Positions 1 to 64,000 are shown, counted from the stretch's first letter. The stretch: DNA of 64,000 bases from Pecten maximus (GCF_902652985.1 NC_047015.1:7378001-7442000), one strand, 5' to 3'. Translations and numbers: made by a program. Notes: generated by a model from the sequence alone, not told the origin.

Positions 1-699
1 CATACATGGCTTCTATTAGGCTGTCAAGTTTATATCTTAATACTTTTAAAGCAAGGTGTAAACACTGCTTCTCTAATATCAAGAGGTTTGAAACACTTAT
101 GCTCCTAAAATGTAACCACAAAATTGAAAAACAAAATAATAAAAAATGTCTGGACTATGTATATATGGTGCCATTCATAATCACATGTTATTATATTATC
201 TTCACAAATAACTTGTGTAGTGAATGAAATTTTGCATGTATATAACTCCAATATCATAATGAAAAATGACTGACTAATGAATGTAGTGGGAACATTAAAT
301 TTTAATTAAACTTATTTGTTATTTTGTATTTGAAATATTTTGAAGCATTATATATCAGATTAAAATGAAATTGATGGTATCTGGATAAATATTTTATTGA
401 GACAAAATGTACGATTTATGACACATAATGATAAAATGTCAAAAGCAATTTGTAATTTAATTGATTACATTGGTTAAATAATTGTTATTTAATTAATTAC
501 TTTGTAAAACTCCAGTAATTGTAATTTAATTGAGCAAACCCTAAAAGTAATAGTAATTTAATCAATAACATCACCATGTTATTTGGCCCATCCCTGTGTA
601 AAACATGTTATATTGATCAAAATTGTTAGACTGTAAATGTTCCGCGGTTTTACTTGCTTACATCTTGACACAATATGATAGCGTATTTGTCCTATGATT

Positions 700-1130
700 A
701 ACAAGAGGCCCAATCGGCCTGTATCACCCACCTGGTTCTACAGTAAGTTTGATGTTGATCTAAGTCATTTCTACGGATACTATGCTGATTACTACTTTAT
801 TCAAATATCAGAGAAGGCTAAGTTTAAATCAATAAATGCTTTATTCCAAAATACTTTTGACCTAATATCAGGTCTTAGAGTGTCTTGGCCATCGAGAAAT
901 CATTCTTTAAACATTTAAGCATTTAAGACTCTTGGTTTTTGAGAGGTCATTTGAAGAATTTAGCCTATTTGACCCTTATGACCTTGAATGTAGGTCAAGG
1001 TAATTTATTTAAACAAACATGGTAGCAATTCACTCAAGCATGATATAGGCCTAATATCAACTCTCTGGGCTTCTTGGTTATTGAGAAGTTCAGGGTAGAT
1101 TGAAGCCTTTTTGGCCCCATGACATTGCAT
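700..1130. mobile_element. Fragment of an interspersed tgaccttg-type repeat (non-autonomous Helentron/HINE-like); a related unit recurs at ~2061-2155
   Basis: Starts aacaagaggccc..ggcct..cacctg; internal palindrome tgaccttgaa..ggtcaagg occurs at ~980 and ~2068. Family assignment is from memory and was not searched. Confidence 0.45.
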
Positions 1131-2259
1131 CGTACAGTAAGCTATTTCGAAAGTTTCTTTCCATTTATGTTAAATGACATGAACAGGCTTGCCCCTCAAA
1201 TCATAAATATTAACTTTACAGCGCAGTCCAAAAAATACAAACCAGCATAATAAATCCGAAACATCTGATGTATTTAAATATCTTGGTACTCGTTGTATAA
1301 ACATTATTCTTTGTCAATTACGAAATAAGGCAACTAATCTAAATTAGGATACGTAGTTATAAGGATCATCTAATTGAACTCCAAAGTGTGGGTGCAACCA
1401 GTCTTTTGAAACTGTAACACACTACTTTACTGAATGTAATCTGTATCGAGATCCCTGCCGATCACTCAAACAACAATTATACCATCAATATCATATTCAC
1501 ATGTTAATGCTCTTACACATGGTTGTGTCAGTTGTAATGATATCCAGAATAAAGATATCCTTATGCATATATCCAATTTCATATTATAATCAAAGAGTCT
1601 TTAATTTCTGAATAAGCAATATTTAGATATACATTGAACCTTAAATTACTTCATTATGCAAAACCTATACAGTCTTCTTTTTCATTTCTCTTTTCTTTTA
1701 TTGTTCTCTCTCTTTCTTTAATAATTATATTGTGTTTGTATTAAGTAAATGTATACATATGGACTTTAAAGTCTGTATCTGTTGGGGTAATAAACTCAAT
1801 TTGACTTAATATATACACTTATCAATTAAAAAAAATCAAAATTAATTTTAAGAGAGTTTTTGAATAATGAAACATTTTCTTCCCATTAAGGAGTTATCTC
1901 ACTTTTTTGTTACATCATCTTCATCTTCATGTATGTATTTATGTTCATGTTTGTTTACCACCTGTTATATAAGGCGAGGACTAATACAGGCAATGCCTGC
2001 TGTCCAATCATATTGACACACTTTCATCTGTGTCAATGAAATATGTTGAAATTGAAATTGACTCCTGTGACCTTGAATTTAGGTCAAGATCATTCATTTG
2101 AACAAACTTGGTAGCCTTTACTCAATCATACCACATAACAAATATAATGCCTCTGTGTCACAATTAACGGACAGATATCTAAAACTTTACAAGGTTGCCA
2201 CTAAGAAGACGTCTCATGAAAGCCATTTTATTCGTTCTACAATTGCCACATATACTTAC

Positions 2260-2435
2260 CCGCTTTTGCAAAGTCTGCAAGCTCGTTGACCTCTTCAAAA
2301 TTTAGCGTCGTTAGATTTTGCAGGAACAATGACCATTTGAAGGGAACGATATCAAACGGACTACAGTCCCGACAACTTCCAAGCAGGATGAATTCACCCG
2401 AAGGATTCATCTTGGAATTACAGTTAATCTCACAC
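2260..2435 (-). CDS. REJ module exon
   Basis: (K)CEINCNSKMNPSGEFILLGSCRDCSPFDIVPFKWSL...; acceptor ttgtag|GTGT, donor GCGG|gtaagt; phase 2-1. Confidence 0.88.
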
Positions 2436-5400
2436 CTACAATTGATTTATGCGATGTTTTATATTCAACTGGACTCAACTTTTTATCATATTTATAATTA
2501 CACTAGGCAATTGATGGCTATTAACTTGTATCAAACCAAACTCAGCAAACACTTTAAATATTGTAATATGATGCAATATATATGTATAAGTTTAGACCAA
2601 CTGTGTGTAAGGCAATAGTATCAAGTTTAGACCAACTGTATGCAGGCCAATATTCATCAAGTTTCATCACATTTGACTATATGTAAAATGGTCATAAAAT
2701 GTAAAATTAAATAAACTGCCGACCTGAGAAAAAGTGCTCTTTTTAAAAATGCAATTCATTCTTAAATAATTGCAGGTTATTCTTTAACCTTCTCCTTGAT
2801 ATTTCAATGTCGCGTTCAAAATATATGTATATGTAATAATAAAAAAAATAATTCAAGGTTCTGAGATAATAATATATGCTTAGCCGAAGTTTAATCTAAA
2901 TAGTCCGTAATTTTATGAATATAATATCAGTGATACCTTAATACTTTGGTCTAGTAAACTAAAGTCAGTTTTAACTTACATTGGGGTTATTGTAATACCT
3001 TGGTCTAGTAAACTAAAGTCAGTATTGACTTTCATTAGTGTTACTCTTACACTTCAGTCTAGTAAAATAAAGTCGGTATCAACTTATATAAGTGTTACTT
3101 TAATAGTTCCATGTAATAAACTAAAGTCAGTATCAACTTACATTGGGGTTATTGTAATACCTTGGTCTAGTAAACTAAAGTCAGTTTTAACTTACATTAG
3201 AGTTCTTGTAATACCTTGGTCTAGTAAACTAAAGTCAGTTTTAACTTACATTAGAGTTCTTGTAATACCTTGGTCTAGTAAACTAAAGTCAGTTTTAACT
3301 TACATTGGGGTTATTGTAATACTTTGGTCTAGTAAACTAAAGTCAGTTTGAACTTACATTGGTGTTACTCTTACACTTCAGTCTAGTAAAATAAAGTCAG
3401 TATCAACTTATATTAGTGTTACTCTAATAGTTCCATGTAATAAAATAAAGTTAGTATTAACTTACATTAGTATTACTCTAATACTTTGGTCAAGTATAAT
3501 AAAATCAGTATTAACTTACATTAGAGTTCTTGTAATACTTTGGCCTAGTAAAATAAAGTCAGTATTAACTTATATTAATGTTACGCTATATTTGAAACTA
3601 GTAAAATAAAGTAAGTATTAACTTACATTGGTGTTCTTGTAATACTTCCGTCTATTAAAATAGCGATAGTATCAACTTACTTGATATGTAGCTGCTTAGG
3701 TTCTCCATCTATCACAACTAAAGTTTGTTGGGCAATCGACGTTCGTTCATCCTTCTGTACTACCACTTCAAAAACGTTTTCAGAGTTAGGTTTGAACAGA
3801 AACGAATTCAAAGTAAAGATACCATCTTTTATCTCCAAGTTGCCGATTCCTGTTCCAAAACAGCCCTTTCCCCAAGTCATATTTTGTCGCTGTTCAATAG
3901 TTGGAATCGTCACAGTCGTTGGACTACCACTGGGGAATGTTTCGTGCGAAAGACGACACCTCCATGTAAATGTCAACCCCGTTTTGTTCGTCGCATCGAG
4001 TATGTCCGGGTCGTATGAATCGGACAATGCATCCATTTCAAAATCCGTGTTAAAGCCGATGCTTCGCATAACGCCACCTACAAAGCTGGCCGAAAGCGAT
4101 GTGTTGGTGATATTCAAATACGTGAAGTGGATAGAGGAGAGTCCGTGAATCTCAATCATAGACACGTTTAAAACTATTTTATAATGACCGGCTATGAAGG
4201 TGCTAGGAGGTAATAACATTCTGAAGCGATCAGTATCCACAAGGTCTAAAGGAAATTCGTTAAAGATGTAGTTCAGATACGTTTTACCTTCATCAATCTT
4301 GTAAATTTTCCACTCATAGCTGACTTCATCCGAAGCCTTACAGTTGACTTCTGCTGTGCCCTCGAGAATTATTCTTTCTGATCTATAATGATGGACTGGG
4401 CGGTCAATTTGCTGGTCTCCTCCTTCTATGTTTACCTTAGGATAGAAGCAACTGATCCCAGTGATGATTGCTAAGTCAGTGACCGTCTGAGTTGACACGA
4501 TGTTGAAACCTGTCACATTTACCGTGAATGTACCATTTGTTCTATACATATGTGAATGTTCCAAAACTGCCGTTGGTGACCAATTAACATAATAATATTT
4601 ATTTGTTCTCGCTTCGTCTTCGCACAAACTTTCCCCATATATCGTTTCCTGTGAACCGTCACCCATGTCCCAAACAAAACACGAATCCGTTCCGGGTCGT
4701 GCTAGTTCCATTTTAAACGTGATCGTTTCAAAAGCGTCCGACGGGCCATCGTTACTAATGGTATGGATCTGAACTATCTGCTGCAGAGTGATGATGTCCT
4801 CTGCTGTGTCAGAAAACAGCTGATTGGAAGCGTTCAGTTTGATGTTGTAAGTGCCTGGATTATCAATCTTTCGCCTCATTACTTCATCTGTACTTGTCAA
4901 AGAGACGCCGTCCCCGAACATCAGACCAAAAACTAGATTATTACCGCTGGACACGGATGCGTTTATTATGATATTCCTTTCCAGTGGGAATATGTTACTT
5001 CTGTCACCATGTCCGTAGTTGGGCAGGTCAAATTTATCGGACATAGCATAATATCTCACGAAAGCGAGTCCCTTTACCTCCGTCAATACCCAGATCTCTA
5101 CCTCAGCTGTGGCTGTCGATACTGCGTTTCCAACAGTAAAAGTCACAACGTATAACCCTTTCTGCTGAAAGGTGTGTGTTTTCGATATATGTCTATTGTT
5201 GAATATATCTTGATCTAACGCCCCCGATAGCCCGTAGCCATCTTTGAAAGATATTTCGTATTTGGGATGCGATGCAACACCAATCAAGAAATCAAAATGG
5301 ACTTGACCGTTGACAGGTATATACATCTTGTTTACATGTATTGATAATCCTTCTATTTTTCTTTGAATGCTAATCCAGTTTATCATTAGTACTGAATTTA

Positions 5401-8400
5401 ACTTGTTAGAACAGTTGACAAACATTTCTACATCTCCGACAAGTTCAACGTTATCCCAAGATGTATTCAGGTAAACCGGATTTGTGTTGTCCATAAGTTC
5501 TATGTAAACACTCGAAGAGTAAGTGTTATTCAGAATTGTCAAACACACCATGTGGGATGGTGGGTCCTCACCTCCGATAAACGACAGTTCAGAAGATATG
5601 TTGCCAGGGGGAGACAGCACAAGGGGATTGAGCACTTGAAGAACAATTTCTCTAACGGGATTCTGTACGGAGATGAATTGAGACACCCTGGATTGAGAAG
5701 AGTTGACGTTTTTAGCGGTAACTGTCACGCTGTAGGTACCGACGTCTGAGTAGATGAATGGGAAATGGACAGATGTCTGTCCGCGTCGAATATTGTTTAA
5801 TGATAGGGAAGTATTTTCATTATTTCCGAAATCGACATTAAGTGTCACATTCGATCCTGTTAATGTCCTGATTGTATGGACTATTTCGGTTCCCTTTGTA
5901 ATAACGTATTTACTACTGGACACACTCAATCCAGAAATAGGTTCTTCAATGATGAAATTTTTCTGCGAAATAAGAAAACTCACCATGTTCGATATGTTTA
6001 AAGTGGTCTGAAAAACCCCTGGATTGAAGGTATGACTGAAGGTGAAGTACGAATTGTTTTTCGTGTCACTGACGTATTCGTACAGCGTGTTGCCATCACC
6101 AAACGCACAGTGTATATAGATGTTTGCGAAAGGTATCAAGGACTTGGATGTGATAACGAAGTCAATGTCTCCAGGATAAGACTTGTTTCGCTCTTTACAG
6201 TCCAAGAGGAAACTTCCGATCACGTCTTGGATAAACACTTGATGAGTGAATGTATTCTGGGAATTGATGTTGCTGGCAGAAATGATAACTGTGTAATTCC
6301 CAGAGGCCGAATACCTGAAGAATAAATAACAATCATTACTATTTCATTGTACATGCTCTTCAGAAGATATTATCATACATTATTCACCTACAATATAATA
6401 AAACTGTGGTAATTTTCGATGAATAAAACAAAACTTGCGACTTTGGTATAAGGACAAGAAACAAACACAGCAAATATAATTTTCATGGAAATCGTCAGGA
6501 TGATTATCATATAAATCTAACCTATGGGTCATAGACACTGGTGAAAGGAACGCAAGGTCCTCTGGGTCATCAACAACATCAACTCCTCCATCGCCGTAGT
6601 CAGCAGTGTACCGGACGTGTGATCCCCTCGCCAGTTGTAATGTAAACACCACGGCATCACCCACGCGGTAGAATTTGAATTCAGTGGACACTACAAACCC
6701 TAGGATTGGGTCCTGATTGGTCTCGTCAATGACTTTGAACATAATGGAAAATATCTTATATCAAAATGGGCCTTTACACAGTAGAAATATAATGTCGTAT
6801 ATCCAATACTCATTTACGGGTTACATGTATAAATAAATGTTTGGTAATCAATGTATTCGCTACCTGCACATGTTGAACCCGGAGGTTGACCGTCCTCCAC
6901 GCCTATATCCATGAAGCCGGTGAAGCAGATACAGTGATACACACCTGACGATTGGGTACAGGTGGAGTAAGGAGAACAACTGTTCCACTCCTCACTCTCA
7001 CACTCGTCTACAGCTGTACGGAAAGAAAACAATGATATAAATCGTTCAATGGGGGTTTGCAATCGACTTTGTCACATGCTTAATCACACGTACTATAAGC
7101 GTTATCAAATTTCAAAAAATACCCTTCTGAAATTGTCGGTCAAACACTACACAAGATATACACAACGGTCGGGCTGTATAATCATCGAAAGGCTACCTGA
7201 TACAGAAATGTCTCCGGGAAGGACCTCAAGTCCTTTTGATTGTAAAACAGGGATCCCAACGACAAGAGAGTCCACGATGTCCGTCTCCTGCGCTGTACTG
7301 TCCACGTGGAAATACACCGTGGATATAACAATGATACTTCCCGGAGCATATCTTTCTATAGTTGTTCCAAGGTAATTGCTTTCAAATCCAGTAACCATGA
7401 AAATTTTGGCAACCTGAAATGAAAAGCTTACACGATAAAATTATACCAACCCAAGTTGTCAAGGATTTTGCAATAATCGAAAATATATGAAGATTCAGAG
7501 AAACTTTGACACCCATATTAAATTTCAAAGTGGTTGGCTCTGTAATCGTCCTGATATATATCCTTTCGGGCATGTTGTAACGTTAAAGCGACTATAACTG
7601 TAAAAGTCACGGTTGGAAAATATAATCAGGCATGATATTTTCTATTTTTGCTATATCACAAAGCAAAGACTATTCCTCACATATGAAAATTGAAAGTGTC
7701 GTCAACCATGTTTTGGGAATACCTCTATCTCAACACTCTGCGCAGACTCGTCGCTTTCTCCGCGGAGCATTGTTAACATACATTAACAGGTGTAAACAAT
7801 GGTTTCAGAAACCATCAACATATATGTATACATTGGAGGAACATGTTTTACGGCACGAGCTCGTGTATCGCTATATCTTAAACGGTTAGGCTCGAATATC
7901 GCTATATCTCAAACTAATTTTTCTATCTATCGTTTAATGAGTATGCACTCTTGTTATATATTGGATATAAGCGTAATAGATACCACAGCACCTACCGAGG
8001 AAGTATAAGAGTCTGACATATATGTATGTAACTCAGATTCAGCATCACTCAACTCGTCAGTATAAACTGCTTCACTGTCATTCACTTTTAGTACTCTTAT
8101 TGTGGTGTTGAAGACCCTGGCATCTGTCGAATGTAATAAAAATAGTATGATCTGTATACAATACAATCACGATTATTAGATATGTATACAATGTAATCAT
8201 TATTATATGTAATGTACACAATACAATCATTATCTGTAATATATGCAATGTAATCATTAGTATATGTTCTGGAAACAATGTAATTATTATTATCTGTAAT
8301 GTATACAATGTAATCATTATAATATTATGTATACAATGTTATCATTATGTTCTGCAAACAATGTAATCATTATTATCTGTAATGTATATAATGTAATCAT

Positions 8401-11400
8401 TATAATGTTATGTATACAATGTAATCATTATAATGTTATGCATACAATGTTATCATTATGTTCTGCAAACAATGTAATCATTATTATCTGTAATGTATAT
8501 AATGTAATCATTATAATGTTATGTATACAATGTAATTATTATTATCTGTAATGTATACAATGTAATCATTATAATATTATGTATACAATGTTATCACTAT
8601 AATATGTTATGTTCACAATGTAATCTTTATTATTTGTAATGTATATAATGTAATCATTACATTCTGTTGTGTATGTAATCTAATTATTATATGTTATGAA
8701 TAAATCGTAATCTTTATTATCTGTTATGTAGATAATGTTATAATAATATGTGTATTTCTAATATAATCATTACAATATATTATGTAAACATTGTAATCGT
8801 ATATATATGTTATGCATACAATGTTGTCCATGTGTCAATGTATTTCTAATGTAATCTATGGATTTCTAATCTAATGCATATACAATATAATATATTCTAA
8901 TGTAATCATTACAGTCTGTATATTGTTATCATACCAATATCTAATAAAGCGGAACAAACAAAAAAGATGTACAAATAATAACTGTATTTTCATATTATAA
9001 TGAGGATAAAAGGTGTAGGTATACTGTACAAAGACAACAAGAAGTATTAAAACAAAAAACATGCGAACAGGAAAGACACTGTCACAAAGTGGCCGTGTCT
9101 AGTTATATATACTTCTATTGTTAAAACAATACAACCAAATGCTATGTAGCCTTTTATATCCAGCTGTTTAAGGTTTCTTCCTGATAATGGTATGTATATT
9201 AATACACAGATTGTATTGAAACCTCAATTACCAAGACATTCGTAAGGTGTTTTCTGGTAAAATCCCTTCTCGCAAGCGCATGCGTAATTGCCTTGGTTAT
9301 TCCAACACTTTGAATGACTTGGACACGGGTTGCTCTTGCATTCGTCGATATCTGTAATGTTTATTAACATATATGTGACAGGTACATATTCATGGATAAT
9401 TTAATCACTATATTTGTATGGTGTTCTAAGTCCTGTACATATACATGTGTCACTGGTGTGATGTGGAGACTACCTTGTCTGTTTATAGTAAAGTGGTGTA
9501 TCTTATCTGTGTAGTCCAGTGGTCTTCTTGTGTATGTCCATATAAGGTATTATTTGTCATTTAAATATAAATTACAGTGTGAAAGTGTGAGAAAGCATGC
9601 AAAAGTGAGTTAAAGTTAACTAAAACCTTTGACAATAACCGCGCACGTCGCAGTAATCCATGAGCCGTAGCAATGGACACATCCTCTATGGTACTTGGCT
9701 TGTCTAACATTTATTGGACGACTGTTTCACCAGACTTGTGTTTTGGAAGGTAAATTATATTTTTATATCGTATCTGTTGGCTGTAATTGAAGATTCTATT
9801 ATTACAGTATGGGTCGCGGGTAGTCATTTTCACAATGTTATATATATTTATAACACAGGTTTATTGGCCTGTATTTGTATTTCAGGGGTTTTTCGTTTGT
9901 TATTTGTACGTCTCTGATAAAAAAAGAATAAAGAACCAGCAGGATGATACACACTCTTAAGTTGTCTTTTTCACCCTGTGACATTTATATATTGAAAAAT
10001 TTGTTAATTATTGTTATGTTACTAACACAGTGCTATTAGACAATTTGTCGATATCTAAGTTTAAATACACATAAATATTGGACAATCTGTTGATATATCA
10101 TTCTTGTACTGTAGGTGAAACGTGATAACATCGGGTTAGGGACACGTGATACATACATTAAAACAAAAGGTACTTACCGACGCACGTGTTCCCATCCATA
10201 GTGAAGCCAGGTAGACATGAGCACCGGTAACTTCCAACAGAGTTCTCACAGGTGGCAAACTCCATACAAGGTGACCACAAACATTCATTTATATCTGAAT
10301 CATAAAACATATTAATATTATTAATATCAAATGATCCATAACAGATAGTCGAAGCAACCAGATAAAATTTTAACATCAACCACAAAATACCATAGTGATT
10401 TTGATAGGACTCAACCACATGCAAGTTAATTTCCTCTTTTAGCATCCGACAACTTAGGCACTTTATAAATGACGCAGAAAAATACAACACTATCTGAACA
10501 TAAACATAATGCTATATTCAAAGTATTGAATTTTACTACTGTGTATAGCATACCTTCGCAAGATCGGTCATCAACCATTACGTAACCGCCAACACATGTA
10601 CACATGTAGCTACCTGCCGTATTGTCACAGACAGAGTGACTCGGGCACGGGGAGGGATCAACGTTACACTCGTTTATGTCTGCAATTAAAGGGAAGCAAC
10701 TCTAATAGTACGGTTGTATGATCATTGTATAAATAGAGGTTACACAACGAGTGGTTGTTGGATATGGAATTTATTTCACACGAGTAAGTTATTTTTTAAA
10801 AGTTACAAAAGACACGAGCTTTAGCGAGTGTTTTTTGCAACTTTTAAAAAATAACTTACGAGTGTGAAATGAATTCCATATCCAACAATCACGAGTCGTG
10901 TAACCTGTTTCTACCACAATAATATCGGCTTGAATCAAAGGGAAACGTGGCCAAGTATAATATTCGCGTATGCTAATAAAGTGTACCGGTAACGTCCGGG
11001 ACCCGGTGATGTGACGTCATTAGATTATTGATGACGTCAATAACAATTGCAGCTTGGGTCAAAGTTCACCGTGTTAGCCAATCAAAATGCGTACAGAGTT
11101 TATACCACGTGTGGTATAAACAGATTGTTAATCAACAGCTGTAATGATTAACTGATGGTCTGAGAGTTGAATAACACGGGGTATTGTGGTAGAAATGTAA
11201 CTAAATATTACTTTAAAGATGTATAACATTTTATGGTGCATTTGAAGTGTTATACAAAAACAAATGTATTTACATTTGTCTGGCATTGTCACTATATAGT
11301 CTGTTTGAGAGATTGGCATTGATGTACGCTTAAATGCCGTCCATCACGCGCTACACTTATCACCGTATTAATACAACACAAACGGGAACTACATATCAAA

Positions 11401-14400
11401 TAAACATTGTTTATAATTAAGTTTAATGACTAATATTTTTTTCTACATTATTTGTTTTGTTATAAAAAATATGTCATTTGCGCATTACGTTGATAATAAA
11501 TGATAAACAAAATTGAGCTTTTAAAAAACAATTCCATGTACTATTTTGTTTGTCAAAAAGCACGCGACCATGTTCCGGCTGTTCCAACGACTGACGAAAA
11601 ATCTGCTGACCGTCGGTAAGGCGGAAATTATGAATTTTGAATATGAATTATAGCATTTAAACAATAAAAAAGGTAAAAGGAATGTAAATATACGCGTTGA
11701 ACTGTTTTTGTATGGTATTTATAATCTATTTGAATGCCAACATAATGTGCTGCTAACGCACATTATGTCGTTTGCTTGCAAATCTTTGGCATTCAAATAG
11801 ATCATAAATACCATACAAAAGCAGTTCAATGCTTAAATATAAAATCTAGCAGGGTCAATGGATGATATATATACACACGTATATTTCAAAAGATACAATC
11901 AACAAGTTAGTTCGCAAACGTTTTCAGAGTTCATTTTGAGAGTTACGTTATTAGGTTTCAGCTTCATTTATTAGAAATATCCACCTACCTTCACACATCG
12001 TTCCAATATCGATATACCCAGTTTGACAAGTGCATGTGTAACTCCCGGGTATGTTGGTACAGTTGGCATTGGGAGGGCAAAGACCGTACATACATTCGTC
12101 TATATCTGAAAAAAAAACAATGTCTTAGATAATTAGCTACCACTATACCGAAGCAAAATTTGCACTGAGGTAAGGAGTAAATAATACATTAAGGTAGGGA
12201 GTAAATAATACACTGAGGTATGGAGTAAATAATACATTAAGTTAGGGAGTAAATAATACACTGAGGTAGGGAGTAAATAATACACTGAGGTAGGTAGGGA
12301 GTAAATAATACACTGAGGTAGGTAGGGAGTAAATAATACACTCAGGTAGGGAGTAAATAATACACTCAGGTAGGGAGTAAATAATACACTGAGGTAGGTA
12401 GGGAGTAAATAATACACTGAGGTAGGGAGTAAATAATACACTGAGGTAGGTAGGGAGTAAATAATACACTGAGGTAGGGAGTAAATAATACACTGAGGTA
12501 GGGAGTAAATAATACACTGAGGTAGGGAGTAAATAATACACTGAGGTAGGTAGGGAGTAAATAATACACTGAGGTAGGGAGTAAATAATACATTAAGGTA
12601 GGGAGTAAATAATACACGGAGGTAGGGAGTAAATAATACACTGAGGTAGGTAGGGAGTAAATAATACACTGAAGTAGGGAGTAAATAATACACTGAGGTA
12701 GGTAGGGAGTAAATAATACACTGAGGTAGGGAGTAAATAATACACTGAGGTAGGGAGTAAATAATACACTGAAGTAGGGGGTAAATAATACACTGGGGTA
12801 GGGAGTTATTAATACAGCATAGTATAGTGTATAGTACTTACCTTTACATGTGTTACTGATGGCGGTGTATAGTACTTACCTTTACATGTGTTACTGATGG
12901 CGGTGTATAGTACCTTACCTTCACAGTTGTTGTTGATGGCGGTGTATAGTACTTACCTTTACATGTGTTACTGATGGCGGTGTATAGTACTTACCTTTAC
13001 ATGTGTTACTGATGGCGGTGTATAGTACCTTACCTTCACAGGTGTTATTGATGGCGGTGTATAGTACTTACCTTCACAGTTGTTATTGATGTTTGTGTAT
13101 AGTACTTACCTTTACATGTGTTACTGATGTGGTGTATAGTACTTACCATTACAGGTGTTATTGATGTTTGTGTATATTACTTACCTTTACAGGTGTTATT
13201 GATGGCGGTGTATAGTACTTACCTTTACAGGTGTTATTGATGGCGGTGTATAGTACTTACCTTTACATGTGTTACTGATGTGGTGTATAGTACTTACCTT
13301 TACAGGTGTTATTGATGGCGGTGTATAGTACTTACCTTCACAGTTGTTGTTGATGGCGGTGTATAGTACTTACCTTTACAGGTGTTATTGATGTTGGTGT
13401 ATAGTACCTTACCTTTACATGTGTTATTGATGGCGGTGTATAGTACTTACCTTTACATGTGTTACCGATGGCGGTGTATAGTACTTACCTTTACATGTGT
13501 TACTGATGGCGGTGTATAGTACTTACCTTTACATGTGTTACTGATGGCGGTGTATAGTACCTTACCTTCACAGGTGTTATTGATGGCGGTGTATAGTACT
13601 TACCTTCACAGTTGTTATTGATGGCGGTGTATAGTACTTACCTTTACATGTGTTACTGATGTGGTGTATAGTACTTACCATTACAGGTGTTATTGATGTT
13701 TGTGTATATTACTTACCTTTACAGGTGTTATTGATGGCAGTGTATAGTACTTACCTTTACAGGTGTTATTGATGGCGGTGTATAGTACTTACCTTTACAT
13801 GTGTTACTGATGTGGTGTATAGTACTTACCTTTACAGGTGTTATTGATGTTGGTGTATAGTACTTACCTTTACAGGTGTTACTGATGTTGGTGTATAGTT
13901 CTTACCTTTACAGGTGTTATTAAGGTTGGTGTATAGTACCTTACCTTTACAGGTGTTACTGATGGCGGTGTATAGTACCTTACCTTCACAGTTGTTGTTG
14001 ATGTTGGTGTATAGTACTTACCTTTACAGGTGTTATTGATTTTGGTGTATAGTACTTACCTTTACATGTGTTATTGATGGCGGTGTATAGTACTTACCTT
14101 TACAGGTGTTATTGATGTTGGTGTATAGTACTTACCTTCACAGGTGTTATTGATGTTGGTGTATAGTACTTACCTTTACATGTGTTATTGATGGCGGTGT
14201 ATAGTACTTACCTTTACATGTGTTATTGATGTTGGTGTATAGTACTTACCTTTACATGTGTTATTGATGGCGGTGTATAGTACTTACCTTTACAGGTGTT
14301 ATTGATGTTGGTGTATAGTACTTACCTTGACAGTTGTTATTGATGTTGGTGTATAGTACTTACCTTTACAGGTGTTATTGATGTTGGTGTATAGTACTTA

Positions 14401-17400
14401 CCTTTACAGTTGTTACTGATGTTGGTGTATAGTACCTTACCTTCACAGGTGTTATTGATGTTGGTGTATAGTACTTACCTTTACAGTTGTTATTGATGTT
14501 GGTGTATAGTACCTTACCTTTACAGGTGTTATTGATGTTGGTGTATAGTACTTACCTTTACAGTTGTTACTGATGTTGGTGTATAGTACCTTACCTTCAC
14601 AGGTGTTATTGATGTTGGTGTATAGTACCTTACCTTTACAGGTGTTATTGATGTTGGTGTATAGTACTTACCTTTACAGTTGTTACTGATGTTGGTGTAT
14701 AGTACCTTACCTTTACAGGTGTTATTGATGTTGGTGTATAGTACTTACCTTTACAGTTGTTACTGATGTTGGTGTATAGTACCTTACCTTCACAGGTGTT
14801 ATTGATGTTGGTGTATAGTACTTACCTTTACAGGTGTTATTGATGTTGGTGTATAGTACTTACCTTTACATGTGTTATTGATGTTGGTGTATAGTACTTA
14901 CCTTTACATGTGTTATTGATGGCGGTGTATAGTACTTACCTTTACAGGTGTTATTGATGTTGGTGTATAGTACTTACCTTTACAGGTGTTATTGATGTTG
15001 GTGTATAGTACTTACCTTCACAGTTGTTATTGATGTTGGTGTATAGTACTTACCTTTACAGGTGTTATTGATGTTGGTGTATAGTACTTACCTTTACAGG
15101 TGTTATTGATGTTGGTGTATAGTACTTACCTTCACAGTTGTTGTTGATGGCGGTGTACCCTATTTTACAGGAACATTGGTAGCTTCCTTTAGTGTTCAGA
15201 CAGTCCGCATTTACGCCACATACACCAGTGAGACATTCATTTGTATCTAAATAAAGCAACCAGTTTATGCTGGATCATATTTAGAAATCGTTGAACGCAC
15301 GATAAAGAAAAAAGTTATAAATATACTGGCAATGAGAATTCATAATACCCACATGAAAAAAACACAAAATCAAAAATATTGGCAATGAAAAATCATAATT
15401 AAAATACTCATAAAGTCAGAATACTTGCAATGAAAATTCATATTAGAATAAATCATAGAATCATTATGCTGGCAAGGAATTATTTAATAGATATAAATTC
15501 TATAATATAAAATCTAATTGAAGTATACCGACCTTCACAGTGAGTGATTTGGTCAAGGAAGCCGTCCTCACAAACACACCTATAACTTCCCACAGTATTA
15601 CTGCATTCAGAATTAGAATGACATATCCCTGGTGTTGTGCACTCGTCTACGTCTGAAAATCAACAATTGTAGACTAGAAATTCAATTTTTTTTTTCCAAT
15701 TTCTTACAGTCATTTGAATTGTTAGTTCAGTCTTACAGATGGTTGTTTTCAGTGTTTTAAGCCAGTTCATCAAAAACATAGTAAAAAAATAAATAGTATA
15801 ACATCCAGACTTTCATCAGGACGTCAAGACACTTTACCTTCACATGTAGCATCGACCTTATTGTAACCTGTGAGACACACGCACACGTGACCACCATCAA
15901 TATTAACGCAGTCGGAGTTAGAGGGACACGGGGTTGGATCGGCATCACATTCGTTAATGTCTGAAACAAGCACATCACTATGACCAAAAAGCAACATTAA
16001 CAGAAAGCTCTCCATTGATGTCGAAAACTGAAGTTCATATGCATCATAAATCAAATCTTTACAGTTCCAAACATGTATAGTAGTTCTTAGAATAAGTCAG
16101 TCTTTTTATATCTTATTTTTGTGACCTCATTCTATTACCTATATCATCATTAAGGTTTCAAAGGAACTATTTTAAAATTCGGACCTACCTTCGCACGTGT
16201 TGCCGATACTGATGAAGCCGTCAAAACAGGTACAGTTGTAACTACCGTCCGTGTTGTTACAATGGGCGTTACCAGGACAAGGAAAACTCAGACACTCGTC
16301 CCTGTCTATAGACATATTACAGCTTACTATTACACTGATAAAATACATCCCTAGTAATAATTTCATCCAGCAACACAAATATTGACGTCATTGTTTCTTA
16401 TAGCGTTTAAGCATAACTAGTCATGGTGTGTAATAGTTGTCTATGATAAGAGTCCACTAAACAAAGTAGAACCCTTATGTTTAAGCTGGATTGCATAAGT
16501 ATTCATTTGAATTGGTTTTGATAAAAAGAAGGTAATGTAATATTACAAAAACATGAATGCATTCTCCTCGCAGTTTATACGCTCCGTTTTCATTCCTGAC
16601 TCCACATCTTAAAATAATCATCTTAGTTAATATCAAAACGAGTCGCTCAGTAATAGTTGCTATTCCGGCCTTTTCGCTCATTATTCTGGGAGGGGTACGA
16701 TGGTTTGTCTGTTTTCAGTATGTAACCGAGTGGATTGTCCTGCTGGGTGTCTTCGGTAGTACATTTCCGTGATAAAGGAGGGAAAAGTTGGCATCAGTTC
16801 CACGCAATCACAAGGAAACAAACACAAACATAAGACAACCTTCCAAACACAAACTCACTACACGCATGCAGCTCACACACAAAAGAGGTCGTCCTTGAAT
16901 GACAATAGCTGAAGAAGGTTACACCATATTACTAAACACGATTGTCAGTAACTTACCTTTACCGCTGGTGAACGTTAAACAATATTACTAAACACGATTG
17001 TCAGTAACTCACCTTTGCATCCACCGCTCACCATCAAGTAGCCCGGGTGACAGACACACTGGTAGCTACCTGGAGAGTTATAGCAGAGAGCATGGTCTCC
17101 ACACGGTCCTTCCAAACATTCGTTGATATCTGTTTAAGGATATCTGACATATACCAAGTTGCTTATGCGGAATGCTTAGCATATAAACATTATTCGGCAT
17201 ATGAAAAAGTGCATCTCACACGATCTTTTGAGCAATCGGTTAAATCATGGTGTGTTCATTAACAGGAATAAAACGTACCTTCACAGCCTTCGGTCGTAAC
17301 TACGAACCCTGATTTACACTGACATGTAAAACTGCCTTCAGTGTTGATACAATCAGAATGATAAGGACATGTTGACGCGGCCAGACACTCGTTCACATCT

Positions 17401-20400
17401 GCCGAGTAAACAATTTTCTATGTACATACCAATAATAATGTGCTTACGACCTATTTTTTTCAATGCCATTGCTAGTATAATCTGACAGGAAACCAAATAT
17501 TTTAAGCTCAGAAAACCTTTAAATGATACAAAAAACAAGAATTATCTAGATTCAATTCATAGTCACTTGATTATCATACACTTCCATTTACATGTATTTT
17601 CAGCCTGAAAAGTGTCTTCGTTGTGATAGCAGAAACCATTCCTTACCTGTACATCCTGTAAGGTTATAGAAATATCCCAGCTCACACCTACAAATCGCGG
17701 TACCTTGAACGACATGGCAGACAGCATTTCCCGTGCATGGTTTTAGAGCACATAGGTTAACTACAGCGCTCTCAGTGGGTGAGGTATCTATGGAGTCTGG
17801 CTCGCTGATCTCCTTGAGTTTTGTTTCATCTAAATGTTAAAGTGTTTACATTCTAGCAGATAACTTTGGATAACCTTACTGACATCAGTTCTCCATAAAA
17901 CTAATTCTGACCGACAGAAAGGTAAAACAAAAATGACATCAGAGTTCCATAAAACTAAGTCTGACCGACAGAAAGGTAAAACAAAAATGACATCAGAGTT
18001 CCATAAAACTAAGTCTGACCGACAGAAAGGTAAAACAAAAATGACATCAGAGTTCCATAAAACTAAGTCTGATCGACAGAAAGGTGAAAAAATGACATCA
18101 TATTTCCATAAAACTAAGTCTGGTGGATAGAAAGATCAAAAACGGCATTCAATATACACAGACCCAGTGGGCAACACCATGTAAACATAATTCATAGAAT
18201 TTAAATAATTTAGGGAATAACATACCTAGAAAGGAAATGGCATCCTCTTTTAACATCATAGACGGATAATCAATGTTCCCATAAGCATTCCATAAGGCTT
18301 CCCCTAAAGTATCTCCTTCAAGTTGTTTGTGGCTCATGACGACTTCATAATCGACTTTGATACTGCCTGGACTAGTAAACAAACAATTAATATCACGTGA
18401 ACACATAAGTTGCACTGACCTATATAGCCTGTGACATACCGACCAATGAAAAAAATTATGATACTTACGAAAACTTTACAAAGGTTATGCTGATAATGCC
18501 CGGAAAATGTGCCCCTCTGTACAATTGCATAATCTGAAAGGAATGAATATACCAAAATTGTATTGTATGCTTCCCATATGTCATTGTCCAGAAGAGAATA
18601 TTTCTTCTACAATGACTGCTACGAAATTAAAGATTTGACGGCATTCAAATATTCAATATTCTCCCAGACACGCCAGACATATCTCACAAGATGGCCAGTG
18701 CTTTTGCTAATACTAAACTGGCATATTCCTGTGCGATATATTGTAGAGAAAACATGTATGTGGTCTCGATAGGAAAAAACATAACCGGATCTGTCCATAG
18801 CTTGAGCGTAGGACAGAGAACATTTCAATCGAGAAGGTGATTCTTCAGCCTTCGTGTTAGACTGTCAAGTATGTCTTTGATTATGAAATTGTATCTGTCA
18901 TACCCTCAAGTTTGGAATCTCAATCCAAGGGATGATTCTTAAAATGACAATCACGAGGCTTGTTGGGAATTTGATGTCTTTTTACCCCGAAGATTGAGAT
19001 CCCTCTTTCATAAGGGAGCGAACGATTCAATTTGCTACCATTTATACCAATGTGTTGTAGAAGTTCATCATGCAAACTTACAAACGCCAAGACGGCATGC
19101 ATGAGATCCCTATATTCGACTGAGTTAGGATCCTCGTACGCCTCATCCCAGTCTGCAACTAAAGCTATTGACGACAGGTACTGATCTGTTTGAGGTGTGT
19201 CCACAGTAACTGTTGGTGGCTCGGTTACCACGTTAGTAGAACCGGGAGTGACTGATACCACCGTTGTTGAAGGCGGCGATGTTGGCGTAGTTTCAGGTTG
19301 TTCGGAAACTGAAGTAACTGACTCTGTCGTGCTGGGGTTTGAGGCTCTCGCTATCGTTGGCACATTTGATGTCTCTGTGACTGTTTTATCTATTTGCGAG
19401 ACTGACGAATTGACAACATTCTCGGCGGTAGTGGTCTGAATATTCGTTATGGTGTTCGGAGTCTCGGTGATGTGTTTAGGAGATGAAGGGGAGGAAACAC
19501 CTGCTGAAAAAAAACATAATATTACTCAAGGCTTGACAAGCCAAACAGGACAACTTCATTATTATAAGCATACATCAGACTTTGTCACTAGATAATGTAC
19601 ATAGCGATAGATGAGACAAAATTGGATATCACTGCGGTATGAAAAACAGTAAGTACATGAATTATCTTGTTAAATCATGAGACCCACTGAATCAGTATTA
19701 TCCCGACGGTAAATCATACGTTGATTTCAGTAATACTTTATGTTTCACTTCATTACCTGAGCTGGATGCAGTTGGTGTTTGGTAGTCGTCATTCGGAACA
19801 GTTGACGTCTGGTCTGTACTCAATGTAATTGTTTCGTCTGAGAATGATGAGACTACTGAAATGGAAGATTGCTCCCTAAGCGTTGTTGTTAAAGTATAGG
19901 TTTCGTCCCCGATTAGTTCGTTTCCGAGATCTGAAGTTGATGAAGGTGACGTTTCCTCCACCAGAGAGGTAGTGGTTATTTCGCCCCCGAGAGCTGTGCT
20001 AGAGGTAGAAGATGGATGGTCATCGTGTGTTGTGGTTGATACAGTGGACGGTTCGTCCACGCTAGAGGTAGAGGACGGATGGTCACCGTGTGTTGTAATT
20101 GATACAGTGGACGGTTCGTCCCCGCTAGAGGTAAAGGATGGATGGTCACCGTGTGTTGTGGTTGATAAAGTTGACGGTTCGTCCCCGCTAGAGGTAAAGG
20201 ATGGATGATCACCGTGTGTTGTCATTGATACAGTGGACGGTTCGTCCCCGCTAGAGGTAGAGGATGGATGGTCACCGTGTGTTGTAATTGATACAGTGGA
20301 CGGCTCGTCCCCGCTAGAGGTAGAAGATGGATAATTACCATGTGTTGTCATTGATACAGTGGACGGTTCGTCCCCGCTAGAGGTAGAAGGTGGATGGTCA

Positions 20401-23400
20401 CCGTGTGTTGTGATTGATACAGTGGACGGTTCGTCCCCGCTAGAGGTAGAAGATGGATAATCACCGTGTGTTGTAATTGATACAGTGGACGGTTCATCAA
20501 CAAACGTTGTGATTGTTGTTGAGATTGGTGTTGTAGACTGTTCGCCTCCAAATGTTATTACTGATGTAGTGGACGGTTCATTCTCAAGAGTTGTGATTGA
20601 TTTAGCAGACGAATCGTCAACGATTGTTGTGATTGATGAAGGGGTTGTTTTATCTCCCAGAGTTGTGATTGTTGTAGTGGACGGTTCGTCTCCAAGAGTT
20701 GTGATTGTTGTAGTGGACGGTTTGTCTCCCAGAGTTGTGATTGTTGTAGTGGACGGTTCGTCTCCAAGAGTTGTGATTGTTGTAGTGGACGGTTTGTCTC
20801 CCAGAGTTGTGATTGTTGTAGTAAGCAGTTCGTCTCCCAGAGTTGTAATTGATGTAGTAGGCGGTTCGTCTCCCAGATTTGTGATTGGTGTAGTGGACGG
20901 TTCGTCTCCTAGAGTTGTGATTGTGGTAGTGGACGGTTCGTCTTCCAGAGTTGTGATTGTTGTAGTGGACGGTTCGTCTTCCAGAGTTGTGATTGTTGTA
21001 GTGGACGGTTCATCTCCAAGAGTTGTGATTGTTGTAGTGGACGGTTTGTCTCCTAGAGTTGTGATTGTGGTAGTGGACGGTTCATCTCCAAGAGTTATGA
21101 TTGTTGTAGTGGACGGTTCGTCTTCCAGAGTTGTGATTGTTGTAGTGGACGGTTCGTCTCCCAGAGTTGTGATTGTTGTAGTGGACGGTTCGTCTCCCAG
21201 AGTTGTGATTGGTGTAGTGGACGGTTCGTCTCCCAGAGTTGTGATTGGTGTAGTGGACGGTTCGTCTCCCAGAGTTGTGATTGGTGTAGTGGACGGTTCG
21301 TCTCCCAGAGTTGTGATTGGTGTAGTGGACGGTTCGTCTCCCAGAGTTGTGATTGTGGTAGTGGACAGTTCGTCTCTCAGATTTGTGATTGTTGTAGTGG
21401 ACGGTTCGTCTCCCAGAGTTGTGATTGTTGTAGTGGTCGGTTTGTCTCCCAGAGTTGTGGTTGGTGTAGTGGACGGTTCGTCTCCCAGAGTTGTGATTGG
21501 TGTAGTGGACGGTTCGTCTCCAAGAGTTGTGATTGGTGTAGTGGACGGTTTGTCTCCCAGAGTTGTGATTGTGGTAGTGGACGGTTCGTCTCCTAGAGTT
21601 GTGATTGTTGTAGTGGACGGTTCGTCTCCTAGGGTTGTGATTGATGTAGTGGAAAGTTCGTCTCCAAGAGTTGTGATTGTTGTAGTGGTCGGTTTGTCTC
21701 CCAGAGTTGTGATTGGTGTAGTGGACGGTTCGTCTCCCAGAGTTGTGATTGGTGTAGTGGACGGTTTGTCTCCCAGAGTTGTGATTGATGTAGTGGAAAG
21801 TTCGTCTCCTAGGGTTGTGATTGATGTAGTGGAAAGTTCGTCTCCAAGAGTTGTGATTGTTGTAGTGGACGGTTCATATCCCAGATTTGTGATTGGTGTA
21901 GTGGACGGTTTGTCTCCTAGAGTTGTGATTGATGTAGTGGACGGTTCGTCTCCTAGAGTTGTGATTGATGTAGTGGAATGTTCGTCTCCCAGAGTTGTGA
22001 TTGGTGTAGTGGACGGTTCATATCCCAGATTTGTGATTGGTGTAGTGAAAGGTTCGTCTCCCAGAGTTGTGATTGGTGTAGTGGACGGTTCGTCTCCCAG
22101 AGTTGTGATTGTTGTAGTAAGCGGTTCGTCTCCCAGAGTTGTGATTAATGTAGTAGGCGGTTCGTCTCCAAGAGTTGTGATTGGTGTAGTGGACGGTTCG
22201 TCTCCCAGAGTTGAGATTGTGGTAGTGGACGGTTCGTCTCCCAGAGTTGTGATTGTTGTAGTGGACGGTTCGTCTCCCAGAGTTGTGATAGTTGCAATGG
22301 ACGGTTCATCTCCACGAGTTGTGATTGGTGTAGTGGACAGTTCGTCTCCCAGAGTTGTGATTGTAGTGACGGTTCGTCTCCCAGTTGATTGGTGTAGTGG
22401 ACGGTTCGTCTCCCAGAGTTGTGATTGATGTAGTGGACGGTTCGTTTCCAAGAGTTGTGATTGTGGTAGTGGACGGTTCGTCTCCCAGAGTTGTGATTGG
22501 TGTAGTGGACAGTTCGTCTCCCAGAGTTGTGATTGGTGTAGTGGACGGTTCGTCTCCAAGAGTTGTGATTGGTGTAGTGGACGGTTCGTCTCCCAGAGTT
22601 GTGATTGGTGTAGTGGACGGTTCGTCTTCAAGAGTTGTGATTGTTGTAGTGACGGTTCGTCTCCCAGAGTTGTGATTGTTGTAGTGGACGGTTCGTCTCC
22701 AAGAGTTGTGATTGTTGTAGTGGACGGTTCGTCTCCAAGAGTTGTGATTGGTGTAGTGGACGGTTCGTCTCCAAGAGTTGTGATTGTGGTAGTGGACGGT
22801 TCGTCTCCCAGAGTTGTGATTGTGGTAGTGGACGGTTCGTCTCCCAGATTTGTGATTGTGGTAGTGGACGGTTCGTCTCCAAGAGTTGTGATTGTGGTAG
22901 TGGACGGTTTGTCTCCCAGAGTTGTGATTGTGGTAGTGGGCGGTTCGTCTCCTAGAGTTGTGATTGTTGTAGTGGACGGTTCGTCTCCCAGAGTTGTGAT
23001 TGTTGTGGTGGACGGTTCGTCTCCCAGAGTTGTGATTGCTGTAGTTGACATTTCGTCTCCAAAATTTGTGTATGAAGTATACGGCGACTTGTCCCGTTGA
23101 GTTGTGATTGAAGTAGTCGACGGTTGGTTCATTGGAGTGAGTGATATAGCCTGTGTATTTAATTCTGTCGTCTGTTCTATGTTTGATCCAGTATTTGTGT
23201 CTGATGCTAGAAAAAAGGGAAACGTTAACTTATGAAATCGGCAAATAATAAAGCAGCATCCATTCAAAGTCTTTTTGTGAAACCATCCCCCAATATGACA
23301 AAGCAAGCAAAAATAAAATAAACCGTTCTATACTTTGTTTGTTTTTGTTTAACGTCCTATTAACAGCCAGGGTCATTTAAGGACGTGCCAGGTTTTGGAG

Positions 23401-26400
23401 GTGGAGGAAAGCCGGAGTACCCGGAGAAAAACCACCGGCCTACGGTCAGTACCTAGCAACTGCCCTACGTAGGTTTCGAACTCGCAACCCAGTGGTGGAG
23501 AGATAAAGTGATAAAGTGTTGGGACACCTTAATCACTCGGCCACCGCGGCCCGTTCTATACATTGAATCTACACAGCAAACTTATGTAAATAGGTAATGT
23601 CCACAGAAACACTAATAATATCAATATTAGTGACAAGTTGCTAATTAAATGGCACATATGAAGAAACCGTTATTTGACGAGTATGCAGTAGCAGTCACTG
23701 AGTTTCGGGATGCCTCTCAGGCGCAGTCATTCGAATTTGTTCGGGATGACACACACTCGCAATCGCTGGATGTTGTTGTGAACGACATGCAGGGGCAGTC
23801 GCTCCATATTTTTTCGATAGCATTATTGAGCTAGTATTGAGAGGCAGATCATGTTAAAAGGGATGCAGGCTCTGAAAGCGATCATATCAGGAAAGGCAAT
23901 TTCTAGGTATTCTTTTCAATATCAAATTGTTAATTCAAAGAGCCTGGTTTGGCTAACATTGTCATCGATACACTGCTGGGTCTGCAGTTCTAAAGTGATT
24001 AAAATGTTTCAGCTTTGATGTGTTGCGGTCACGCCGTCCTTAAATGTAAATGATCATAGAATATTAAACAATTAAAACCAAATGTTGCCAGATGGGTCAG
24101 TGGACATGTTTGCCATTCTAGAATATGATGAGGTTCCGAGCTCCATAAATATGTTACCGGTGTACGTCGCATGCCATTACAGGGTAATTTGATTTCCTTT
24201 TAATTAGGATCAAAGCCTGTGTCCTGTTTGTGCCTCATTTGACGAAGCTTTAGATGATACAATGTTTGTTATTTGTGAAATAATGTCTTATCCTTAATGT
24301 CCTTGCCGTGCAAGAGTTCTTCAATGATGTAAACATTTGTATTCACATCAAATTGCTTGGAATTGACATCATCGAGCTGGTAGGAAATGTATCCGATCAC
24401 CATACAACCTTAACTGATTTGCTTTCTGCAAGGCCGTTCTTTTGAAGGGTTGGAATGTCGAGCAAGGAAAATGAGAGGTGCCCGCGAGTAATGGCAAGGG
24501 AAGTTTTTTCAGCGAACGTCGAGGATACAGAAGACCAGGTGGATGTAAGTTCAGTGAAGGAGATTTTAAGTTTTTGCTTTTGAGTTAAGCAGTGCAACAT
24601 TTGTAGTTCCTATCGTCGATTCAATATTCTTTTTAATAGTGACATTATCAGATCATAACATGAATCCTTATTTTATGATAATCCCCTATCCAAAAGTAAA
24701 AGTACCCAGATCGATGGACTTGTGGGGTAAGCGCACAGCCTTTTATGTAGCAAACATATCTTTATCCCCATTTTGACTATCTTTATTTCCCCAGAAGAAA
24801 ACCAAATTAATTAACCTGATTCCGAATGTTTGAATGAATTATTTCTTTTTATAAAAATCCGTGCACTTACCGGTTGATTCAATTCCTGGCGTATCAGTGG
24901 TTATTAAACTCTGAGGATTTGTAAAGCTAGGTATAATCGGGGAAGTGCTCGATATCATTTCAGTTGTCGTAAGTTCTGTACTAGCTTCGTGCGTTCGATG
25001 AGAAGAAGCGTCAAAAGTACTGACTGAAAAATGAAGAGAAAACCCGATTTAATACAGCATGTAGTACAGAGATACAGATACGTATAAGTAAATAAAAGTT
25101 AAATAAGTGAGCATTGATAGTTCCTATATGTTTATTAATGTTAATTTTTTACTATTCACAATAACCAGTCAAACTTACTTTCCGCCGTCTTTGTTGGTGA
25201 AACGATGACTGTTGTCACAAAAGCGTTTGTCATTGGCTCACTAGTCACTGATTCAGTTGTGACTAATTTAGTAGTGACTTTTCGAGTAGTTAATACTTCA
25301 GCAGTGACTGATTCAGTAGAACCTGTTATAGTAAATCGTTCTTCAGTAGTGACTGGCTCTACAGACGCTGCTTCAGTAGCGGCTGGCTCAATTGTAGCTG
25401 CTATAGTAGTGACTACTTCAGTAGATCCTGCTTCAATAGTGACTGCTTCAGTAGACGCTGTTTCAATAGTGACTGCTTCAGTAGACGCTGTTTCAATAGT
25501 GACTGCTTCAGTAGACGCTGCTTCAAAAGTGATAGGCTCAGTAGACGCTGTTTCAATAGTGATAGGCTCGGTAGAAACTGTTTCAATAGTGATAGGCTCA
25601 GTAGACGCTGTTTCAATAGTGACAGGCTCGGTAGAGACCTGTACATTAATGGATGACTTAGATGACATTGCCTCAGGAATGACTGCTTCAGAAGATCCGG
25701 CTTCAGTCGTGACTGACTCAGTAGATCCTGCTTCGATAGAGACTGGCTCAGTAGATACTGCTTCAGTTGTGACCGACTCAAAAGACATTGCTTCAGTAGT
25801 GACTTTCTCAGTATGCGCTGTTTCAGCAGTGACTGGCTCAGTAAACGCTGCTTCAGTAGTGCCTGGCTCAGTAGATGTTGCTTCAGTCGTGATTGGCTCT
25901 GTAGACGCTGCTTCATTCGTGATTGGCTCAGTAGACGTTGCTTCAGTAGTGCCTGGCTCAGTAGATGTTGCTTCAGTCGTGATTGGCTCAGTAGACGCTA
26001 TTGCAGTAGTGACTGGCTCAGTAGATGATGCTTCAGTCGTAATTGGCTCACTAGACGTTGCTTCATTCGTGATTGGCTCAGTAGACGTTGCTTCAGTCTT
26101 GATTGGCTCAGTAGACGCTGTTGCAGTAGTGACTTTATTAGTAGACGCTGTTTCAGCAGTGACTGGCTCAGTAGACGCTGTTTCAATAGTGACTAGCTCA
26201 GTAGAGCCTGCTTCAGTTATGAATGACTTAGATGACATTGATTCAGTTATGACCGCTTCAGTAGTGACTGACTCAGAAGATGTTACTTCAGTAGTGACTG
26301 ATATATGTGACGTTGCTTTAGTAGTGACTAACTCAGTAGATGATGTTTCGATAGAGACTTGCTCAGTAGATCCTGCTTCAGTTGTGACTGACTCAAAAGA

Positions 26401-29400
26401 CGTTGCTTCAGGCGTGAATGGCTCAGTAGAAGTTGCTTCAGTAGTGGTTGGCTCAGTATACGCTGTTGCAGTAGTGACTTTCTCAGTAGACGCTGTTTCA
26501 GCAGTGACGGGCTCAGTAGACGCTGTTTCAGTAGTGGTTGGCTCAGTAGACGCTGTTGCAGTAATGACTTTCTCCGTAGACGCTGTTTCAGCAGTGACAG
26601 GCTCAGTAGACGCTGTTTCAATAGTGACTAGCTCAGTAGAGCCTGCTTCAGTTATGAATGACTTAGATGACATTGATTCAGTTATGACCGCTTCAGTAGT
26701 GACTGACTCAAAAGACGTTGCTTCAGTCGTGATTGGCTCAGGAGATGTTGCTTCAGTAATGACTGACTCAGTAGATCCTGCTTCGATAGAGACTGGCGCA
26801 GTAGATCCTGCTTCGGTTGTGAGTGACTCAAAAGACGTTGCTTCAGGCGTGAATGGCTCAGTAGACGTTGCTTCAGTAGTGGTTGGCTCAGTATACGCTT
26901 TTGCAGTAGTTACTTTCTCAGTAGACGCTGTTTCAGCAGTGACTTGCTCAGTAGAGCCTATTTCAGTTATGAAAGACTTAGATGACATTGTGTCAGTAAT
27001 GACTGCTTCAGTAGTGACTGACTCAGAAGATGTAACTTCAGCAGTGACCGACTCAGAAGATGTTACTTCAGTAGTGACTGATTCATATGGCGTTGCCTCA
27101 AAAGTGACTAACTCAGTCGATCCTGCTTCGATAGAGATTAGCTCAGTAGATTCTGCTTCAGTCGTGATTGGCGCAGGAGACGTTGCTTCAGTAATGACTG
27201 ACTCAGTAGACGCTACTTCAGCAGTGTCTGCTTCATTGGATCCTTCTTCAGTAGTGAGTGGCTCAGTAGTAGAGAATAGTACGGGTATGGTGCTTGTTTC
27301 CACATCTCTTGTGGATGTTGTTTCCGAAACAATTGTTGTCGTTGCCTTTGATGTGTGTATTGGTAAAGTTTCTAGAACTGTTGCTGTCGTTGTGGTTGGT
27401 AAAGGTGTAACAGTTTCGGAAAAAGTTTCAGCCGTTCTGGATTGTAAGGATGTGATAGTTTCCTCAACAGCTGTAGTTGTTTTGTACGGTAATGTTGTGG
27501 TAGTTGTTTCGGGAATAGCTGTGATTATTGTGGATAATACCGGTGCGGTAGTTGTTTCCGGTTACAGTTGTAGTCGTTGTGGATGTTAAATCAATGGTAC
27601 TTGTTTCCTGAAAAGGTGTAGTCGTTGATGATTGTAATGATTGTAATGCTGTAGTTGTTTCCGGAGTAGTTGAGATCGTTGAAGATTGTACGGGTGTAAA
27701 AGTTGTTTCCGGAACTGCTGCGGTCGTTGAAGGTTGTACCGATGTAGAAGTTGTTTTCGAAACTGCTGTGGTCGTAGTGGATGGAACAGATGCGGAAGTT
27801 GTTTCCGAAAACTTCGTTGTCGTTGCGGACGGCATTGTTATGTCCGAAACTGTTGCGGTAGTTACGGATGTTGTAGTTTTATCGGGAATCATTATGCTCG
27901 TTGTAGATGTTATCTCCGGTGTAGTTGAAAACGTTGATAATGGTGTTGTTGTGATTGTTGTTTCCGTAACAATGTTGGTTGCTGTTGATGGGATAGATGT
28001 TGTAGTTATCTCCGGGAACGTTGTGGTCGTTGTGGATGTTTCTGCCGTGGTTGTTGTTTCAGGAACCATAGTGGTCGTTGTTGATGGGATAGGTATTGTG
28101 GTTGTTTCGGGAATAATTGAGATCGTTGTGGATGATACTGTCGAGGCTGTTGTTTCGGGAACAGTTTTGGTCGTTGTGGAATTGACTTGTGTTGTTGTTG
28201 TCTCCGGCAATTGTGTAGGCGTTGTGGATGGTTCTAATGTGGCAGTTATATCTGTTGCGGATGATGCTACCGTGATTGTTGTGTCTTGAAGAATTGTGGT
28301 GGTTGTGGATGATGCTGTCGTAGTTGTTTTGGGAAGAGTTGCGGTCGTTGTGGATGATGGTCCTTTTGTGGTTGTTGTGGCTTGAACTGATGCTTTAGCT
28401 GTCTCCGGTAAGGTTGTGGTCGTTAAGAACGGTACGGCTGTAGTAGTAGAATCAGATTCCATTGAGTTTTTGGAGGATGCAAGATGTGTGGTGGTTGTTG
28501 TCGGAATAACTATAATACTAGTTGTTCCTGGGGAATTTATAAAAGTCAGGCATTTGATAAGTACATTTCATTACGATTGACGTTATTGTTATTGATTAGG
28601 CAGAAAAATCAAAACAATTATTAAACAGCTGTTTCGTTTTTCTAAGTCTAATACTGATTCAAGACATAAAACTGTAGAATAAAGGAAGAAATGCGATTAA
28701 ACATAAATAAAATAAATAAACAAATGTTTAAATAAGAGATGGCAGAGAACATCGGGGATAAAATACATGACCAAAAGTTGTATGGGATTACACTTATTTG
28801 GCTGTTGTGACCAGAACATTTGTGGGCGGTGTAGATGCGACAAGTGGGCAAGTAATGGTATTAACAGGTGTTGATGATACTGGTAGAGCAGTGTTTTCAG
28901 GAAGAGTTGTCCTTGCTGATGCTACCATTGAAATAGCCTTTGGAAAACTTGTTATTGTTGATGGTCCTGGGGTTACAGTTGTTTCATGAACAGTTGTTTG
29001 TATTACTGTTGATGTAGCTGTTTCAGGAACAGTTGTTGTTGTTGTATATGCTACTGCTGAAGTTGTTTTTTTTCAGAAGAGTTGTTCTTGTTGCTTCTGT
29101 TTGCGGTGATAGAGGTGTTGTAGTTGTTTCCGAAAAAAACTTGTTGTTGTTATTAAAGATGATGATGATGATGATTTGTTTTTTCTGGATAGTGCAGAAG
29201 TAGTAGTCGTTTCCGCAAAAGTTGTTGACGGTGCTGTTGTGGATGTTGTTTTCGGAGCAGTTGTGGTTGTTGTGGATGAGACTGCTGTTGTAGTTGTCTC
29301 CGGGACGGTTGTTGTCGTTGAGGATGATACGGCAGTAGCACTTGATTCAGATTCAGTTGATATTTTGAAAGATAAAAGAAGTGTGGAGGGTTTTTCCTGA

Positions 29401-32400
29401 ATAACTCTAATACTAGTTGTTCCTTGGGGAATTGCAAAATACTAGCAATTGAACAGCATATTCCATTACGATTCAGGTTATCGATAAAGTACCCAACAAA
29501 AAAAAATGAAAAGAAAAGAAAACCATTAATCACATAGCTATTGTATCAATTAATAAGATGTAGCAGAAAACATCGGGGAATACAAAGAGGACTGACCATC
29601 AGTTGGATAAGCTAGGGATTATACAGATCAAATACGTAGATACACGGAAGAAAGTTGATTAAATAAATAAAACATAATAACAATAAAATCTACGTTAATA
29701 TCATGGATAACAAAAAGCATCAGGGAATAAAAACATGGCTTACCATCAGTTGTATAAGTTGGAGATTGTTTTGGTGAGGCCGGAGCATGTGTTGAAGTTG
29801 TGGGTGCTAATGACCCGTAACTCGTGACGTGAAAAGGTGTTGTTGATGATACAGACGAAGGAGTGTTTTCCGGAAAAGTCGTCCTTGTTGGTGCTACTAT
29901 TGAAACGGTTGTTTCTGGAAAACTTGCCGTTAATGTTATAGGGGCAATAGTTGTTTTCGGAAGAGTTGTTGTCAATGATTCCACGGGTATAGTAGTTATT
30001 TCAGGAACAGTGGTCTCGATTAATGCTAACGATGAAGTAGTGGTTTCGAGAACAGTTGCTATTGTTGTTGTTTCTGGTAGATTAGTTGCTTCCAGAACAG
30101 TTGTTTCGAGTGTTGAAAAGGTGGTTGGTTCCGTATCAATTGTTGATGATGTTGTTGCCTCAAGTGTAGTTGTTTTTTCCAGAACAGTTGTTGCGTTTAT
30201 TGATAATGCTTCTGGTGTAGTAGAGATTTCCGAAACAGTTGCTGTCGCCGTTGATGCTACTTGTGTATTAGATATTTCATGAACAGTTGCCGGTGTTGCT
30301 GACATTGCTGTAGTAGCAGTTTGCGGAACAGTTGTTGTAGCCTTTGGTGTGTCAAAGTTTAACAGAACAGTTGTTGTTTCTTCCGGTGTAAGAGTTGTTT
30401 CCGGAACAGCTGTTGTTGTTTCTTCTGGTGTAAGAGTTGTTTCCGGAACAGCTGTTGTTGTTTCTTCTGGTGTGAGAGTTGTTTGCGGAACAGTTATTTT
30501 TACTGATGATGCTAAAGTTGGCTTAGTTGATGCTGCTTGCGTAGTAGTTGTTGTTCCAGTTACAGTTGTTTTTGTTGCCTCTGGTGAAGTAAGTGTTTCC
30601 TGAACAATTGTTGTTGCTTCTGGTGCAGCAGTTATTTCCGGAACGATTGTTGTTTTTGCTGATGATGCTACAGGTGGCTTTGTTGATGCTGCTGGCGCAA
30701 TAGTTGTTGTTTCAAGTACAGTTTTTGTAAATGGTCCTGGCGTAGTAGAGATTTCCAGAGCAGTTGCTGTCATTGAGGATGCTGGAAAAGTAATTGATTC
30801 CGGATCAATTATTGTTGTTGAGGATATTGGTGTAGTTGTTTCTATAATATTTGTCGTTGTTAATGATAACGACGAAGCAGTTGTTTCCGGAACCTTTGTG
30901 TCTCTTGATTCTAGAGAAAAAGTGGTTTTTGAAAGAGTTGCTGTTGTTGCTTCTGATGCAGTAATTATTTCCGGAACAATTGATGTCGTCGTCTCTGGCA
31001 AAGTAAATGTTTCATGGGCAGTTGCTTCTGTTGATACTAATGATAAAGCAGAACTTTCGGGAAGAATTGTTGTTCTTGCTGATGATGCTACTTGGGTAGC
31101 AGCTGTTGTTTCAGGTTCAGTTGTTGATAATGCTTCTGGTGTAGTGGATATTTCTGAAACATCTGTTATTGTTGTTGTTGTAGTTGTTGATGTTGTTGAC
31201 GATATTGGCGAAGTAGCTGTTTCCCAGAACAGTTATTGCTGCAGATGATGCTATGGAGGTAGTACTTGTTGTTTCAGACATAGTTTTTTGGTAATGGCTT
31301 CGCTGTAGCAGAGAATTCCTGAATAGTTGAGGTCATTGGTTCCGGAACAGTTGCCGCTGTTGATCCTTCTAGTGCATTAGGTATTTCCAGAACAGTTGTT
31401 CCTATTGGTGCTAAAGATGCTACTGGGGCAGTAGTTATTGTTTCAGGTACATTTGTTGTGAATTGTTCTGGTGTAATAGAGGTTTCAGAGCAGTTGCTTT
31501 CGTTGATGATATTACTTGTGTAGTAGTTGCTTCCGGAACAGTTGTTGTTTTTACTGTTGTTGCTACTAGAGTAGTAGTTGTTGTTCCGTATACATTTGTT
31601 GTTAATGGTCCTGGTGTAATAGAGGTTTCCAGACCATTTGCTGTCGTTGATGATGCTATTGGTAAAGTTGTTATTTCAGGACCAGTTGTTGTTTCTGCTG
31701 ATGATGCTACATGGATAGTAGTTGTTGTTTCATGTGCATTTGTTTTTAATGGTCCTGGTGTAATAGAGGTTTCCAGACCATTTTCTGTCGTTGATGACGT
31801 TACTGGTAAAGTTGTTGCTTCTGGAACAGTTGATGTTTCTGCTGATGATGCTACATGGATAGTAGTTGTTGTTTCATGTGCATTTGTTTTTAATGGTCCT
31901 GGTGTAATAGAGGTTTCCAGACCATTTTCTGTCGTTGATGACGTTACTGGTAAAGTAGTTGCTTCTGGAACAGTTGTTGTTTCTGCTGCTGATGCTACTT
32001 GGGTAGTTGTTGTTGTTTCATGTACATTTGTTTTTAATGTTTCTGGTCTAATAGAGGTTTCCAGAGCAGCTGTTGTCGTTGCTGAGGCTACTTGTGTAGT
32101 TATTGCTTCCGGAACAGTTGTTGTTCTTACTGATGATGCTACTTGGGTAGTAGTTGTTGTTTCATGAACATTTGTTGTTAATGGTTCTGGTGTAACAGAG
32201 GTTTCCCCAGCAGTTGCTTTCGTTAATGACGTTTCTTGTAAAGTAGTTCCTTCAGGAACAGTTGTTGTTCCTGTTGATGATGCTACTGGTAAAGTAGTTA
32301 CTTCCAGAACAGTTGTTGTTCCTGTTGATGATGCTACTGGTAAAGTAGTTACTTCCAGAACAGTTGTTGTTCCTGCTGATGATGCTTCTAAGGTAGTAGT

Positions 32401-35400
32401 TGTTCCATTTGCATTTGTCGTTAGTGGTTCTTGTGTAATATAGCTTTCCAGAGCAGTTGATGTTATTGATGATGCTGCTGGTAAAGTTGTTCCTTCAGGA
32501 ACAGTTGTTTTTGCTGATGATGCTACTTGGTTAGTAGTTGTTCCGCGTACATTTGCTGTTAATGGGTCTGGTGTAATAGAGGTTTCCAGAGCAGTTGCTT
32601 CTGCTGTAGTAGTGATTCGCGGAACAGTTATGGTAGTTGTGGATGGTACTGGTGTAAAAGTTGTTTCCAGAACAGTTGTAGTCGTTGTGGATGGTACAGG
32701 TGTGGTAGTAGTTTCCGGAACAGTTGTGGTCGTTGTTGATGGTACAGGTGTGGTAGTTGTTTCCGGAACAGTTGTGTTCGCTGTGGATGGTACAGGTGTG
32801 GTAGTTGTTTCCGGAACAGTTATGGTCGTTGTGGATGGTACTGGTGGGGTAGTTGTTTCCAGAACAGTTGTAGTCGTTGTGGGATGGTACTGGTGTGGTA
32901 GTTGTTTCCGGAACAGTTGTAGTCGTTGTGGATGGTACTGGTGTGGTAGTTGTTTCCGGAACAGTTGTGGTAGTTGTGGATGGTACTGGTGTAAAAGTTG
33001 TTTCCAGAACAGTTGTAGTCGTTGTGGATGGTTCAGGTGTGGTAGTTGTTTCCGGAACAGTTGTAGTCGTTGTGGATGGTACTGGTGTGGTAGTTGTTTC
33101 CGGAACAGTTGTGGTAGTTGTGGATGGTACAGGTGTGGTAGTTGTTTCCGGAACAGTTGTGGTGGCTGTTGATGGTACAGGTGTGGTAGTTGTTTCCGGA
33201 ACAGTTGTAGTCGTTATGGATGGTACAGGTGTGGTAGTTGTTTCCGGAACAGTTGTGGTCGTTGTTGATGGTACAGGTGTGGTAGTTGTTTCCGGAACAG
33301 TTGTGTTCGCTGTGGATGGTACAGGTGTGGTAGTTGTTTCCGGAACAGTTATGGTCGTTGTGGATGGTACTGGTGGGGTAGTTGCTTCCAGAACAGTTGT
33401 AGTCGTTGTGGATGGTACTGATGTGGTAGTTGTTTCCGGAACAGTTGTAGTCGTTGTGGATGGTACAGGTGTGGTAGTTGCTTCCGGAACAGTTGTGGTA
33501 GTTGTGGATGGTACATGTGTGGTAGTTGTTTCCGGAACAGTTGTAGTCGTTGTGGATGGTTCAGGTGTGGTAGTTGTTTCCGGAACAGTTGTGGTAGTTG
33601 TGGATGGTACAGGTGTGGTAGTTGTTTCCGGAATAGTTGTGGTCGCTGTTGATGGTACAGTTGTTGTAGTTGTTTCCGGAACAGTTGTAGTCGTTGTGGA
33701 TGGTACAGGTGTGGTAGTTGTTTCCGGAACAGTTGTGGTCGTTGTTGATGGTACAGGTGTGGTAGTTGTTTCCGGAACAGTTGTGTTCGCTGTGGATGGT
33801 ACAGGTGTGGTAGTTGTTTCCGGAACAGTTATGGTCGTTGAGGATGGTACTGGTGGGGTAGTTGTTTCCGGAACAGTTGTAGTCGTGGTGGATGGTACAG
33901 GTGTGGTAGTTGTTTCCGGAACAGTTGTGGTCGTTATTGATGGTACAGGTGTGGTTGTTGTTTCCGGAACAGTTGTGGTTGTTGTTGATGGTACAGGTGT
34001 TGTAGTTGTTTCCAGAACAGTTGTGGTCGTTGTGGATGGTACAGGTGTGGTAGTTGCTTCCGGAACAGTTGTGTTCGCTGTGGATGGTACAGGTGTGGTA
34101 GTTGTTTCCGGAACAGTTTTAGTCGTGGATGGTACAGGTGTGGTAGTTGTTTCCGGAACAGTTGTGTTCGCTGTGGATGGTACAGGTGTGGTAGTTGCTT
34201 CCGGAACAGTTGTGTTCGCTGTGGATGGTACAGGAGTGGTAGTTGTTTCCGGAACAGTTGTAGTCGTTGTGGATGGTACAGGTGTGTTAGTTGTTTCCAG
34301 AACAGTTGTGGTAGTTGTGGATGGAACAGGTGTGGTAGTTGTTTCCGGAACAGTTGTGGTTGTTGTGGATGGGACAGGTGTGGTAGTTGTTTCCGGAACA
34401 GTTGTGGTCGTTGTGGATGGTACAGGTGTGGTAGTTGCTTCCGGAACAGTTGTGTTCACTGTGGATGGTACAAGTGTGGTAGTTGTTTCCGGAACAGTTG
34501 TAGTCGTTGTGGATGGTACAGGTGTGGTAGTTGTTTCCGGAAAAGTTGTGTTCGCTATGGATGGTACAGGTGTGGTAGTTGCTTCCGGAACAGTTGTGTT
34601 CGCTGTGGATGGTACAGGTGTGGTAGTTGTTTCCGGAACAGTTGTAGTCGTTGTGGATGGTACAGGTGTGGTAGTTGTTTTCGGAACAGTTGTGTTCGCT
34701 GTGGATGGTACAGGTGTGGTAGTTGCTTCCGGAACAGTTGTGTTCGCTGTGGATGGTACAGGTGTGGTAGTTGTTTCCGGAACAGTTGTAGTCGTTGTGG
34801 ATGGTACAGGTGTGGTAGTTGTTTCCGGAACAGTTGTGGTAGTTGTGGATGGCACAGGTGTGGTAGTTGTTTCTGGAACAGTTGTGGTTGTTGTGGATGG
34901 GACAGGTGTGGTAGTTGTTTCCGGAACAGTTGTGGTCGTTGTGGATGGTACTGGTGTGGTAGTTGTTTCCAGATCAATTAATGACATCGTCAATGGTACG
35001 GGTGTGGTTGTTCTTACGGGGACCATTGTGGTCGATGAAGATGGTGCTGTTAAGGTTGTTGTTTCCGGAAAAGTTATTGTTGTTGATTCGTCTGGTGTTG
35101 TAGTTATCTCCGGGAGAGATGTGGTCTTTGCGGAAGATACGACAGTGGTAGATGATTCATATTCAGCTGAGGTTTTGGAGGATGCAAGGATTGTGATTGG
35201 TGTTTCCGGAATAACTGTAATAGTAGTTGTTCCTGGGGAATTTACAAAAGACAAGTATTTGAAAAGCATATTTCATTATGATTTACGATATTGTTACGCC
35301 GAAGAATGAAACAGAATATTAATCATACAGCTATCTCGTCCCAATACTGATCAAGGAAGAAAGGTGATTAAATAAATCAAAATCAATAAAATCAAAGTAC

Positions 35401-38400
35401 AAAGCAGCGAATACAAACATGACATACCGACATCTGTATAAGTTTGAGATTGTATGGGTGTGGTTATTATGTCCGGAACATCGTAGATGCTACTTGTGAG
35501 GAAGTTGTTGTTGATGCTTATGGTGAAGAAAGTGCTTCCGGAACAGTTGCTGAAGATGCTTTTGTTGCAGTAGTTATTACGAGAATACTTGTCTTTGTAG
35601 ACATTTATGGAATGTTAACATTTTCAGGAAAAGTTGTCGTTGTGCGTACTTCTTGAATTAATCTTGTTTCTTGAAAAGCTTTCTCTGTGTAGAGTACTTG
35701 ATCCTCGCTTGCTTTTGGGACACTTGTCATCACTGAGAATGGTCCTAGTGTTGCAGATGTTTCAGGAGCATTTGTCACTTTGGATGATGCTGAAGTGGAA
35801 ATCGTATGTGCTTCTCGAATGTTTATCGTTCCCGATTCAATTGGATTTATTATAGGTATTAATGGTGTTGTTACTGTTTCTAGAATAGCTCTAGTAATTG
35901 CGGACACTTCTGTTGATTGAGTTGTTCCTTGGGGATTACACAAAATATGCACGTGAAAATCAACTGTAAGATTTGAGAAATTAATTCATTATTTGCCAAA
36001 AAAGTAATGAATCTGCCATATTTCGTCCTTCTGGCATGCATCACTTTGTAAGTGATAAAATGGAAATCAAGAAGGGTTTGCTGAAATAAAAACTCTAAAA
36101 GATTGATTTAGAGGATGACAAAAACCATTGGGTTGACAAAAACAGATTATTGGGATCTTAGTCGCGTTGTATTTTTGTCCATAAAATGGTTTGGCGGAGG
36201 GGAATAAAATCATGGTCCTTCAGGATAAAAGGAGTGACAATTTATTTTCAGGAAGATGCTACTGGTATGATTGTTGTTTCCAGAAAATATGCCATAGTCT
36301 TGGGTGCTACATGCTTCTTATTTTTCCGGTATAATTGTCATTGTTGCATCTATTTGGGTTATTTCTTGAGGATTTGCTATGCTTCAGAATGATTCCTGTA
36401 CGACTGATACTTTCTTAACAGTTTTGGATGTGGTGGATGCTACTGGCGACTTACTTGGTTCCGGCACGATTTTGGATGCTACTAGTATGATAGTTTCCGA
36501 AACATGTTTCGTCGTTGTGGGTATTACATAAATAGTAGCTGTCGTTTTCAGTGTTAAAAAATTAGATGGGTTGTTATTTCTGCAGCAAATGCCGAAGTCG
36601 TCAATCCTGATGCAGTTTTAGTTGATTACGGATTAGACACTATTGACGGTGTTAAAGCTGTTCCTGAAGGATTGTATAAACAATGTCGATATGAAAAGCA
36701 TCTTACAAAAAAAATCATTGGGATAGCTAAAGTAAAGAGCGAAAAAAATTAATGTATCAGCACGGGGTGATCAATTGGAGGAAATAAGGAAGGTAGGGAA
36801 TTGAAATGAATGTATACATAAACAAATAATGACATAATGGGCCTTGGAAAACCACGATGAATAAAAAAGAGCTTACCATCAGCTGTAGTGGGAGGAAGTG
36901 GTGCAGTGGCTGTTTCCAAAACACTTGCGCTCGTTGTAAATGTTGCGGAAGTTGTAGCGATAGTAGCTTCTGAAACAAGTGTGGTTGCTTCTTGCTTGGA
37001 ACTTATTTCAGTTGTGGTCGTTGTGGATGGTACTGATGGTATTGTCGTTTCGCTAGCAGTTTTTGACGTCATGGAATGTACTTGTGCTGTTGTTAATGCC
37101 GGAACCGTTGGGTTCATTGTTAATGGTTCAGTTGTTGTCCTTGTTATTATAAAAGATGTGGTCGTTCTGGGTGGAGCAGGTGTGGAAATGGTTTCTGCAA
37201 CATTGGTGGTGATGGTGGCTGGTACAGGTGTGGTAGTTGTGTCCGGAACAGTTGTGGTCGTTGTGGATGGTACGAGTGTGGTAGGTATTCCTGGAGCAAG
37301 TATAGTAGATGTGATTGGTACAGGTGTGGTAGATGCTTCCAAAACAATTGTGGTCGTTGTTGATGGTACAGGTGTGGTAGTTGTTTCTTGAAGAGTTGTG
37401 GTCGCTGTAGCTGGTACAGGTGTGGTAGTTGTTTCCGGAACAGTTGTAGTCGTTGTGGATGGTACAGGTGTGGTAGTTGTTTCCGGAACAGTTGTGGTCG
37501 TTGGTGATGGTACAGGTGTGGTTGTTGTTTCCGGAACAGTTGTGGTCGATGTGGATGGTACAGGTGTGGTAGTTGTTTCCGGAATAGTTGTGGTCGTTGT
37601 GGATGGAGCAAGTGTGGTAGTTGTTTCCGGAACAGTTGTAGTCGTTGTGGATGGTACTGGTGTGGTAGTTGTTTCCGGAACAGTTGTGATAGTTGTGGAT
37701 GGAGCAGGTGTGTTAGTTGTTTCCTGAACAGTTGTAGTCGTAGTGGATGGTACAGGTGTGGTAGTTGTTTCCGGAACAGTTGTGGACGTTGTTGATAGTA
37801 CTGGCGTGGTAGTTGTTTCCGGAACAGTTGTAGTCGTTGTGGATGGTACTGGTGTGGTAGTTATTTCCAGAACAGTTGTGGTCGCTGTTGATGGTACAGG
37901 TGTGGTAGTTGTTTCCGGAACAGTTGTGGTCGCTGTGGATGGTACAGGTGTGTTAGTTGTTTCCGGAACAGTTGTAGTCGTTGTGGATGGTACAGGTGTG
38001 GTAGTTGTTTCCAGAACAGTTGTGGTCGCTGTGGATGGTACAGGTGTGGTAGTTGTTTCCAGAACAGTTGTGGTCGCTGTGGATGGTACAGGTGTGGTAG
38101 TTGTTTCCGGAACAGTTGTAGTCGTTGTGGATGGAACAGGTGTGGTAGTTGTTTCCGGAACATTTATGGTCGTTGTGGATGGTACTGATGTGGTTGTTGT
38201 TTCCGGAACAGTTGTGGTAGTTGTGGATGGAACAGATGTTGTAGTTGTTTCCGGAACATGTGTTGTAGTTGTTTCCGGAACAGGTGTGGTAGTTGTGGAT
38301 GGTACAGTTATGGTCGTTGTGGATGGTACTGGTGTGGTAGTTGTTTCAAGACCAGTTGTTGGCGTTCCTGACGATATTATTGTTGTAGTGTCCGGAACAG

Positions 38401-41400
38401 TTGTATCCGTTGTTGATAACATTTGTGTTGCAGTTGATTCTGGAGTAGTTGTAATAGTTAAAGATGATAAGAGTGTGGTAGTGGTTTCAGGGAGTGTAGT
38501 AGCCGTTGGAGATGGTACACTTGTGGAGGTTTTTCCAGGAACAGTTGTGGTAATTGTTGGTGAAACAAATGATGAAGTTGAATCCGAAACCTTTGTGGTA
38601 CTTGAGGTACCGTCCGTTTCCGGAACAGTGGTGGTCGTTGAGGATGATACCTTTTTGGTCGTTGTTTCCGGAATGTTTATGCCCGTTACGGACGGCACTG
38701 TTGCGGTTGTAGATTGTGTTGTCGTTATCGCTGGTACTGATATGGTAGTTGTTTCCGGATCAGCTGTAGATGATAGAACAGTTGAGGCAGTTGTTTCCAG
38801 CTCAGCTGTAGTCGTTGAAGATGGTATAGTGGCGGTTGCTGGTTCAGGGCCAGGAGTAGTCGTTAAAGTTAATACTGTTGTGGTTGGTGTTTCCGAAACA
38901 GCTGTGCTTGTTCTAAATGGTATCGGCGTGACAGTGCTTTCCTGGATATCTGTAGTGGTTGTAGATAGGACTGGTGTGGTTGTTGTTTCCGGAACACCTG
39001 CAGTCGTAGATACTGATTCCGGAGAAGTTATTAACGTTGAGGATGGTTCTGGTGTGGTTGTTGTTTCCGGAACAGTTGTTGCCTTTGTGGATTGTACTGT
39101 TTTGGTTGAAATTTCGGGGATAGTTGTGCTCGATGTGGATTGTATTAATGTGGCTGTTGTTTCCGGAATAACTGTGGCTGTTGCTGTTTGAACCGCTGTA
39201 GCTGTTGTTTCTAGAGTAGATGACGTTGTTGATGGTACTGTTGTGGTTGTCATCTCCGGAAAATGCGTGGTTATTGTGGGTGTTACTATTGTGGTTGCTG
39301 CTTCCGGAAAAGTTGTTCCCGTTGTATATGATACTGCTGTGGTTGCTGTTTCCGGGACATATGTGATAGTTGTGGATGGTACTGTTATTATTGTTGTTTG
39401 CGGAAGAGTTGTGGACGTTGTTGATATTACTGTTGTGGCTGTTACTTCTGGCGCAGTGATTGTCGTTGGGGGTGGCACTGGTATGGTTGTTGTTTGCGGA
39501 AGAGTTGTGGTCGTTGTAGGTGACATTAATGTGGTTGTCGTTTCCGGAACAGCTGTGGTTGTTGTTGATGGTACTGTTTTGACAGTTGTTCCAAGAAGCG
39601 TGGTTGTAATTGTGGATGGTAGTGCTGTGGTTGTTAATGCCGGAATAGCTGTAGTCGTGCCGGGCGATACGGTTGATGCTGTCGTTATTTCTGGAACAGT
39701 TGTGGTCTTTGTGGGTGGTACTTCTGTGATTGTTGATTCCGAAACAGTATTGGGCATTGCTGATCGTACTGTGGCGGTCGTTGTTTCCGAACCAGTTGTT
39801 GTCGCTGTGGAGGAAACTGTTGTGGGTGTTGTTTCCGGAATAGTTGTGGTCGTTGTAGGTGGTATTGTTGTGATTGTTGTTTCCGGAACAGATGTGGTCG
39901 TCGTGGATGATGTTGTTGTGATTGTTAAAGTTTCCGGAATGCCTGTGGTAGTTATGGGTGGTGCTGTTGTGGTTGAGGTTTCCGGAGGGGTTGTTGTCGT
40001 TGTGGATGTTGTTGGTATGCTTGTTGTTTCCGGAACAGATATAATAGATGTGGATAGTACTGTTGTGGTTGTTATTTCCGGAACAGTTGTGGTCGTTGTT
40101 GGTGGTACTGTTACGATTGTTGTATCCGAAACAGATGTGACTCTTGTTGATGGTATTGTTGGTGTTGTTTCCGGAACAGATGTAGCTGTTGTTGATGGTA
40201 CCGGTGTGGTAGTTGTTTCCGAAACAGTTGTGGACGTTGTTGATAGTACTGATGTGGTAATTGTTTCCGGAACTGTTGTGGACGTTGTTGATAGTAATGA
40301 TGTGGTAGTTGTTTCTGGCACAGTCTTGGACGTCGCTGATAGTACCGGTGTAGTAGTTGTTTCCTGAACAGTTGTCGATAGTACTGATGTGGTAGTTATT
40401 TCCGGAACAGTTGTGGACGTTGTTGATAGTACTGGTTTGGTAGTTGTTTCCGGAACAGTTGTGGACATTGTTGATTGCACTGCTGTGGTAGTTGTTTCCG
40501 GAACAGTTTTTGACATTGTTGATAGTACAGGTGTGGAACTTGATTCCAGAACAGTTGATGACGTTGTTGATAGTACAGATGTGGAAGATGTTTCTGGAAC
40601 AGTTGTGGAAGTTGTTGATACAACTGGTGTGGTAGTTGTTTCCGGAACAGTTGTCGAAATTGTTGATACAACTGGTGTGGTAGTTGTTTCCGGAACAGTT
40701 GTCGAAGTTGTTGATACAACTGGTGTGGTAGTTGTTTCCGGAACAGTTGTCGAAGTTGTTGATACAACTAGTGTGGTAGTTGTTTGCGGAACAGTTGTGG
40801 ACGTTATTGATAGTACTGGTGTTGTAGTTGTTTCTGGAACGGTTGTGGACGTTGTTGATAGTACTGGTGTGGTAGTTGTCTCCGGAACAGTTGTCGACGT
40901 TGTTGATAGAACTGATGTGGTAGTTGATTCCGGAACAGTTGTGGACGTTGTTGATAGTAATGGTGTAGTAGTTGTTTCCGGAACAGTTGTGGACGTTGTT
41001 GATAGTACTGGTGTGGTAGTTGATTCCGGAACAGTTGTGGACTTCGTCGATTGTTCAGATGTGGTAGTTGTCTCCGGAACAGTTGTGGACTTTGTCGATT
41101 GTTCTGATGTGGTAGTTGTTAGCGGAACAGTTGTGGACATTGTTGATAGTCCAGGTGTGGAACTTACTTCCGGAACAGTTGTGGACTTCGTCGATTGTTC
41201 AGATATGGCAGCTGTTTCTGGAACAGTTGTGGATGTTGATGCTAGTACAGGTGTTAAACTTGTTTTCGGAACGGTTGTGGACGTTGTTGATAGTACAGAT
41301 GTGGAACTTGTTTTCGGAACAGTTGTGGACGTTGTTGATTGTACAAGTGTGGAACTTGTTTCCGGAACAGTTGTGGACATTGTTGATAGAACTGATGTGG

Positions 41401-44400
41401 TAGTTGTTTCCGGAACAGTTGTGGACGTTGTTGATTGTACAGGTGCGGAACTTGTTTCCGGAACAGTTGTTGACGTTGTTGATAGTACTGGTGTGGTAGT
41501 TGTTTCCGGAACAGTTGTCGACGTTGTTGATTGCACTGATGTGGTAGTTGTTTCCGGAATAGTTGTGGACGTTGTCGATAGTACTGGTGTGGTAGTTGTT
41601 TCCGGAACAGTTGTCGATAGTACTGGTGTGGTAGTTGCTTCCGGAATACTTGTCGATGTTGTTGATTGTACTGGTGTGGTAGTTGCTTCCGGAACACTTG
41701 ACGATGTTGTTGATTGTACTGGTGTGGTAGTTGCTTCCGGAACACTTGTCGATGTTGTTGATAGTACTGGTGTGGTAGTTGTTTCCGGAACAGTTGTCGA
41801 AGTTGTTGATACAACTGGTGTGGTAGTTGTTTCCGGAACAGTTGTCGAAGTTGTTGATACAACTGGTGTGGTAGTTGTTTCCGGAACAGTTGTCGACGAT
41901 GTTGATACAACTGGTGTGGTAGTTGTTTCCGGAACAGTTGTGGACGTTATTGATAGTACAGGTGTGGAACTTGATTCCAGAACAGTTGTGGAAGTTGTCG
42001 ATAGTACTGGTGTGGTAGTTGTTTCCGGAACAGTTGTGGACGTTGTTGATAGTACTGATGTGGTAGTTGTTTCCGGAACAGTTGCGGACGTTGTCGATAG
42101 TACTGGTGTGGTAGTTGATTCCGGAACAGTTGTGGACGTTGTCGATAGTACTGGTGTGGTAGTTGTTTCCGGAACAGTTGTGGACGTTGTCGATAGTACT
42201 GGTGTGGTAGTTGTTTCCGGAATAGTTTTGGATGTTGTTGATAGTACTGGTGTGGTAGTTGTTTCCGGAACAGTTGTGGACGTTGTTGATAGTACTGGTG
42301 TGGTAGTTGTTTCCGGAAAAGTTGTGGACATTATTGATAATACTGGTGTGGTAGTTGTCTCCGGAACAGTTGTCGACGTTGTTGATAGAACTGATGTGGT
42401 AGTTGATTCCGGAACAGTTGTGGACGTTGTCGATAGTACTGGTGTGGTAGTTGTTTCCGGAACAGTGGTGGACGTTGTTGATAGTACTGATGTGGTAGTT
42501 GTTTCCGGAACAGTTGCGGACGTTGTCGATAGTACTGGTGTGGTAGTTGATTCCGGAACAGTTGTGGACGTTGTCGATAGTACTGGTGTGGTAGTTGTTT
42601 CCGGAACATGTGTGGACGTTGTCGATAGTACTGGTGTGGTAGTTGTTTCCGAAACAGTTGTGGACGTTGTTGATAGTACTAGTGTGGTAGTTGTTTCCGG
42701 AACAGTTGTGGACGTTGTTGATAGTACTTCTGCGGTAGTTGTTTCCGGAACAGTTGTCGATAGTACTGGTGTGGTAGTTGTTTCGGGACCAGTTGTGGAC
42801 GTTGTTGATAGCACTGATGTGGTAGCCGTTTCCGGAACGGTTGTGGACGTTGTTGATAGTACTGGTGTGGTAGTTGTTTCCGGAACTGTTGTAGACGTTG
42901 TCGATAGTACTGATGTGGTAGTTGTTTCGGGGACAGTTGAGGACGTTGTTGATAGTACTGGTGTGGTAGTTGTTTCTTGAACAGTTGTGGACGTTGTTGA
43001 TAGTACTGATGTGGTAGCTGTTTCCGGAACAGTTGTCGATAGTACTGGTGTGGTAGTTGTTTCTTGAACAGTTGTGGACGTTGTCGATAGTACTGATGTG
43101 GTAGTTGTTTCCGGAATATTTGTGGACGTTGTTGATAGTACTTCTGCGGTAGTTGTTTCCGGAACAGTTGTCGATAGTACTGCTGTGGTAGTTGTTTCGG
43201 GAACAGTTGTGGACGTTGTTGATAGTACTGGTGTGGTAGTTGTTTCCGGAACAGTTGTCGACGTTGTTGATAGTACGTCTGCGGTAGTTGTTTCCGGAAC
43301 AGCTGTCAATAGTACTGGTGTGGTAGTTGTTTCGGGAACAGTTGTGGACGTTGTTGATAGTACTTCTGCGGTAGTTGTTTCCGGAATAGTTGTGGACGTT
43401 GTCGATAGTACTGGTGTGGTAGCTGTTTCCGGAACAGTTGTGGACGTTGTTGATAGTAATGGTGTGGTAGTTGTTTCGGGAACAGTTGTGGACGTTGTTG
43501 ATAGTACTTCTGCGGTAGTTGTTTCCGGAACAGCTGTCAATAGTACTGGTGTGGTAGTTGTTTCGGGAACAGTTGTGGACGTTGTTGATAGTAATGATGT
43601 GGTAGTTGTTTCCGGCACAGTCTTGGACGTCGCTGATAGTACCGGTGTAGTAGTTGTTTCCTGAATAATTGTCGATAGTACTGATGTGGTAGTTGTTTCC
43701 GGAATAGTTGTGGACGTTGTTGATAGTAATGATGTGGTAGTTGTTTCCGGCACAGTTTTGGACGTCGCTGATAGTACTGGTGTAGTAGTTGTTTCCTGAA
43801 CAATTGTCGATAGTACTGGTGTGGTAGTTGTTTCCGGAACAGTTGTGGACGTTGTTGATAGTACTTCTGCGGTAGTTGTTTCCGGAACAGTTGTGGACGT
43901 TGTTGATAGTACTTCTGCGGTAGTTGTTTCCGGAACAGTTGTCGATAGTACTGATGTGGTAGTTGTTTCCGGAACAGTTGTCGATAGTACTGGTGTGGTA
44001 GTTGTTTCGGGAACAGTTGTGGACGTTGTCGATAGTACTGGTGTGGTAGTTGTTTCGGGACCAGTTGTAGACGTTGTCGATAGAACTGGTGTGGTAGCTG
44101 TTTCCGGAACAGTTGTGGACGTTGTCGATAGAACTGGTGTGGTAGTTGTTTCCGGAACAGTTGTGGACGTTGTCGATAGTACTGGTGTGGTAGTTGTTTC
44201 GGGAACAGTTGTGGACGTTGTCGATAGTACTGGTGTGGTAGTTGTTTCCGGAACAGTTGTCGATAGTACTGGTGTGGTAGTTGTTTCGGGAACAGTTGTG
44301 GACCTTGTCGATAGTACTGGTGTGGTAGTTGTTTCGGGACCAGTTGTAGACGTTGTCGATAGAACTGGTGTGGTAGCTGTTTCCGGAACAGTTGTGGACG

Positions 44401-47400
44401 TTGTCGATAGAACTGGTGTGGTAGTTGTTTCCGGAACAGTTGTGGACGTTGTCGATAGTACTGGTGTGGTAGTTGTTTCGGGAACAGTTGTGGACGTTGT
44501 CGATAGTACTGGTGTGGTAGTTGTTTCGGGAACAGTTGTGGACGTTGTCGATAGAACTGGTGTGGTAGTTGTTTCCGGAACAGTTGTGGACGTTGTCGAT
44601 AGTACTGGTGTGGTAGTTGTTTCGGGAACAGTTGTGGATGTTGTCGATAGTACTGGTGTGGTAGTTGTTTCGGGAACAGTTGTGGATGTTGTCGATAGTA
44701 CTGGTGTGGTAGCTGTTTCCGGAACAGTTGTGGACGTTGTCGATAGTACTGATGTGGTAGCTGTTTCCGGAACAGTTGTGGACGTTGTCGATAGTACTGG
44801 TGTGGTAGTTGTTTCGGGAACAGTTGTGGACGTTGTCGATAGAACTGGTGTAGTAGTTGTTTCCGGAACAGTTGCGGACGTTGTCGATAGTACTGGTGTA
44901 GTAGTTGTTTCCGGAACAGTTGCGGACGTTGTCGATAGTACTGGTGTGGTAGTTGTTTCCGGAATAGTTGTGGACATTGTTGATAGTACTGCTGTGGCAG
45001 TTGTTTCCGGAATAGTTGTGGACGTTGTTGATAGTACTTCTGCGGTAGTTGTTTCCGGAACAGTTGTCGATAGTACTGGTGTGGTAGTTGTTTCGGGAAC
45101 AGTTGTGGACGTTGTTGATAGTACTTCTGCGGTAGTTGTTTCCGGAACAGTTGTCGATAGTACTGGTGTGGTAGTTGTTTCGGGAACAGTTGTCGATAGT
45201 ACTGGTGTGGTAGTTGTTTCCGGAACAGTTGTGGACGTTGTCGATAGTACTGGTGTGGTAGTTGTTTCTTGAACAGTTGTGGACGTTGTTGATAGTACTG
45301 ATGTGGTAGTTGTTTCCGGAATAGTTGTGGACATTGTTGATAGTACTGGTGTGGTAGTTGTTTCCGGAATAGTTGTGGACGTTGTTGATAGTACTTCTGC
45401 GGTAGTTGTTTCCGGAACAGTTGTCGATAGTACTGGTGTGGTAGTTGTTTCGGGAACAGTTGTGGACGTTGTTGATAGTACTTCTGCGGTAGTTGTTTCC
45501 GGAACAGTTGTCGATAGTACTGGTGTGGTAGTTGTTTCCGGAACAGTTGTCGATAGTACTGGTGTGGTAGTTGTTTCGGGAACAGTTGTGGACGTTGTCG
45601 ATAGTACTGGTGTGGTAGTTGTTTCGGGAACAGTTGTGGACGTTGTTGATAGTACTTCTGCGGTAGTTGTTTCCGGAACAGTTGTCGATAGTACTGGTGT
45701 GGTAGTTGTTTCCGGAACAGTTGTCGATAGTACTGGTGTGGTAGTTGTTTCCGGAACAGTTGTCGATAGTACTGGTGTGGTAGTTGTTTCGGGAATAGTT
45801 GTGGACGTAGTTGATAATACTGGTGTGGTAGTTGTTTCCGGAATAGTTGTGGACGTAGTTGATAGTACTGGTGTGGTAGTTGTTTCCGGAACAGTTGTGG
45901 ACTTTGTTGATAGTAATGGTTTGGTAGTTGTTTCCGAAACAGTTGTGGACGTTGTCGATAGTACTGGTGTGGTAGTTGTTTCCGGAACAGTTGTGGACTT
46001 TGTTGATAGTACTGGTGTGGTAGTTGTTTCTTGAACAGTTGTCAATAGTACTGGTGTGGTAGTTGTTTCCGGAACAGTTGTCAATAGTACTGGTGTGGTA
46101 GTTGGTTCCGGACCAGTTGTGGATGTTGTTGATAGTACTGGTGTGGTAGTTGTTTCCGGAACAGTTGTGGACGTTGTTGATAGTACTGGTGTGGTAGTTG
46201 TTTCCGGAACAGTTGTAGACGTTGTCGATAGTACTGATGTGGTAGTTGTTTCCGGAACAGTTGTGGACGTTGTTGATAGTACTGGTGTTGTAGTTGGTTC
46301 CGGACCAGTTGTGGATGTTGTTGATAGTACTGGTGTGGTAGTTGTTTCCGGAACAGTTGTGGACGTTGTTGATAGTACTGATGTGGTAGTTGTTTCCGGA
46401 ACAGTTGTGGACGTTGTTGATAGTACTGGTGTTGTAGTTGGTTCCGGACCAGTTGTGGATGTTGTTGATAGTACTGGTGTGGTAGTTGTTTCGGGAACAG
46501 TTGTGGACGTTGTTGATAGTACTGCTGTGGTAGTTGTTTCCGGAACAGTTGTCGACGTTGTTGATAGTACTGGTGTGGTGGTTGGTTCCGGACCAGTTGT
46601 GGACATTGTGTATGGCAATGTTGTGGTAGTTCGTTCCAGTGCATTATTTACCAGCGTTGATGATTCAGGCGTTGTAGACGATATCGTTGTTTTTGTAACG
46701 GTTGTTTGAGTATCAGTGCTAGAGTCTGTGATCTGGACAGAGGAGCCCAGTGTTGTTTGAGTATCAGTGCTGGTGTCTGTGATCTGGACAGAGGAGCCCA
46801 GTGTTGTTTGAGTATCAGTGCTAGAGTCTGTGATCTGGACAGAGGAGCCCAGTGTTGTTTGAGTATCAGTGCTGGTGTCTGTGATCTGGACAGAGGAGCC
46901 CAGTGTTGTTTGAGTATCAGTGCTAGAGTCTGTGATCTGGACAGAGGAGCCCAGTGTTGTTTGAGTATCAGTGCTAGAGTCTGTGATCTGGACAGAGGAG
47001 CCCAGTGTTGTTTGAGTATCAGTGCTAGAGTCTGTGATCTGGACAGAGGAGCCCAGTGTTGTTTGAGTATCAGTGCTAGAGTCTGTGATCTGGACAGAGG
47101 AGCCCAGTGTTGTTTGAGTATCAGTGCTAGAGTCTGTGATCTGGACAGAGGAGCCCAGTGTTGTTTGAGTATCAGTGCCAGAATCTGTGGTTTCGACAGA
47201 GGAATCCAAGGTTGCCACAGTATCAGTGTCAGTTGCGGGCGTTACTGTATGTACTGTTGTCATAGTCGATGTCATCGCCGTTCCCGGTTCAATCACCGAT
47301 GAACCTGCCACAAAAAAGAAGCCATCAGAAACAGATTACATTGTTTGCTCGCCTGGACATATTACAACCACGTGACGTAAAAAAATATTTCCACGAGTGA

Positions 47401-50400
47401 TTATCTAATGCAGGCTCCTACACAAGTGTAAAAAAAAAAAAACACAGGAAATCACACAGATATAAAGTCGGAATTTGTAATTCGGTAAGGATATATTCTG
47501 TTTGAAATACCATATTCGTAAATCATCAAATAATTAACTAATTAATTGATTGATTAGCATGTAGTCATTACATTATTCAAAAGGGCGTTTTTTGGTTTTT
47601 GGTTAGTATATTATAGTTGTGAACTGTGTAGGTTAGCATGTTGTAGTTGTGAACTGTGTAGGTTAGTATGTTGTAGTTGTGAACTCTTGTAGGTTAGCAT
47701 GTTGTAGTTGTGAACTGTTGCAGGTTAGCATGCTGTAGTTGTGAACTGTTGCAGGTTAGCATGTTGTAGTTGTGAACTGTGTAGGTTAGCATGTTGTAGT
47801 TGTGAACTGTTGTAGGTTAGCATGCTGTAGTTGTGAACTGTGTAGGTTGGTATGTTGTAGTTGTGAACTGTGTAGGTAAGCATGTTGTAGTTGTGAACTG
47901 TTGCAGGTTAGCATGCTGTAGTTGTGAACTGTGTAGGTTAGCATGTTGTAGTTGTGAACTGTGTAGATCGTCATGTTGTAGTTTGAACTGTGTAGGTTAG
48001 TATGTTGTAGTTGTGAACTGTGTAGGTTAGCATGTTGAAGTTGTGAACTGTGTAGGTTAGCATGTTGTAGTTGTGAACTGTGTAGGTTAGCATGTTGTAG
48101 TTGTGAACTGTGTAGGCTAGCATGTTGTAGTTGTGAACTGTGTAGGTTAGTATGTTGTAGTTGTGAACTGTGTAGGTTAGCATGTTGTAGTTTGAACTGT
48201 GTAGGTTAGTATGTTGTAGTTGTGAACTGTGTAGGTTAGCATGTTGAAGTTGTGAACTGTGTAGGTTAGCATGTTGTAGTTGTGAACTCTTGCAGGTTAG
48301 CATGCTGTAGTTGTGAACTATGTAGGTTAGCATGTTGTAGTTGTGAACTGTGTAGATCGTCATGTTGTAGTTTGAACTGTGTAGGTTAGTATGTTGTAGT
48401 TGTGAACTGTGTAGGTTAGCATGTTGAAGTTGTGAACTGTGTAGGTTAGCATGTTGTAGTTGTGAACTATGTAGGTTAGTATGTTGTAGTTGTGAACTGT
48501 GTAGGTTAGCATGTTGTAGTTGTGAATTGTGTAGGTTAGCATGTTGTAGTTGTGAACTGTGTAGGTTAGCATGTTGTAGTTGTGAACTCTTGTAGGTTAG
48601 CATGTTGTAGTTGTGAACTCTTGTAGGTTAGCATGTTGTAGTTGTGAACTCTTGTAGGTTAGCATGTTGTAGTTGTGAACTGTGTAGGCTAGCATGTTGT
48701 AGTTGTGAACTGTGTAGGTTAGTATGTTGTAGTTGTGAACTGTGTAGGTTAGCATGTTGTAGTTGTGAACTGTGTAGGTTAGCATGTTGTAGTTGTGAAC
48801 TGTGTAGGTTAGCATGTTGTAGTTGTGAACTGTGTAGGTTAGCATGTTGTAGTTATGAACTATTGTAGGTTAGCATGTTGTAGTTGTGAACTGTGTAGGT
48901 TAGTATGTTGTAGTTGTGAACTCTTGTAGGTTAGTATGTTGTAGTTGTGAACTCTTGTAGGTTAGCATATTGTAGTTGTGAACTGTGTAGGTCGTCTGTT
49001 GGTTGGTCTGGTGTAGTTGTGAAGTCTGTTGGTTGGTCTGGTGTTCATGTTCTACCTCTCAATACATTTACAGTCCAGTTGAACACATCACGCGTTACCT
49101 GTGTTTACCTGTATATGTAAATCACAGTAATACTTCCCCATTTTACTTATTTATATTAATTGTAATTTACGGATCAACATCTTCACTGTGATTTATTATG
49201 TATCTATACATATAATATGTATATATAGTACGTTTTTGTAACTGTATATATAAATTGATATAAGCATGCAATCATACAAGACAAAAAAAACCACTGTTTT
49301 TGACATTTAAACAGTTCATGCGATAATAAATAAGGTAGTTCATGAACACTTAAAATTAAATAAAATTAAGATAATTAAAGGACTAACCACTATTTATTCA
49401 CTTTATAAATCACAGATAAAATCAGTTTCATCAAAGTCTCTTTTGTATCAACGATTGATTCATTTCAGTCACATACATTGTATCACTGAATATCATACAT
49501 ACTGCACTGAAGATTAGCATCCATGAAAAGTCTTTGTAATTTTAGAGTTCACAATACACAGGCTTAAAATTTCTTGTACAGTCCCTCTGTATCTCACTAC
49601 TAAAATAATCAGATGGAGGTAAACACACAACAAAAGTTCACACTGACATATATATATAGTTATCATATATAGTTCCTTATTAATCAAACTACTAGTTTAA
49701 ATTCACCATATGTGAATCTACACCTGCGTATGTCATCAGGTCTATGACATTGTTCTTCAATCTAAGCTTGAGGGCCTAGCGTCTGCACTCTGGCTGTCTG
49801 TACTTCTTCATCTTGGAACATGGTCTACCACCAATTTGAAACTGTATGATCTTAGCATCATCGGTGGCTTGAAATCTCCGCAATAGTTTCACGATGGAAT
49901 ATATGTTGGGATGAGGAGGCTGACATAACCGGTTGAGCTTCCTGTACCAGCCCTCATCATATTGTGTCTTGTCTGTGGTCCATCGTGGTCGAAATGATTC
50001 CAGTGTTGCCGATTACCGTAATTTGTGAAATTGAAATTAAAATATAAGTTGTATTTTGGCGAGGGTAAAGAAAGACAAAAGTGGCGAGCCTTGGCGAGCC
50101 ACTTTTGTCTTTCTGTCCCGAGAGAAAACACAGCTTATATTTTAAGACACTGACCATGTATTCTAACATGTATTCTATTTATCCTGCAACAGTTAGCCTA
50201 TAAAAATAATCATTTTGAAGTGAAACGATATCAACAATGATCCAAATATGTTCGTCTTTTTAACGCTGTTTGGCTAGAAAGTAGGAGTGCCTAGGTCAGT
50301 CGAATTGACGCACGTGCTAAGATTCCGAAATACATCGGTTTTCCGTCACTGTCGTATACAGCAAAGCAAAGATATATATATGGTGGGTGTATTCCGACAA

Positions 50401-53400
50401 TGCGGTGGCAGTTGCAGGATAAAAAAAAGCATACGGGCAAGGTCTAAGATCAAGCTCCGCTATGTAATGTAACGTAAACTTTATTATTTTTACAACAATT
50501 GCGAAACAAGTTATATCAACCTCTATTAATCATGCTTGTTGGCCCGGATGGAAGCGCGCGAGGGGTCTTACTGGGGGAGGAAACCGGAGTACCCGGGGAA
50601 AACCCACGTGGTCGGGCAGGTGACCACATACCTTTTCACGTCCGATCGGGGAATCGAACTTCGCTGTAAGAACAAACAATAACTGAAAAACACTACTATA
50701 TACATAGTGATGAACTAGATAGTTCCGGACAAGAATAGAATGTCCCATCTCTAAGAGTAGTCGGTGATGAATCTAGTCGTCTGATATTGCTATCTGTAGA
50801 AAACACCAGGACCCTTACAGCATTGGGAACATCACAATCTAATTAAAATTAGACTTGTAATTTCCGCTTCTCTGCAATCCTCTACGATACTTCAATACAG
50901 AACTTTGGAAAATCATGATCTCCTTTGGAACTCTTCAATTGTTTTTATGACGTCAGTGTTTGATGGTAGTTGGTTTGACCAGTGGTTCTGCTACCCTCAT
51001 TACCATTTGAGATTGAGACTTAACCAGGATGTTTTTATCTTTCTTCAATAGATCTAATTTCTCAGACCTGTCAAATATACGTATATGTATGCATGTACAC
51101 AATTTCCAAATAAAGGGATGGTAAGGATCGGGAGACCCTGTGTTTATTCCCCCGATGTTCTCGTGCTCAACTCGTCTTTCATTAAGGTTTTGTACAAACT
51201 GAATACATTCCTACATTCCTAATTATTTGTGTTAATATCTATATTCGTTAAAATCACTGTTACTAACTTGCAGCCCGTAATGTTCCAAACTACTATTTTC
51301 TTGTCCAACTGTAAGTACAGTGGCGTCTATTAATTGACTTGATTGCTTCCGGTCTAAAAAAATTACCTATTGAGCGTAAGTTTTCTGTTTTGTCTAATGT
51401 CTTTTTAAAATGGCATTGAATCAAGATAAAATGACAAGATATTAACCTGAATATATTGATATCCAGATATTGAGTTTGTTTGTTACAACCGCAAGTTACA
51501 ACGAATTGTTATGTCTACAAAACAGTTAACACATATTTCACCTAGATATGTATGACGCGTGTCGCCGTGACCTAGATATGTATGACGGGTGTCGTCGTGA
51601 CCTAGATATGTATGACGGGTGTCGCCGAGATTTAGATATATATGTCGGGTGTCGTCGTGACCTAGATATGTATAATGAGTGTCTTCGTGACCTAGATATG
51701 TATGATGGGTGTCTTCGTGACCTAGATATGTATGACGGTGTCTACGTGACCTAGATATGTATAAAGGGTGTCGTCGTGACCTAGATAAGTACGAAGGGTG
51801 TCGTCGTGACCTAGATATGTATGACGGGTGTCGCCGAGATTTAAATATATATGTCGGGTGTCGTCGTGACCTAGATATGTATAATGGGTGTCTTCGTGAC
51901 CTAGATATGTATGATGGGTGTCTTCGTGACCTAGATATGTATGACGGTGTCTTCGTGACCTAGATATGTATAAAGGGTGTCGTCGTGACCTAGATAAGTA
52001 TGAAGGGTGTCGTCGTGACCTAGATATGTATGACGGGTGTCGCCGAGATTTAAATATCTATGTCGGGTGTCGTCGTGACCTAGATATGTATAATGGGTGT
52101 CTTCGTGACCTATATATCTATGACGGTGTCGTCGTGACCTAGATATGTATGAAGGGTGTCGTCGTGACCTAGATATGTATGACGGGTGTCGTCGTGACCT
52201 AGATATATATGACGGGTGTCGTCGTTGTTGGGTTTGTTGTATGTGACGTCTGTGTTGTTGGGTTTGTTGTATGTGACGTCTGTGTTGTTGGGTTTGTTGT
52301 ATGTGACGTCTGTGTTGTTGGGTTTGTTGTACGTGACGTCTGTGTTGTTGGGTTTGTTGAAGTTGAAGACTGTGTTGTTGGGTTTGTTGTATGTGACGTA
52401 TGTGTTGTTGGGTTTGTTGTATGTGACGTCTGTGTTGTTGGGTTTGTTGTACGTGACGTCTGTGTTGTTGGGTTTGTTGAAGTTGAAGACTGTGTTGTTG
52501 GGTTTGTTGTATGTGACGTATATGTTGTTGAGTTTGTTGTACGTGACGTCTGTGTTGTTGGGTTTGTTGAAGTTGAAGACTGTGTTGTTGGGTTTGTTGT
52601 ATGTGACGTATATGTTGTTGAGTTTGTTGTATGTGACGTCTGTGTTGTTGGGTTTGTTGTATGTGACGTATGTGTTGTTGGGTTTGTTGTATGTGACGTC
52701 TGTGTTGTTGGGTTTGTTGTATGTGACGTCTGTGTTGTTGGGTTTGTTGTATGTGACGTCTATGTTGTTGGGTTTGTTGTATGTGACGTATGTGTTGTTG
52801 GGTTTGTTGTATGTGACGACTGTGTTGTTGGGTAGACAGTGTTGTTGGGTTTGTTGTATGTGACGTCTGTGTTGTTGGGTTTGTTGTATGTGACGTCTAT
52901 GTTGTTGGGTTTGTTGTATGTGACGTATGTGTTGTTGGGTTTGTTGTATGTGACGACTGTGTTGTTGGGTAGACAGTGTTGTTGGGTTTGTTGTATGTGA
53001 CGTATGTGTTGTTGGGTTTGTTGTATGTGACGACTGTGTTGTTGGGTAGACAGTGTTGTTGGGTTTGTTGTATGTGACGTCTGTGTTGTTGGGTTTGTTG
53101 TATGTGACGACTGTGTTGTTGGGTAGACAGTGTAGTTGGGTTTGTTGTATGTGACGTATGTGTTGTTGGGTTTGTTGTATGTGACGACTGTGTTGTTGGG
53201 TAGACAGTGTTGTTGGGTTTGTTGTATGTGACGTCTGTGTTGTTGGGTCAGTTATATTTGACGATTGCGTTTTTTGGATTGCTGTTATTCGTCCCATCTA
53301 GTTTGGACTATATCAATGACTTTTAAAAAATATGAATTGATTATTTGCTTTCAATTTTTCAGTCTGAATTCGGTCAGCATTTCTTTGTTTTGGATTCGTT

Positions 53401-56400
53401 TGTTATATCAGGAGTTTGATAGGATGACCTAACGGGTAGGGTTTTATTAGGTACATTAACCATTTCAATGGTCCTTGTCATTGAAGATTTCGTCAGAAAT
53501 TCTTCATCGGCAGAGATCACGCGTCCTGAACAGAAGGGGTGGTTCATCTTGTTCATATGTAGTACAGATCAATTGTGAATGACAGGTTAGGGGCAGAAGT
53601 GTGTAAAACATTCCACGTCATATTGCCCTGTTACAGTCCTAGACTGTACAGCTATTATCATAGGCTTACCTGCTGACTGCGTCTCGATTCCGGAATATGT
53701 CGAGTAAGGTGCAATTACTGTAGACGTGGTAGGTACAGCTGTTGTAGTAGCCGTGGTAGGTACAGTTGTTGTAGGCGCCGTGGTAGGTACAGTTGTTGTA
53801 GTAGCCGTGGTAGGTACAGTTGTTGTAGGAGCCGTGGTAGGTACAGTTGTTGTAGGCGCCGTGGTAGGTACAGTTGTTGTTCGAGCCGTGGTAGGTACAG
53901 TTGTTGTAGGAGCCGTGGTAGGTACAGTTGTTGTAGGAGCCGTGGTAGGTACAGTTGTTGTAGGAGCCGTGGTAGGTACAGTTGTTGTAGGCGCCGTGGT
54001 AGGTACAGTTGTTGTAGGCGCCGTGGTAGGTACAGTTGTTGTAGGCGCCGTGGTAGGTACAGTTGTTGTAGTAGCCGTGGTAGGTACAGTTGTTGTAGGA
54101 GCCGTGGTAGGTACAGTTGTTGTAGTAGCCGTGGTAGGTACAGTTGTTGTAGGAGCCGTGGTAGGTACAGTTGTTGTAGGCGCCGTGGTAGGTACAGTTG
54201 TTGTAGGCGCCGTGGTAGGTACAGTTGTTGTAGGAGCCGTGGTAGGTACAGTTGTTGTAGGCGCCGTGGTAGGTACAGTTGTTGTTCGAGCCGTGGTAGG
54301 TACAGTTGTTGTAGGAGCCGTGGTAGGTACAGTTGTTGTAGGAGCCGTGGTAGGTACAGTTGTTGTAGGAGCCGTGGTAGGTACAGTTGTTGTAGGCGCC
54401 GTGGTAGGTACAGTTGTTGTAGGCGCCGTGGTAGGTACAGTTGTTGTAGGCGCCGTGGTATATACAGTTGTTGTAGTAGCCGTGGTAGGTACAGTTGTTG
54501 TAGGAGCCGTGGTAGGTACAGTTGTTGTAGTAGCCGTGGTAGGTACAGTTGTTGTAGGAGCCGTGGTAGGTACAGTTGTTGTAGGCGCCGTGGTAGGTAC
54601 AGTTGTTGTAGGCGCCGTGGTAGGTACAGTTGTTGTAGGCGCCGTGGTAGGTACAGTTGTTGTAGGCGCCGTGGTAGGTACAATTATTGTAGGCGCCGTG
54701 GTAGGTACAGTTGTTGTAGGCGCCGTGGTAGGTACAGTTGTTGTAGGCGCCGTGGTAGGTACAGTTGTTGTAGGCGCCGTGGTAGGTACAATTATTGTAG
54801 GCGCCGTGGTAGGTACAGTTGTTGTAAGAGCCATGGTAGGTACAGTTGTTGTAGGCGACGTGGTTGGTACAGTTATTGTAGGCGCCGTGGTTGGTACAGT
54901 TATTGTAGGCGCCGTGGTAGGTAGAGTTGTTGTAGGAGCCGTGGTTGGTACAGTTATTGTAGGCGCCGTGGTAGTTGTTGGTTCAGTAGTTGTTGGTTCA
55001 GTAGTTGTTGGTTCTGTAGTTGTCGGTTCTATAGTTGCTGGTTGTGTAGTTGTTGGTTGTGTAGTGGTTGGTTGTGTAGTGGTTGGTTCTGTAGTTGTTG
55101 GTTCTGTAGTTGTTGGTTGTGTAGTTGTCGGTTCTGTAGTTGTTGGTTCTGTAGTTGTTGGTTGTGTAGTTGTCGGTTCTGTAGTTGTCGGTTGTGTAGT
55201 TGTTGGTTCTGTAGTTGTTGGTTCTGTAGTTGCTGTTCCTTCAGTTATTGGTTCTGTAGTTTTCGGTCCTGTAGTTGTCGGTTCTATAGTTGTTGGTTCT
55301 GTAGTTGTTGGTTCTGTAGTTTTCGTCCCTGTAGTTGTCGGTTCTATAGTTGTCGGTTCTATAGTTGTTGGTTCTATAGTTGTTGGTTCTGTAGTTGTCG
55401 GTTCTGTAGTTGTTGGTTCTATATTTGTTGGTTCTGTGGTTGTCGTTTCTATAGTTGTTGGTTCTATAGTTGTTGGTTCTGTAGTTGTTGGTTCTGTAGT
55501 TGCTGTTCCTTCAGTTATTGGTTCTGTAGTTTTCGGTCCTGTAGTTGTCGGTTCTATAGTTGTTGGTTCTGTAGTTGTTGGTTCTGTAGTTTTCGTCCCT
55601 GTAGTTGTCGGTTCTATAGTTGTCGGTTCTATAGTTGTTGGTTCTATAGTTGTTGGTTCTGTAGTTGTCGGTTCTGTAGTTGTTGGTTCTATATTTGTTG
55701 GTTCTGTGGTTGTCGTTTCTGTAGTTGTTGGTTCTATAGTTGTCGTTTTTATAGTTGTCGGTTCTATATTTGTCGTTTCTATAGTTGTTGGTTCTGTAGT
55801 TGTCGGTTCTGTAGTTGTCGGTTCTGTAGTTGTCGGTTCTATATTTGTTGTTTCTGTAGTTGTCGGGTCTATAGTTGTCGTTTTTATAGTTGTCGGTTCT
55901 ATATTTGTTGTTTCTGTAGTTGTCGGTTCTATAGTTGTCGTTTTTAGTTCTGTAGTTGTCGGTTCTGTAGTTGTCGGTTCTATATTTGTTGTTTCTGTAG
56001 TTGTCGGGTCTATAGTTGTCGATTCTATATTTGTTGTTTCTGTAGTTGTCGGGTCTATAGTTGTCGGTTCTATATTTGTTGTTTCTGTAGTTGTCGGTTC
56101 TGTAGTTGTTGGTTCTGTAGTTGTCGGGTCTATAGTTGTCGGTTCTATATTTGTTGTTTCTGTAGTGGTTGGTTGTGTAGTTGTTGGTTCTATAGTTGTT
56201 GGTTCTGTAGTTGTAGGTTCTGTAGTTGTCGGTTCTGTAGTTGTAGGTTCTGTAGTTGTCGTTTCTATAGTTGTTGGTTCTGTAGTTGTCGGCTCTGTAG
56301 TTGTTGGTTCTGTAGTTGTCTGTTCTATAGTTGTCGGTTCTGTAGTTGTTGGTTCTATAGTTTTTGGTTCTGTAGTTGTTGGTTCTGTAGTTGTCGATTC

Positions 56401-59400
56401 TATAGTTGTTGGTTCTGTAGTTGTCGGTTCTGTAGTTGTCGGTTCTGTAGTTGTCGGTTCTATAGTTGTTGGTTGTGTAGTTGTTGGTTCTGTAGTGGTT
56501 GGTTGTGTAGTTGTTGGTTGTGTAGTTGTTGGTTGTGTAGTGGTTGGTTCTGTAGTGGTTGGTTGTGTAGTGGTTGGTTGTGTAGTGGTTGGTTGTGTAG
56601 TTGTTGGTTGTGTAGTTGTTGGTTTGTGTAGTGGTTGGTTCTGTAGTTGTCGGTTCTATAGTTGTCGGTTGTGTAGTTGTCGGTTCTATAGTTGCTGGTT
56701 CTGTAGTTGTTGGTTCTGTAGTTGTTGGGTCTATAGTTGTCAGTTCTATAGTTGTCGGGTCTATAGTTGTTGGTTCTATAGTTGCTGGTTCTGTAGTTGT
56801 TGGTTCTGTAGTTGTTGGTTCTGTAGTTGTTGGGTCTATAGTTGTCGGTTCTGTAGTTGTCGTGTCTATAGTTGTCGGTTCTGTAGTTGTTGGGGTGCTC
56901 GTAGTTTGGTTTGGAATTGTCGGTTCTTAGTTGTTGGTTCGTATTGTGGTTCTGTTTGTCGGTTCTGTATTTGTTGTTATGTTTGGTTGTAGTTGTTGGT
57001 TCTTTTATTTGTGTTGTCTATAGTTGTCGTTCTGTATTGGTTGGTTTGTAGTTGTGGTTCTATAATTTTGGTTCTTAGTTTTTCTAGTTGTCGGGTTAGT
57101 TTTTCGTTCTTAGTTGTGGTTTGGTGTTTCGGTTCTTGTTTTTGGTTCTTAGTTTGGTCTTAGTTGTCGTTCTTGTTGTGGGTCTTAGTTGTCGGTTCTG
57201 TAGTTGTGGTTCTTATTGCGGTTCTATGTTGTTGGTTCTGTAGTTGGTTTGGTTGTGGTTTTTGGGTCTAGTTGTTGTGTTCAGTTTGGTTCTATAGTTT
57301 TGGTTCGGTGGTTTTTAGTTGTTGGTTCTTAGTTGTTGTTGTTAGTTGTTGGTTCTAGTTGTTGGTTTTATTTGGTTTCTATAGTTGTCGGTCTTATTTT
57401 CTGTTGGGTTTTAGTTTTTGGGTTTTCTGTAGTTGTTGGTTCTGTATTGGTTGTTTTGTTCTTAGTTGTTGGTTTTATTATGTGTGGTTGTATTAGTTTG
57501 TGTTGTGTTCTGTGTTGTGGTTTTTTTGGTTGTGTATGTTGGTTTTAGTGGGTTCTTGTTGTTTCTTAGTGGGTCGTTTTTGGGGGTTTTGGGGTATTGT
57601 TGGTTTTTTAGTTGTGGTTCTATTGTGGTTGTTGGTGTTCTGTATTTTGTTGGTTGTGTTGTTGGTTGTGTAGTTGTTGGTTGTGTAGTGGTTGGTTGTG
57701 TAGTGGTTGGTTCTGTTGTGGTTGGTTGTGTAGTGGTTGGTTTTGTGGTTGTTGGTTGTGTTGTGTAGTTGTTGGTTGTGTAGTGGTTTGGGTTGGGGGT
57801 TTATTTGGTTGTTGTTTTGGGTATTGTTGGTTGGTAGTTGTGTAGTGGTGTTGGTGTGGTTGGTTGTTGTAGTTTTGGTTTTAGTTGGGTTTTTGGTGGT
57901 TGGTTGTTGTAGCTGTTGTTTGGTTGTTGGTTGTTTGTGGTTGTGTAGTGTTGGTTTGTGTGTTTTTTCGGTTGTGGGGTTGTGTACGTTGTTGGTTGGT
58001 GTTTTTGGGTTGGTTGTGTGGTTGTGTTGGTTGTTGTAGTGGTTTGGTTGTGGTGTAATTGTTTGGGTTTGTGTCTTGTGGTTCTGTGTTTGTTGTGTAG
58101 TGGTTGGTTGTGTAGTTGTTGGTTGTGCAGTGGTTGGTTGTGTAGTTGTTGGTTGTGTAGTGGTTGTTTGTTGTTGGGTTGTTGTTGTGTTGGTTGGTTT
58201 GTAAGGTTTTTGGTTGTTGTTTGTGGTTGGTGTGGTTGGTGTGTGTTTTGGGTTGTGTGTGGTTGGTGGTTTGTTGGTGTGTGTGGTGTTTGTGTAGTGT
58301 TGGTTGTGTAGGGTTGTTTGGGTTGTTGTTGTTGTTGGTGAAGGGGGTTGGTTTGTGGGTTGGTGTGTAGGTGGTTTGGGGTTTTTGTTGTTTTGGTGGG
58401 TTTGTTGGTTCGTGGTTTGGTTGTTTTCGTGGTCTGTTGTGGTGAGTTGGGCTTTTGGGTTGTGTAGTGGTGGTTGTGTAGTGGTTGGTTTGTTGTGTTT
58501 GTAGTTGTTGTGTTGTGGTTGGTTGTGTTAGTGTTGTTGTTGTTTTGGTTGGGGTTGCGTTCTGCCTTGTCGGTCTGTGTTGTTGGTTTTGGTTTGTTGT
58601 GTTGTTGTTGTGGTTGTGTTGGTTTGGTTTGTAGTTGTTGGTTGTGTGTTTGTTGTGTGGGGTTTGGGGTTTTTGGTTTGTGGTGTGTTGGTTGGTGGTG
58701 TGGTTGGTTCTGTGTGGCGAGTTGTGGGGTTGTGGGTAGTGTGTGGTTGTGTAGTGGTTGGTTGTGTCGGTGTTGGTTGTGAGTGTGTTGTTTGGTGAAA
58801 GGTTGGTTGATTGGGGTGTGTGGTGGGTTGGGGTTGTGGGGGTGTAGTTTGTTGGGTCGTTGTTGGGTTGTGGGAGTTGTTGGGTGGTATTTGTTGGTTG
58901 GGGAGTTGTGGTTGTGTAGTGTGGGGGTCGGGTTGTGGTTGGGTTGTTTTGTGATTTTGGTGTTGTGTCTTTTGTTTGTCCCCGTTGTTGGGTTGTTACG
59001 GGTTTTGGTTGGTTTTTCTTTGTGGTTTTTTTGTGTAGGGTTGGTTGGTTAGTTGTGGTTGTGCAGTGGGGGTTTGTGTGAGTTGTTGTTTTGTGGTTGT
59101 TGTTGTGGCGGGGGTTTGGTTGGGTGGGTCTTTGGGGTTTGGGTGTGTGGGGTGTGTTTTGGGGTTGGTTGGGTTTTGGGTTGGTGGTTTTTGGTTTGTT
59201 TGTGGTTTGGGTGTTGGTTGTGTGTTGTTGGGGTGGTGGGTGGTTTGTATGTTGTGGTTGTGTCGTGGTGGTTGGTGGGGTGGGTTGGTTGTGTGTGGTT
59301 GGTTTGTGTGGTTGGTTGTGTAGTGGTTGGGTTGTGTGTTGTTGGTTTGGGGTTGGTTTTGGTTGTTGTGTCGTTGCGGGTGGGGGGGTTGGTTGTTGTT

Positions 59401-61750
59401 GTTTTTTTGGGCTTGTATGGTTGGTGTGCTGGTTGGTTTTGTTGGGGTTACGTGGTTGGGGTTGTGTGTGGTTGGTTGTGTGGGTTGGTGTTTTGTTGTG
59501 GTTGTGGGTTGTGGGTGTGTGTTTTGGGATTGTGTCTGTTGGGTTTGTGTTTTGTTGTTTGTTAGTTTGATTGTTTGTTTTGGTTGGAGTTTTTGTTGGT
59601 GGGTTGGGTTGTGTGTTGGGTTGGGGGTGTTGGTTGTGTGTTTGGTTGTGGATTGTTGGTTGTGTAGTGGTTGGTTGTGTTGGTTGTGTGTTGTTGTTTT
59701 TTTTGGGGTTGTTGTGTAGTTGTTGTTTGTGTAAAGGTTGGTTGTTGTAAAGGGGTTTTGGTTGGTTGTTGTTGGGTTGTGTAGTGGTGGTTGTTGGTTG
59801 TTGGTTGTGTGGGATGGGTTGTTGTTTGTGGTTGTTGTTGTGGTGGTTTTTTTGTCTTGTTTTTGGTTGTGTGTGGGGGTTGTTTTTGTTGGTGTGTGGT
59901 GGTGGTGTCGTTGTTGGTTGGTAGTTTGTTGGGTTGATGTTGGTTTTGTTGTTGGTGGGGTTTGGGTTTTTGTGTTGTTGGTTGTGTAGTTGTGGTTTTG
60001 GGGTTGGGGTTTAGTGGTTGTTGTGTGTTGTGGGTGTGTTTTGGTCTGATTTTTGTGTATGGTTTTGTGTTGTGGTTTGGTTTGTGTAGTTGTCGGTTTT
60101 GTCGGTCTGTTTTTGGTTTTGGTTGCGGTTGTAGTTTTTCTGTTCTGCCCGGGGTTTGTTTTTTGTGTTTTTTGGGTTAGTTGTCGGCTTGTTGTGTTGT
60201 GGTGGGGTTGGTTTGTAGTTGTGTTTGTATTGGTTGGTGTGTATTTGGTTGTGTAGTGGTTTGTTTGGGGAGTTGTTGTGTGGGTTGGTTGGTTATGGTT
60301 GGTTGTTAGTTTGGTTGGTGTGTAGGGGTTGGGTGTGTAGTTGGTTGGCTAGTAGTGGTTGGGTTGAGGGTTGTTTGTTGGGTTGTTGTAGTTGTCGGCT
60401 TGGGTTGGGGTTTGGTTGTGTAGGGGTTGGTTGTAGTGTTGTTGTGTGGGGTTTGGGTTGTTGGTTGGTTTTATCGTGGTTGGTTTGTAGTGTTGGTTGT
60501 GTATTGTTGGCTCTTTTAGTTGGTTGGTAGGGGTTGGTTGTGTTGTTTTTGTGTTTTGTGGCTGGGGTAGTGGTTGGTTGTGTGTGTTGTTGTGAGTTTG
60601 TTGGTTGTGGTTGGTTGTAGTTGTTGTTGGGGTGGTTTGGGCTTGTTTTGGCTGGTTGTGTTGTTGTTTGTGTAGGTGGTTGGTTTTGGGTGGTTGGTAG
60701 TTGTTGGCTTTTTGTGGTTGGTTCTGGCTGTTGGTTTCGTAGTTTGTTGTGTTGTGGTCGTAGTGGTGGGCTTCTTTTGTGGTTGTCTGTAGTGGCCGTA
60801 TAGGGTTTGGTTGTGTTGGGTGGTTGGAGTGTTGGTTTTTGGGGGAATGGGTTTGGGGAAAAGTGGTTTGTGTAGGGGGTTTTTGGGTTAGTGTTGGTTG
60901 TTGGTTTGTTTGGTTGTTGGTAGGGTGGTGTGGGGGTGGGGCCCTTGGCGTGGTCTGGTTGTGATCTGTAGGTTGTTTGGTTTTTGTTTGGTTGGTGTTT
61001 TTGTGTTTGTGTGGTGTTGGTTGGGTTTTAGGGGGCTTTGTGGTGGATTTATTTGTTTGTGTGGTTGGTTGGTTGTGTTGTTGTGGTTGTTTGGGGTGGG
61101 GTTTGGTTGTTGTTGGCCCGTGTGGTGGATGAGTGGTTGGATTTGTAGGGGTTTGGGTTGGTGTGTTGTTTTAGGGTTGTTTTTAGTGGTGGTTGTGTAT
61201 TGTTGGTTGGTTAGTGGTTGGTTAGTGTGGTTGTGTGGGGTTTGGTTGTGTAGTTTGGTTGTGTGTGGTGTTTGTGGTGGTTGGTTGTTTGTGTTGGTTT
61301 TGTGTGTGGTTTGGGTTGTAGTGGTTGTTTGTGTAGTGGTTGGTTGTGTAGTGGTTGGTTGTGTAGTTGTTGGTTGTGTAGTGGTTGGTTGTGTAGTGGT
61401 TGGTTGTGTAGTTGTTGGTTCTGTTATTGTCGGTTCCCCAGTTACAGGCTCGATTGTTAAGGATACCGGCGTTGATGATATTATCTTCGTTGTTTTTACT
61501 TCTATAGTCGTTGTTTGTTTTGTCGGTGATTCCGATGTTGTTGCGGGAGTCGTTGTTTGTTCCAATGATACCTCGTGTGCGACCGTTGTTGGCGTTGTTG
61601 ATAAGTTCGTTGATGTAGATCCTGCTTGCATAGATGCTATTGTAGCTGACTGAATCGATGTTGCGAATGGTGTTGAGGGGTTGGTTGATACTGTGCTAGC
61701 CAGTGTATCATCTGTCGTTGGTGTTATGCTATCCGCATCGCCTACTTGTC
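2260..61750 (-). CDS. Partial multi-exon gene: giant mucin-SEA-EGF(11)-SEA-EGF-PKD(~7)-REJ protein (polycystin-1/REJ family); both ends outside the window
   Basis: Chain of GT-AG exons with compatible phases traced by hand. PKD motifs (WDMGDG, DYGDG, MFGDG; HxYxxxGxYxVxVxxxNxxS), REJ motifs (SDSYDPD, FTWRC, GCFG, CEINC..NPS..LGSCRDC), cbEGF D(I/V)(N/D)EC motifs and SEA PGS(I) motifs. Confidence 0.9.
2940..3680. repeat. 54-bp minisatellite (~14 units) abutting the PKD/REJ exon donor
   Basis: Unit ctagtaaactaaagtcagttttaacttacattggggttattgtaataccttggt. Confidence 0.9.
3681..6314 (-). CDS. Large exon: PKD domain array and start of REJ module
   Basis: 2634 bp, open, phase 2-2; repeated PKD cores, then SCFYPKV...VNC...YEWKIY...SDSYDPD...FTWRC...GCFG. 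Confidence 0.93.
6522..6732 (-). CDS. First PKD domain exon
   Basis: Acceptor gttcaaag|TCATT (phase 1); encodes VRYTADYGDG; donor CATAG|gttaga (phase 2). Confidence 0.85.
6864..7013 (-). CDS. Calcium-binding EGF exon after SEA2
   Basis: AVDECESEEWNSCSPYSTCTQSSGVYHCICFTGFMDIGVEDGQPPGSTCA; 150 bp. Confidence 0.88.
7197..7413 (-). CDS. SEA domain 2 C-terminal exon
   Basis: VAKIFMVTGFESNYLGTTIERYAPGSIIVISTVYF...; phase 0-1. Confidence 0.85.
7996..8123 (-). CDS. SEA domain 2 N-terminal exon
   Basis: DARVFNTTIRVLKVNDSEAVYTDELSDAESELHTYMSDSYTSS; phase 1-0; donor TCG|gtaggt. Confidence 0.85.
8140..8830. repeat. AT-rich degenerate ~30-bp minisatellite
   Basis: Units resembling tgtatacaatgtaatcattattatctgtaa. 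Confidence 0.8.
9232..9351 (-). CDS. Calcium-binding EGF exon
   Basis: DIDECKSNPCPSHSKCWNNQGNYACACEKGFYQKTPYECL; 120 bp. Confidence 0.9.
10178..10294 (-). CDS. Calcium-binding EGF exon
   Basis: DINECLWSPCMEFATCENSVGSYRCSCLPGFTMDGNTCV; 117 bp. Confidence 0.9.
10554..10679 (-). CDS. Calcium-binding EGF exon
   Basis: DINECNVDPSPCPSHSVCDNTAGSYMCTCVGGYVMVDDRSCE; 126 bp. Confidence 0.9.
10737..11195. mobile_element. Non-autonomous hairpin element: 170-bp palindrome plus 14-bp inverted repeat pair
   Basis: Palindrome 10737-10906; tttctaccacaata (10908-10921) pairs with tattgtggtagaaa (11182-11195). Confidence 0.65.
11694..11832. repeat. Long inverted repeat with a branched (T-shaped) apex
   Basis: Arms ttgaactgtttttgtatggtatttataatctatttgaatgccaa and ttggcattcaaatagatcataaataccatacaaaagcagttcaa. 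Confidence 0.8.
11989..12105 (-). CDS. Calcium-binding EGF exon
   Basis: DIDECMYGLCPPNANCTNIPGSYTCTCQTGYIDIGTMCE; 117 bp. Confidence 0.9.
12162..12815. repeat. 24/28-bp minisatellite
   Basis: Unit cactgaggta(ggta)gggagtaaataata. Confidence 0.92.
12827..15157. repeat. 38-bp minisatellite (~60 copies) made of an EGF exon 3' end plus its splice donor
   Basis: Minus-strand unit caacatcaataacacctgtaaag|gtaagtactatacac. Confidence 0.93.
15130..15246 (-). CDS. Calcium-binding EGF exon
   Basis: DTNECLTGVCGVNADCLNTKGSYQCSCKIGYTAINNNCE; 117 bp; donor GAAG|gtaagt. Confidence 0.9.
15533..15652 (-). CDS. Calcium-binding EGF exon
   Basis: [40 protein letters not shown]; 120 bp; donor GAAG|gtcggt. Confidence 0.88.
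15838..15960 (-). CDS. Calcium-binding EGF exon
   Basis: DINECDADPTPCPSNSDCVNIDGGHVCVCLTGYNKVDATCE; 123 bp. Confidence 0.9.
16189..16305 (-). CDS. Calcium-binding EGF exon
   Basis: DRDECLSFPCPGNAHCNNTDGSYNCTCFDGFISIGNTCE; 117 bp. Confidence 0.9.
17013..17129 (-). CDS. Calcium-binding EGF exon
   Basis: DINECLEGPCGDHALCYNSPGSYQCVCHPGYLMVSGGCK; 117 bp. Confidence 0.9.
17279..17398 (-). CDS. Calcium-binding EGF exon
   Basis: DVNECLAASTCPYHSDCINTEGSFTCQCKSGFVVTTEGCE; 120 bp. Confidence 0.9.
17647..17829 (-). CDS. Linker plus EGF-like domain 1
   Basis: CALKPCTGNAVCHVVQGTAICRCELGYFYNLTGCT; 183 bp, phase 1-1. Confidence 0.88.
17880..18125. repeat. 54-bp tandem repeat (~4.5 copies)
   Basis: Unit tgacatcagagttccataaaactaagtctgaccgacagaaaggtaaaacaaaaa. 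Confidence 0.9.
18226..18371 (-). CDS. SEA domain 1 C-terminal exon (SPGSIKVDYEV...)
   Basis: Acceptor tttactag|TCCAGGC, donor CTAG|gtatgt; PGS(I)xV motif. Confidence 0.85.
18469..18533 (-). CDS. SEA domain 1 middle exon (IMQLYRGAHFPGIISITFVKF)
   Basis: Acceptor cctttcag|ATT, donor TTTTC|gtaagt; 65 bp, phase 0-2, joins both flanking exons in frame. Confidence 0.8.
19082..19503 (-). CDS. End of mucin stalk and N-terminal part of SEA domain 1
   Basis: NAGNAG acceptor ttttcagcag; encodes QYLSSIALVADWDEAYEDPNSVEYRDLMHAVLAF; donor TTT|gtaagt (phase 0). Confidence 0.85.
19757..23206 (-). CDS. Mucin exon E (3450 bp): 36-bp TTLGDEPSTTTI repeats and 63-bp SSGDEPSTVSITTHGDHPSST repeats
   Basis: Lies within ORF 19698-23306; acceptor ttttttctag|CATCA, donor TCAG|gtaatg; phase 1-1. 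Confidence 0.85.
23334..23552 (-). mobile_element. Full-length tRNA-derived SINE with V-domain core
   Basis: Minus strand: GGGCCGCGGTGGCCGAGTGATTAAG (A box), GTTCGAAACC (B box), GGTTTTTCTCCGGGTACTCCGGCTTTCCTCCAC (V-SINE core), AAAC tail; direct repeat ccgttctatac at 23323-23333 and 23551-23561. Confidence 0.85.
24871..25023 (-). CDS. Short Ser/Thr-rich exon (51 codons)
   Basis: Acceptor tttttcag|TCAGT, donor ACCG|gtaagt; 153 bp, open, phase 1-1. Confidence 0.8.
25179..28527 (-). CDS. Mucin exon D (3.35 kb): PET-type repeats, then acidic 10-aa TTEATSTEPV-type repeats; one +1 frameshift near 27562
   Basis: Acceptor ttccccag|GAACAACT and donor GAAA|gtaagt; ORFs 27464-28462 and 25156-27303; length 3349 = 3n+1, matching a single extra base. 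Confidence 0.8.
28772..29422 (-). pseudogene. Degenerate mucin exon paralogue
   Basis: Acceptor ccccaag|GAACAACTAGT; PET/STT coding sequence broken at homopolymer runs (~29070, ~29135); weak donor TTTG|gtcatg. Confidence 0.55.
29744..35232 (-). CDS. Mucin exon C (~5.5 kb), 48-bp VPETTTTPVPSTTTTT repeats; contains frameshifts
   Basis: Acceptor ttccccag|GAACAACT and donor GATG|gtaagc; ORFs 32531-35269 and 29628-31001; indels near 32881 and 31220-31490. Confidence 0.7.
35428..35927 (-). pseudogene. Degenerate mucin exon paralogue
   Basis: Acceptor ccccaag|GAACAACT and donor GTCG|gtatgt; in-frame TAA at 35605-35607 and 35518-35520; 500 bp, not a multiple of 3. Confidence 0.6.
36200..36663 (-). 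pseudogene. Dead mucin exon paralogue
   Basis: Acceptor ccttcag|GAACAGCT resembles neighbouring exon starts; CCG-TAA stop at 36626-36628, followed by frameshifts; 3' boundary approximate. Confidence 0.55.
36877..47304 (-). CDS. Mucin exon B (10,428 bp, 3476 codons, uninterrupted): 51-bp SSVQITDSSTDTQTTLG repeats and 48/39-bp VPETTTTPVLSTT(STT) repeats
   Basis: Lies within ORF 36749-47311; acceptor ttttttgtggcag|GTTCA, donor GATG|gtaagc; length divisible by 3; phase 1-1. Confidence 0.88.
47612..48992. repeat. 30/31-bp minisatellite (~45 copies)
   Basis: Unit tagttgtgaactgtgtaggttagcatgttg. Confidence 0.92.
50037..50423. mobile_element. Non-autonomous hairpin element: 109-bp palindrome plus 13-bp inverted repeat pair
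   Basis: Palindrome 50037-50145; tttatcctgcaac (50178-50190) pairs with gttgcaggataaa (50411-50423). Confidence 0.62.
50476..50660 (-). mobile_element. 5'-truncated V-domain SINE (second family)
   Basis: Minus strand: GTTCGATTCC B box, GGGTTTTCCCCGGGTACTCCGGTTTCCTCCCC core, AATAAAGTTT tail. Confidence 0.78.
51540..52224. repeat. 30-bp minisatellite
   Basis: Unit gacctagatatgtatgacgggtgtcgtcgt. Confidence 0.9.
52221..53247. repeat. 30-bp minisatellite; one minus-strand frame reads NPTTQTSHTT
   Basis: Unit gggtttgttgtatgtgacgtctgtgttgtt. Confidence 0.9.
53670..61750 (-). CDS. Mucin exon A (~8.1 kb): unique start GQVGDADSITPTT, 15-bp (Q/E)PTT(T/I) repeats, then 30-bp TTVPTTAPTT repeats
   Basis: Acceptor tctgaag|GACAA at 61751/61750; donor GCAG|gtaagc at 53670/53669; phase 1-1. 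The middle (~56900-61330) is degraded. Confidence 0.75.
56900..61330. other. Degraded G/T low-complexity tract inside mucin exon A
   Basis: Almost only G and T, with recognisable remnants of ggttgtgtagtggtt. Confidence 0.8.
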
Positions 61751-62009
61751 CTTCAGATTAAAAGAAATGAAATGAAATCAATCAAGAAGACTAATCGGTG
61801 TGGACACTTTCGTATAAACGAATTATCAATTAACACACTGTGTAATATACAAAAACACAAAAATTACTAAAAGGTGTATTGATAATAAATGTTGGTAAAT
61901 TCCAGTGAAAGAGGTGCATGAAAATATAAACAATATATTGATTGATTTCTTAATCATTTCTTATTGTTCAGAAGTATCAAGTACGATTCTGCGGTTCACA
62001 AAACATTAA

Positions 62010-62150
62010 ATAGCATGTTTTACAATGCACGGTCGATACAGTCAATGAACATGTGTTTCACAATGTGCGGTTGATATTGTAAAGGAGCATGTCTTTCAAT
62101 ATGTGCGGTTGATATTGTAAAGGAGAATGTGTTTCACAATGTGCAGTTAA
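62010..62150. repeat. Short ~38-bp tandem repeat
   Basis: About 3.5 copies of caatgtgcggttgatattgtaaaggagcatgtgtttca. Confidence 0.65.
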
Positions 62151-62207
62151 ATTGAATGACACCCATGTTTCAGGAATCCATTATTGCTATTTGTATATAC
62201 ATGTATT

Positions 62208-62362
62208 TAAGGATTGATTGTCAATTTTGTTGCTTGCATGGACTGATGGAGGGAAGTGAACCTTGTGCAAATGAAGTGAACTGCGAAGCAGTTCATGTAC
62301 CATTTGCACGAGGTTCACTTCCCTTCATCAGTCCATGCAAGCAACAAAATTATCAATCCTTA
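62208..62362. repeat. 155-bp palindrome with GCGAAGC apex
   Basis: taaggattga...gaactGCGAAGCagttc...tcaatcctta. Confidence 0.85.
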
Positions 62363-63666
62363 TATTTACGTTAACCAAATTTAAAACTTCGCCACCAGAT
62401 TGCAAAATTCGGTCGCAACAGTGTGACGTAAGTGCATCACTTTGTAACATTGTTATACTTATCGTACATGTGTGCACAGTAGTGGAACAGCAGACAGTCA
62501 ACTATTCTCGTCGCCAAGGCAACACAAAATATAGTGCCATACACTTTTTGATTATTACGATGTTGATACACATAGATACGATATTTTCAAGGTAAAATAT
62601 TCATTTATAACAAATATTTATGATATTGTATAATAAAAACTTAGCAATACCCATATAGATACGAATTTAAAGTGCAGTGTTGACAGTATAGTATGTGTGT
62701 GATTTGGTCACTCGAGACACAGGGACTCGGTTGAAAAAATGATGCGATGCAGTCTAGCCGGGATATGCAGAGCTCGAGAAAAAGTGTAACCATGTGGATT
62801 TTAGTCGGAGGTTAGCTGGTGATGTACATTGTGTTCTTGAAATATTGGATTTCATTGTCGCATTGGCGTTTTGGGATGTAAATTCTGATATTAGATCTAG
62901 TAAGTAAAGAAACATTGATTTGAAAATTGGCGGTATTCGACGGCCGGAAACTTGTGTCCTCCATATGTTTAGATGGAGTCAAATTACGACAATAATATGT
63001 CCCTGTTCTCGATATAGCATACTTCTGCTACCAGTCTGTTTTGTGTTGTTAAATAGTGTTTAAATTCAGGTTTATTTTCTGTGACCACTGAAATGGTATT
63101 AAGCATGGCATTCGAGATACAGCTAACGTTAGACCTACTGCGCTACGTAGGTCATGAGCTCGGTGCTATCGAGAGTGTCAGTGTTCTGTCAGATCCTGTT
63201 TTCTAAACTGTCTGCATTATACTGGCATTTTTATTAGCACATAAACCGGCTATTCCACTTGTGTTCATATACGTTAATAACAATGTTACACAATTCACAA
63301 AGTGAAAGTGCATTAAAGTCTGAGGCGGTACAGAACTCGATCGCCATTGTAAACTCAGTGAATGTATTCACACGCCGGCAAGAAAGTGATTCGTCTCACA
63401 GAACAGAAGCACGCGACCCAAAATCTTCAACGGGAAATGAAGTGATCTGAATTTACTATGTTCATTGAGGCGGAGCGAAGTGAAAATGTAAATATTTATA
63501 TTTAAGAGACTATTTGTTTGTCAAGTTTTAGTATTTGATCAAAATCACAATTTTCTTTCTTTTACATTTTTCGGAAGTGTTTTCTGAAAATTAACGTTTT
63601 CCAGATGATCAATTCAGCGCTGTGTTAGATGTCAGCGTATATCGATACGGCGCTAAAACTCCTGTC

Positions 63667-63701
<35 letters not shown>

Positions 63702-64000
63702 GATTGGTGTCAGATTAGATTGGTGTCAGATTAGATTGGTGTCAGATTAGACAGGTGTCAGATTATACTGGTGTCAGATTAGACAGATGTCAGATTAGAC
63801 AGGTGTCAGATTAGATTGGTGTCAGATTAGATTGGTGTCAGATTAGATTGGTGTCTGATTAGACTGATGTCAGATTATACTGGTGTCAGATTAGACAGAC
63901 GTCAGATTAGACAGGTGTCCGATTAGACTGATGTCAGATTAGACTGGTGTCAGATTAGACTGGTGTCAGATTAGACTGGTGTCAGATTAAACAGGTGTCA
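63667..64000. repeat. 16-bp minisatellite running off the window end
   Basis: Unit cagattagactggtgt. Confidence 0.92.

What the first reader, a model, noticed from the sequence alone, without database searches (positions are those of the whole stretch)
2260..61750. Giant mucin-polycystin: ~10,000-aa PTS stalk, 2 SEA and 12 EGF domains ahead of PKD/REJ
Seen: one phase-compatible exon chain joins ~31 kb of Thr/Ser/Pro repeat exons to SEA, EGF x11, SEA, EGF, PKD x~7 and REJ. Known: PKD+REJ defines the polycystin-1/sea-urchin REJ family, and PTS+SEA+EGF is the architecture of membrane mucins. LOV-1 and PKD1L3 carry Ser/Thr-rich regions, but I know of no family member with a stalk this long plus SEA and cbEGF arrays. 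Inference: a micron-scale glycosylated antenna coupled to a polycystin receptor or channel partner, for example for mucus or flow sensing, adhesion or gamete recognition.
Basis: partly seen in the sequence, partly recalled or inferred. Interest (0 to 1): 0.88.

Follow-up and report, generated by a model that had tools for sequence, protein, structure and literature searches.

The report
Scallop polycystin with giant mucin stalk
A king-scallop gene of the polycystin-1 (kidney-disease receptor) family carries, ahead of its usual sensor and channel parts, two SEA domains, twelve EGF domains and probably several thousand residues of mucin-like stalk; other molluscs' predicted proteins share this build and I found no paper describing it, but no RNA evidence could be obtained that the whole stalk is in one transcript.

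Summary
The window is Pecten maximus chromosome sequence and the gene lies on the minus strand.

**Confirmed**
There are PTS exons, SEA1 (three exons), 11 one-exon EGF modules (10 calcium-binding), SEA2 (two exons) and EGF12. About seven PKD repeats and REJ follow.
- Downstream of the window come the rest of REJ, a GPS motif (HL/T), PLAT, 11 hydrophobic segments, the polycystin (TOP) domain and PKD_channel.
- The link from the EGF array through SEA2 to PKD/REJ is solid. Three scallop and three gastropod RefSeq models are colinear with it.
- Gastropod models also carry SEA1 and up to about 3,200 residues of Ser/Thr-rich sequence.

**Not confirmed**
- The full ~10,000-aa stalk is not shown to be one transcript.
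- About 28 kb is PTS-like, and several exons have strong phase-1 splice sites, including one of 10,428 nt.
- The assembly has three uncompensated 1-nt frame shifts and one compensated pair inside the arrays.
- About 4 kb is 91-97% A+C, so its open frames show nothing.
- No signal-peptide exon was found.

The architecture already sits, unnamed, in databases for other molluscs, and I found no paper on it. Earlier scan notes cover other scallop mucin-stalk receptors and one other polycystin, not this build.

Verdict: a new variant of a known kind, of moderate interest.

The parts
61201..61750 (-). Most upstream PTS exon in the window. Its acceptor at 61750 is phase 1. It runs into the A/C-only tract.
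57500..61400 (-). Degenerate 15-nt repeat tract, 91-97% A+C on the minus strand. All frames are nearly stop-free, so neither coding status nor frame can be determined.
53670..56910 (-). PTS exon or exons (15-nt and 27-nt arrays, Thr about 51%). There is a strong phase-1 donor at 53670 and a 1-nt frame switch at about 56,640.
52261..52740 (-). PTS-like 30-nt array. Exon boundaries are unresolved.
36877..47304 (-). Giant PTS exon of 10,428 nt (3,476 codons, divisible by 3). It is phase 1 at both ends and holds about 200 copies of a 48-nt unit.
31516..35232 (-). PTS exon paralogous to the giant exon (81% DNA identity). There is a 1-nt frame switch at about 32,890 and the 3' boundary is unresolved.
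29744..31216 (-). PTS exon with a strong phase-1 donor at 29744. The 5' boundary is approximate.
25179..28527 (-). PTS exon, phase 1 at both ends. Its length is +1 nt because of a frame switch at about 27,560.
24871..25023 (-). Small Ser/Thr-rich exon of 51 codons, phase 1-1.
19757..23206 (-). Last large PTS exon (3,450 nt; 36-nt and 63-nt arrays). It contains a compensated out-of-frame stretch of about 270 nt.
18226..19503 (-). SEA1 in three exons (19503-19082, 18533-18469, 18371-18226). About 100 PTS residues precede it in the first exon. It has a G/SIKV motif.
9232..17829 (-). EGF1 to EGF11, one exon each, phase 1-1, 6 Cys each. Ten have the D-x-[DN]-E-C calcium-binding signature.
7197..8123 (-). 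SEA2 in two exons (8123-7996, 7413-7197) with a G/SIIV motif.
7723..7770 (-). Alternative first coding exon used by the RefSeq model XP_033743898. It lies inside the SEA2 intron and encodes no signal peptide.
6864..7013 (-). EGF12.
6522..6732 (-). First half of the first PKD repeat.
3681..6314 (-). Large exon holding the remaining PKD repeats and the first 209 positions of REJ.
2260..2435 (-). REJ continuation exon. The gene continues below coordinate 1 to about -24,824.
12827..15157 (-). Intron-start tandem array of the EGF7 exon end plus its 5' splice site (61 units, 48 GGTAAGT).
2939..3680 (-). Intron-start tandem array directly after the 3681 donor (14 units, 10 GTAAGT).

Best explanation
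**What it is.** One very large polycystin-1-family gene of Pecten maximus lies on the minus strand. It spans at least 86 kb, from window 61,750 to about -24,824.

**Product, N to C**
- A mucin-like Pro/Thr/Ser stalk, at least about 100 aa and probably several thousand.
- SEA1, 11 EGF modules (10 calcium-binding), SEA2 and EGF12.
- About 7 PKD repeats, REJ and a GAIN/GPS region with the HL/T site.
- TM1, PLAT and TM2-11 with the polycystin (TOP) and PKD_channel domains.

**Shown:** the domains, their order, the exon phases, and colinearity with orthologue models.

**Inferred mechanism**
- The heavily O-glycosylated stalk projects the N-terminus up to about 2 micrometres from the membrane.
- Pull or shear on it passes through two force-sensitive, probably self-cleaving SEA modules, a calcium-stiffened EGF rod and the PKD/REJ chain to the GPS site.
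- As in polycystin-1 and adhesion GPCRs, this would control the 11-TM receptor/channel subunit, probably together with a PKD2-type partner.

The RefSeq model (3,006 aa, starting in the SEA2 intron) and the other scallop models are truncated at the N-terminus.
For: **Domains**
- The GPS motif and 11 hydrophobic segments are.

**Exon structure**
- All EGF exons and the well-defined PTS exons are phase 1-1.
- SEA2 is split across the point where RefSeq XP_033743898 starts.

**Orthologues**
- Models from Argopecten, Ylistrum and Mizuhopecten read straight through EGF, SEA2, EGF and PKD, and map exon by exon onto the window.
- Ylistrum, Gigantopelta and Haliotis asinina models add PTS and SEA1. Pfam SEA scores 63.8 and 54.6 bits in the two gastropods.
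- The H. rufescens model has about 2,300 residues, mostly Ser/Thr/Pro-rich, ahead of SEA1.
- None of the seven models starts with a signal peptide, so all look incomplete at the 5' end.

**Link to the PTS exons**
- The SEA1 exon has a stop just upstream of its acceptor and no ATG before the SEA fold.
- The PTS arrays have periods divisible by 3.
- They include a 3,528-codon stop-free stretch.
- Unit-to-unit changes favour codon position 3 in the PTS frame, with pN/pS 0.57-0.63 in three arrays.
- The 48-nt array matches strongly only within this locus; other chromosomes give weak (about 65-70%) matches.
Against:
- The RefSeq annotation of this very genome separates the PKD/REJ part from everything upstream.
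- Three uncompensated 1-nt frame switches lie inside PTS arrays.
- About 4 kb is A/C-only sequence with no assignable frame.
- No signal-peptide exon was found in 60 kb upstream.
- No database protein of 110-350 aa or 2,044-6,503 aa from this species contains SEA1.
- The junction 19757>19503 is supported only by splice consensus and phase.
- The pN/pS signal is modest and is absent in the 27-nt array.
Confidence: 0.6

Rival explanations
1. **Same gene, much shorter stalk.** Only some PTS exons are used, because of alternative splicing, exon skipping or partly dead arrays. The mature protein would then carry hundreds to a few thousand PTS residues, not about 10,000.
For: - Frame switches lie at about 56,640, 32,890 and 27,560.
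- The A/C-only 4 kb has no frame.
- Several exon boundaries are unresolved.
- The longest orthologue model has about 3,200 Ser/Thr-rich residues.
- Phase 1-1 exons can be skipped freely.
Against: - The frame switches are single-nucleotide events inside near-identical repeats. The assembly was built from PacBio CLR reads with wtdbg2 and polished, which is error-prone in such arrays (PMC7191990).
- The 10.4-kb exon is intact and has strong splice sites.
- The orthologue models are all truncated at the N-terminus, so their stalk lengths are lower bounds.
Confidence: 0.3
2. **Two genes.** A separate secreted mucin would be encoded by the PTS exons and end at the stop at about 19,700. The polycystin gene's true first exon would be small and undetected.
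For: - Reading through the 19757 donor reaches a stop after 19 codons.
- RefSeq splits the locus.
- There is no RNA evidence for 19757>19503.
Against: - Only 253 nt separate the last PTS exon from the SEA1 exon.
- The SEA1 exon starts in phase 1, with PTS sequence and no ATG.
- No signal-peptide-like exon was found in that interval or upstream.
- Gastropod and Ylistrum models place PTS directly before SEA1.
Confidence: 0.15
3. **Short isoform.** The main product would be the RefSeq-type protein from an internal promoter, with its first exon at 7770-7723. It would lack the mucin, SEA1 and EGF parts. The upstream exons would belong to a different or defunct unit.
For: RefSeq XP_033743898 begins with this exon spliced to 7413.
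Against: - That start gives no signal peptide and only the second half of a SEA fold. This is implausible for an 11-TM protein with a large ectodomain.
- Three other scallop models read through SEA2a into SEA2b without this exon.
Confidence: 0.08

Closest known systems
Polycystin-1 family (human PKD1, PKD1L1-3, PKDREJ; sea-urchin SpREJ1-10; C. elegans LOV-1)
   Same: - PKD repeats, REJ and GPS with the HL/T site.
- TM1, PLAT and 11 TM segments, with the polycystin/TOP and PKD_channel domains as in PKD1L2/L3 and PKDREJ.
- RefSeq names the scallop model 'PKD1-like 2'.
   Different: - The ectodomain head is a PTS stalk, two SEA domains and 12 EGF modules. It is not LRR/WSC/C-type lectin/LDL-A (PKD1) or lectin domains (SpREJ).
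- SpREJ1 has a single EGF, and no SEA or mucin domain is listed for the ten SpREJ or five human proteins (PMC1934368).
- From my own knowledge, LOV-1 has a Ser/Thr-rich N-terminal region but no SEA or cbEGF array.
Unnamed molluscan orthologues in RefSeq: Haliotis rufescens XP_048238653 (6,593 aa), H. asinina XP_067671591, Gigantopelta aegis XP_041362676, Ylistrum balloti XP_060067155, Argopecten irradians XP_069125477, Mizuhopecten yessoensis XP_021359195
   Same: - The same order: PTS, SEA, (Ser-rich), cbEGF array, SEA, EGF, PKD, REJ, GPS, PLAT, channel.
- The scallop models are 67-79% identical and colinear with the window's exons.
   Different: - All are automatic predictions, lack a signal peptide, and are cut at different points at the 5' end.
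- The longest has about 3,200 Ser/Thr-rich residues, against up to about 9,000 possible here.
- Gastropods have an extra Ser-rich block between SEA1 and the EGF array.
SEA-type membrane mucins (MUC1, MUC16; MUC3/12/13/17 with an EGF-SEA-EGF cassette)
   Same: - Long tandem-repeat PTS domain encoded by giant exons.
- SEA with a G/S-[IV]-x-V motif.
- A membrane-proximal EGF-SEA-EGF arrangement (comparison from my own knowledge).
   Different: The single-pass anchor and short tail are replaced by a PKD/REJ/GAIN ectodomain and an 11-TM polycystin body.
EGF-TM7 adhesion GPCRs (ADGRE/CD97, EMR) and SEA-bearing ADGRF/ADGRG members
   Same: - cbEGF array, Ser/Thr-rich stalk and GPS autoproteolysis site ahead of the membrane.
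- The Mya arenaria relative is auto-named 'AGRE1-like'.
   Different: No 7-TM secretin-like domain. The membrane part is 11-TM polycystin with PLAT and a channel domain.

Membership tests
Polycystin-1 / REJ (PKD1) family | REJ domain | tested here: met
   - Pfam REJ scores 106.7 bits in exon 3681-6314.
- It continues in 2260-2435 and in two downstream exons at 32.1 and 58 bits.
Polycystin-1 / REJ (PKD1) family | PKD (Ig-like) repeats before REJ | tested here: met
   - Pfam PKD scores 89.3 bits with 4 stretches, plus a split first repeat.
- The AlphaFold2 model is all-beta with pLDDT 84.8 and about 7 units by my reading of the strand pattern.
Polycystin-1 / REJ (PKD1) family | GPS motif with HL/T cleavage site just before TM1 | tested here: met
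   - Pfam GPS scores 22.8 bits on the downstream exon.
- The C-x-C-N-H-L-T-S-F-G motif lies about 30 residues before the first hydrophobic segment.
- Cleavage itself was not tested.
Polycystin-1 / REJ (PKD1) family | PLAT domain after TM1 and 11 transmembrane segments | tested here: met
   - PLAT scores 26.3 bits.
- A crude hydropathy scan of the same-locus RefSeq protein gives 11 separate peaks after GPS.
Polycystin-1 / REJ (PKD1) family | Polycystin (TOP) domain and PKD_channel in the last six TM segments (PKD1L2/L3/REJ subtype) | tested here: met
   Polycystin_dom scores 108.4 bits, PKD_channel 119.4 bits and Ion_trans 42.9 bits.
SEA-type membrane mucins | Long tandem-repeat Pro/Thr/Ser domain | tested here: met
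   - Arrays have periods of 15 to 156 nt, all divisible by 3.
- Thr+Ser+Pro is 50-73% over about 28 kb.
- Glycosylation was not tested.
SEA-type membrane mucins | SEA domain with G/SVVV-type site | tested here: met
   - SEA1 and SEA2 exons match orthologue SEA profiles.
- The orthologue SEA1 passes Pfam, and SEA2 versus SEA1 gives hhalign probability 95.6%.
- The motifs are G-S-I-K-V and G-S-I-I-V.
- Cleavage was not tested.
SEA-type membrane mucins | Single-pass membrane anchor with a short cytoplasmic tail after SEA/EGF | tested here: not met
   EGF12 is followed by PKD, REJ, GPS and 11 TM. The gene therefore resembles a membrane mucin in its outer part but is not a member.
EGF-TM7 adhesion GPCRs | Secretin-like 7-TM domain after GPS | tested here: not met
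   No 7tm_2 hit appears in any exon or in the orthologue models. PLAT and PKD_channel are found instead.

The most novel reading that the evidence does not exclude
All PTS exons, and perhaps the SEA-like exons 16-23 kb further upstream, are spliced into one mRNA. It would encode a protein of about 13,000-15,000 aa with three SEA domains and a stalk of about 2 micrometres. That would be the largest polycystin known and comparable in length to MUC16. It would make a mollusc-wide class of mucin-tethered polycystin mechanosensors whose long-range pull is read out at SEA and GPS cleavage sites.
Probability: 0.3. Interest if true: 0.75.

Novelty: new variant of a known kind. Interest (0 to 1): 0.55.

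Why it matters
- How polycystin-1 proteins are activated is still debated, in particular whether force on the ectodomain exposes the GPS-tethered stalk.
- A natural polycystin would be a ready-made test case if its ectodomain is a micrometre-scale mucin tether with two more force-labile autoproteolytic modules (SEA) and a calcium-stiffened EGF rod.
- The finding links three receptor designs usually treated separately: membrane mucins, EGF-TM7 adhesion GPCRs and polycystins.
- It shows that current annotations of this gene are truncated at the N-terminus in all seven mollusc models I examined.

Tried and rejected
- **RNA evidence.** I did not try further.
- **Homologue searches for the upstream model.**
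  - The SEA1 exon found nothing among proteins of 110-350 aa.
  - The SEA1 region of the Ylistrum protein found only itself among proteins of 2,044-6,503 aa.
  - How RefSeq annotates the stalk in P. maximus therefore remains unknown.
- **Pfam on single SEA exons** gave no hit because the domain is split. SEA was instead established through orthologue proteins and exon-wise profile searches.
- **Signal-peptide scans** of 61.7-124 kb upstream found nothing convincing.
  - A repeated M...LFSFILVYMSSVG|GTAAGT unit at about 88-92 kb was considered as a first exon.
  - I left it open because it is a tandem satellite.
- **TM-exon scan** between 62 and 100 kb found none.
- **Oyster 'polycystin' shell-formation paper** (PMC12677090) is not about this family. 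It describes EF-hand (EFh) domains in its protein and mentions no REJ, SEA or PKD domain.
- **ORFs in 57.5-61.4 kb** were rejected as evidence of coding.

Full report
**Origin**

- The window is G000:C1:7,378,001-7,442,000 of an assembly of 918,306,378 bp in 3,983 scaffolds, with a 60,076,705-bp contig.
- These figures are exactly those of the Pecten maximus assembly (PMC7191990).
- A RefSeq protein of P. maximus from a contig of that length maps onto the locus at about 93-100% identity over most exons.
- The strong G/T excess on the plus strand and all coding-looking sequence place the gene on the minus strand.

**Polycystin part**

- Exon 3681-6314 gives Pfam REJ (106.7 bits, profile positions 4-209 of 452) and PKD (89.3 bits, 4 stretches).
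- The preceding exon, 6732-6522, carries the first half of another PKD repeat.
- Exon 2435-2260 continues REJ.
- An AlphaFold2 model of the 888-aa exon, built with 14 homologues, is all-beta (mean pLDDT 84.8).
- I fetched 40 kb downstream. There I found further REJ exons, GPS (with the C-x-C-N-H-L-T-S-F-G site), PLAT, Polycystin_dom, PKD_channel and Ion_trans.
- The same-locus RefSeq protein shows 11 hydropathy peaks after GPS.
- The gene ends at about window coordinate -24,824.
They do follow.

**EGF and SEA part**

- Twelve exons each encode one six-cysteine EGF module. All are multiples of 3 nt and phase 1-1.
  - Ten have the calcium-binding D-x-[DN]-E-C start and pass Pfam EGF_CA.
  - EGF1 does not.
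  - EGF12 has the motif but scores below the EGF_CA cut-off (23.3 against 27 bits).
- SEA domains are split by introns, so single exons give no Pfam hit.
- Four lines of evidence establish them instead.
  1. Orthologue proteins contain the uninterrupted domains. SEA1 passes Pfam in Haliotis asinina and Gigantopelta (63.8 and 54.6 bits). SEA2 scores 21 bits in Argopecten, below the cut-off.
  2. A profile of seven orthologous SEA2 segments matches a profile of four SEA1 segments. hhalign gives probability 95.6% and E 1e-8 over 88 columns.
  3. These profiles were searched against all 3,340 stop-free segments of 164 kb around the locus. They pick out exactly the window's SEA exons: 18152-18475 at E 4e-15, 18923-19525 at 3.5e-7, 7150-7440 at 3e-26 and 7957-8166 at 5e-15.
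  4. Reading the DNA showed that SEA1 has a third, 65-nt middle exon (18533-18469). It has a clean acceptor and a GTAAGT donor, its phases (0 then 2) fit both neighbours, and its product aligns to the Ylistrum protein.
- Both SEA domains keep the G-S-[I]-x-V signature of self-cleaving SEA modules.

**Is EGF/SEA joined to PKD/REJ?**

- Yes, with high confidence.
- RefSeq models of Argopecten irradians (3,362 aa), Ylistrum balloti (3,716 aa) and Mizuhopecten yessoensis (3,385 aa) run EGF array, SEA2, EGF, PKD, REJ, GPS, PLAT and channel.
- They map exon by exon onto the window in the order 17,396 ... 9,212, 8,124, 7,428, 7,017, 6,733, 6,325 ....
- The P. maximus RefSeq model (XP_033743898, 3,006 aa) differs. 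It starts with a 16-codon exon at 7770-7723, inside the SEA2 intron, spliced to 7413.
- That start gives half a SEA domain and no signal peptide, so I take it for a truncated model or at most a minor internal start.

**The mucin part**

- About 28 kb (about 9,400 codons) between 61,750 and 19,230 reads as at least 40% Thr+Ser+Pro in some stop-free frame.
- Evidence that much of it is real coding sequence:
  - Array periods are 15, 27, 30, 36, 48, 51, 63, 96, 120, 144 and 156 nt, all divisible by 3.
  - One stop-free stretch spans 3,528 codons.
  - Strong phase-1 acceptors and donors bound exons 47304-36877 (10,428 nt), about 31216-29744, 25023-24871 and 23206-19757. All of these have lengths divisible by 3.
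  - Several exons begin with the same '...P-[QG]-G|T-T' junction and end with '...D-G|GTAAG'. This shows duplication of exon-plus-intron units with the phase kept.
  - Between neighbouring repeat units, changes concentrate at codon position 3 of the PTS frame. pN/pS is 0.57-0.63, the lowest of the three frames in three arrays. The 27-nt array does not show this.
  - The 48-nt array matches strongly only within this locus; other chromosomes give weak (about 65-70%) matches.
- Evidence that limits the claim:
  - The PTS frame jumps by one nucleotide inside arrays at about 56,640, 32,890 and 27,560. It leaves and re-enters frame at about 22,680/22,410.
  - Exons 35232-31635 and 28527-25179 are each one nucleotide too long.
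  - In 57.5-61.4 kb the minus strand is 91-97% A+C. Stop codons are then almost impossible, and no single frame stays open throughout. The roughly 1,300 'codons' there are unverifiable.
  - The assembly was built from PacBio CLR reads with wtdbg2 and then polished. Single-base indels in near-identical repeats are therefore plausible errors, but I cannot show that they are.

**Is the stalk joined to the polycystin?**

- The SEA1 exon starts in phase 1 at 19,503 and opens with about 100 PTS residues.
- It has a stop codon just upstream of its acceptor and no ATG before the fold. It cannot be a first coding exon.
- The last big PTS exon ends 253 nt upstream, at a phase-1 CAG|GTAATG donor.
- No signal-peptide-like or TM-like exon was found anywhere upstream on this strand.
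- Orthologues agree.
  - Ylistrum has about 80 PTS residues before SEA1, behind a spurious transposase-derived start.
  - Gigantopelta has about 450 residues before SEA1, about 400 of them PTS.
  - H. rufescens has about 2,300 residues before SEA1 and about 3,200 Ser/Thr-rich residues in all.
- None of the seven mollusc models begins with a signal peptide, and each is cut at a different place. This is what one expects if gene predictors fail on a huge repetitive 5' region.
- A prawn relative has about 2,300 PTS residues directly before PKD/REJ.
- A mucin-like N-terminus on this polycystin is therefore very likely (about 0.9). That several thousand residues belong to it is likely (about 0.6-0.65). 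That all ~9,000-10,000 do is open (about 0.3-0.4).

**Further upstream**

- At extended coordinates 78,09x-77,925 there is an exon with a clean acceptor and a phase-1 GTAAGT donor.
- It encodes a G-S-I-V-V... segment. This is the third-best hit of both SEA profiles (E 0.03-0.04) and aligns to their C-terminal halves.
- An exon at about 84,640-84,272 weakly fits the N-terminal half (E 1.9).
- Its donor phase fits the 61,750 acceptor, and no TM exon lies between them.
- The gene may therefore start more than 23 kb upstream of the window and have a third SEA domain. This is a lead, not a finding.

**Mechanism**

- Inference from established properties of the parts:
  - PTS stalks are extended by O-glycans.
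  - SEA and GPS are autoproteolytic, non-covalently held modules that respond to force.
  - cbEGF arrays are calcium-stiffened rods.
  - PKD repeats are mechanically stable.
  - Polycystin-1 proteins pair with PKD2-type channels.
- The most economical reading is a tethered mechanosensor or adhesion sensor.
- Nothing here bears on tissue, ligand or gamete recognition.

**Novelty**

- The architecture exists as automatic, mostly 'uncharacterized' RefSeq predictions in bivalves and gastropods.
- Among the 150 best representatives of the PKD/REJ exon, only molluscan entries combine it with cbEGF arrays.
- Five full-text literature searches found no description.
- The sea-urchin and human family survey lists no SEA or mucin domain.
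- I class it as a new variant of a known kind. The likely gain is correct full-length models and a natural system for testing force activation of polycystins.

Noticed in passing
window 12827-15157; window 2939-3680; L003 7761-9920 (about window -12,240 to -10,080): Three introns of this gene begin with tandem arrays that copy the exon's last bases plus its 5' splice site. There are 61 units of 38 nt (48 GGTAAGT), 14 units of 54 nt (10 GTAAGT) and about 28 units of 77 nt (19 GTAAGT), where fewer than 1 is expected by chance. The third array also copies the GAIN-strand exon just before GPS, and the RefSeq protein matches it repeatedly at 57-71% identity.
   Followed up: partly
L007 3925-4090 and L008 about 272-640 (extended window coordinates 77,925-78,09x and 84,272-84,640), minus strand: Two exons with clean splice sites encode the C-terminal (G-S-I-V-V...) and possibly the N-terminal half of a third SEA-like domain. 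The first has a phase-1 donor that fits the 61,750 acceptor. The upstream exon contains an R-A-R-R/S furin-like site.
   Followed up: partly
L008-L009, extended coordinates about 88,200-91,900: A 66-nt tandem array. On the minus strand each unit reads ...LFSFILVYMSSVG followed by TAG|GTAAGT in phase 1. It may be another amplified exon-end-plus-donor array, conceivably derived from a signal-peptide exon.
   Followed up: no
window 7723-7770: The RefSeq model of this gene starts at a 16-codon exon inside the SEA2 intron. An in-frame stop lies 4 codons upstream of its ATG. It is either an annotation artefact or an internal promoter.
   Followed up: partly
window 32243-35113 versus 36877-47304: The two largest PTS arrays are 78-81% identical at DNA level. 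Several PTS exons share the same acceptor and donor contexts, which points to growth of the stalk by duplication of exon-plus-intron units.
   Followed up: partly
window 47601-48992 and 51540-52225: Two 30-nt tandem arrays lie between PTS exons and are not Thr/Ser/Pro-rich in any frame, although one reads H-N-Y-N-M-L-T-Y-T-V. They are probably intronic minisatellites.
   Followed up: no
Ylistrum balloti XP_060067155 (P0158) residues 1-100: The orthologue model begins with a Tc1/mariner transposase fragment fused in frame to the PTS/SEA1 exon. This is a clear annotation artefact.
   Followed up: no
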